60,667 nucleotides of DNA from Girardia tigrina. Lineage: Eukaryota. The translations under genes and the position numbers were made by a program. The notes under the pieces were generated by a model. The model saw only the letters and a program-made list of their open reading frames with translations. It was not told the DNA's origin and searched no databases. Shown piece after piece: positions 1 through 60,667 of this stretch; position 1 is the first letter of the stretch, and each line of letters begins with the position of its first letter. Location of the stretch: NCBI GenBank assembly GCA_001938485.1, contig MQRK01233013.1:12265-72931 (forward strand), in the 5' to 3' direction.

Positions 1-1162
1 AGTTTCATTCACCAACATAGATATTCAACTCTTTTTTATTTCCCGTTTTATCAATTCACACTTTAAAAAAATGTCAACCCTCCAACAAACAATAAAAGAA
101 ATTCGCGCCAAATTTTTATTTATTTCTAATCAAATTTATAACATTATTCGATTAAAACAAATCGAATTAACCGAATATTTTTCGGTAAAAGAAATCAAAT
201 TAAAATCATTATTGTTAAAAAAANNNNNNNNNNNNNNNNNNNNNNNNNNNNNNNNNNNNNNNNNNNNNNNNNNNNNNNNNNNNNNNNNNNNNNNNNNNNN
301 NNNNNNNNNNNNNNNNNNNNNNNNNNNNCCATTTCTTGTGTATGAATATTTTCCAATTCTTCTTTAGTGATTTTATCACTTTCGGTGAATGAGCGCATAA
401 TTAAAACAACTCAATAGATCGATTCCATATGAAATTATTTTGAAAGCTTTGAAACTTGGAAAACGAATCCTTTTTACTTATTGCTTGGCTGTCAGATTTA
501 AGAGACTCAACTTCAACATTCACTTTATTTGGAATAAAATAATTTTGGGGGACAATTTTCTTGAAAGAGTTTTCTAATTTATTATTTTGATGCTTAGAAA
601 ACATTTTATCTTAAGTATTGAGCTTAGAATGTTCAAGATTTTTAAATTTAAGAGGAACTGGAGGTTCAATGGCAGGTCTAAGTTTTTTTTGGTTTTCTAT
701 TTCCATAAAATGGGCTAATGTGAATTAATGAAGCTATTCCGCTTTTTAAAAGTCGNNNNNNNNNNNNNNNNNNNNNNNNNNNNNNNNNNNNNNNNNNNNN
801 NNNNNNNNNNNNNNNNNNNNNNNNNNNNNNNNNNNNNNNNNNNNNNNNNNNNNNNNNNNNNNNNNNNNNNNNNNNNNNNTCCATTTGTTTGCATTTCTGA
901 CCGACATTGAATTCTTTCATTGTTGAAACTGCTCGTTGAGGAGGATAACCCGGCCTCCTGTTGTATTGTTTTTACTTGCTCTTCAATTCCGATAGAAATC
1001 CACCGATCAATTCTTTTGAAGATGTAACGGAGAATCCCCAATCATGTCTTCTGTGATCGTTGATGGAGAATAGAGTTTCACGGCGCAAACTCTAGTCATA
1101 TATTCACTGCCCAAATTTTTATAATCAAACACCACAGTTCTCACGAAAGTCATATTATTATT

Positions 1163-1372
1163 ATCGATTTTGTTCATGAATAAATCTGGCTTAATCCTGT
1201 CGACAAACTCCTGATACAACTCATTCTCAATCTGGGCACATACACCCGAGACGCAATCTACAACCATAAGTGCTCCATCGGTGACTTTAAGTGCCGCTGT
1301 CATCTGGCTAATGAAAACCACATGCCTATCGAATTAAAATTATATTGATTAAAACCCCTTTTCATCAGTTTT
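1163..1372 (-). pseudogene. EEF2: Eukaryotic elongation factor 2 G-domain fragment
   Basis: Translates [55 protein letters not shown], matching the eEF2 [45 protein letters not shown] block. Isolated fragment with altered conserved residues. Confidence 0.85.
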
Positions 1373-3499
1373 CCCATAATTACTTAACAGGTTGGCGGTT
1401 TGTTACTTACTAAATTATCTTCAGTCATCTCTTCCCCGTGCCGCAATAAAAGGAAAGAATGTCCTGGATTGAAGATTAATTCCAATAATATTATAATATG
1501 TATTTATAATATATTTATATATATTTTTAGTTCACAACAGTTTAAAGGTCGACAAATTGGTTTCCGACAACATGAAGAATCAGAATTTCAGTTATGGTAC
1601 TCTGAGCCCGCAGATTATCGGGAACCACCTAAATTCAATTTGTGATCATTATTATTTACATTCGATAGTATTGGATCTCGACAGTCTCGAGATTCCAAGA
1701 TCTTGATGTGAGATGTGACTCTCGACTCAACATCTCTAAATACTTCTGAAACTTGAGCCAGCTTCTGGTTCACAACTCACAACGGGGTTTGCCCGGTGAC
1801 TATTGAGGATGATATGAAATTATTTATACATATCACAACAACTGTTGACGGCCAATGTTGGATTTCTCCTAACCTATATACATTTTAACACCGATCTGCA
1901 TCGTCGTCACGATTGTAGTGTATTATCCACCTTTCTTATTTTTTTTATTCATTGTTTCCAATTTTTTATTGTTTTTGTTATTTTTTTGTCATTTTTATTA
2001 TTAAAGAAAAATTATTTGGCTTTTGACCGACGCTCCAGGTCGCCTGGGTGATGAGCGTGTACGTGTGTTTTTTGTGTATCGTTTTTTTGAATTTATTTTT
2101 TTGTGTTTGTTTATGTCTTTTTCGCCGACAAAACTCCCACCTTGATGTGTGGTGGAATGTCGCATTGTTTAGAAAAAAACCCCATTTGTAAAAAAGAGAG
2201 AAAAATTTCCTAAATCTACTTTTATTTTTTTGGCTTATGACAATAATTATGATTTGGAATATCGTCATTAGCAAAATACGAATTGAAATTGAAAATTTGA
2301 AATATTGATCGATAAAACGATCACAATTAAAATTTCAATTTTAATTTAAGCAGATACGGCGATTATTGTTAGAATTTGCAGTTTTTGCAAAGAAAGCAAA
2401 TTATTTCCGTTTTTGATCAAACGTCGGTGAATTAATTAATTCTTCCAGACATTTCTGATATACGGAAACATTCAAGTGAAATCAAATCTTCCCCTGACGT
2501 AATACGAAAACAGATCAGTAAAATTAATCCTTTCCAGACGCGGTATCGAAATATATCAATAAAATCCATCCATACTATCTCGAACTCTCATCATACCTTA
2601 TCGAAAGCTATTCAGGACATCTCGAAACTCAGAAGTAAATATTATCTTTCCTTTCGCATTAAAAATCAGTGGTATTTTTGTTTCTCTATTTTTTTGTGAT
2701 TTATCCCCTTTATGATCCATTAACTATCTTGACAATTTTTTTATCTGTTATTATCAACGGTTGTAAATTTAATTATAATTTTTATAGTTTCCTTCAATAC
2801 TTTATTTTAGTTATTGTATTAATCACGAGATTGCGTAGGCGAGTTAGTGAAGATCTTTGACTCATTAGCTCGTTTCCGTAATAACGATAACAACTGTCAA
2901 ACCATTGCTATTTTATAATAATTACTGCAATACTATTTACACTATTTAAACTAAGTTTATTCCTGAATATCGATTACAAAACCATAATTTATTTCGACAT
3001 TTGACCGAATCACCTACATTAACACTACTCTCGCTATTTCCAATATCGTCTGAGAAAATGTAAGTTGATTCATTCAGATATACAATCAGTAATCGATTTG
3101 TGAATGCAGTTCGATTTCATTATGATTGAATGGGTAAGTTAGCTAATGAATAAGTTTCCAGATAACAAATTTTACAAGCAAGCAAAAAATATTTTTCACA
3201 GAATTTTTTACAAAAAAACATTATATAATAAACTATACAATATATATTTTTTCACTTTTTAAATATTAAAATATTTATATATCCAGATATATTTAATCAA
3301 TCTGGAACAATAATTTTATTATAAAATATCACTAATATTTTTTATTTATTATTTAAAAGCGAGCCTACTCATTATCTACAATAAGTCAGCTCGTTTTTAT
3401 TATATATTATAAATAACAGAAATAATATTGTAGTGTCCTACGTATTTTGATAACAATGAAAAAGGAATGTCTGAAGGATCATCAAATGAAAATTTATAA

Positions 3500-4150
3500 A
3501 TCCAAAAGATTGTGTAATTTTTACCTGCAAAGAAACGAATTTTTTGAACCAGTGTAATGTTTTCAAGGAGTTGACTGTTGGAACAGGTCGAGAATTCGAG
3601 ACAAAAAATAAATTATGTTTCAATTGTTTTCAGACAGGTCATATTATTAGTAATTGTAAAAAATCACGTTTTTGAAAAAAAGTGGGTGTTATCGGAAACA
3701 CCGTTGGTTGATGCACAATGAGAACATTCCATGAGTCTCCAAGACATCAACTGGAAAAAGCAAAACGAGGATCCAAATTGACGAATGCAATAACCTTTCA
3801 AAAAAAGGAATAAATCCAAAGAAATATATCACTTTGAGAACGATACCAATGATAGCAGTCGCTATGGAAGAGGTAAAGGTTAACGCCATTCTGGATAATG
3901 ACAGTACCGTGAGTTACGTAAGTGACCGAAGTACCTAAGAATTAAATTTGTCTGAGATAACTAAAAGAATTGATGTATACGTAACTGTAGTAAATATCGA
4001 AGGTCTTGACTCAATAACATGTAAACAACAATTATTAAGCTCTGATAAAAAGGTATGAATTGACTTTCAAGCTAATGTAATCAAACAAATCTCAAATGGA
4101 ATTAAAATTTTCGATTGGGGAAAAATTCAACGAAAATTGAATCATTTCAA
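3500..4150 (+). mobile_element. BEL/Pao LTR retrotransposon remnant (gag zinc knuckles + aspartic protease)
   Basis: QCNVFKEL..KNKLCFNCFQTGHIISNC knuckle array followed by VNAILDNDSTVSYVS protease-like motif; multiple stops. Confidence 0.7.
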
Positions 4151-6949
4151 ATAACAAAGGGATATTATAAAAAATTGTATTGTGTAAATCTTTATAAATA
4201 TTTCAATAAAATATTTTATAAAGTCTTGTGTTATTCTCGTTTCATTGATTGAAGTTTATAATTGATAAAATACCCCTTAATCTTTGAGTTGATTTGAGTG
4301 GAAAATTATCTTATTATAGTTCTCCTTTGTTACTACAATCGGCAAATAACTATTTGACCCTTCGTACGTAACAATTGTGTAATTCAATAAAAAATACCAT
4401 TATATTAATTAACTTTTTACTTTACTAACTAAATTATTTAAAAAATTTTATTTAACTGTTCAAATTTCTTAATTTTAAATAACGTATTTATTATTTATTT
4501 AATTAATTTACATAATATCTATTATTTCCGAAGTTCGCAAAATGTTCGGTCAAACGTTTAATTTTCCTCTCCATAAATGTTATTTTTAATTTAAAGTATT
4601 ATTTACCTTTATAATCAATTTGTAAATTGAATTTTAATTAAAATATCTTTGAATAATAAGACGGTTAAGAATATTAATAAAATAATTTATCAATCAAGAA
4701 CGATGACTAGCTACGCAAGTTTTGTGGAGATATGTCCTAGTGGCAATTCAGGTTGTCAAACAAATAAATGAGGTGAAAATTCAATTAGTGTTCTTAATAA
4801 TGTGCTAGTATTTATTTTGCAATCATGTTTTTCTTCTTTCAATCTAGTCAAAATAAATTAAAAAATATATTTTTAGCTTTAATAATATATAGTGCCACGT
4901 TAAAACGTCAGTTATAATCACGTTAAAATCAGTAATGAAAATTCTAAATATACTTAAATTATTATTTTCATCACCGAAAATGAAAATTAACTTACTCATT
5001 ATTAGGTTTGAATTCAGAATTCCCAAAAATAATGAAAAAATACCTAATATTCAATAACTTATGACAAATTTAAACTGGACACGTTTTTTAAACAAGAGCT
5101 TTTTGTGAATAATTTTAAAAAATAAAACATTTAACTATTTTTCATGACCAAAATAAAAAATAAATCATATAAGACATAAAATCTAGACGCGCAAAGAATA
5201 TCAGGATTTTATAACCGAGCTGTCGAACAGTTTACCTGAACGAAGCACTATCTTATACAAGATAATGCTCGTGTTCTTATGAATACCATTTCAAAGCTGC
5301 CAAAAATGAATACAAAGAGATAATAAATTACTATCGCCATATGAAAAAAATTCTTTGCCGACTGCTTTGATGAAGCAGACATTTTTGATGACTGATTAAA
5401 TTAATGGGATTATATTAAAAATATGTAATTTTATATAATAAAAAATATTAAATAAACTTCTTACTTCTTTTTCATACATAATAACTTAGAAAAATGAAAT
5501 TAATTGTGAATAATGTCAAAATAACTTTGGCATATATTTGTAGTTAACTGCAAGCCACTGTAGCATTTAAAGAGATGGGATGCTCCCTGTACCTTTTAAA
5601 TGGTCGCAATTGCGAACTAATTAAAACAAAACGGATTATGAATAAACAATGAAATAATGTTATCAAAACTCGTAACATTTATAAATAAATTAAAATATGA
5701 ATTTGTCAAAATTATTTTTATTTTTTTCGAAAAAAAAACTATTCAAAATTTTATATTTAATTATTGGATTAATTAATTAAAAAATGACCAATAGCTCATT
5801 GATCGTTAATATGCTTTAACAACACCAATATGGTTTCCCATCCATTTATTATTATCTCAATTTGTAAATTTTAATATAGTACAATTTTCATTAAAGCATT
5901 TTTTTAACTTTACATATAGCTAAATTGACAAAATTTTGTAAATTTATCGTTGAAAAACAATAATTCGGCCAAATTTTCATCTTAAATTATTTTTAGATTT
6001 TATTTTAAAAATGCAACTTTTGTATTTTTTTTAATAATTTCATCTAAAAATTCATTTAATTTTAAAATGATTTTATTTAAAGTAAACCATTTTTTAATCA
6101 ATGTTTTACATATAAATTTTAGATTATTAACTTTATCAAAATTGTATCAAGATTTTATTTTTTAAATATTTTAAATATCTTATGTTATAATTTAAAATGC
6201 AAATAAAGCTGACATAACTATTTATCATGAACATGTTGGGGTATCGAGGTGATAATAGATGTAGGTACATTTAGCGTGTAAATGACCGTTTAAACGTTTA
6301 ACGATTTATAAACGAGTGATTATATTTCAAAAGTTGTGAAATAAAGAAACAGATATGTAAAAACGATGGGCTTGTTGCGACTTTACCATTATTTTGCATC
6401 AACTGCTCGAGCAAAATTGTTTGTTTAAGAATTTCATAAAACATTTACACAATAAATTTATAATCCATAGAATTATCGAAATGAATGAACTTTGAAGAAA
6501 ATATAGCTTAGTCGTGAAATATCGCTATGAAGTTGCAGATCGTTTACACTTTTATAATGCTAAATGAAGACCGTTTAAACATTTAGAAAATTTTAAAACT
6601 TGCACACATCTAGGTGATAATTACAAATTTTGTGTCAAAAAAGTAAAAACAAAGTAATATTAATCAAAATATTTATTTTCAATTTACAATTTTATTTTAC
6701 AACAGAGTTTAAATGAAAAATAAACCTACTCTTATTTTCTTAAGTTGGATAGGAGTGTGTCACTTAGTGTCTTCACAAATTTATTTCAAATATATAGGAA
6801 TATAATAGTTTAAATAAAATAAGGAAAAATCTAGAGATGAAAGAAAATAAGAATATATAAACTAAGACAAGAAAGAATGAATGCATAAAGGGAAGAAACA
6901 AAATAATTAAATCAAATAAATAACACTAATTATATACAAATTTATCAAA

Positions 6950-7660
6950 TTGTTTAGCAAAGGGATAATGCGCGATCTGAGGTTTAGCTTAGATGGATAA
7001 TTGATCTCGAGGTTAGAATCATGGCATAATCTTGTTCCGCGGTGTACGACGAAAAGGCTCGTCAATGTCCACCTTTTAGAGAAGAGGTTGTCTGTGCTGG
7101 AGGCAATAGCGGGTACAAGACGCATCGCACCGAAAATTTGAGTTACATTTGATAATCAGCAAGATTTGGTTGTCATGAGGAGGAATTACTTCAAATTACC
7201 GGTTATTATGAGGTTTGGATAACAATTGGGCTTCCAAAGGTTGGACATTGGTTAAGGTAGGTTGAATAGAATCTAGAACAGGGTATTTTGCTACTTTGAC
7301 AGGATGTCGGCACAAAACACCTTTTGTCCAAACAATTTTTGTAACATGTTATTTATCTGATAAATCTGGCGGGGGAGGCAACGTTTATATTTAATCATAC
7401 TTGAAGATGTTAACAGAATTAAATTATAAGCCGTTGTATGAAAGGATGGCTGCGGAAGAAAGTTCTTTCAATTGATCAGGAGGGGTCAGCGGTGGAATTT
7501 CTAAATCAAAACAAAGCATTGCGATTTCTGCCCAGTGACATGAATGTCAACGTGAAGAAATTCGATTAAGCGCTAGTAAATGACGTGAGTAACTATGACT
7601 CTCTTAGGTAGCCAAATGTCTCGTCATCTAATTAGTGAAGTGCATGAATGGATTAACGAC
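6950..7660 (+). pseudogene. Divergent 28S/LSU rRNA fragment
   Basis: AAAACAAAGCATTGCGAT-TTCTGCCCAGTG..TGAATGTCAA..GAGTAACTATGACTCTCTTAGGTAGCCAAATGTCTCGTCATCTAATTAGTGAAGTGCATGAATGGATTAACGA (7508-7659) matches the LSU core around the R2 site. GGATAACAATTGGGCTTCCAAAGGTTGG upstream matches GGATAAGGATTGGCTCTAAGGG. The 5' limit is approximate. Confidence 0.85.
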
Positions 7661-7781
7661 AAATGTAAAAATTTTTTTTAGGTTCATATGCTGGGTGTTG
7701 TCATCGAGAAAGAGTAAGTGCGCAAAGTTTGAAGAAAAAAAATGAGTAGAAAGCCTTCAAAAACAGGTTTCTGAATTCTAT

Positions 7782-7820
<39 letters not shown>
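7661..7820 (+). repeat. Dispersed non-autonomous repeat ending in (TA)n; second copy at 20680-20805
   Basis: TGTCATCGAG..GAGTAAGTG..AAAGTTTGAAG..AAGCCTTCAAAAACAGGTTTCT..ATGGATA(TA)n occurs at both sites; resembles Helitron/Helentron-type non-autonomous ends (inference). Confidence 0.6.
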
Positions 7821-7822
<2 letters not shown>

Positions 7823-8214
7823 TGACCGTCTTTTACGAAACGTTTATACAAATAATAATTTATTTAATTTGTTTAAATAATATAATATTTATTGTTATTC
7901 AACGAATATTGAATGACCGAAAGATTATTATTNNNNNNNNNNNNNNNNNNNNNNNNNNNNNNNNNNNNNNNNNNNNNNNNNNNNNNNNNNNNNNNNNNNN
8001 NNNNNNNNNNNNNNNNNNNNNNNNNNNNNNNNNNNNNNNNNNNNNNNNNNNNNNNNNNNNNNNNNCTTTTTTTAGTAATTTTATTTTTTCAAACGTTACA
8101 TATATAATTATATAAGAATGTTAATTTTTACATATTTAATATAACCTTCTTTCAAAAACTTTTATAGCATTGTTTAATTCCTGACATTATTCATTAGTTT
8201 AACACATTTTACAC

Positions 8215-8990
8215 TTAATTCCCGATCGTTATTCGACGAATTTTGAATGAGCGAATGATTATTGGCGGCGTTATCGAGTTGTTGTTATTGGACACGAATT
8301 TCACGGGATTCTGATTGTTGATGTTGCTGTGGTTACCGGTGTTGATCAGAGCGATTTGTAGTGGCCCCGAGAAGCTCGACGACAAATCCACCGCTCCGAT
8401 ATTCTTATAGCAATTCACCGGGAAGGACGATAATCGCGATAGTTCTTCGGCTTTTCGCTTTTTCGACGTCTAATATTTTGAATTCAATCCGGCGGTGATT
8501 ATATTCCGATTGTTATTGGAATTGTTGGCGCTATTGATCGAGGAAGAAGCGATCGATGACGACGAGCAACAATCGGACAACAATTCCATCCCGACTATCG
8601 GACCGCCGTTCGTTAAATACGACAACATTTTCACGGAATTCGCGGCGAATGGAAACGTCGGTTGATGGAGAATCGGAAGAGAGATGTGACAATTTATGAT
8701 GGAATTCTCATTGGTATGATTTGAATAAATATTATTTATGATAATACTCTCTTGAAGCGACTTGATGTCGTCTTCGATGATTTCTCGGTGAGAAAACAAT
8801 TTATCGACCCCTCCAAGATTTCGGAGAACTGAGAGTTGTCCATCTCGACTTGTTTTAAAATCGCGCTTGTTGAAACAGCAGCATTCATTCGCGGTCGTTT
8901 AGGAAACGGGTCATTTTGACCCATCGATTTGACTCGAGCGTTTAGTCGATTCTTCACTCGAATAATCGATCGATCTCGGTTCTTCATCTG
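8215..8990 (-). pseudogene. Asn/Ser-rich host-like coding fragment with one frameshift and one stop
   Basis: Three collinear ORFs (8987-8736, 8799-8470, 8418-8215) in a CpG-rich island join into ~255 aa of low-complexity, nuclear-protein-like sequence (KRPR, SKKRK). Confidence 0.45.
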
Positions 8991-9189
8991 ACATTTTTTG
9001 TCAAAAATTATGTTTATTTATATAGAGCGAGAGACGCGTCAAAATAAGTTAATTGTCGTTAATCGATATTGCTAATGTAACCAGGAAGAGAGAATTATGA
9101 ACGTTAAATAAATATATTTTATAACATTTAAAAATTTTTTCGCGATCATAATTTTTTTATTTATTAAAACAATACAAAAATTAATTTAT

Positions 9190-10645
9190 TTACAGTTTTT
9201 TCGATCATTATAATTTTTTAATTGTTCATTGTATTAAAATTTTTTAATGCACGTCTGAATTTTTCCAATTTTAAAAATTTCAGGGGTCGCAAATCCAATT
9301 AAGAATTCTTTTCAAAATTAAAAATCAAAAAATTAAATTAAATATCACCTAAAAAACTCTTAATTGGTTGCTGCTGCTGATACGATTCAGTGAACACTAC
9401 AATGTATAATAGAGTTTACATGCACGAAATGGCAATAAGTAAATTGGCTGTTACCTGGAAATATGTTGGCTTAAGATACTTAGAAATAGCCAAAAGATTG
9501 GGTGTTTCCCGAAGTTCAGCAGTAAACTTGTGCAAATATCCAGTAAAGTGTATAAATATGAAGACAGGGCCGACGCCAAAAATTGATAAAGATGTTATGC
9601 TACGAATGAAAAGAGCAATTTCTGTTTTTCACGAGAAAGGTAAAAAGATAAATACTCTCAAATTAATGAGTGGATGTTAAATTACAGCATCACAAAGAAC
9701 AGTACAAAGAAAGTTACAAAAATGCGGTTTCAAATACAAACGGATATCATCCCAAATTGATTTGACAAAAATTCAGAAGCAGAAACGCGTCTAATGCATA
9801 GAATCATGGATATCCATCAATCATAATTGGGATAAAACAATATTTTCAGACGAGAAACGATTTTCATTAGATGGTGCAGACGACTGGAGATCTTATAATA
9901 TAATTGTAATCTTATAATTGTAATCATCTAAAGAATATCACATAAAATGACAATGTAAAGGTGGCGGTGTTATGGTTTGGATGATGACAATGCCAAACGG
10001 CCTGTTGTCCTTCAAGGTGATCAACGGAATTTTAAATTCCGATAGATATATCATGCTATTATCAGAAAATGTTGTTCCGATAATAAGATTAAATTATATG
10101 AAAGATTTGTACTTCCAGGAAGACGATTATCCCTGTGCACAGAAGTATAAAAGTTAAAGAATACATGAAAAGAACAGGAATACGTATCATTGAGTGGCCT
10201 TCAAAGTGTCCAGACCTTAATATTGTTGAGGATTGCTGGAAAAGGCTATCTGATTTGGTTTACGACGGAAAGCAATTTCAATGTAAAGATAATTTAGTGC
10301 AAAAAATCACTTTTTGTGTAAATCATCTTAATAAGTATCAACGTGGGACAATTCTAGATTTGTATAAATATTTCAGAAGTCGTTCGTGCACAGTCTTTAA
10401 AAAACACAAAGATTTGTTTAATTGTTAACCTGTTCATAAAAATAAATCACTGTATTAAAAAATTTGGCGTTTTTCAATGTAACATTTTTACAATAGTTGA
10501 CATGGTATTTAAAAAAATTAAATAAGTTACAATTTGTATATAAATATAAAATACATTTATAAGTATGTATTAATTTATTTATACATACTTCGGATAAACG
10601 ATTTTTATATGAAAAAGGAAGTGTACGAATAAATTTGACGGTCAG
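9190..10645 (+). mobile_element. Tc1-family (DD34E) transposon, decayed
   Basis: HTH (EIAKRLGVSRS), TIFSDEKRFSLDG, GGGVMVW, FQEDD, WPSKCPDLNIVE. 3' end GACGGTCAG followed by (TA)n; 5' limit approximate. Confidence 0.9.
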
Positions 10646-11962
10646 TATATATATATATATATTAATATAACTAATTTTCCTTATATGTGTGGATAATATG
10701 TAGCTCCCAATTAATATGCTAAAATTTTGGAACCTAAGAAACAAATTGTTTTGATTGAAAAATTGCTTTTATTCTTCGATATCTAAACTCTTGAAACTCT
10801 ATTTGCGTAATCATAAAAATATTTTATGATGTAACTTTTATAATTAAAATCTCATTAAACCATAAATTTTTTATTGTTAACAAATTATCATAATGATTTT
10901 TTTAATATCAGTTGTTATCCCTTTCTAAAAAATTACATTTTATTATACAAATGTTTATTTGATACGTAAAAATATTTTATTGATTTATACAAGATATAAA
11001 TTGTATTTACAGTCGAAATTGCGCAATCCGGATTCGTGGGTACCAAGAAAATTAAATTAAAATTTGACTATACATATATATTTTTGGGGGATCAGAAAAA
11101 TCATCCGTATTTCGCGAATATCCGGATTAGGCAAATACGATTATATTTATAAAACTTGTTTTTCCAATTAAGACAGTTGAATTTATTTTGTAATTCATTT
11201 ATGAATTAATTTATATTAGTGTTCATGAATTGTTATAATATTTTTTTTCTTTTATGACAGAACGATTTTTTATTTAAGTATCTAATAAAGTAATTTAAAA
11301 AATTCTTTTGAAAATTATTTTCCACAAAACGTTGTTTAAATGCACTAATTCTCATTCTGAATAATTAAGTATAATTTAAAACATCAAAAAGATTTTTTAA
11401 TTCTTTAACCAATATAATTTTATTTGACCTATCTCTAATTTTAACGCACTAATCTACTTGTCACCGACGTTATGGGGACTATGCAAAATCTGAGAGAGAT
11501 CCTTTACTACAACACGTGCCAAATTAAGAAAAGTGAACACCAGCTGATCGACGATCACAAGAGAAGCGGCCTAAAGGTAACACTCGATAGTCTGTGACGC
11601 TCGATCGCTCAATTATCTCTCTATCATTTGAGGTGCGTGTCAACGTCGTCGGACTGGACGATAATAAATTCTCAATCCGGACGCGACTCGAAGAGAGCGG
11701 TCTTAATCAAACGGTTGTTTCCAATGTGTCTTTATTTACACTTTCGCTCAATTTCATTATCAAATTATAAACATCGTTTATACAATATGGCTTCATATAC
11801 TTTTATTAACAACACCATTCAGATTGTCTTCGGGATAATTATCAATAGATCTTCCACTATTTATTGTCGTCCTTAATTTGGATATAAGTCTTTTTGTTGA
11901 ATATTCGAGCCAAATTAATTTCCTATGAAAGTTTCCGTTTGAACATTTGATATATATATATA

Positions 11963-13189
11963 CAGGGTGCGGCAGCTATTTGAGAACAAAATGACATAAA
12001 GTTCAAAAAATGAATATACAACAGAAAAATAACATTTATTACAATTTAAAATTTTACATATATTAACANNNNNNNNNNNNNNNNNNNNNNNNNNNNNNNN
12101 NNNNNNNNNNNNNNNNNNNNNNNNNNNNNNNNNNNNNNNNNNNNNNNNNNNNNNNNNNNNNNNNNNNNNNNNNNNNNNNNNNNNNNNNNNNNNNNNNNNN
12201 NNNNNNNNNNNNNNNNNNNNNNNNNNNNNNNNNNNNNNNNNNNNNNNNNNNNNNNNNNNNNNNNNNNNNNNNNNNNNNNNNNNNNNNNNNNNNNNNNNNN
12301 NNNNNNNNNNNNNNNNNNNNNNNNNNNNNNNNNNNNNNNNNNNNNNNNNNNNNNNNNNNNNNNNNNNNNNNNNNNNNNNNNNNNNNNNNNNNNNNNNNNN
12401 NNNNNNNNNNNNNNNNNNNNNNNNNNNNNNNNNNNNNNNNNNNNNNNNNNNNNNNNNNNNNNNNNNNNNNNNNNNNNNNNNNNNNNNNNNNNNNNNNNNN
12501 NNNNNNNNNNNNNNNNNNNNNNNNNNNNNNNNNNNNNNNNNNNNNNNNNNNNNNNNNNNNNNNNNNNNNNNNNNNNNNNNNNNNNNNNNNNNNNNNNNNN
12601 NNNNNNNNNNNNNNNNNNNNNNNNNNNNNNNNNNNNNNNNNNNNNNNNNNNNNNNNNNNNNNNNNNNNNNNNNNNNNNNNNNNNNNNNNNNNNNNNNNNN
12701 NNNNNNNNNNNNNNNNNNNNNNNNNNNNNNNNNNNNNNNNNNNNNNNNNNNNNNNNNNNNNNNNNNNNNNNNNNNNNNNNNNNNNNNNNNNNNNNNNNNN
12801 NNNNNNNNNNNNNNNNNNNNNNNNNNNNNNNNNNNNNNNNNNNNNNNNNNNNNNNNNNNNNNNNNNNNNNNNNNNNNNNNNNNNNNNNNNNNNNNNNNNN
12901 NNNNNNNNNNNNNNNNNNNNNNNNNNNNNNNNNNNNNNNNNNNNNNNNNNNNNNNNNNNNNNNNNNNNNNNNNNNNNNNNNNNNNNNNNNNNNNNNNNNN
13001 NNNNNNNNNNNNNNNNNNNNNNNNNNNNNNNNNNNNNNNNNNNNNNNNNNNNNNNNNNNNNNNNNNNNTTTTCATTTCATTCGTAAGAGTAGCTTCTGCC
13101 ATGTCTACCAGCAAAAATAAAATTATGTAATTATAACACACAAAAGGATATGGTGTCTATATTACGTGTTCTCAAATAGCTGCCGCATC

Positions 13190-13192
<3 letters not shown>
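11963..13192 (-). mobile_element. Tc1/mariner-superfamily element, interior in an assembly gap
   Basis: 26-bp TIRs CAGGGTGCGGCAGCTATTTGAGAACA / TGTTCTCAAATAGCTGCCGCATCCTG (one mismatch), TA flanks, ~1.2 kb, ORF start MAEATLTNEMK. Confidence 0.85.
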
Positions 13193-13221
<29 letters not shown>

Positions 13222-13223
<2 letters not shown>

Positions 13224-13460
13224 CAAGCATAAGTGAACATTCACAGTCTCGTAGATCGAGTAAGGTTCTTGATCACTGCAAATTAGTACAGATAGAACTT
13301 CATCATTTTCAAAAGATCAATTTTCTATTCTTCATAACAATTTTTGATTCACTTAATGAAAATATGTATTACGAAGCATTGCTAATTAGATACTATAAGC
13401 GATTGATTAACATCCAAAATGGAAAAGTAAAGTAGCTTCAATATTACATATCTTTATAAA
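13222..13460 (+). mobile_element. Penelope-like GIY-YIG C-terminal fragment
   Basis: ISEHSQSRRSSKVLDH..EALLIRYYKRLINIQNG; homologous to 58770-59036. Confidence 0.75.
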
Positions 13461-14039
13461 ATATTAGTTATGTATTATTATCATTTTATTTATTTTATAC
13501 ACATATATTTTACTTAACTAACACAAAATGCTTCATTTAATTCTCTAAAAACGTACTTTACCAAGTAGTTTATTCGCATTAATTTTCTAAAATTAATTTT
13601 ATTAAAATATTTGAAATATATATTATTTCAGTTCTTTTTAAATATAACTTATATTTAAAATTTTAACATTACTCATTGTTTCATAATAATTAAAATTTTT
13701 TTCGGGTTCTTAATTACTTCTTTAACGTTTAATATTAAAAATTGTTCTGAATTTCAACATATATTTATTATATTAAGTGTCTCTGTTTCTAGAGCCTTTT
13801 TAGCATTGCTTATCCTAATACGCAGTGTCTTCATGCCAAAAGCATTGATTTATGTAGCGTTCTAATAGGATAAGTCACGATTAAATAAAAAAAGATAAAC
13901 TGATTTATTTAAACATAAGCAGAAGACAGTATAGAATGATACTAGGTTTGGAAGGTTCTTACAGTGCATTTCATATTACTCGGCACAATGTGATTTTTGA
14001 AAATACGGTTTCTCATTTTTATGCTATTTTAAATGAGCA

Positions 14040-14330
14040 AACAGTAAGACTGGATAAGTAAGATTGGTACTGATCAATTGCCATTTAAAACGTGGTTGAA
14101 TCCAGTATGAGATGATAAAAACTGTGCACATTGTACAAAATGCAGCAAAAATTTTCGGCTGGAAATTAGCGGAATATGTGCGGATTATTCACACACAGAA
14201 GGGAAAACCTACGAGAAAAAAAAGCTCGGATAAGGCAAGCTGCGCCTCTCTGCTGAAATTCGTTAGTAGTAGCACACATGACTTCTCTAAGCATAAGTAT
14301 GTAGAAGGATTTACAACAATGAAGGCAGAA
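14040..14330 (+). mobile_element. DNA transposase N-terminal zinc finger remnant (hAT-like)
   Basis: WLNPV*DDKNCAHCTKCSKNFRLEISGICADYSHTEGK resembles N-terminal C2H2-type fingers of hAT-like transposases. Confidence 0.45.
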
Positions 14331-16949
14331 TCGAGGTGTTACATCCACTACGTTTATCATGACTTCCTATTACAGAGTGTTGATCATTCAAAAGTCTACC
14401 AACAACTGTTATGACTGGAAAATGACGAGAAGAAGTGATGATTGAAGAATATCAAAAGAAAGTGGCTTTGATTACGGCTAGAAGAAAGCAGGTTGAGCAT
14501 GAAGAAAAGAAAATAAGAAAGCATAGGAAAACAAAATGATGCAGGAAAAGATTTCAAAGGCAGTGGGATTCATGCCATAACTCTACTATAATAACTATTT
14601 TACATCTATCCTTTTAATATATAACATAATTGAACCTCAGCGTAATTTATAAATTACTATATTGATGATGGAGCTGCCTAATTCTTTAGGGAATATAGTT
14701 TAAATTTTTAATAAAGTTTTCTGTATCTATGTGGACATTTGTTTTCTTTTCTATTTGACGGGATATTCAAGGGAGGAATTATATGATTTACATAGGGGTA
14801 CAACATTCCGCGCATAGTGGCATTGTGTCGTGCGGGAAAATAACGTAAGGCGGGTAATCTTCAAAATTGACCGCTGGCATCACTTATGTCGAGGAAATGC
14901 GTGAAGCCGCAATACGTGGATATGCATTTGTTAATTCTCAACTTTGTTTCTCTCGCTTTTTCATCTGTTTTTTGATATAGTTTTTGTGTATTTATTCAAA
15001 TATTTTATCAATGAATGAAATTATCAAATTAATAACTTTTATTTTGTCTAAATTTTATTATGTAAAAATACATTAAGTAAATATAAAATAAAAATTAGTT
15101 TTTTTATTTATATTAAATTTAATAAGTTAAATTATGTACTCAAAAGTATTATTAAAATTTCAAATTACAAAAATCTTAATTAATTAGTATCTAAACATTA
15201 ATCTCATTAAATTAACATCATTAAATTTCATTAATTAATCAATAACATACCAACCCCATCTGAGTAGGAGAGTCACCAATCTAAACAGGATACCAACTTA
15301 CAATATTCAGATTTTTCCCCTACAAGGATAAAAAAAATTTCAGAATCATTGATTAATTATTTCAAGTAAGAATACAATTATCAGTCTTATTTTAGAGGCC
15401 AATATAAAATCTTGAAATATATAATAAAAAACTATGATAAATGAAACTATTTAACCCTAAAAAATCAATTGAAGTAAGTAAACTGACTGATGAGTAAACA
15501 ATAATGCAGCTAACGTCACTGTAAAATTTATCGATTGAGAGTAGTGCTTTTTGATGCAGTGTCAAAGACACAAATTTGCTTTTTATACAAATTCATCGGT
15601 CTGTGTCGTTTGATCTGTTAGTACCGATGATAATGATCACTAATCTCATGAAGAATGTTGGTCAAAAAAGAACCTTGTTATGTAGCAGTAACCACTGCAT
15701 CTGACTGGATCTCCGTGCATCCAAATAGATAAACATGGGCAAGGCTTCTTCTTTGGAAACAGTATACTTCTATTCATGTTAATGGTACATAAGAGATACT
15801 TTAATTAAAATGTTTCACTCGATTAAAAAGTGATGTAGTCAAATATTAGCCTTCCATATTTTTCTCCAAAATTCAATTGAATAATGAAATAAGTTTTGTT
15901 ATAAAATATATTTATTAGTAAAATTAATGATGGAAGACAGAATTGCTCACTAAAACACATGCCCAAATAAACTGACAATCAAACGAAAATATATACTTTA
16001 TACATAAATATAGAAGGAGAAACGAAAATGGACCCTGTTCTTGGTCCGGTTTTTTTTACATGAGACAAATGAAGAAATTTATAAATTTGTTGATTCCTTA
16101 ATATTTATTTTGATTAAATTAATGAATGATTTTTCAAAATTGATATTTTAGCAAGTTTCAAATGAAATTTAAAAATTTACTTAATTATAAATCCTGACGA
16201 AAGTAGACAAGAAACTAAAAAACCTTATTTTTTAAAAATAATCTGAAATTTAAAAATAAACTTTATTGTTATTCTTGTTATAGTTTGTAACAAGGTTAAG
16301 GGGGTTTTAACAGTTAACAGTTATCGCCCATTTAACATTCGAGGATGTTGTGAATGTTCGGAAAGAATCGGATCAACTGACCAGTAGTCGTCTTGTAGAC
16401 GGCCATCAGTGATGCAGTTCTGAATATTGCTTGACCAAAATTGGCACTGCGAATCATATCATTTAATTCCCACGCACAGAGATTTTTTACACTTTCACAC
16501 AGAACAAAAGTGACGGAATCCATAAACTTTAACTTTCTCGAACCTCTCAGACTAGTCATCACCGTAAACTGATTTATTATTTGTATTTTCATGTCAATTT
16601 CAAATACAATGACAATGTCCACATACCTCTTACTTGCTTCAATTTCTACTTTAGTTAATTGTTCATCAAAGCTCTCTAAAGTCGTCATCATTTTTTGAGT
16701 TTTCTCAAGCTTTCACTTTAATAATCGATTGCACACACAAAATTGAAAATTAAATTCATTCTTACACCCCCCCATTGGGGTATCCGTTATTAATTTATTA
16801 CTCACGATTAAAGAAAATTGCAAAAAAAATTGTTCCCAAAGATTTGCTTTAATTTAACCCGTACAATTTCAGTTTATTCAATTTCAAATTCTTCCACAAA
16901 AATTCCAAGCAACTATTTTCAAATCAAAATTCGAAAGACAATTGAAAAT

Positions 16950-17450
16950 ATTTATTAAATTCGACGAATTAACTGTCATCGTCAGAACAAATGATTTTTT
17001 TAAAAAGAAACAGACTTATATACTGCCGGTAATGACTATGCAATCAATATGTCATCAATAAATTATTTAAAAACCATAAATAAAGTTGTCCGGAGTGCAT
17101 TTTGAACGTTAATTTTGGGATCCAAAGATCTTATATATTACGCTTCGCATGTCACTCACTCCCAATAATTCTTAAATTGAGTGCACGAAATTTTTAAGTT
17201 ATGGATGTTTATCTTAACTTTACAATGTTTACTATGTCTAGAAATATTACTTCTTTTTTCCTTACGACTGTGCTCCTGGATTCTCTTACAGAGATGATGT
17301 GAAATCTCTCCAATGAATGTGACATCGTAAACGTTACATATATATTTGTAAATGAGATCCGAACACAATCCCACAGGTGTTGAATATTTATTACTAAGCA
17401 TACCTTCTTTTTTGGGCACGGGAAATTATTTTTAAATTTATTTAAAATAG
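16950..17450 (-). mobile_element. Penelope-like 3' end (GIY-YIG) with degenerate hammerhead
   Basis: DLIYKYIC..TFIGEISHHLCKRIQEH..CEA..PKINVQ. Downstream lies CTGACGA-TGAC..GTC-GAA at 16985-16958. Confidence 0.8.
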
Positions 17451-17790
17451 AATTTTTAAATGTTTTTAAACCTTCTGAATTATTATTTTCAAATCATTAG
17501 AATATTTCAGTCACTTATAAAAAATCTCAAGATAATTTATCCACTGTTTAAAAGGTTCATTAATACAAAACAGACAAGCAAAACTCAAGATCATTTGGCT
17601 TTTTTATCAAAATTAACAAATATGAACTACAAATTTGACAAATCAAAAAATAACGATAATTGGAAATAATAAAAAACTTTATTATTTGAAAATTTCTTTT
17701 TTTGACTGTCATTTAAATCTGGAACAATTATTATTATAATTATTAATAATTTTTTACTATAAAATAATTATTATTATTCTTATTAAATAG

Positions 17791-18090
17791 GTTAAATGTG
17801 AATGTCAATCCAAAATCAATGAATTTCTATGCAAAAATTTGTCCGAAATTTTAAGTAAATCGTGCGATATCAAATTAAGAAGAATCAAAATTCAGAATCT
17901 TCATAATATAACTAAAACATATGATAAAAGTACATCACATTTTATTGATTGTCCTTGTAAACCGATACCGCAATCCGCCACTTCCTTGTCTCCGATGAAC
18001 AACAGGGTCTTTTCTCCCTTTAATACTCCATCAGCGAAAGGTAAAACGGCTTTCTTCCCACCTCAAGATCAGACAACACCTAGAATTCGA
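17791..18090 (+). CDS. Phase-0 exon, CxC..HFxxC repeat 1
   Basis: aaatag|GTT..CGA|gtacg; 100 open codons: VKCEC..YDKSTSHFIDC.. Confidence 0.65.
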
Positions 18091-18603
18091 GTACGAATGA
18101 TTTTTATTTACAAGAGCAACAAATAAATGCATCAAATATTATAATTTAATATAATTATTAAAATTAAAATATATAGAGTTGATAATTAATAACATGAGAC
18201 GAATAAAGTTATATAGCGAATTATATATTATTTGATGCGGAATATGATAGAGAAGCTTTTAATTCAGAGAACATCAAGAGCCAAAGATCTATTCTTCATA
18301 AAGTCACAAAAGGTCTCTTATGATAACAGTGATAATGAAACTCCGATTCTTTCAATAGAAACTGTTGTCACAAAAAAAAATTATAAATGCGAAATGGTTT
18401 TTAAAACATTCTCAATAAAGATGAGCGATGGTTAGAGATGTTCGTATATGGTTTTGATCACTATAAGATTCAGGAAAAATGGAGAAGTTTCAGAGGTCAT
18501 TTGTACGAAGCATTTTAAAATGTCAGCATAAAAAGGAGCATGGCCGTGATAGCGAAAGTGATTCGTATTTAATTACCTTTACTCATGAAGAATTTTACTT
18601 AAG

Positions 18604-18803
18604 CTGAGATCAATCATAAACCATCGAACCAAACTGAAGCACACACAATCATTGTAAGACCATCTCTTGGAAGACAAAGTAGTTTGAAAAGACTATCCAA
18701 CAGGCTTAGTCTTTCTAAACAAAAGCCAAATCATAAAATTTTTGTTAAAGAAAAGGTTGATGGGCAGGCTCCTCAAACTTCATTGTTAAATGAGACTCCA
18801 GTG
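18604..18803 (+). CDS. Probable exon of the same gene (Ser/Lys-rich linker)
   Basis: Open frame EINHKPSNQTEAHTIIVRPSLGRQSSLKRLSNRLSLSK..ETPV ending at gtg|gtagtt, then a 42-nt intron. The 5' boundary is uncertain. Confidence 0.45.
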
Positions 18804-18845
18804 GTAGTTATATTCATTAACAATCTTAATTACTCTTTATCTTAG

Positions 18846-18890
18846 ACAAATCCAGTGAATATTCATTCCGTTTCGTCGCCAGAACAAACG
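18846..18890 (+). CDS. 45-nt microexon A
   Basis: cttag|ACAAAT..CAAACG|gtattt; TNPVNIHSVSSPEQT. Confidence 0.6.
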
Positions 18891-19028
18891 GTATTTTACA
18901 CGATTTAAATATTATTTTATTTTTAATTAATTGTAATTGAAAATTAATTTGAATGCTTTCTACAAACGAATACAAGTGTAACAGTTGTAATCCCTATAAA
19001 CTATAACTTTAATCATTCTTTTTCATAG

Positions 19029-19073
19029 ACAAATCCTGAGAATATTTCTACAATTTCGGCACCAGGACAAACG
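19029..19073 (+). CDS. 45-nt microexon B (duplicate of A)
   Basis: catag|ACAAAT..CAAACG|gtattt; TNPENISTISAPGQT. The downstream intron is also duplicated. Confidence 0.6.
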
Positions 19074-19494
19074 GTATTTTATATTATTTAAATATATTTA
19101 AAAATTTTAATTAATTATAATTGAAAATTAATTGGAATGTTTTTTAAAACTAATAAAAATTATAGTAGTTGTTATTTCTTGTGGCAAGTGCTTATTTCCC
19201 TGCGACTTAGTTGAGCTAATAACGTAAAATATGGAGGGTATTAATTTATCAAATATTTTCAAAATCTGTTTCGTTGAAGCCTCCAAATTTGTTTTAAAAT
19301 TCAATCAACTTGTTTCTTTAGGCCCACTGAAACGCATTTTTCTTGTTTTAATAGACGACACATTAGATAAATAAAAATTAAAGTCATAACGCCATTTAGT
19401 AGAATTTATTAGAGTGATTAATTTCGGCGGATTACCTACCATTCTCAGACTAAATCAACATTAGCATTGGCAGTTTATACATTAAAGTAATGAA

Positions 19495-19890
19495 TATGTA
19501 ATTAATTACCACGTTTTTATTAGCTTGCTTTCTTGTCTGTTTGTCTGTCTGGAACAAATCTTGCGATTGATTTTTCGACCACTTTCAGTCATCCAATTGA
19601 GCTGAATTTTTTTATACAGGCTTGCTTCCGATGACAATACAATTTGATAAAAAATATTTTGAAAAAAAATTCCTAAATAATAACTAAAAATAGTAAAATA
19701 ATATTATTAATAAAAAAAATTTTTTATAAAAACAACCACGTTTTTCAAGCATTACCAATGCACTAAAAAGAGGAAAATAACTTTTTTCTAGACATGTGAG
19801 AAATTTTATATCTAACCAAAAACGTGGGGCATAGAAATGATCGATTGTTACTAAAAAGCAGTAAAGAGGAAATAGCAGTTACTAATAGCA
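19495..19890 (+). mobile_element. Helentron/DINE-like non-autonomous element
   Basis: GTCT/GTTT microsatellite followed by CCAATTGAGCTGAA core typical of HINE/DINE-like repeats. Confidence 0.45.
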
Positions 19891-20766
19891 GTAATTCAGA
19901 NNNNNNNNNNNNNNNNNNNNNNNNNNNNNNNNNNNNNNNNNNNNNNNNNNCGCCCCACGTTTTTGGTTAGGTATAAAATTTCTCACATGTCTAGAAAAAA
20001 GTTATTTTCCTCTTTTTAGTGCATTGGTAATGCTTGAAAAACGTGGTTGTTTTTATAAAAAAATTTTTTTATTAATAATATTATAATGTAATCAGCTTCT
20101 ATTTACAAATGTTTCATAGAGATATTGAGAGTGAGGTTTGAACATTAAATGTCGGATTCATTTACCTTATAAATAACACCTTGGATATCGCACTCACCCA
20201 TGAACTTTTAAATCAACTACACGGAATCTTTAAATCATTTTCTTCTATTTTAATTTTACAATGAAAAATGTATGTATTTGCAGTGATTTTAAAGGTAGAC
20301 GTTGGTGTGTGAGTGCTTGTTTGATATGTATGTTATGTGATTGGTGAGTGCATGTTTGTGTAATTAGAAGAAATGCATTAATTTATTAATTAATGATACT
20401 TGATGTTTTGCCACATACAAACCAGTAAATCAAAAAATTAAATTTTTTATATCCATTCTTTATGCAGACAGAATTCTACTTTACCAACAAAGTATTTAGA
20501 ATTAAAAAATTTAAAAATTAAAAAATTTTAATTAAAAAAACACCTTAAAAATTAATATAAAGTAATAATTTATAAGTAGATATCTTGCAATTAATATTCG
20601 GGAACTCCGAATTTTCCGTTTTTTCCCATTTTTGGATCTTAAAATTTTTTTTTCGATGAAAAGTTTACATAATCATAAATTGTCATCGAGTATGAGTAAG
20701 TGTGTAAAGTTTGAAGGAAATCGATTGAGTAAAAAGCCTTCAAAAACAGGTTTCTAAATTCCATGG

Positions 20767-20809
<43 letters not shown>

Positions 20810-20839
20810 AAGCTAATAAAAAGAATAGAAAAAGAACTA

Positions 20840-21265
20840 GATTTACTACTCCACTGGTTTATGTTCAAATTTCGTTTATCAATATAAATTTAATGGGTGT
20901 GATGCCATATACATCGGATAGACTTGTTATCACCTCTGTAAACTTATTTAGGAATATAATCACAGGGAAAGTGATAGCAACATATCGCTCAACATAAAAA
21001 GAACTGTTTCAATAGTTGATGTAAATAATTTTAGGATATTGTGTTCACAATTTGGTAATTACTGGAAGAGGGTGAGGTGTGAAGCAAATCATAAAATCAA
21101 TGTGCAAACATCATCCTCTTCAACTATATTGAAAGTATTTTCATGATTTATATTAGATAAGGATTACATAAACATTACTTTGATGTATAAACGCGAGTAT
21201 ATCATTGTTAATTTTAGTCTGATGATGACGGTCGATCCGTCGAAGTTAATAGCAATAAATTCTGA
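20840..21265 (+). mobile_element. Penelope-like 3' end with hammerhead-like motif
   Basis: VYQYKFNGCDAIYIG*TCYHLCK..FRILCSQFGNYWKRVRCEA, then CTGATGA-T-GACGG..CCGTC-GAAG at 21219-21245. Confidence 0.8.
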
Positions 21266-21999
21266 TGAAAGTTTTTGTTTTTTAAAAATAGTTTATCGTC
21301 ATTTTTTAAATATTTATATAAATGCAATATATACTTTAATTGATAAAAGTGAGAGTTTTTGCAAAGTTTAATGAATTTATGAAATCATAAAAGCAATGAT
21401 ACTGATGTTGAGTCAAAAATGAAAGATTCAACTCTAAAAAGAATAGCGCCAATTATTGAAGTCTTAGATAATGCAGAATTGAATTGATTATTTATTATTC
21501 ATTCAAATTATAAATCTCAAGTTTACTGATAAAAGGAGTAATTCGTAAAGTCGATGGTAAATAATTGAAAAATGATAAGAATGATAAGCATATCTTAATA
21601 AGTCAAAATTACTGACTTTAAAGTAAGAGATGTGATTTTGCAATTAAGAATTAATAATTAGATCAAATGAATAAAATGATAAATTTAAACAAAAGGAATT
21701 GAACTGAAAAACTTGTAAAATATTTATAAGCGCAGGTAAAATAAACGTTCTGAAAAATTTTTAAAGAAACTTTAAAAATCAATTTTTTAAGAATATAATT
21801 TACAAAATTATAAATTTGAATTTTTTGACATATCGAGAACTTTTTTGATTTAATACATTGTTATTGCTTATCTTATAATGAATATTTATATGAATACAAA
21901 TATTGACATTGATTACAACATGAATTATCGATTTGATTTGACGAGATCTCCAACGTTGATTTACAATATCACACTGTCTCCTGCAAGATTCGTAAAACG

Positions 22000-22210
22000 T
22001 GGTGGGCCTCCCATCTCTTTCGAATGCTATTGAGCCTCTAGGCTCTTTAGAGGGTCCACCAAAACTAAAGAATCACTAGCAGCCCCCCGATAGGCCTCTT
22101 ACGGGGTCGGATAGTTTCGGTCTCCAAGATCTTTTTGGCCTCCCTATGAGAAACAACCATACATGGACCGTACAGCCATGGTTCTGCATACATCTGAACT
22201 CTCCCCTTAC
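22000..22210 (-). mobile_element. Structured terminus of a probable non-LTR retroelement (copy 1 of 3)
   Basis: Clear sequence similarity to 59037-59200 and weaker similarity to 47593-47695; conserved stems. Confidence 0.6.
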
Positions 22211-23189
22211 AGTTAGATCAGCAAAAGAATTTCTTTTTTGGTACTTTCTTTTTTCTTTTTTTCTTTTTTTATGATACTACTACTGCTGACGCTAGTATAT
22301 GCGATTGTTTTGACTCCATACATGACATTTTAGATATTAAAGATCCGGAAATTGATGAAGACATTGACAAATAATGTTCATGAAAATTACCAAAGAAAAA
22401 TGAAATCACTGTTTTTAAAACATAAGTAAATACAGATGAATACAATTAATAAATTACAACAAGAAATGATAAGTTCTGGAAATAATTTATTTTTAAAAGA
22501 ATAGAATTAATTTTCATGAAAACTTTTACGAAACATTTTTCAAAGATTTAATATATTTAAAAATAAATAAACTAAATAAATACATTTCGTGAGAAGTGGT
22601 TGCAACCTCAATATCAGGATTAATTTTTTTAACACCAAAATTTAAAAAATTTAAACAAATTAAAAAATATTTTATTTTTAAAAACGTTTTTGATTTTTTA
22701 ATAGTTGTTTTATTATATCATTTTTAATTTTAAAATATTGACTAAGCATATTAACATAAAAATATTTTCCCTTTAAATTAAAAAATAATAAATTATTCAG
22801 GCGAGATAAAAATTTAAATTAAGCCCTCATACATTTTATTCCGAAAGTTTGAGAGGAAACATTTTAATCATTCTTGTTTTATTTGAACGGACTTTATCCA
22901 TGATAGAGTCAGTTTCTTTGAGCATTGTCTTCACCGTCACCACCTTCATATAGTCAAGTAAATAAACTGTGGATGATGAATTAAGTCCATTTACAACCCT
23001 TATTTATGACAATCGTCCTTGTCCACGATAAAGTAACAGTTCAATTAATCTTTCGACAGATTTATTCAATTTTGTCAATCAAATTTTGTTTGTAAGGATT
23101 TTTAAGGTACTGGAAAGATAATCGAATTTATTTTATTAAAATATCAGTATTTAAAATAAAACATCAAAAATTTATTTTTGATAATTTAG

Positions 23190-23285
23190 ACTGAAAAATA
23201 TGAGAAACTTAGTGATAACGCCATGTATATGGACGAAGAAGAGGACGATGAACACTGCATCTATTTCGAAGTGGAAGACATTAAA
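23190..23285 (+). CDS. Phase-0 exon upstream of repeat 2
   Basis: atttag|ACT..AAA|gttgat; TEKYEKLSDNAMYMDEEEDDEHCIYFEVEDIK. Confidence 0.5.
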
Positions 23286-23689
23286 GTTGATTATATTTTT
23301 CATTAAATACTTTTTATTTTCTTTTAATGTAAAATGTTACAAATAAAAACTAGTGTTGTATGTGAAAATAAGAACAAAACTGTACGCAATAATCTTTATT
23401 TCATGATTTCAAAAAAAACATGTACAAAAAATTTTAATTATTAAAACAAACTTATTTTCTTCTTTTTAATAATTGGTTGATAGTTCAAATTATTTTTTTT
23501 AAACCATTTATGAGAGAATAATAAGATTAGGAAAAAATATGAATAAATAAATTTTTATTATTGTTTTCTTAATTTAATACAAATTTAAATAAAAATGTGG
23601 AGAATGAGAATCTGAATAACACAAAATTATATTTGAATAATACTGTCCTCTTGCTATTCAGTGATTTAAACAAACGAATTATTTATTTA

Positions 23690-25690
23690 TCCCACACTCC
23701 CTCTTGCCCTTCAGGCACATACGCACACGCACCCCGTGCACTGAGGAGTACGGCCAGTCTCTGTGCTCGTCTGTCCGGTGAAGACAAAGTCCTTGGGAAG
23801 CTAAAAGCTGGCCTCAAACAGCCGCCGACTGGAAAATTGCCCACTATCTGACCAACAAGAACAGATTCTGTCGCGTCAATCAGTGGGGCAATTTCGGAAC
23901 CCTGCCGTCCCGGTACCATTGCCACTCTCCGTTAGTCTCTCGGACCGCGAACCTTCCTCTGTTTTTTTTCATAGGTGATTTTGTTTCAAGCCTGAAACTG
24001 TTGAAGACCGTAACTACATGCTCTGCCGACACCTTCTCAGTGTCGACTATGACGTAGTCGTAGTAAGATTCTGCGGTCCTTGCCACCATCTCATCGGATA
24101 CCAAAACGTGGTTCATAATACGCCTCATGACTTTTTGGTGTCACGTTCAGTCCAAAGTCACATTGTGTGCTGCACCACTCCTGCCCGCAACTTTTATCGT
24201 CTGATAAGGCTACAGGTTTTCATCCACTTTGATCTGGAGGTACGCCCATCGTAAATCGATTATCTCCAGATTTTTTCCTATTTGCCACCATTTGCGCAGT
24301 TTCTTAGCACAGACCAGGCTCTCTGTGGTGTGATTCGATACAAATTCACCGCTCGATAATCCGGGACCGGTCTCACTTTTCTTTTGATCACCTGCACTGC
24401 CGCAATTAGCGGTAATATCACTTTTGAACGGGATGAGCCACCCGTTTTTCTTCCAATCTGATAGCTCCTAGTCTACTTCTTCTTCGTACTGCTTTGTAGA
24501 CGCATATGCAGCAGCTTCCTTGGTCATTTGTTCAGGTGCGACGTCATTCTTCCATCTCTATGCCATGATCCACCAGCGGCCATCGAACTTGACCAAAAAA
24601 TCTGCATCCTCGATCTGGGTATGCCTCGGTTTCTTAATCATGCTCACTGCTGCTAGATGCTCGATGCGTCCAAAACTTGGGGTGCCCCTTTGCTTGGCAC
24701 CTATACTCCCCCAAGTTGACTGATTGTCTCCATGCCGAGAAGGATGTCAGTCCTCGACGAGATGATTTCCGGCACCACTAGGACGTGGCAAACGATTTAC
24801 TTCACATTGCACTTGATTGGTATTGTTGCTCTGAATTGCACATTCACCTCTGATCCGTTCATCATCTGCATCGATCCATAATGCGGACCAAATTTGATGG
24901 TGGAACCACCGATTTTGCTACGACTGTTGTCGAACAGCCCTTATCAATCATTGCTCTACTTTCCTTCCGCGCATGGTCGCTGGGATAATTGTTAGTCACG
25001 CGTCTCCATATTCAGGCCCCCCACCCGAGCAGCAGTGGACCTTTTGTCCGTTTCCTGCTGATTTCCGNNNNNNNNNNNNNNNNNNNNNNNNNNNNNNNNN
25101 NNNNNNNNNNNNNNNNNCCCCGCCATAGTCCCTGACGATGTGACCTATGAGGCCGCAACTGAAGCCATTCCGCCCCATTGGCCCCCTTGCTTTGATGCTC
25201 GTTTGGTTGTGAACTGAGCACATTGCTTTCCTGTTGTGCATTCGCGCGCCATTTACCCACCCCCACCGCAGCGGTAACATGTTAATTCCTCGATTGACAA
25301 CGAGATTTGAGCCGGTTTACCGCAAGACTGACCGACCGCCACCACTTTCTCAGCGACACTGTCTGTTGTCTTAACAGGCCAACCGAACCAATCGGTTTAA
25401 TTCTTTTACCCTTCCAAACGCCTCAGCTTCCACGCTTTTCATTGCCGCTTCTGGCAGCCGGTTTATGAAAGCTTGGGTCCCAAAAGCCTCANCCGCCGCA
25501 AATTAAGAACCGCTAACCGCTTCAAGTCTGCCATAAAGAAATCGACCTCTCTCTGGGTACCAGCTGTCTGGAAGCAAAACATGTCCACGACAATCTCTGG
25601 CTTGAGGTGAAAGCTTCTGTGAGCGCCGCTGCGCTCTTCTCGAGATCCTGTCGTGTAATTTCTCCAAAGAAGATTCTCCAAAATTGATTC
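23690..25690 (-). mobile_element. Ty3/Gypsy element remnant (GC-richer family)
   Basis: Gag knuckle FSCGLIGHIVRD, protease-like AMIDKGCS, RT start (WKKNGWLIP), integrase tail and a polypurine tract GAAGGGCAAGAGGGAG before TG at ~23695. Confidence 0.75.
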
Positions 25691-26210
25691 TCCAAAAGAT
25701 GAATGTCGGTTGCGGCAAGGTTTGTAACTAAAAAGAAATGAAAGAATTTGCTGGAAAACAAAATTTTGAAATTCAATTCTCCAGCCCATATCGCCATAAC
25801 TTAAACAGAAAAATTGAACCACAATTTCCTCCAGTGAGAGAAATGATGAACAAAACATTGTATGAAAGAAGAAGTTGGACTGGGACAGAAATATTACCTG
25901 AAACCGAGTTCTTCTTAAATGCCAACTTACAGGTGACAATTAGAATGAGTCCAGCTGAAATCATTTTCGGAATATGCATTAGCATTGGATGGAAGAAGTT
26001 TTGAAGCAGTTCAACAAAACCGGGATCAGGAGGTAATAACATGACGAAATTTCTTCCAGAAGAAGTTATGATAAAGGTGGAATCTAGAACAAAAGATCTA
26101 GAAAAATACATCGGACAATAGAAAGTAATTCGAAAAGATATGTATGGTATAATATAGGAAATAAATCCGGGGAAAATTAAAAAATTCTTGGTTGCGAAGA
26201 TAAAAAGGAT
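25690..26210 (+). mobile_element. Gypsy integrase remnant
   Basis: IQFSSPYRHNLNRKIE..WTEILPETEF..MSPAEIIFG. Confidence 0.75.
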
Positions 26211-26521
26211 TGTTGTTGATAATGTTCCTTTAATCTCCATACTATTGTGTTAAATGTCAAATTTGATTCCTCTATCTTTAATGCTTTTTGTATTGTGTAT
26301 TAAATGTCCAGTCAAGATGATTTTTACATTTTATAGTTTTTTTTCTGATATGAGTTTAAATTTTCTGATAAAACTATTTAGATGGTTTAATATGACATTT
26401 AGTTGTTTAATTTTGCTATTATTCATGAGATTTTGGGACCCTTTATAACAATTTGTTACTGAATATAAATTACAAAAATAAATTATTTTATACTTGTGTT
26501 TTGATTGCATAATGTTTCTAG

Positions 26522-26797
26522 AATGACGCTTGTGGATGTAATATCAAAAGATTAGACCTCTCAGTTGATTTTATTACTGCAATTCTTGTAAATCGTAAAT
26601 CCGATGCTTTAAAGATTCGTCTTGAGTCGGAGAAATATGATGAAAAAACGAAACATTTTAAAGACTGCTCTATTCGTTCTCCTTTTCCAAAGCCAAAGAA
26701 TGAGGCTCTGGCGAGATCCAAAACCGCAAGTGAAACATCTTTACATTCTCTAACCCATTGTAATTCAATTTTACAGAATTTTTTAGAATTTGATAAA
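26522..26797 (+). CDS. Phase-0 exon, CxC..HFxxC repeat 2
   Basis: ttctag|AAT..AAA|gtaaga; 92 open codons: NDACGC..YDEKTKHFKDC..ILQNFLEFDK. Absent from the ORF track. Confidence 0.7.
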
Positions 26798-27724
26798 GTA
26801 AGATTTATACATTAATCTTTTCAACCAAATCTAATTTATAATAAGATATATTATCTTTAAGTAGAATTTATTATATCAAATTTAAGTAAATAATTAAAAT
26901 GGTCTTCTCTTTGTGGTCGGGAACATTTGAATGGTTGACCGAATCTGACTCATAACAATTAATAAAATTAATCAATTGTTTATTACTCAAGTGAAATTCC
27001 AATTTAAGTAAAATCCATTAATTTAAAAATAAGATAAACAAAACTGAAAATGAAAATAAATTTCGAAAAAATCCACCGTCACGATAAACTTAAGATATAA
27101 ATAAATAGACCATAATTATAAAAAAGCGACCAAATGATTAATAAATTAAACCCAAACTATCCATATTTCCGGTGTTTCCTCTAAACTGGAGATCTAAATA
27201 ATTGGAAGAATATTTCATGAGTTCTTGACAACTCACTAACACGGCAAATTGTCCCAAACTTATCGATGAAAAAATGGACAACTTGCCGAAACTTTTAAAC
27301 TAAATTACGCCACTTTCAAATTAAGTTGTGTAACTTCTCAATAACTTCATTACAGCAATAAATTTTATTATGAAACCATATCATAAAAATTAACATTGAG
27401 ACAAATCTCATTTGAATTTTTATGCCAATCACATTTAGAGTCATTACAACTCTCAGAAGGTCTTTCATCGTTTGCCATCGTTCTAATTGGTTTTCTTATT
27501 TCTATTTTTAATTATGATTATTCGAACAATTTTTCTAAGTCGTTTTTTAAAATATTTAACTTCTAAAAATATTAATTAAAAATAATAATTGTAACGATTT
27601 CTTAATAAAACCCAAAATAATAAAAATGTTATCAAATTATTAAAAATGCATTTAATTTAAATTTTATTCAAAATATTACACTTAATTTTAATTATAAACA
27701 AATAAACACCATTTAAAAATATAT

Positions 27725-28372
27725 TTTAGGATAATATATTTCGACAGTTTAACCGTCATCGTCAAATCACTGATTATGTTCTTTTTTATTGCTTTTATAT
27801 AAGAAATGAATGATTATATAATCACTTACGTAAGTCTAATCGAAAACTCTTAACAAATTAGTTGAGAGTGCTGTTTGAACATTGNNNNNNNNNNNNNNNN
27901 NNNNNNNNNNNNNNNNNNNNNNNNNNNNNNNNNNNNNNNNNNNNNNNNNNNNNNNNNNNNNNNNNNNNNNNNNNNNNNNNNNNNNNNNNNNNNNNNNNNN
28001 NNTTATGCTCAGCAATATTACTCTTTCCCCCTTTTTGATTGTGTTCTTGGACTCGTTTGCAGAGATGACGGGCAGTCTCTCCGATGTATGTGGCATTGCA
28101 CCCATTACATGTGTATTGATAGTCAATGTCCGAACACAATCCTAAAGGAGTATGTTATTTATTGCAAAACATATTCTCAACTTTAAATGATTGAGAAATA
28201 ATTTTTAAATTTAAAATGTTATCTGTTGATTTCAAGATCGAATTCTTGAGGTGTTTAAAACCCTCGGAGTAAGGTAAGCCTAGAGTATACCCGGGTGTAA
28301 ATCAGTTTTCAATGTTTAAACTATTAATTTTTTCATTTTTGATTTTTTCTTTTTCGATTATTTTATCTACAC
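27725..28372 (-). mobile_element. Inverted 3' segment (pLTR) of the adjacent Penelope-like element
   Basis: 28003-28372 is the reverse complement of 29409-29613 + 30290-30430; YQYTCNGCNATYIGETARHLCKRVQEH; hammerhead at 27769-27730. Confidence 0.85.
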
Positions 28373-30430
28373 CTACGAATATTTAAACAAAAATTTAAAA
28401 CAAAACAATAAAGATTTTTGTATTTTAAAAAATATATCTAAAAAAGATATCAGTGTTAGTAAATTTGATAAAGGTAATGGATTTGTTATCTTGGATAATT
28501 TAGAATACATAAATAAAATGAATAATGTTTTAAATTGCCACAATTTCTTAAAATTGATAAATTTAGAAAAAAATGGAAAATTACCTCCAATGAAAGATGA
28601 AGAATACTTGTTCTTGTTGTTATAAAACCTTTTAAATGATGGACACATTACGAAGGATGTTTTTGACTTACTTCATGTGTCTGGTTCTCAACCAGCAAAA
28701 TTATACGGTCTTCCTAAAGTACATAAAGATGGAGTTCCAATGCGACCGATTCTATCTATGATCCGTACGTTTCAGTACAATATTGCTAAATATCTAGATA
28801 CGAAGATAAAATCTTTCATTCCTAATGATTTTATTTGTAAGGACAGTTTTGATGCTACTTCAAATGTCTATTTTCTATTTAATGGTGAATGGTACAAACA
28901 AATAGATGGGGTTGCAATGGGTTCACCATTGGCTCCGACGTAAGCCTCTATATTTCTTTCTTCCATTGAAGAAAAAATAGAATTGTTTTTGGGGAAAAAA
29001 CCACTACTTTATAAGAGATATGTGGATGATATATTTCTAGTCTTTGAATCTCGAGAACATGTGTTTCCTTTTCTAGATTACATGAATTCGATTCATCCAA
29101 ATATAATCTTTACAGTAGAACAGGAAATAAACGGAAAANNNNNNNNNNNNNNNNNNNNNNNNNNNNNNNNNNNNNNNNNNNNNNNNNNNNNNNNNNNNNN
29201 NNNNNNNNNNNNNNNNNNNNNNTACACCTCCATAAACAGTTTTTGTGAGTTTAAATATAAAAGGAATATGATCAAAAGTTTGTTATACCGCTCTTGGTCT
29301 CTTTCTTCCACGTTTTCAAAATCTATTAAAAGTATTGATACATTGAGCAAGTTATTGAATAATAACGGTTACTCTAAGTCCATCATAGACAGACTCACTT
29401 GTGAGAATGTGTAGATAAAATAATCGAAAAAGAAAAAATCAAAAATGAAAAAATTAATAGTTTAAACATTGAAAACTGCTTTACACATGGGTATACTCTA
29501 AGCTTACCTTACTCCGAGGGTTTTAAACACCTCAAGAATTCTATCTTGAAATCAACAGATAACATTTTAAATTTAAAAATTATTTCTCAATCATTTAAAG
29601 TTGAGAATATGTTTGTTGAGTGTTAGTTGTGTTTTATTATATTCAAGAAGAAAAGTCTGGTTTTATTTATAAAATTTATTTTGTATGTACAATTTATTAC
29701 AATTTTTAATAAGCTAAAGATGTTGAAAGAACAGAGTTTATTTTTCCCCTGGCTGATTTTATATTTAAACTTCGAGAGTCTTTAGCGACAACTCGAATAA
29801 CTGTATTTGAAAAGTTTAGAACGCACTTTCCAGCACGTTTATATATCTATATATATTTACATATATAATTGATATGATAAATTTAAAAATCTTTTTCAAA
29901 AAAAATTACTTTTTTTAAGAAATTATTTCAATGTTTTAAAATATTTGTCAAAAACTTTTCAGTTTTATTTTATTTTATTAACATCTATTCATTTTTTTCG
30001 ATCTTTATATATATATATCTGGATGACGGATGTTTATCCAAAAAAAGTTTAAAATTATAATTAAGACCTTCTATATTATTATAGATCAATATTTGATCTA
30101 GTAAATTAACTGGATGACGGATGTTTATCTAAAAAATAATTATCCAAATTATAATGACCTTCTATATTATTATAAAAAATTAAAATTATAATTAAGGTCA
30201 AACTGACCTTCTATATTATTAATTAATTTTATTAATTTAAATTTTTTATATTTTTATTTATAAATTTTAAAATATTACCTCAACATGTTTTGCAATAAAT
30301 CACATACTCCTTTAAGATTGTGTTCGGACATTGTTTATCAATACACATGTAATGGGTACAATGCCACATACATAGGAGAGACTGCCAGTCATCTCTGCAA
30401 ACGAGTCCAAGAACACAATCAAAAAGGGGG
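28373..30430 (+). mobile_element. Penelope-like element, RT + GIY-YIG (interrupted by a solo LTR)
   Basis: KFDKGNGFVIL, LYGLPKVHK..PMRPILS, QIDGVAMGSPLAP, RYVDDIF, then VYQYTCNGYNATYIGET after the insertion. Confidence 0.92.
29614..30285. mobile_element. Solo LTR
   Basis: TGTTGAG..CTCAACA termini with a 4-bp TSD (TGTT). The empty site (gaatatgttttgc) is preserved in the inverted copy at ~28165-28177. Confidence 0.85.
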
Positions 30431-31153
30431 TGGAGCGGAAAATTGCCAATTTTGATCGAACATTTATTTTTGCCAGTCTCAGTATATAAATAATCTGAGA
30501 ATATTATCAACTGACTTTTCGATTTTTTCAAAGAATTGTGAGCAATTCTCATCCGATTTACGGAAACGTAACGCAGCTTCCAGATCTACTGCTAAATTTT
30601 TTTTGGTTTAAACGCTTTTCGGAGTCGGTCTTCAAATCCTTCAGTTGTGCTTTGGGTTTCTTCATATTGGGTTACTAATTCGATTGACAAGAATGCTTTT
30701 GTCAGAGTTTCCTGAAATTCTGGAGGCTGTTGCGTGAGCTCGAAGAATCTTTTTAATTCCAGAATAAAATTATCCAGGTCTCCGTTTCTCTGAAATGTTT
30801 CTGGTGGTCTGATAAAATTTTGTACTCTGGTCGTGGTCGCCATGTTAAAAGACAAGATGCTTTCCTAAGATATATTAAATAATACAATAATGAACTAAAC
30901 ATTCAATTGACATATCTTATATATCAGCACACCTCAATCCGGTTGCATAACTGGATTAGGGAGATCTGCTGGGTTAGCATCACATGATTGACACCGCACA
31001 CTATTACATGCATACATTATATCATCAAACTCTCAATCATGTTACTCAATTTCATGATTGAGTAATAATGATAATAATATGTTTATAATAATAATCTCAA
31101 TAATAATTAACAACCATAATAATAATAATAATAATAATTCACACATCCTTACA
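30431..31153 (-). mobile_element. Gypsy 5' LTR + PBS + gag
   Basis: LTR TGTAAG..TTAACA (31153-30843), PBS TGGCGACCACGA (complementary to a tRNA-Arg(UCG)-type 3' end), gag MATTTRVQNFIRPPETF.. Confidence 0.8.
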
Positions 31154-31811
31154 GGGTTAATTTAAATTTGTATCTCGCCAGAATAATTTAATATTTTTTT
31201 TAATTTAAAAGGTAAAATATTATAATGTTAATATGCTTGGTAAATATTTTTAAAGTAAAAATGATACAATAGAACAACTATTAAAAAATCAAATACGTAT
31301 TTAAAAATAAAATATTTTTTAATGTGTTTTTTAAATATTTTGAAAAAAATTAAAAATGATATAATAAAAGAAAATCATAAAAAATTAAATATCTATTTAA
31401 AAATAAAAAATATCTTTATAATGTATCTATTAAATATCTTAAAATTAAAAATGATAAGAAAACCATTAAATATTAAATATTTATTTATAAATAAAAATAT
31501 TTTTATTGTCATAACAATTTATATATTTTAATAGAAGTATTAAGCAATTTTAATAAATTTTAAAATAAATTTTTGGTTTTAATGTGAAATGTATTTAATA
31601 AATTTGCAAGAATTTTTAGTTTAATGTGAAACATATTTAATAAATTTGCAAGATTTTAAAAATTGAATCGAAAAGAATTTAATAGATTAATTTGTGGCGG
31701 GATAATTAAATTAACAGAAAAATTGTTTTAAATATGTGAATTGTTGTTATATAAATAAAGTTTCGTGTTAAAAAATGAATTCGGATATTGATGTTGCAAC
31801 CACCTCTCACA
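31154..31811. mobile_element. AT-rich LTR-like repeat related to 34573-35622; another fragment at 22588-22790
   Basis: Shares AATCGAAAAGAATTTAAT..AAATATGTGAATTGTTG..TTCGGA blocks and ends CTCTCACA. Confidence 0.6.
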
Positions 31812-32476
31812 TTAACCATTCATGAGTAATGCCAAGTCACTTGTTCTTATCACAAGTCTAGATAGTGAGATAACCTAGATCGCAACCCGGAACGACAAGT
31901 ACTGTTTACAATTCTATTTGTCTACGGGTTATTAATTAAAGTATCTATGTGAATACGATAATTTGATAATCTCCTTTGTCCAAATTTCAATATGAATTAC
32001 CTTAATTCTTTCAACATATCCCGACTGCGTTGTTGATACTATTGATCATTTTGTGTTTTAAAATATTCTTGCACTTACAATCCGGCTATCATTAATGCGT
32101 GGAGCCGCATGTATCAATCGGTGATCATTTTTGTTTTTCCATTTGGACCATGTGACTTCGCACATGTATTCGGAATGTACTTGCTTAGTAGTACTTGGCA
32201 GTAGCATATTCGTCAGTGTAAACGGTTTATAAGAAACTTTTCATTGATAAAAGTTAAAACCAAAAATCTTTCTGAAAGACAAAGGGTCTCACGAGTGGGG
32301 CTCTAGAAGTCACAGGGGACCTTGGCGTCTAAACTTAAAACAATGACTGTTTGATTCACCAGGGAAGAAGCAAAATGGATTCTATATATATATATATATA
32401 TATATATGTGTTAATTTTTTTTTCCTATATGATATATATTTAAAATATAATTTGATTAAAGCTTTTTTTATACAAT

Positions 32477-32520
32477 TATTGGACATGTTTCGATGTTTAC
32501 ATTCATCATCTTCAGCAATA
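32477..32520 (-). ncRNA. Minimal type I hammerhead ribozyme (Penelope-associated)
   Basis: TATTG CTGAAGA T GATG-aatgtaaa-CATC GAAA CATGTC CAATA: intact core, stems I and II, palindromic ACATGT in place of helix III, GUC cleavage triplet. Lies downstream of a PLE 3' end (32650-32790). Confidence 0.85.
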
Positions 32521-33449
32521 TTTTAAAATTTAGTATATGAATATTAAATTGTTTTAACGATTTTTAAAAGGTATATTAACTTTAAATGAAAAACATTTAA
32601 ATAAAAATTTATTTTATTAAAGTATTATTGGGTAATAATAGCAATTAAAATTTTAAGTATTGAAATAACCTTATTTTACCCATTCTGAATGTTAATTGAT
32701 GGGTTGTAGTGTTTTATTAGTAGAGTTTTCTGTTCTACAAAAGGGATTTGATTCACTTTACGAACGATAGTTTTGTGAATAACATCAACCTTTATAGATT
32801 CTATACGTAAAACATATAAGTAAAATTGTGTAAATATAGAGTTACTAGGAATTGGCTAATAAAATGGTAATAAAGTATGTGATATGATAGTCGAAAAGTG
32901 TAAGTGTGTGAGGAAAAGCTATATAAAGCTGTACAACTGGTCTCAGAGAGTGACCTCTTTGTGATTATATACACTAAAGATGGATAAAACCAGAAAAAAA
33001 TTGAAGTACAGCACATAACGTCTGTAAAAGAGCTAACTGAAAACGTGTTTCAGTTAACTCCTTTAACATAACAAAAAAATAAAGATAAATATAAAACTTT
33101 TATTTTACACAATATAAATAAACATATATAACAAAAAAATCACATACGAGAGAGAGAATGACATGGATAAATCTCGATTTCGATTAGTGTTTATTGTTCT
33201 AAGGTTTCAAAGGAACGATCTTCTGTTGTAACAATTTCGATGGAAACGTCAGAGAATCATTTGGTTGCACAACGAGAATTTGAGGAAATAGATATTATGA
33301 AGAGATGCATTTTCAAGGAAATATTGATAAATTGGTTTGCAGAAAATTCCTTTACGAACCGATGCTACAGGAAAATGTTTAGTAGGTAATATAATATAGT
33401 TGTAATCCGTAATATTAATGATTGTTTTTATTGATCCTCGTTTTATATA

Positions 33450-33481
<32 letters not shown>

Positions 33482-33544
33482 CAATTTTATATATAATTTA
33501 CTATATATAATTTATATAAAATAATTAATTGGGTTACTACAACG

Positions 33545-33920
33545 TCCATCAATAATCTGTACAACAGGTTCCAAGGAGCGACCTCTATAGTGTTTCTTGC
33601 ATGAAATAGGTTGAAAGCATATAGAAAGGGGAGTACAGTTAGATGGCTATAAAAATATATATAGATAACGCATCGATGGAGTATTTGAGTTCCCAGGGTG
33701 CGGACATAGTCGACCCTATACATGAAAGTGGGTAGGGTCGTCTAGTTAGAGAAGTTGTCTGGCCGAAATAGTAATAGTGCCTGCGTGTCGTGTGGAGACG
33801 TTCACTCAATTGAAGGGTGTGGGGGATTCCGCTAGTGAAAGAACCCCTGTGGAAATCAGGGCTTGTATTGATGACGGCTTCGACCCGAAATATGGTGTGA
33901 TTTAATGCATGTATGAATCA
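33545..33920 (+). pseudogene. Highly divergent LSU rRNA-like fragment (D3 region)
   Basis: ..ACAGGTTCCAAGGAG (~ACACGGACCAAGGAG) and GACCCGAAATATGGTG (~GACCCGAAAGATGGTG) in the correct order; internal stem CGACCCTA/TAGGGTCG. Confidence 0.55.
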
Positions 33921-34003
33921 GAGACTTTTCCTCACAGACAAAAAATATTACTATTTTATTTATTGAAAATATTTTTCAAAAATTATTTGAAATTATTATA
34001 AAG

Positions 34004-34291
34004 ATTGAAATTAGAATTTGCATTCAGGTCAAATGTCCCGAAGAAAGAATTATTGATCTTATAAAAACAAAAGATTATAACGAATACAATATGGTGTTAT
34101 TGAATGTGATCAATATTTCAGAACCTTCACCAGAAATGTTGAGTCTCTTTTTCTATGTGACCCGAGCAATTATTAGACACATTGATGATCCGCGTTATGA
34201 GAATAATGAAGATATTAAGAAAATATTTAAATTCTCCGAAAAGTATCTCGAAAAAACATTTTTGACCGCAATTCAAAAACATTGCAATTTA
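34004..34291 (+). CDS. Phase-0 exon, DH(RhoGEF)-like helical segment
   Basis: aaag|ATT..TTA|gtaagt, 96 open codons: EERIIDLIKTKDY..SPEMLSLFF..DIKKIFKFSEKYL. The acceptor is weak. Confidence 0.55.
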
Positions 34292-34572
34292 GTAAGTATA
34301 TTGTAAGCATATATTTTAACGCTTTTTACTGAGATTTATTAATTTAATGAATAAATAAATCAACTGTAGTGCATAAAAAAAACTGAAATATTATTAAATT
34401 ATAATAATCGGTAATCACATATAAGAATTTAAGAAATTTATGTGATTAAATATAGACAATCAATTTATAGTTTCATGCTGAAGTAGGGGTATCAGACATG
34501 TGTGACTCCACAAGGCTCATAGTTATTGGATTTTGTAAATGTGTTAATTTTTTATTCATATATGATACACAT

Positions 34573-35622
34573 TATGAGGGGTTAGTTTTAAGTTTTGCCA
34601 AAATAGTTTATTATTTTTTTTTAATTTGAAATATAAAAGAAATAAATTAAAAAATTAAAATGTAGAATAAAAATATGATAAAACAAATACTTATTTAAAA
34701 TGTTTACATTCATAACAATTAATATATTTTAATAAAAGTTATGGAATAAGTTTGAATAAATTTTAAAATAAATAATTAACGGATTAATATTTTAAGAAAT
34801 ATTTTTTTTAATAAAAGGGTTTATTGTAAATTTAAATTAATTAGTTTTTATGATTATGAGGGGTTAATTCGTAAGAATGTAAAATTATTTTACATTTTAA
34901 ATTTTGTAAAATATTTTTAAAAAATGTAAAATTATTTGAAGGTTTAAATTTTGTAAAATTTTTGTAAAAAATGTAAAATTATTTTTAAGGTTTAATTTTC
35001 GTAAATTTTCAAAATTTAATCGAAAGAATTTAATGAATTAATTTTGGGCGTGTAAGTAGCGTTTATGCCACTTTCATTATTATCACATTCTGAAGTCATA
35101 ATTTAACACCACAAAATTTATTAATATCAACAATTCACATACTTAAACAAATTTCTTATTAATAAGAAATTATTTCGCCCAAAATTAATTGACTAAATTC
35201 TAAAATTTACAAAATTTAAACCTTAAAATAATTTTACATTTTTTTGCCAAAATTCTACAAAATTTAAAACCTTAAAATAATTTTACATTTTTATACAAAA
35301 TTTTTTTTTACATTTTTTAAACTTATTCCACTTACAAAATATATTAATTGTTATTAATGTAAACATATTTAAATACGTATTTATTTTATCATATTTTTAC
35401 TCTACATTTTAATTTTCTAATTTATTTCCTTTAAATTTTCAAAATTAAAAAAATAATAAACTAATTTGGCGAAACTTAAAACTAACCCCTCCTAGGGCGA
35501 AATAATTGAATTAACAAGAAATTTGTTTAAATATGTGAATTGTTGATATTAATAAAATTTGTGGTGTTAAATTATGACTTCGGAATGTGATAATAATGAG
35601 AGTGGTATAAACGCTACTTACA
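34573..35622. mobile_element. Solo LTR-like element (TATGAG..CTTACA) containing an inverted copy of its own family
   Basis: 5-bp TSD CACAT; nested copy 35051-35494 with TSD GGGCG. Confidence 0.85.
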
Positions 35623-35799
35623 CACATGTCATTTTATATACATACTCATGTCATTAAATACATACTCATGTCATCACACGAAAAATGTATTATCTCTAAT
35701 ACGGTAAATGGCTTTTTAAAATTGTGAAAATTAACTCACGCATTAAATCAACGGAATTTATATTTCCTTATTTTCTGGATTCTCGTTTTCGCCATCACA

Positions 35800-36210
35800 C
35801 ACTCCCGTGATATCACCATCATAAATTTCGTAGTTGCTGAACCAATCAGGTACTCGTCAAACGCTCTTCGATCTTCGTGATTCCGGGACAAGACTAGGGT
35901 CGCTCATTTCTTCATCATCGTACGACGGCTCTCCTCTCGCGCGTGGTGATTCATCTTTGGCTTCTACAACTGTATCTGTAGTTGCGGGTTTTGATTTCGG
36001 TATCACGTGTCTTAAATCTGCAACATGCCTTGGTATTCAAACCACTTCGATCGATGTTTCAGAGTTGACTCATGACACAACTCCCTTCTTCCAGCAAGTT
36101 GTGCATCGTGTTTCACCCGGTTTCCCGTACACATGGTCACCTGGATTAAACTTAGTTCCGTGGTTTTGTTCTTCCTTTGGTGGCGCCATTGGGAACCGCC
36201 ATTCATAAAA
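35800..36210 (-). mobile_element. Gypsy integrase 3' tail + polypurine tract
   Basis: PGDHVYGKPGETRCTTCWKKGVV..PRHVADLR..RRSK; similar to the family at 23690-24240. Confidence 0.65.
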
Positions 36211-36289
36211 GAATATCTAATTACTAGGAAACGACTCGCTGCTCGTTCTTGTTTTTGATGTTATATTTTAATAAAACACCATATTTACA

Positions 36290-37400
36290 AAAATGGTAGA
36301 ATTGGTAGTGCGCAGTTGTAGTTCATGTCAGAAAGCAAAAACTTAAACAGGACCACCAAAAAAGTGACGAATTCGTTAATATGATCTTCTACCTTTGAGG
36401 ATGTTTACATGGATTTTTGTGGAACGATGTCTGTAATAAATGGAAAGAAATATATTCTAGGAATAATTGATAGGTTTAGTAGATATATTAGTTTGACTGC
36501 AGTGAGCAACCAAGAAGAAATGACAGTCATCAATAAGATTTTGAAACGTTGGATATTTAGATTCGGGTCTCCTGCATATTTCCATGTAGATCATGAGAAA
36601 GGTTTTTGAATCAAAAGTGTTTACAGATTTTACAAAATCCATGTTGATTAAACTTAAGTTTTCAAGTCCATATCATCACAGTGCAAACGGAATAATTGAA
36701 CGTCAATTCCGAACGGTACGAGATGCAATAAATGCCGCATTACAAGAAAGCAGAAAGGCAAATTGTTTGGAACTTTTACCAGAAATTGAGTTTAGTATTA
36801 ATGCGTCAAAATAAAGTAGAATAGGATACAGTCCTACGGAATTGATTTTATGGAAGCGTATAACTTTAGATGGCTCTCGTGAATATGATTTAGATAATAA
36901 GAAAAATAATAAGTGTAAGAAAAATGGAAATAGATAAATTTTCGGATGAAAAAGAAAAGAGAATATTCAACGAAGGGGATATCGTGCTTGTTAAGATAGA
37001 AAATAGACAAAAGGGTACAGATCGATATGAAGGACCATACAAAATTACTCGTAAAAGACATGACCGTAGTGGTGAGTTGATAAACAAATCAGGTCGAGTT
37101 ATATGCAGAAATATAAAATGGTTGAAACCTTTTAAAGAGGGGGGATTTGAGGATAATTAGATGTATATAAGTATTTATAATATCATAATTCTATTTCTAA
37201 TTATAATAGAAAATTATTATTATTAATAAATTAAATTAAATTAATTAATTAAATTATTTAAATTAATAAATTATTAATTATGATTAATAAAAATCATCTG
37301 TGTTTTAATATTCAGAAAATGTGTAACAGATTCAAATCTTTGTGTATTTAGTGAATTTTGTCAGAAATAATTTGTTTTAGTGCAAAAATTTAATTATTAT
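36290..37400 (+). mobile_element. Gypsy integrase, PPT and 3' LTR
   Basis: MDFCG..IIDRFSRY..HVD..SSPYHHSANGIIERQFRT..YEGPYKI; PPT AAAGAGGGGGGA at ~37135-37146. Confidence 0.88.
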
Positions 37401-38770
37401 GGTCATATTGCACTTTTTTAAATTAGTACCTTTTTTCTCTTTGGTTTTTGTATGCATGGGATTTTGTCAGTTTGGGATTTTTGTTTTGGGCTTTTGTCAG
37501 AATGGTATTTGTCCATTGGGCTTTAGTCATGTAACTAGTTATATCGCGCATACAAGCCGCAGCGTAACTGTCAAAAAGTGCATTTTAAAAAAACTCTGAG
37601 ACTTATGCGTGCTTGCGAGTTATCTGTGCAATAATACGGTAGTTTTATCTGTATCTATTTAAATGCATTTCTTTTTATTTGTTAATTTTATAATATATAA
37701 ACTTATCAAATTAATATTTTAATTATGCTCGAATAGTCAATTAATGTGAATACAAAGAAACAATTTCCATCTGGGCGGAGAATCACCATTTTAAGTTCAA
37801 AATACTCAAATCAACATACAGCATTCATACATTTACACATTCAAACAATTTAAAATATTCCTCACAGCATGTATAATTATTTTTTTCTCTTATGTTTCAC
37901 ATAATATGTGATTTTTCATTTTAATGCATAAATTAGAAATCTATAACGATGTAAATAACCAGAATTACACCGCTAAATCATTTTTATGGTTGATCGCTTC
38001 TTATAATGATGGTACAAATTTTGAAAACAATGGATCGGTTTTTGCTTTTTAATCTTCGTGCTTCGTTTCGAGAGGAATTTTTAACTTTGATTATATCATT
38101 CTATCATAACTGAAAGTTTTATTGCAAATCAAGCACATTGGATTTTTGTTATATGATGTCAATTCCATTAAACTTTGAATCAAGTAATTAATCAGTGACC
38201 GGAAGATGAAGATTGATCCGTCAAAATGTATTGCAATAAATACATTTTGAAATAGATAAATTTTGTTTATAATAAAAAATGTTAATCCAGCTTGATTTTT
38301 AAATGGTTTTTCTAATTGTTACATCTTTTTATGTAATTCAATTTGTTATCATCATTAAATATCCAGTCGTCATACTGGTATTTATGTAATAATTCTTTAA
38401 ATTATAATTCTTTAGTAATTCTAAATAATAGTTCTTTATTAATTCGGTATTTGTAAACCCATTTGATTAAATACTGAAATATGTTTCCATTCAGATGCAT
38501 TATTTGTCTAAATACGGGGAGGTAGAATGATGATATTCGAGCCATGTCCTTTCGAGTGGTTGTTCTTGACGCAACTTGCTGTTATAGGATTTTTTCATCA
38601 TACTCTATTTTCATGTTTTTTTTAATAAATTTTTTTTGAGATTTTATTTATTTTTTATACTGCTTGATTGTGCATTATTCTAAAGGATTTAATAATTGTA
38701 AGGAATTTAAAAGCAACTAGTAATGAATTAAACTTATATATTATTTCTCGATTTCGTAAAAATCAAAATA

Positions 38771-40045
38771 TTAGGTTGATCGAAAAATAATGGCGGTTTT
38801 TGAGCTTTATACTTTGTTTATCTACTTTTATCTACTATGTATATAAGTTTAAATGCATTAGTGTTAGATATTATTTGAAATCTTATGCCTAGCTGTATAT
38901 TCCTATAGCCATTATTAACATATTGCTGTTATTTTTTAGAATATTTACGGTGCTAAATTAATAATGGAGAAAATTAAAATTCAAGCAATTTTCTTGTACG
39001 AATTTAAACAGCAGAAACGGCTCACAATATCAATAAAGCGTTTGGAAAGGAAACAGCTTCTGAGCGCACAGAGCAACGATGGTTCCGAAAATTTTCTGAT
39101 GGAGATGAAAACCTTGAAGATGAAGAAGGTCGTGGTCGTCCAGTTGTTGTGAACAACGACAATTTGAGGACAATGGTGGAAACAGATCCCCGTACAACAA
39201 TCAGAGAACTTGCAGATGGGTTTGGCATTAGTCATTCAATAGTCCCGGATCATTTAAAACAATTTGGAAAAATAAAGAAACTTGAGAAATGGATTCCACA
39301 TGATTTGAATGAAAATCAAAAGAACCGACGCTATGAAATTTGTTCTGCCAATCATCTTCGCAATAAAAACGATCCATTTCTTGATCGTATTGTTACCTGT
39401 GATGAGAAATGGATCCTGTATGATAACCGACGTCGATCTGCACAGTGATTGGACAAAGATGAAGTACAGAAACACTTTCCAAAACCGAAACTAACACCCT
39501 GTAAGGTTATGGTGACAGTTTGGTGGTGTGAAGCTGGAATTATCCACTATAGTTTCTTGAATCCAGGTGAAACAATCACAGCGGAGAGGTACTGTCATGA
39601 AATTGATGAAATGCATAAAAAATTGAAAACCCTTTGCCCGGGATTGGTCAATAGAAAAAGTCCCATCCTTCTTCATGATAACGCTAGACCTCATATTTCA
39701 AAGTGACTCTTCAAAAGCTTAATGAGTTAGGCTATGAAACCCTGCTTCATCCACCATATTCACCAGACCTCTCGCCAACGGACTTCTACTTTTTCAGGCA
39801 TTTGTACAACTTCCTACGTGAAAAGATTTTCAAAAACCAAAATGATGCTCAAAATGCCTTCCAAGAATTCGTCGCTTCGAGAACCGATGCATTTTATGCT
39901 GATTGAATAAACAACTTGTTTCGTGTTGGCAAAAATGTATTGATGCCAACGGTTCATACTTTGATTAATAAACTTTTGTTTCTGTGAATTTGCACGTCTT
40001 TGAAGTTTGTGTCCCAAAACCGCCATTATTTTTCGACCAACCTAA
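38771..40045 (+). mobile_element. mariner (DD34D) transposon, full length, frameshifted
   Basis: TIRs TTAGGTTGATCGAAAAATAATGGCGGTTTT / AAAACCGCCATTATTTTTCGACCAACCTAA with TA flanks; WIPHDL, TCDEKW, HDNARPH, YSPDLSPTD. Confidence 0.95.
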
Positions 40046-40049
40046 TATC

Positions 40050-40220
40050 TAATAACAAGAATATGATATCTTTAACATTTGATATTGTTTATGAATGTAA
40101 AAGTAGTGGTGCGATGTTAATTTCATTGGAGAGACTGCCCGTCATCTCTGTAAACAAATTCAAGAACATAGTGAAAAATAGAGTAAGATTAATATTTGAG
40201 AAAATAGGAGAAAAATAAAT
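40050..40220 (+). mobile_element. Penelope-like GIY-YIG fragment flanking the mariner
   Basis: DIVYEC..FIGETARHLCKQIQEH across a frameshift. Confidence 0.65.
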
Positions 40221-42699
40221 GTGATAAATATTCACGCTGTCTAACTGTGTTTACTTGTGTCAACAGGCCTTAAAGAAAGTCGATGATACACGTTCACCAG
40301 CCCGATTTAGTGTATCAAATCAAATTGAGCTAAATGTATCAATATGGAAAAATTAATTCAAATATTGAACTCAAATATAATCCTGAAATTACAATTATAA
40401 TGATCATATTTTGTGTATTATGTTGTCATAAAAACTGAATAAGTCAAATTGAAAATTTTGTTTCAATCATTCTTAATCACTATTGCATTCGAGCACTTTT
40501 ATAAAATGAGTAGCATTTTAACAAATGATGACAGAATTCCCCCCTCCCTTAAAATTTAGGCAGTCCTTTTTATTCATTACTCATGACTACGCCCCTGCGT
40601 CACAGGTACATATTTTGGCTTTGTTTTTTAAAGAAATGTTAATTTTGTTTGTAAAGTTCTAAAATAATTACGTTTTTTATAATTTTTTTCACAAACTTGT
40701 CAATTCGATGCGACGTCACATTTTACAAATCCAACCTTTCCTCTTCGTCACAAAATTCTGCGGCCCTCCCCTCCCACTCCTTTGTGACGTCGTTTATGGA
40801 CAGCCCCTTATATTCTGGTGAATTAAATTATTAATCAATGACCTGATAAAAAACTGATAAATTTTTAATAGATGTGACCCGCATAAATCAACCAACATTA
40901 AAATATCCTAAAGAATACAGTAACGTCCAAATTGATGTGGTTTATACCAGCAAACGGATCTTCAGCAACAACCCTGACACTTGGAAGAACGCTTTCTATG
41001 GAACTGGACCTCGAGAATTGTAACGAGTAATATGGAGAAATGGAATTATTTTCTGAGGACATGCAATACAAAGCTGTAGATAAAATTGATAAGTTCTTCG
41101 TGATTTTCTTCAGTTTCTGAAAGGGCAAACCGTTTTTGAAATCTTTCAGTATATCTGACAAAATATATAATGTTCGACTCAGAAAGGCGATTGCCGTTAA
41201 GCGATGAGATCTTGTAAGTTTCGTTTAACTTTGCAGCTCGTAGTGACACATAAATAGGGTGGTAGTGACATAGAGGGGTAGATTCTATTTCCATTGTAAT
41301 AAAAGTTTGAATTCGTGAAAGGCTTTTTCCTATAAATTCCAATTCGGTTATTTGGAATAAAATATTTTGTCAATGTGTTTCGCAAATGTATCCGTCCAAT
41401 GTAAATTAAAAGAATGCGAATTTATTATTATTTCCTACAACTAAATCTTCAACCGACTTATTAACTGATCTCATGGTGAAATTATACAAAATATAAATGA
41501 CAATGAATGTACATGATTCTTTTCGCATGAAATTTTTGTTGGTTTGGTGAATGCGCTTTTAATGAGAATAGGGAACATATAAAATCAGTGTTTTGGAGCA
41601 AACAAAATACATCGCAACTCAATAATTGTATGAGTTACGAGGAATTCTAACCTTAAACCCTTTTCAATCGCAGACATGACAACGACCCATTCTTACATGA
41701 ATGTGCTGCACGCAACATTTATATTACACAAGCTACAGCTACTTTATTTCTATCATTTTCCACAAGATTGTGTTTCACTTCATTTAGCGATTACAATAGA
41801 GAGCTTCTCAATGCCATCTTCTTCAATCGGTTCTGTGGAAAATTTGACCCAATCGACTAACCTTAGAGAAGCCTAGATCTAAGCTTTTCAGACAATTCTT
41901 TATGGGGATGATTAGGCCTTAAGTTCTGTCCTTATTTCGTTATACTGTAAATAAACTGAAATATGTTATCAAACATGAAAATACTCGATGAAAAACTTGA
42001 CGTTGAAATCCATTCACAATCGTACGTTAAGACCCTTGTAATTATGCACTGCATATGATGGACATCAGGTTGAGCCATTTGATCGTTGACCAGATACTCT
42101 TAATAACATATAAATTACGTCTGAGTAGAATTCGTTTATGGTGGGAAAAAGTCGTCAAAATTTATGAGCCATACTGCAAAAGTTTATGGTGATGCTGACT
42201 AATAAATGTTTGAATATACGATTTTATTTATTTGTCAATTTATTTATTAAACATTGTTTTCTTAAGTATTTGTCCACTAAAGTAAGTAAACCATGCCACT
42301 GTTTTTTATTCAACTTTTTGATGCAAGCCATGGCTGCTCGGAAAACCAAGATTGATTAATTCTGAAAGGCAGCGACGCGCATATGATTGCATTTTAATAT
42401 TAATTAGTATCATTGTTTTAATAATCTGATCTTAGGTGACCTCACCAAAACACTATTTCAAACAGCGAATTTTAATCTCGTGATTTTAACCAAAATGGAA
42501 TCGGTAAACATTTAAAATATGTTATGATAAATATTATTTGAGGATTTAATTATTATATAATTTATTATTTAATTATTTTTTCCTGACGATTTATTTGGAG
42601 AAAGTTTTCATTAGACGACTCAGCGAATATTTGGGGGTATTAACGAGGATAAAACAGGATGGAATTAATTTAATTTAAAAATTATTTGAAAATGAATCA

Positions 42700-42791
42700 A
42701 TAATGTGAGACTTTTAAAATACTTTTTAATAAATGATCAATTTTTGTATTTACCTTTATCTTTTTTCCTTTATTTGGCGAAGATCTTCATT

Positions 42792-42852
<61 letters not shown>

Positions 42853-45060
42853 NNNNNNNNNNNNNNNNNNNNNNNNNNNNNNNNNNNNNNNNNNNNNNNN
42901 NNATAAACTCGACTTCTGATAAGACTTCTGTCCAATCTTTATGATCTCCATCCTTCATTCTAATATTCAAAGCATCTCTGATCGTGCGAAACTGTCTTTC
43001 CACGATTCCCTTTGTGTTATGATGATATGGACTCGAATAAAACACCTCAATTTTAAATTTTTTCGTCATGTCCTTGAACAAAGCCGATTCAAATGTTTTT
43101 CCTCTGTCTACGTGGATTTCTTTTGTTTTGGTTGTTAATGTCTTCCTTTTCTGACAATTTATGCAACTTTGAACTATTTTTTTTTATAAATTCTCTAATA
43201 TTTTCCATGTCGAAATTATCTCGGAGGTAGTTATAGATCTTTTTACAACCTGCATGACACAACAATTTGTGTATTTCTTCAATAAAATTTGCTCGTTCTG
43301 CCTTTGGAATCCAGTATTTATTATCTTGATTTATGACGATATCATTCTTTAATGCCAATTTTTTGTTCTACCTTTACTTATGTCCTCGATTATTTGTTTT
43401 ATTTCATTAATATTCTTCTCCCATTTAATACCATCTGATTCTTCACTTAATGCTAGTATTCTTGTTTGAATCTTTCCTTTCTTGGCCTCTTCATGCATTG
43501 TTTGACACTGATTGCATAGTTCGCACGAATTTCTTGACATTGTATCAGCGTTTAAATGTTTTTCACCTTTTCGATATTCCATTTTCATGTCAAGACTACT
43601 CAGAAAATTTATCCATGTTTGGAACTGTGGTATGATAGAGTTCTTTGTAGTCATCATAAATGTAATAGCTTTAAGATCTATTCGCAACAAAAATCTTTTT
43701 CCATACAAGAAATATTTAAAATGCTGTGTGAAATAATAAATTGCAAGTAGTTCTTTCCTTGTAATGCAATAGCCTAGTTCATGTTCATTCATTTTATGTG
43801 ATCCATTCGCAATCACCCTTTCTCTTTCAAATTCGTCTTTCTGTGATAACACTGCCCCTATCGTATCAAAACTTGCATATGTATCAAGTATGAAGTCTTT
43901 GGTAAAATCAGGGTATGCCAAAATTGGAGTTTTAATCATTCTTTCTTTTAGTTTTAAATCTAAAAGAAAGTCCAAATCAGTTTCTTATCCTTATTTTTAC
44001 TTTATAAGCCTTCCAATACTTTTGCATATCTTGCGTAATCCTTTATAAATTTTCTGTAGTAATTTGTCAAACCCAAAATGCTCGTAAATGTTTAATGCAT
44101 GATGGACTTTGAAACTTGCTTATCGTGTTAATCTTTGATTTATCTGTTTCAATACCATCTTTAAGTATGATATATCCTAAGAATTTAGTCTTTTCTAATA
44201 AAAATTGACATTTATTCTCAAAGCTGATTGTTTAATCTTCTCAAATACGTTATTTACTCTTTGAAGATGTTCTAATTATACTTGATGGTAAGCGTTTCCC
44301 AAATCGATAGTACTAAAGTATTTTACCTCATTTCGTGTATTCAACATATCGTCTACATTTGTCATTGGAAACGCTGGTCAGCTGGTTATTTTATTTAACT
44401 GACGAAAGTCTACACATACTCGAATATCTTGTTTTTACTTCTTGCACACACATACTACAGGAAAGTTCCAAGGAGAACAACACTGTTCGATAATGTCGTT
44501 TGCTTCAAAATGTTTTATAATATCATCTAGTTTCTCTTCAAAATGTTTCAGTTATCTATATGGTTTTACGAGTACTGGTTCTCCATGTGTTTCTATCTTG
44601 TGTTTGGTTAACGAAGTTTTTCCAATATCCCATTTATCAGCCATTAATATTGATCTGTACTTTGTTAAAAGTACCATTAGCTCATTTTCACTTGTAGTAT
44701 TGTACAATTCTCTTATTCTTTTCAATCTATCTTCATCAGAAGGGCTATCTCTAATAGCCAATATGCTATCGATATTTGATACTTCTTTCTTCAATTTTAT
44801 TCCAAATTTATCCAAAAATCTATACCAGCAATCATTTCTGGATCTATTTCTTTGACAACATAAAATTCTATTGTTTTCTGTACCCTTTCTATTATTATCT
44901 TTAATTGTACAGTTCCATAGTTTACAAGTTCTAAGTCATTCGCACAGTGAATATGCTTTCTTAACTCTCTAATCTGAATCTTTTCCATACCTTTGATTAA
45001 ATCCGCTTTAATGATATTCACTCGGGCTCCTGTATCTAAAAGGCACTGAATATATCTATA
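42700..45060 (-). mobile_element. Ty3/Gypsy pol (PR-RT-RH-IN), decayed
   Basis: LLDTGARV, SPWNFPVV, RVCVDFRQLN, PILAYPDFTKDFILDT..GAVLSQ, ITRKELLA, HKLLCHAG, SSPYHH..VERQFRT. Confidence 0.92.
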
Positions 45061-46689
45061 GCACTTTAATTTTATTTCGAATGATTGAATTGTAAGAGAG
45101 TGTCGTTGTTAAGTTTTTAATTTTCGGAAATAATAATTTTGGTTTTTAAAAATTTCGAATTATAATCCAAATTAAAAAAATAATGGAAAATAGAATTTAA
45201 AAAAAGAAAAGAAAAAAATTTGTTTAAATAACAAATTTAACCTGTTATAGATTAATAAATTTTGCAAGTTTTAATTTATATTTGATTTAGAATGGAAGAT
45301 AATTCCCAACTTAACATGAATCATACAAATTTTATAAATGTAAATAATATTCAATATTTTTTTGTTATTTTCAAAAAAGAATTCACTGAGAAATGTCTAA
45401 ATTAGTCGGACCGTGAATTTTTCTTAATAATAAATCGAAAGACACGCGAAATTTAAAATCAAATTAATTAATTTAATTAATTTACAACAAAAAGAAAACG
45501 AATTGTTTAAATGAACTAGCGGCAGAATTATGGCAACACCGCAAATCAAAACAGAACCGGAGCAACAAATACCCACAATCGAAGCGATGTTCATGTCTTA
45601 TATTATTTATTGTATTCGGTTCACACATTCTTTTGATTTCAAGCAAATGAGGACTGTATCCGAGCCCACTACAATACCTTAGTAGTGTATTTTGTTGTCC
45701 GCTTTATTTTATTTTATACATAGTGATTTTTTATTTTTCCGAATAAAAAAATAAAGGAAACAGTTAAAATTAAAATTTGCTCAAAGGAAGATGGAAGGTA
45801 GACAGAAAAGAAAAATGACTATAAAATTATTTATTCCATAGCAATACATTCAATAATAAATTTCTTATTTCTTTATTACTAATTTCTTGGTCAAAGAGAG
45901 TATTGATAAACGGTATTATCATCCAGATCAGTAAGCTCCTTTTTACCAACAACAACAAATCATATATTACTTTTTCATCGCATCATGTGCCTGATCGAAT
46001 GGGCGAGAGTGATCTGAAAATACTATTTCAACCGATCCATTTTAAAGTAGGCTTTTTCTGAAATTGTTCCATCTTATGTAAAAGGAAAAATCAACAAGTG
46101 AGAATGGAAGGAGTAGTGTTAATGAGTAAGAACCTTCGAGTGATGCAAATCGGAGGATATTGTAAAAGAATGCCACCAGAATCATTATTGAATCTATATC
46201 ATAACGCAATATTCTATTTTTTTTCGTGAACAATGATAATTATATATTATTAATAAATTACTAATCTCAATTCAGTCAAGATTAAATTTTATGTTTTTTT
46301 TTAAAAAAATAGAACATAGACGACTCTGATTTATTATTTATGTCTATTTTTGTCAATTATTTGTCAAAGGTCAAAACGAATCCTTACTTGGATCCCCTTA
46401 TTGTTCATATGATTTGATCAAAATTCAGTATTGTTTCACATTAGTCTCGGTTGATTCAATTGAAATAAGCATAAATTATGTTTGGTTGACATTTTTTTGA
46501 TAAATGTGAGGAGTAATTCAAGATGGGGTCTGTTTTCTTTGATGTGTCCTTCTACAATTTGTTTTATCATTACTTGTTTTTCTTTTATTTTTATTGTTTC
46601 TTTGATAAAACTTTCTATTTATATTTATCTAAAAATTTTCTTTTTCTTTCCTACCTTTCTATTGTAATAATATTTCAGATATAAAATGC

Positions 46690-47420
46690 TTTGTGGTACA
46701 TCCTTTTTAGAAGTCAATTTGAGCCAAGTAATGATTGTACAATTAGTGGGATCAAATAACTATGTGTTTTTGGTTGATTGATTAGTGCGTTGTCATACAT
46801 AAAATACAGGATTTGGTTTCTATACTTCTGAGTCAAATCTCTCACATTATTGATCACTGTACAGTAGTAGTGAGAGTCGATGATACCCTGCGTGAAGTCA
46901 CGCTGAATCCCTCACTCGATCTGTTCAAAAATATTGAACATATTACATGTACCTAAATTGGGTATCTTTACTGCTGAATGTCACTTGCAAACACCCATCC
47001 ACGAGACTTATGCTTCTTGTATTGAACATAAAGACTCAGCATTCTTTAATACTTTGTCATAATATTTTTAAAAAATAAGACTGAAGAGCATTAGAAAAGG
47101 CCAGGTTTTATTAATGTGTTCGTATTTGTTTTTCTCACACCTCAGCATTCACGAAGTGCGGGACTAACCAATGTAAATAATTCTATATATTATGTTCTAC
47201 ACAGTCTTTTCACATACATTGAGTATCCATGAAAGGTCAGTCTGATAGTCTGATTTCCCTTCGACCATTCCATAAAGTTGTTCACATCTTTCTTTATGAA
47301 ACACACCGTTCTTGCCAGAGGAAACTATCTACTCTAGGTGTATATAGAATTTTTCTGTGATGCTCCACTTCCACATGTTTCCGGCAGCTGATGCAGGATT
47401 TTATTCTTGTTCGTCTGCCT
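46690..47420 (-). mobile_element. Non-LTR retrotransposon RT remnant
   Basis: GIQRDFTQG..ILYFMYD resembles decayed RT motifs QG..S and (Y/F)MDD. Confidence 0.4.
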
Positions 47421-47592
47421 CCACAGTCGGCTGATTTAATGTTTTTTTTATAAAAATTAACAAGTAATGAAAAACCATCAAAAATTTAATCAAATTCAAA
47501 ATTATTTATACACGTATATTAAAATTTCATCAATTTACAATTTTATTGCTTAATGAGGCTAAGAAGTTTTTAATAAAAATAATTTATTCCCA

Positions 47593-47700
47593 ATGGAGCG
47601 TTCCCTATCTCCATTATGGTAACTAGCCTTAGACTCTTTAAAAGGTTCATCAAAGTGAAGAGTCTTTCAGTCTCCAATAGATCTCCTATTAGAACGACAG
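47593..47700 (-). repeat. Structured terminus, diverged copy 2 of 3
   Basis: Aligns to 22002-22108 and 59037-59138 with the same stem order. Confidence 0.5.
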
Positions 47701-48284
47701 ACATTTGCTTGAGTGCTAGACAAGATCAACCCAAGTCATTATGTGCATGACTGACCCTAACTTCAGCTGTGTTTGTCGGATTTACAGAAACAGATATCTG
47801 AGCATTTTTTCAACATTTATAACTGAAATCTGAACTTCATTTATGTTTTCGTATTCCTTTCAATCGTTTCTATCTCAGCGACATTCGTGCACTCTTTTGT
47901 GATCTAATTTCTCATAGATTATATTCATTATATTCATTTCCAGACATCTGCTCTGTGTGATTTTGAGCTAAGATGAGATTGAAAACCTTTGGCCTGGCTC
48001 TGATGATGGGCGGTCCCATATCTTCTATTATCAATTTTATTGACAAATAAAAGTGATTAGTGATAAATTGTATTTTTCACGAATACCACTTCAATCGTAC
48101 TTTTTAACACATTTTAACATCTTTTTAATTAATTTGAAGTTTTTTTCTGTATACATATCTGTGTGTTTAGGGTTCATCTAAAGATACGACAAATAATATA
48201 TTCTTCTCCATTGCTTGTATATCTTCTATTGATAATTGATATATAATTTCAGTATTAACATTTTTATTATATTTTATATTTTAG

Positions 48285-48527
48285 AATGCACTTTGCGATT
48301 GTCAAGCTACTGTAGACGAATATATTGAACTTGTCCTGAAATATGTGGCTGATAATGAAGCTCCGAGTGATTCAGAAGTGCGTCGTATTATCGTAAAATT
48401 GGAATCCTTCGACCATGAAACGAGGCATTTTGCGAGTTGTGCAATTCTTCAATCAAAGATCATTTCATCGGTCAACACCTATAAGCGTCAAGTTCCTTAC
48501 GACCTCGAAACACTCAAAATTATTCAG
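48285..48527 (+). CDS. Phase-0 exon, CxC..HFxxC repeat 3
   Basis: ttttag|AAT..CAG|gtttga; 81 open codons: NALCDC..FDHETRHFASC.. Confidence 0.7.
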
Positions 48528-49509
48528 GTTTGATTCAAAATAATTCTGTAGCTTGAAATATTGAATGATTTATTTTTATTAGGATTTTTGTAATAAGTTT
48601 TCACTTTTATTCAATCTGCAAATAATATAAAATTAAAAACCCTTTTGTATTTCTGAGGAATATTTTACATTCTATGAATGTATTAATAATGCATGTTGAA
48701 CTTAGAATGGTGATTCTCCACCCAGATGGAAATTGGTATTTTTTATATTCACTATTCGAGCATAATTAAAATAATAATTTCATATTTTTTATAATTTTAA
48801 TAAGTTTATATGTGTTTAAAATTAACAATTAAAATCAAATTTAATATTTTTTAAAAAAGAAAAACATTTAATTACATATAAATAAAACTAATAAAATTTA
48901 AATTAAATTCATTTTTAACAATTTTTGATAACATTTTTATTATTTTGAGTTTTCATAAATAAATAGCTAAAATTATTATTTTTAATTAATACTTTTATAA
49001 ATTAAATATTTTAAAAAGATTTAGAAAATTTTTCGAATAGTCATTATTAAAAAGAGAAATAAAAAACCAATTAAATTGATATCAAACGGTGAACGATGTT
49101 CCGAGAGTTGTGACGAATCTTAATATGATAATAACAAATATTCAAATAATAATTTTTTCAATGTTCTTAACAGTATTGATTACGGATTTTCTCACGGATT
49201 GAAACAGCCATGTAAAACTTGAAACAGTTTGAGAAATAGGAAGAAATTAAGTAACCTAAAATTATATTATTGGTAGTAAAAAAATTTTCGGTCGTTTAAT
49301 AGTGGCTAAAAGTGCATTTCTTTAAAGAAAATGAATGAACGGATTGATCAAGGGAAAAGATTGATTGTCTATCTCTGGCTTCTTCTTTTTCAACTCAATA
49401 TCGAAAAGGGGTTTCGTCTTTTGAGAGGATTCATGTACGGAATAACAAGTCAATTTCTGCAAGTGTAAAACGGTTACCTGCCAACCAAAACGTTCATAAG
49501 TAGAAGCGC

Positions 49510-49830
49510 CAAATCGTAGCAGCACATAATATACCAATATCTTTTGATTCCACTAGATAATAAGCATTACATTCGAACCATAAATATTCAGCTTTGCAGT
49601 TGATGACAACGCTAGACTGACTATAACGTAGTATTTTTCTCAGAGTTATCATAGAATATTCATTTTTCATCCATAGTTACAATCCGATGTACAAAATATT
49701 TTTATCTTCCCTTTGAAATAGACGCTCTCCAGTGAAACATTGCCGTTCAGCGTCACTCTATTTCAGTTCATAAATAATTATTCTCCAGGATTTAGATCAA
49801 ACATAAACTATTAATTGTTAAAATCTCAAT
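49510..49830 (-). mobile_element. mariner remnant
   Basis: IVTMDEK*IFYDN..STAKLNIYGSNVML..WNQK..VYY. Confidence 0.7.
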
Positions 49831-50307
49831 AGTTTAAAAACTTAATGTTCAACGAGCACCTGGGACACATGTAATCCCTTTGACAACGCTCCTTTTTTCA
49901 TGTAACTCCCCAACTGTCCATCAAAGCGAGTCCGGTCTGATACTGGGATAAATGACTCGCAATGATGGTTTTCGGTACCAGATGCCATCCATGTGTCATT
50001 GCTTCCATGGAAACCTGACCGATACCGAAATAATGTCCATAATTTTTTAATCCGAGCGGTGTATCCATCTCATCACCATGGTATATCCATGAAGCCGCTT
50101 CTTAAAACAATTGGAATTTTCCGAAAAAATGAAATTTAATTATTATTTTTTTGACATGAACCATTTGGGATGATTACAACAATTTTTGATCGCTATCGGT
50201 TCGATAGTTTTAGAGACTATAAAGCACATAATCATACATTCGCTGATATATATATATATATATATATGTATATAGACTATGCAATGAAAGATGTAATGTA
50301 ATAAATT

Positions 50308-50472
50308 GAAAACTGTCACCAGGTTACTTTAAAGAGTTTACTGAATAATAATGGCGAAGGGTTACGTGAACATCTTAACAGTCATTCACAATTATTGTTA
50401 TTATTCATTTCTATGTCCGATAGTTTTTTCAATCATTTTCCTGACCACGTCTCGTACTTGCTTACTGAGATA
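50308..50472 (+). CDS. Exon remnant, DH-like C-terminal helices
   Basis: Open frame ENCHQVTLKSLL..QLLLLFISMSDSFFNHFPDHVSYLLTEI|gtaag; the 5' side is disrupted. Confidence 0.4.
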
Positions 50473-51434
50473 GTAAGATATATTTTCCAATGTACCTGGC
50501 TTCTCACGTCCATAAGAATCATATTTCTGGTGAGTATAGAATTAAAAAAAATTTATTTTATTTTACGGAGTGTTACTTGTAGTATTAATGGATCTTGTTC
50601 TGTCTTTCTGCCATGAAAATTATTAACAATACAATAAGAATAGTATTCTATTCAATACAATAAGAATAAGAATTCTAAATTGAAAATGTCTAAAATATTT
50701 GATTTCATTAGAACTCTTTATTTAGAAATAATTTAAAATTTTCTACAAAAATTGCTTTAATGTTTTTATAATTTTTGGCAGCCGTAAAAGTAATTAGAAT
50801 ATTTATCCATCTATCAGACATCAAAGTGGGCAAGGCTCCATCTAAAGCTAAAACAAAACATATAATACTCACTTCAAATATTTTCTGAAAACAGTTCCAT
50901 TTATATAGTAGACGTAATGGAAATTTATACTCGAATTATAAAACTGTTTGAAATTCGTTTCTATCAGTGTTGGGTTATGTCCAGTTGAGGCAAATAGGCC
51001 GTCAAAACTATATTTTGCAAATTTAACCGTCAAGTACTTCCTTAGTCTCTGTGAGTAGTTAAACCTATTTTTCATTTCTCTGTCAATCGCGCAGCCACTA
51101 GTAACGTAAATGTTGGTATGTCGTAATCAGACACCAATATCGTGCGATTTTCATCGGCGTCGGCGCTTCGGGTGGTTTTTACTGGCTGCAGCATGGTGAA
51201 TTGGGATCTGTTGTAATATACAACTTTAGTGGTTGAATTCTATAAGGATGTCATTGTTAGAAGTTAAAAAGAGTCAATCATAAACGAATACGAGTAACAT
51301 GTTGGCCGTTGAGTTTTGATCACGAATCATTTGAATTTTAAAATGTTTGTTTTTCTATCAACTGTCATTGTTAACTTGCTAATATTTCTAATTTGTAACA
51401 CAAAGTAGGCAACTGTGATAAAAAGATAAATGTA

Positions 51435-52861
51435 CAGGGTTTTTCAATTAAAATCAGAAATGTTTCAATTAAAATCAGAACTTATTTTAAAGATAATTAA
51501 ACTTTAATATTGTTAAAAAATATAAACGTTATAACAACAATATATTCAACATTAATGATACAGTAATTTAAAAATATTTCTTCTTCCTAAGTTTTATTTA
51601 ATCAAAATTCTTCACGTCTCATTGCATTTAAAGCATAACGACAAGTATCATTAAAAAACCCAAAACAATCTTCTGATGTGATTGAATCTTTCCCTGTTTG
51701 AATAACTTCCATCAATTCACTTGCACATACAACATTTTTAGATTTGATTCCATTTTGAAAAGCATTCTTCAATCGGATTTAATTGTGGAGAATACGGCGG
51801 AAGGAATTTTAAAACATGTCCAGCATTCGTAATTGCTTCACAAACTCCACCAACTTTGTGTATTGCGCAATTATCCATTATAATAACCGTTTTTCATAGT
51901 TATTGTCCGCCAAGAAAGAAAGCAGCCTGTTTATAAACGAAATAAAAGTGTTTCCATTATTAGAGCCTTCCAATACTTCATATTTTAACAACCCCGTTTT
52001 ACAAATAGCCGCCGAAATTGAAAAGTTTTTACTGCGAATTGTTCCAACTATTTTCTTAGTAGGCGTTCTTAGCTGGCTTCGTCATAAGATTTTCTCATTG
52101 AACAATTAACACCCGCTTCATCCAAAAAAATAATATCTTCTTCATTTAAAGACAAGTAGTAATTTGCAAACTCAAATCGTGATGCTATACACGATGCTGT
52201 ATTTCGAGATTCTGGGACAATACTTACGCGTTTCAAAGAAAAATTAAATGCTTTTATTGAACGATAAATTGTAGATTTTGAAGCAATAATGTTTTTTTCC
52301 AACGCCAAGTCCTTTTTTAACAATCCAAGTGTTATCAAACAATCAGTTTCGATTTCATTTTTAATAAAATCCACATGTTCATGGTTAAGAATTGGAGTTT
52401 TATAACCACGGGCTGGTAGTGAATTTATTCTACCACTGGCTTAAATTTTCAGAACACTAAAGACAGTTTTATAGTTCACATCGAGCTCACTTGAAATCGT
52501 TTTAAGTGTTTTTCCAGCGTCGTATTTACTGCATATCAATTCGCTTTCACGATTCAAAAGCTGTTTTGTTATTTCGATTAAAACCATGGGCTTAGATTTT
52601 ATTTTGTTATACGAATTATACATGTAAAAATAAATCTAGACGAACAATTTTTCAAGATGTCTTTCAATAATTGCTTTCATAAATAACATTTATAAATTAA
52701 ACGATTAATTTATTTCAAAATTTAATTAAATGATTTGATTTTGATTTCCACATTCTGATGTTAATTGAAACGTTTCTGATTTTATTCGAAACACTTCTGA
52801 TTTTAATTCAAACACTTCTGATTTTAATTCAAACACTTCTGATTTTAATTGAAAAACCCTG
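51435..52861 (-). mobile_element. Tc1/IS630-like transposon with subterminal 21-bp repeats
   Basis: TIR CAGGGTTTTTCAATTAAAATCAGAA; IIFLDEAG, IMDNCAIH, FLPPYSPQLNPIE; (TTCTGATTTTAATTCAAACAC)n at 52754-52850. Confidence 0.93.
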
Positions 52862-53026
52862 TGTAGTAGTATTGTCTATTGGGTAATTCGACTCTGGTTT
52901 CTAATGTCAATTTTTCTAACTTGAAAAACTAAAATAATTTCAGTATATATTATACAATTTCTTAATAGTTTAAGTCATTGTCACTTCATTAAAAAATAGT
53001 ATATATTTAAGAAATCTTAATTTCAG

Positions 53027-53191
53027 CAAGTCTCATGCGATTGTGAAATCCGAATTCAAGACTTAATAACAGATACAGTGAACTATATCAGCTCCAAAAA
53101 TAAAAGCAAAAGTCAAATTCAAAAATTAACAACTGAAATTGGAAGATTTAGCAAAAAGAGTCGTCACTTCGAGGACTGCAAAGTGGGCTAG
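53027..53191 (+). CDS. Phase-0 exon, CxC..HFxxC repeat 4 (probably terminal)
   Basis: tttcag|CAA..; QVSCDC..FSKKSRHFEDCKVG*. Absent from the ORF track. Confidence 0.65.
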   Translation, partial: QVSCDCEIRIQDLITDTVNYISSKNKSKSQIQKLTTEIGRFSKKSRHFEDCKVG

Positions 53192-54029
53192 TCTAGAAAG
53201 TGATAATATTACCTTACCAGCCCAACAAGATTTGATCACATCCTGAGTCTTCCTTTCAATTAAAATTATAAATTGATAACATTTGACAATTAATTTTATA
53301 TTAATATTATATACAACCTAATTTTTAAATGCACTATTTTATTTATTATTCATAAAATATTAAACTATTTTTCTAAAGTAATATCTTTGAGAGCAATAAA
53401 GAATGATAATCTTTATAACTATTATTCTTTTTACCACAGTAATAGGGGTTCAGCTTCTCCTTATTGTACAAATAAGAGCATGAGCTTCATTAACATAGAT
53501 GTTTTATATCTTAGACTCTGAAAGCGGTAGAAACCATAAAATATATAAGAGTATATTCTCCTCTTTCAAGATTTAAGATATAGGAGAGTGAATTTTCATA
53601 GGACAAGCATTCTTTGGCTCTCATCTTAAAAATGACCACTTTTACTTTGTAAAGCCCCAGCTGTAAAAAACTTTTAGTTTAATTAGAAAAGCTGCAGTTG
53701 AAAAACACTTTTAATTTTATTTTCCAGCTTGAATACTAACACCTTTCTCGGGATTACTCATTGGTTACTTATGTCTGTGTTACAGACATTATATACGAAC
53801 ACATTCAAAGTATCTGTCTTTTTATTTTGATTTTTTTTGTTTCATTAAGTGATCGCCGTAATTATCCATACCTTCTGTAACTTTGTGATAAATCTTTCTG
53901 AGACCACAATGAGATCATCCACCTTGTCGTTGAATTAATATTGCACACTGACGCTAGTTTTGACACGTTTGGAATGATACTATTTTTTGAGAATTTGCCA
54001 CTATTATAGATTTTTATTAAAAGATATAA

Positions 54030-55285
54030 AAAGAAAGTTAAATTATTAGGAGGAATGTGCGGTTTGAATAAAGAAAAGTTAATTTGGACGGACACATGCG
54101 AATTAGCGTTTATTGACATGAAGGAAGCATTGATAACAGCACGAATACTAAACTTTCCAGATTTCAAAAAAACAATTTATTTTGGACACAAATGCCAGCT
54201 TTGACAGCATAGGGGCGCTACAGTTACAGATAAGTGAGTCGGCCAAAGAACAAGTAATAGCATATTGATCACATTCAATGTCAGCATACGAAAAAGGGTA
54301 TTGTATAGCCAAGTATCATCTAGTCAAGTTTCAAAGAGAGTGTAAGTAACGTTTATGCCACTTTCATTATTATCACATTCTGAAGTCATAATTTAACACC
54401 ACAAAAATTTATTAATATCAACAATTCACATACTTAAACAAATTAATTCAATTATTTCGCCCAAAATTAATTTACAATTCTTTTCGATTAAATTTTGAAA
54501 ATTCACGAAAATTAAACCTTAAAAATAATTTTACATTTTTTGCAAAAAATTTTACAAAATTTAAAATGTTAAATACTTTTACATTCTTACGAAACTTTAT
54601 TATAAAAACTAATTAATTTTAAATTTACAATAAGCCCTTTTATTAAAAAAATTATTTCTAAAATTATTAATCCGTTAATTATTTATTTTAAACTTTATTT
54701 AAACTTATTCTACTTATGAAATATATTAATTGTTATTAGTTTAAACATATTTTAAATACGTATTTATTTTATCATATTTTTTACTCTGTATTTTAATTTT
54801 CTAATTTATTTCCTTTAAATTCTCAAAACTAAAAAAAATAATAAACTATTTTGGCGAACCTTAAAACTAACCCATCATAGAGAGAAATGTCACAAGTTTG
54901 GGCAGACATATCACAGGAAGTGGAATTTGCAATAAATGTAACAAAACAAAAGACTATAGGGTACAGCCCAGCAGAAGTCATATTTGGGAAGAAAATAGAT
55001 AGATAAAGTGGTATGAAGGTAGTTAAATAAACCGAAGGGATTCTAGAATAAGATTAAAAGAAAAAGACACACCAGAGGAAAACGTGGCGCAAAGAAGATA
55101 TAAAGTTGGCGATAGGGTCTGAATACGAAATGAGAATAAAATGAAAATGGGAAGACAGTTTTAAGGGCCCATATGAAATTATAGAAAAGATTCACAATAA
55201 AAGTTAAAGGTTGGAAGACAAAAATGTTTGACAAATTATTCGAAATGTTGAAAAATTCAAAAGTTTTTAAAAAGAGTGGGGATGT
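54030..55285 (+). mobile_element. Gypsy RNase H / integrase remnant with PPT
   Basis: LNFPDFKK..ILDTNASFDSIGA, then EVEFAIN..GYSPAEVIFG, FKGPYEI, AAAGAGTGGGGA. Confidence 0.75.
54341..54879. mobile_element. Solo LTR-like element, same family as 35051-35494
   Basis: TGTAAGTAAC..CCCATCATA with a 5-bp TSD (GAGAG). Confidence 0.85.
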
Positions 55286-55342
55286 TTGAAACTTTTGGTG
55301 AACTTAAAATTTTTGAATATTTAAAATGTAAAATCATATTTA

Positions 55343-56787
55343 CAGGGTATGTCATAAGTCCATATGAGTAGAACAACTTGAGGCAATAAGTGAAAAACTT
55401 TTATTGAACACCACATGATCGCAGGAATCAAATGTCATATGGCTCTACCTGTAAACCGTCATGTGCACCACAGAGGTGGAGACGCTGGAAGGTACGCGCA
55501 TTGATTCATTTCGGTAGATTTCGAGAGAATTCAAGAAATGCAGCTGTAATAGCCGCTTTCAGCTGGTCGACATTGGCAGCTTTGTGAGCCAATATTTTTG
55601 GTTTGAGAATGTCCCACAGGGCATTATCGCAGGAGGTCAAATCAGGACACCGTGGAGGCCAAGGTTTTGGTCCGTATTTGCCAACCCATCTGTCCTGAAA
55701 AGTCTGCTGGAGAAAGTCTTTTGTTGCGTGAGCCGTGTGAGCAGACGATCCATCCTGCTGGAAGTGAGAGGAGAGGAGAATGCCTTTACGTTGTAAAGTA
55801 GGAACGAATTTTGACTTTAGCATGTCGATGTAAGACGCAGATGTAACAGATTCATGTATGAAGAACGGTCAAATCAAATGTGAAGCTGAAATGGCAGCCA
55901 AAACCATTACAGATGGTGGGTGCTGCTGCACTTGTTCCCAAAAATAAGGGTTTTTCTTGGACCAAAACGACATAATAATTTGACCTCGACCTTCAGCGTA
56001 CACGGCACATTCATCTGTGAAGAAAAGCTTGCTGCGTCTTCTGTTGTTGTCATATTTCGCCAAAATCTGCTGGCAACACTGCACACGAGTGAAATTGTCT
56101 TCCTCACTGAGGTACTGCACCTTTTTGGTCTCCAGCACTTGTAACCCAGATCTTCTTTTATTATGCGGTGAAGTGTCTTTGTATGGATATCCAGTTCTTC
56201 AGCTCACTGCCGTATAGACAAACATGATTTCGTTTGTAGTGACTGTTCCACATTGTCTTGTTCATCACCTCGTTCCCTGGGACGCCCACCTCGAGGTAAA
56301 TCCAGAATGGCACCTGTCTGAAATAACTTTTCTACCCATGTCTGAATAACTCTGGTGTCTGGAGGCTCGCCTTCAAATTTTTTCCTTAATTTTCTCTTCA
56401 TATTCTTCACTCCAGTCACAGTACTGCCATATTTTTGGTACCAGAATGCAGCCATTAAACGATATTCCAAAGAGTAAGGACTGGTATTAGTCATTTTGCA
56501 AAAGAAAATTTGAATTAATGATATAATGAAATCATGACGAAATAATGCATATAAACAAAGGTTTAAGGTTTACACTAAATTACTAAATTACAATTAATTA
56601 TTACCCTGAAATCTCGTTATAAGCCTTAGGCTTAGTAGAGAAAAAAGTTTTTTTTCAGCTTGGTAGAGGCTTAATAAAAAATAATCTATTAATTTACAAG
56701 TTCATAATTAATTATTTAAATTATCTAATAACATGGATTCCCATATTTTAGTCACATTGAACTCGTAGGAACTTATGATACACCCTG
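55343..56787 (-). mobile_element. DD41D (rosa/Visitor-type) mariner-like transposon
   Basis: TIRs CAGGGT(A/G)T(G/A)TCATAAGT with TA flanks; FTDE, FQQDG..WPPRCPDLTSCD with 41 residues between the last two Asp. Confidence 0.92.
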
Positions 56788-58539
56788 TATAATAAAAATA
56801 AGTTCAAATAATTTATTTACATAAGTTTTTTGAAAAGTAATTTAAAAATGGAAATTTTAATATAAAAAGATTTTTACAGTTAATGTTAAAATCAACAATG
56901 AAATTAAATTCAGGTTTATATAGACTAACAGTATTCTTTACAAAAGCAGAGAGATAAGTATGTTGACCATAATCACATATCACTGTAAGATTGGTGATGT
57001 TGTAAGGCAAACTGGATAAATCAATAGGTTTTTTGCAGCCATTATTCGATATTTTCCGCTGCAAAAGAATACAATAATGTACTCTGGAAAGTGCATGGTT
57101 TTGTGCAAAATACGAGTTTATTTATAGAATCTGCAGAGAAGCCTTTCTAATTGATATTGATCAACATTTTTCTTAAAAATGAATGGCAACGTATTGGTTA
57201 CAATTGAAAATATAAATTCCAGCCTTTTGTTTATTTATTACAAGTGATACGTTAAAACAAATTAATAATAGACTTTCAGCATTGACGAAGATTATTTTTT
57301 GATGTTTTCTCGATTTTTAAACCATCCGTGAAACATGGATTGGCTATAAAAAAGAATCTCTTTCACAAAAGGATTGTTGAGTGCCTTATAACAAGATCTT
57401 TCGTTTTCCAAAATATATATTATTTCTTCTTTTGAAGATAGTGCGAAAACATTTACTTATTTTATTTGGATTAAGTTAAAAATAATAAATAGTAACATTA
57501 TTTGATTAGTTACACTATTAAATAATAAATCTGTTAATAATAATATTTGATTAGTCATACTATTTTATTAAGTCACACTATTTGATATTATCTATCAGTA
57601 CTGTAAATGTACAAAACATTTCACACAAAAGATGTACAGATACTTTGAATCCGATGGTAAATATTGATGTGCAAGTACCTGTCAGTACTTCTGACAACAG
57701 TAATACAGAGTGATCCATAACTTACTTTTGGTTTTTCTGCTTGATAATATAATGGATACAGAAATATTCGGATTTCAATTTACCCGCCGCACTAAATACG
57801 CTTTTACAGCCAAGGCCTTACAAAATCATGGTACATGGGATCATAATTAATTATTATTTAGAAGAAATAAGAAATATGCCTGTAAACTGAAAGTTTTTAC
57901 TTTTGCATCCAAAGCCATGGTAGTGGAAAAGAAGCTCTTATAAAATTTTGAGGTTTCCAACTGATACATAGTCAACATATTCACTACCCTATGCGCAAAT
58001 GCTGAGTATTGTAGTTTACTATGTATGCATTGTTATCCATCACATTCGTGATACTTGTTTTCATGTAGGAAAAATTAAAAAGTTTTAACATACTTAAATA
58101 AACTTTATTTGAAGGTTACATTAATATTCTCGTAAAAGATTAATTAACAATACCCATGAATTTCAAGAATCCAATGAATTATAACCCATTTAATCATGTT
58201 GAGAAGTTATTAATTCAAATTTAGGAGAACTGAAGTTTCATTTTTTAAACTATTCCGTCACAAAATCGAGCAAATACAATTACTTTCAAACCTAGTTTTC
58301 CCACCACCTTCCTTTTACGCCAGTAAATCACGCTGTACATTTGGCTTGTAACGGTAAAAGTGAATGAATTTCTGCTATCTGCCACCGTTCACACAAAATA
58401 ATGAGTCACCCAGACCTCACTTTCCCGCCAATTAATAGTACAGTACAGTCAAACCTCTAGAATCGTCAATGAACATAAAGCTAATTTGTCAAAAATTCCT
58501 GTTTGTAATGAGAATGACACTTTGTATATTTTTTATCAT

Positions 58540-59036
58540 TTCAAAAATATAATTTGATTAAAGCTTTTTTTATATAATTATTGGACATGTTTCGATGTTT
58601 ACATACATAATCATCAGCAATTTTCGGATGTTTAGTAAATGAATATTGAATTGTTTGAATAATACAATTTTTACAATTTTAATAAATATAATTTACTTTA
58701 AAAGGTGACAAATAAAATAAAGATTGTTATTTATGAAAATATTATTGGGTAATAATGGCAGAAAATATTTTAATTAAAAATTTTAAGTATTGAAATAACC
58801 TTACTTTGCCCATTCTGTATGTTAATTGATGAGTTGTAGTGTCTTATTAGTAGAGATTCACAAAACAGTCGTTGGTAATATGAATCAAAACCCTTTTGTA
58901 AAACAGAAAACTCATCTTTTGAAATGGATGAGATTCTATCCTTACAACATAACCAATGATCAAGAACCTTACTCGATCGACTCATTTGCGAGTGCTCGCT
59001 AATCCGGATTTTGAAATGACGATTTGTCTCTCCGAT
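58540..59036 (-). mobile_element. Penelope-like 3' end
   Basis: IGETNRHFKIRISEH..ESLLIRHYNSSINIQ. Confidence 0.85.
58580..58621 (-). ncRNA. Minimal hammerhead ribozyme (Penelope-associated)
   Basis: ATTG CTGATGA T TATG-tatgtaaa-CATC GAAA CATGTC CAAT; the first pair of stem II is mismatched. Confidence 0.75.
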
Positions 59037-59650
59037 GTGGGCCTCCCATCTCTGTAATGGTATTGAGCCTAAGGCTCGTTAGAGGGTCCACCCAAACTAA
59101 AGTCCTTAAGGGCCCCCCGATAGGCCTCCTACGGGGTCAGTGGCCTTCCGCCTCTGAGCAATCGGCTTGCCAGTAACGAACGACCAACCATGGAACTTAG
59201 TACCATTGCCGTACATGCTGTTGGCTGTTACGGTGGACGCGTAACAACCGCGAAATGGGCACTTGAATTGTCCTCTTGCAGTCTTGTAATAGACTGGCAG
59301 TCGGTATTATAGGTGCGTCTCTTCGGCATCGTCATTCGGCTGTATCCTCGGCATACTGACATTTACGTTCGGCAACTGAGGATTGGATTGGTTTTATGTC
59401 GGCTCTTCCTCGTTCTCTTCTTCCAAGTTTTCTTCTCTCTGGGTGTTGGATGTTGGCACTTCTTGATGATTCTTCTGAATATGAATCCTTAGGAAACCAG
59501 CGGCCTTGTATTCCCTCAGACAGTATTGACATTGATATTTTCCTTTCTTCTAACGTGGCTGGGCTTTTTTCTCTCTCTTCTTCCGTGGGATTGGCTCTGC
59601 TCCTTTGTGATCTCTTCTGAGATGCCTGTTCTACTGGATCCTTTATCATT
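59037..59650 (-). mobile_element. 3' part of a probable non-LTR element: zinc-finger-like tail + structured end (copy 3 of 3)
   Basis: FKCPFRGCYASTVTANSMYGNGTKFHGWSFVTGKP followed by two hairpin domains; abuts the PLE exactly at its YIG motif. Confidence 0.5.
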
Positions 59651-60560
59651 ACTTTTATTTAATCTTTCCGATGGTATTCTACGTTCCGTTCTTAATATTG
59701 GTTGTCTATCGTTTGATTCATTCAATCGAGCTGTATTTCTTTTATGTTCTTTGTCCTTCTTTGCCATTTCTACATACGATGTTTTGACGGCTAAAAAATC
59801 ATTTCTTTCTTCTTTTGATATGTTTTCCTCATAAATCTTAGCTTCTGTTCTCATTTCGTCCACCGATATGTTAGGTTTGAACACAAATCGATCCTTCAGA
59901 ACTTGAGATTTTATCCGCTTTTTTAAAAGTTCATTCAAAATTTCTTCATCACTGTGTTTCCTAAAATTTTCAATTGTTTTCCGAACCCTTAATTCGAATG
60001 TTAAGAATCTTTCATTCTCACCTTGACAAATTTGGCTTAGTTTGTCAAATTCTTTTAACAGCAGTACTTTCTTTTTAAATGTTTTCTGGAACCAATTTTT
60101 GGATTTCACATCTGACATTGGTTTCTTACCCTCTTCTGTTGCATTCCCCCAAAAAATTTTTGCTTCGTCTATCAACAAATAATTACACATTACCGAGAAT
60201 GTTAACCCAAAAAATTCTGAGCATTGGACTATGTCTCTATACCATATTTGACCTTCTTCAGAATCCACTCCATTGTACTCCTTCATTTCCTTCTTGAGGG
60301 TTTCCTTAAAGATTGATGGAAGTTCTAGTTTAGGAAGCCTCAAAACTTTTATTGGAATACCAGCGTGGTCGCCAGTTAAATCTCCAGGTTTTACTTCAGG
60401 ATTCATAATATCAACCAGTACAATTTATTTAATATTTACAATCTTTTAAAATTTTTCTTTTTTTACAATACTTAAACAAATTAATAATCACAATTAATTC
60501 AAACGGAAATTCAAACAAAGTTGCGTATAAATATATAATTTAAATTAGATTTTAGTAGTA
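59650..60560 (-). mobile_element. Gypsy gag with upstream PBS/LTR
   Basis: ORF 60406-59516 (YNG..W..LLIDEAKIFW..QGENERFLTFELRV) is Ty3-gag-like; TGG at 60417-60415 follows an AT-rich LTR-like tract. Confidence 0.7.
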
Positions 60561-60600
60561 TGAAAATGGGCATTCGGCATACATACCCCCCCCCCTGGCC

Positions 60601-60665
60601 GTAACCATGGCAACGGCATGGGTTACCGTGGTTACCATGGCAACGGTCGCGATCACCCTAGCAAC
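60601..60665. promoter_or_regulatory. Cluster of RFX X-box-like palindromes
   Basis: GTAACCATGGCAAC, GTTACCGTGGTTAC, GTTACCATGGCAAC and ATCACCCTAGCAAC within 65 bp. Confidence 0.45.
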
Positions 60666-60667
60666 GG

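What the first reader, a model, noticed from the sequence alone, without database searches (positions are those of the whole stretch)
17791..53191. Four scattered phase-0 exons encode the same unassigned C-x-C..H-F-x-x-C module
Seen: exons 17791-18090, 26522-26797, 48285-48527 and 53027-53191 are all on +, all start after an AG acceptor in phase 0, are open across the motif, and place CxC within the first 3-6 residues. The motifs are VKCEC-x37-YDKSTSHFIDC, NDACGC-x32-YDEKTKHFKDC, NALCDC-x35-FDHETRHFASC and QVSCDC-x34-FSKKSRHFEDC. The consensus is CxC-x(38-44)-HFxxC with [YF][DS]xx[TS]x before His (copy 1 one residue longer). Intervening residues have diverged but keep amphipathic-helix character, so the duplications are old and the Cys/His set was conserved. 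Inference: a C2HC zinc-clamped helical hairpin repeated in one large TE-riddled gene or a tandem array. I cannot match it to a zinc-finger family I know. Two of the four exons are invisible in the ORF track.
Basis: partly seen in the sequence, partly recalled or inferred. Interest (0 to 1): 0.82.

Follow-up and report, generated by a model that had tools for sequence, protein, structure and literature searches.

The report
Hidden zinc-clamped Bcl-2-like gene family
The four repeated cysteine/histidine exons are the front ends of a family of very diverged relatives of the cell-death regulator Bcl-2, which standard domain searches miss and which seem to lock their first two helices together with a metal ion.

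Summary
The four exons are real. The CxC...HxxxC module has at least 13 distinct copies in this genome, with a phase-0 acceptor 1-4 codons before CxC and dN/dS below 1. It has no Pfam or PDB match. On five contigs, and in database protein P0004, it lies upstream of a helical exon. That exon folds like Bcl-2: the top 24 of 48,161 PDB representatives are all Bcl-2-fold. All seven copies end at a phase-0 intron at the BH2 'GGW' position, the family's conserved exon boundary. An 11-codon last exon follows, with no membrane anchor. In the window, copy 2 + 34028-34291 + 38495-38530 form one such gene. Copy 1 is probably an extra upstream repeat. Copies 3 and 4 have no core exon here, and copy 4 carries a stop. 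The layout resembles BID/BFK/BCL-G (two N-terminal helices, loop, BH3-like helix, no NWGR, no anchor), plus a putative Cys3His clamp. Zinc binding, splicing, expression and function are untested. The scan earlier noted a 'Bcl-G-like' gene elsewhere in this genome (s1-691918, unchecked).

The parts
17791..18090 (+). Module exon, copy 1 (distal type: no BH3-like helix at its end); phase 0-0; probably an upstream repeat of gene A
   Evidence: paralog on C98670 has 83% aa identity in the module, dN/dS 0.36
23190..23285 (+). Acidic linker exon, phase 0-0, between copy 1 and copy 2
   Evidence: homolog L025:5645-5743 (41% identity) lies between the module and core exons of C210279
26522..26797 (+). 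Module exon, copy 2 (proximal type): CxC, helix 1 (BH4-like position), helix 1', HFxxC, loop, BH3-position helix; phase 0-0
   Evidence: collinear with P0004
34028..34291 (+). Bcl-2-fold core exon (helices 3-7); no NWGR; ends at the BH2 exon boundary, phase 0
   Evidence: dN/dS 0.18 against L047
38495..38530 (+). Terminal exon: 11 codons plus stop (helix 8 position), no transmembrane anchor
   Evidence: best-scoring of 345 AG sites; equivalent 11-codon exons in three paralogs
48285..48527 (+). Module exon, copy 3 (most diverged); phase 0-0; no core exon downstream on this contig
53027..53191 (+). Module exon, copy 4; TAG where three close paralogs have AAG, and the paralogs' donor is not kept, so truncated or decaying (a weak in-frame GT precedes the stop)

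Best explanation
The exons encode the N-terminal part of a lineage-specific subfamily of very diverged Bcl-2-fold proteins. Well supported: exon order module -> core -> short last exon, the predicted Bcl-2 fold of the core, the BH2 intron, and the lack of NWGR and of a membrane anchor. Inferred: the module's two helices are helix 1 (BH4 position) and an extra helix 1', as in BID and BFK, and C, C, H, C at the two ends of the hairpin bind one Zn2+. Most likely mechanism (inferred): a soluble, latent regulator whose clamped hairpin covers the core and the BH3-position helix, and whose release lets the core reach membranes or other Bcl-2 proteins. It is unlikely to act as a canonical pro-survival BH3 receptor. 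Extra module exons are symmetric phase-0 duplicates that stay in frame or decay. Odds: Bcl-2 fold about 0.9; module as helix 1/1' about 0.65; zinc site about 0.75; role in apoptosis about 0.4.
For: Linkage on 5 contigs and in P0004. Core model: the top 24 VIA rows are all Bcl-2 fold, Z up to 8.3 against 6.1 for the first unrelated chain; Foldseek probability 0.99, TM 0.62 to Bcl-xL; the longer model agrees. The C241396 core exon hits only PF00452, positions 29-99 of 100, E 0.099. Seven of seven core exons end in a phase-0 GT at the BH2 position, and two keep G-G there; PMC8998228 describes this boundary as highly conserved. A hydrophobic-x3-hydrophobic-x2-hydrophobic helix sits in register with the donor in 7 proximal exons, nearest to BH3 in C213760. 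BFK and BID have helices 1 and 1', a loop, no NWGR and no anchor (PMC8814693). Purifying selection: module p=0.011, core p=2e-20. All four ligands are invariant in 16 modules, and are kept in the 17th, which changes only the F.
Against: No significant sequence match to Bcl-2. Foldseek E-values are not significant, and Z of about 8 is modest for a helical bundle. AlphaFold did not pack the module confidently on the core (pTM 0.50), and in the core-only model the linker aligns to the helix-1 position. The Pfam BH4 search does not find the module exons. Modules also occur without a BH3-like helix or an adjacent core, which suggests an autonomous domain. Caspase-type Asp sites are not conserved in the loop (2 of 7, none in copy 2). 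No RNA evidence was obtained, and no model coordinates were available to measure ligand geometry.
Confidence: 0.65

Rival explanations
1. The module is an independent zinc-clamped interaction domain attached in one or more copies to a Bcl-2-like core. The proteins are non-apoptotic scaffolds, in the manner of BCL-G or poxviral B14.
For: Tandem modules in P0002; distal copies lack the BH3-like helix; the module is predicted as a separate unit; BH1 and BH3 residues are degenerate; BCL-G acts with TRAPP, apart from apoptosis (PMC10244440).
Against: In five genomic exons and P0004 the module, loop and BH3-position helix precede the core, in exactly the place of helix 1. Helix 1 resembles the BH4 pattern by eye (from memory, not a tool result).
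Confidence: 0.22
2. The resemblance to Bcl-2 is only a common helical arrangement; this is an unrelated lineage-specific family.
For: No significant sequence hit; Z at most 8.3; shallow alignment of 8 rows.
Against: 24 different Bcl-2 clusters rank first; the intron position, the G-G and the weak PF00452 hit are independent of the model.
Confidence: 0.07
3. The family derives from transposons or from retroelement-borne Bcl-2 genes.
For: The locus is full of transposon fragments; earlier unchecked notes report Bcl-2-like domains in retroelements of this genome.
Against: The genes are spliced and keep the ancestral BH2 intron; copy number is low; PF00452 matches lie on other contigs; no clear viral fold match.
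Confidence: 0.03

Closest known systems
BFK (BCL2L15) and BID
   Same: Bcl-2 fold with helix 1 plus an extra helix 1', a flexible loop before the BH3 helix, no NWGR and no C-terminal anchor (PMC8814693). BFK chain 7ccl matches the core model at Z 7.3, rmsd 3.0 over 102 residues, tied with other family members.
   Different: No C/C/H/C clamp is described for them; their ECIxNxLxxxFL motif is not present here; the caspase site is not conserved here; the BH3 small residue is replaced by E, K, R or L; BID is reported only from cartilaginous fishes onward (PMC8998228).
BCL-G (BCL2L14)
   Same: Atypical member with BH3 and BH2 regions, no BH1, and a long N-terminal extension (the extension is from memory).
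   Different: No sequence match; no clamp known; orthology not tested.
Multi-motif Bcl-2 family (Bcl-xL, CED-9, BAK; PF00452)
   Same: Predicted fold, helix order, and exon boundary at BH2.
   Different: Far below the Pfam cut-off (best 13.6 bits against 31.4); lacks NWGR, the BH2 tryptophans and the transmembrane exon.
C2HC zinc fingers (UBZ, MYST, Sgf11 types; from memory)
   Same: Cys-Cys-His-x3-Cys ligand order.
   Different: CxC instead of CxxC, and a 33-44 residue helical hairpin between the ligand pairs; no Pfam or PDB match.

Membership tests
Bcl-2 family | Bcl-2 helical fold | tested here: met
   Predicted model only: top 24 of 48,161 representatives; Foldseek TM 0.62, probability 0.99, E not significant
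Bcl-2 family | Exon boundary after the BH2 GGW position | tested here: met
   7 of 7 core exons, phase 0; definition from PMC8998228
Bcl-2 family | PF00452 score above the curated cut-off | tested here: not met
   best 13.6 bits, E 0.099; family contigs absent
Bcl-2 family | BH1 NWGR motif | tested here: not met
   absent in all 8 cores; also absent in BFK and BID
Bcl-2 family | BH3 motif | tested here: inconclusive
   hydrophobic register kept in 7 exons, Asp in one or two, small residue in none
Bcl-2 family | BH4 motif in helix 1 | tested here: inconclusive
   PF02180 finds no module exon, and nothing over cut-off in the genome; BH4 is weakly conserved (PMC7022251)
Bcl-2 family | C-terminal transmembrane anchor | tested here: not met
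   11-codon last exon in 4 genes; short polar tail in P0004; last exon not found for 3 genes
BID/BFK type | Helices 1 and 1' followed by a flexible loop | tested here: met
   model: helices 13-30 and 33-43, low-confidence loop 65-84; packing on the core not shown
BID/BFK type | Caspase cleavage site in the loop | tested here: not met
   Asp followed by a small residue in 2 of 7 loops
BID/BFK type | Activation of BAK/BAX after truncation | not testable with these tools
   needs an assay
C2HC zinc finger | Tetrahedral Zn site from C, C, H, C | not testable with these tools
RhoGEF DH-PH proteins | PF00621 match | tested here: not met

The most novel reading that the evidence does not exclude
An invertebrate, BID-like class of latent Bcl-2-family switches in which the autoinhibitory N-terminal hairpin is held by a zinc clamp and released by metal loss or cysteine oxidation rather than by caspase cleavage. 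Alternative use of the symmetric module exons could tune it.
Probability: 0.15. Interest if true: 0.85.

Novelty: new variant of a known kind. Interest (0 to 1): 0.63.

Why it matters
Surveys of Bcl-2 evolution rest on BLAST and domain searches, which would not see this family. They place BID in jawed vertebrates and give flatworms a small repertoire (PMC8998228, PMC11463336). A subfamily of at least seven core genes with a BID/BFK-like layout would change that inventory for this lineage. It would also supply candidates for the upstream regulators of BAK. I found no structural zinc clamp on a Bcl-2 protein in the papers searched; only an inhibitory zinc site in a BAK crystal is cited. If the organism is a planarian, the genes can be tested by RNAi in regeneration. 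That identification is my recollection from the assembly size and was not tested.

Tried and rejected
Searches with no informative hit: Pfam on the four exons; three word searches (length-limited); PDB sequence searches; ESM Atlas by features and shape; viral folds. P0003 from the big search is a bacterial LRR protein matching only the HFxxC-like stretch, so rejected. A TAZ-like motif at 60158 is the antisense of a transposon ORF. The 18232-18537 block is not coding in any frame. Module and core are not repeats of each other. The module tree is mostly unresolved. No gap was filled.

Full report
Observation. The four exons translate as reported, follow an AG in phase 0 and carry CxC-x(38-44)-HFxxC. 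The pattern appears four times in the window and never in 100 shuffles. A profile of the four retrieves nine more genomic matches and converges at 13, two of them identical. A more diverged copy was found by hand on C213760. All copies share the acceptor position. Paralog pairs give dN/dS of 0.36-0.77 in the module (pooled p=0.011). The host is an AT-rich animal genome of 1.43 Gb. I recall that size as a planarian assembly but did not test it.

Partner exons. Comparing loci revealed a helical exon at 34028-34291 with six distinct homologs. It lies downstream of a module exon, on the same strand, on five contigs. The search of 1.84 billion representatives returned three true relatives: P0001, whose contig shows the same splice sites; P0002, with two modules; and P0004, which joins module and helical domain in one chain. 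An 11-codon last exon follows at 38495-38530, matched in three paralogs. An acidic phase 0-0 exon at 23190-23285 has a homolog on C210279.

What the helical domain is. AlphaFold modelled P0004:140-260 at pLDDT 79 and pTM 0.72. Among 48,161 PDB representatives the first 24 are all Bcl-2-fold chains, with Z up to 8.3. Foldseek ranks Bcl-xL first, with probability 0.99 and TM 0.62 but a non-significant E-value. The longer model agrees. Two lines of evidence do not depend on the model. One core exon hits only PF00452, along positions 29-99 of 100, though weakly. All seven core exons end in a phase-0 GT at the residue equivalent to the BH2 tryptophan, and two retain G-G before it; PMC8998228 calls this boundary highly conserved in the family. 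NWGR and a transmembrane tail are absent. The core is under strong purifying selection.

What the module is. In seven proximal exons the module is followed by a loop and then an amphipathic helix in fixed register to the donor, which is the BH3 position. The module therefore sits where helix 1 belongs. The model shows two helices and a short beta-hairpin at pLDDT 84-95. [quoted passage not shown] Here the hairpin is flanked by four invariant ligands, which suggests a zinc clamp. This assignment is inferred. Caspase-type sites are not conserved.

The window. Gene A most simply reads copy 1, acidic exon, copy 2, core, last exon, all in phase 0; its start was not found. Copy 2, core and last exon give 191 residues collinear with P0004. 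Copies 3 and 4 have no core exon after them, and the window ends at the contig end. Copy 4 has TAG where paralogs have AAG and lacks their donor. A two-gene tandem array with internal exon duplication fits best.

Gaps. None falls in an exon. 19901-19950 lies between the arms of a 98% inverted repeat. 27885-28002 has a GIY-YIG piece on its right and, on its left, sequence that adjoins the same element elsewhere. 29139-29222 has open flanks in one frame of a reverse-transcriptase-like ORF. Continuity between copy 2 and the core is thus plausible and is backed by the same order on four other contigs. Continuity at 25068-25117 and 42853-42902 is not shown, so the link of copy 1 to copy 2 and the placement of copies 3-4 are less sure.

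Mechanism and rivals. Most likely these are soluble, latent Bcl-2-fold regulators in which a metal-clamped hairpin shields the core, with release as the switch. The main rival is a non-apoptotic scaffold with an autonomous zinc domain, as BCL-G works with TRAPP (PMC10244440). A retroelement origin is unlikely given the ancestral intron.

Limits. Absence from the literature rests on eight searches of an incomplete library. My Bcl-2 reading was noted, before I saw note s1-691918, which may describe another member of the family.

Verdict. Real and conserved: a new variant of the Bcl-2 family with an unmatched putative zinc-clamp module. Interest 0.63.

Noticed in passing
window 18232-18537: Two-copy block, 89% identical to C98670, better conserved than synonymous sites of the neighbouring exon, with no codon periodicity; possibly a regulatory or untranslated element.
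   Followed up: partly
window 21383-21484: Short open frame ending in a helix that resembles the BH3-position helix of P0004 by eye; not detected by the profile and no in-frame acceptor seen.
   Followed up: partly
window 33171-33386: Open frame with a good donor in phase 2, upstream of the core exon; does not fit the phase-0 model.
   Followed up: partly
G000 C239254, C216816, C144380 and others: Thirteen ordinary PF00452 matches over cut-off, many in open frames of 150-220 residues; earlier notes tie such copies to retroelements.
   Followed up: no
G000 C167339:15720-15875, C72448:1398-1499 and three identical copies: Weaker matches to the 3' half of the core exon (E 8e-8 and 0.001); possible further members or bridges to ordinary Bcl-2 genes.
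   Followed up: no
L022:5477-5662 (-): Partial tandem duplicate of a module exon that lacks the hairpin.
   Followed up: no
L012, L013, P0001, P0002, P0004 loop region: One subgroup has an additional CxxC in the loop, perhaps a second or alternative metal site.
   Followed up: partly
window 28000-30450, 39008-39903, 43352-43984, 51700-52635, 59516-60406: Transposon remains: Penelope-like, mariner, Gypsy-type RNase H, Tc1-like and a gag-like ORF (the last two by eye).
   Followed up: partly
window 60553-60667: A short repeat shared with the ends of three other family contigs.
   Followed up: no
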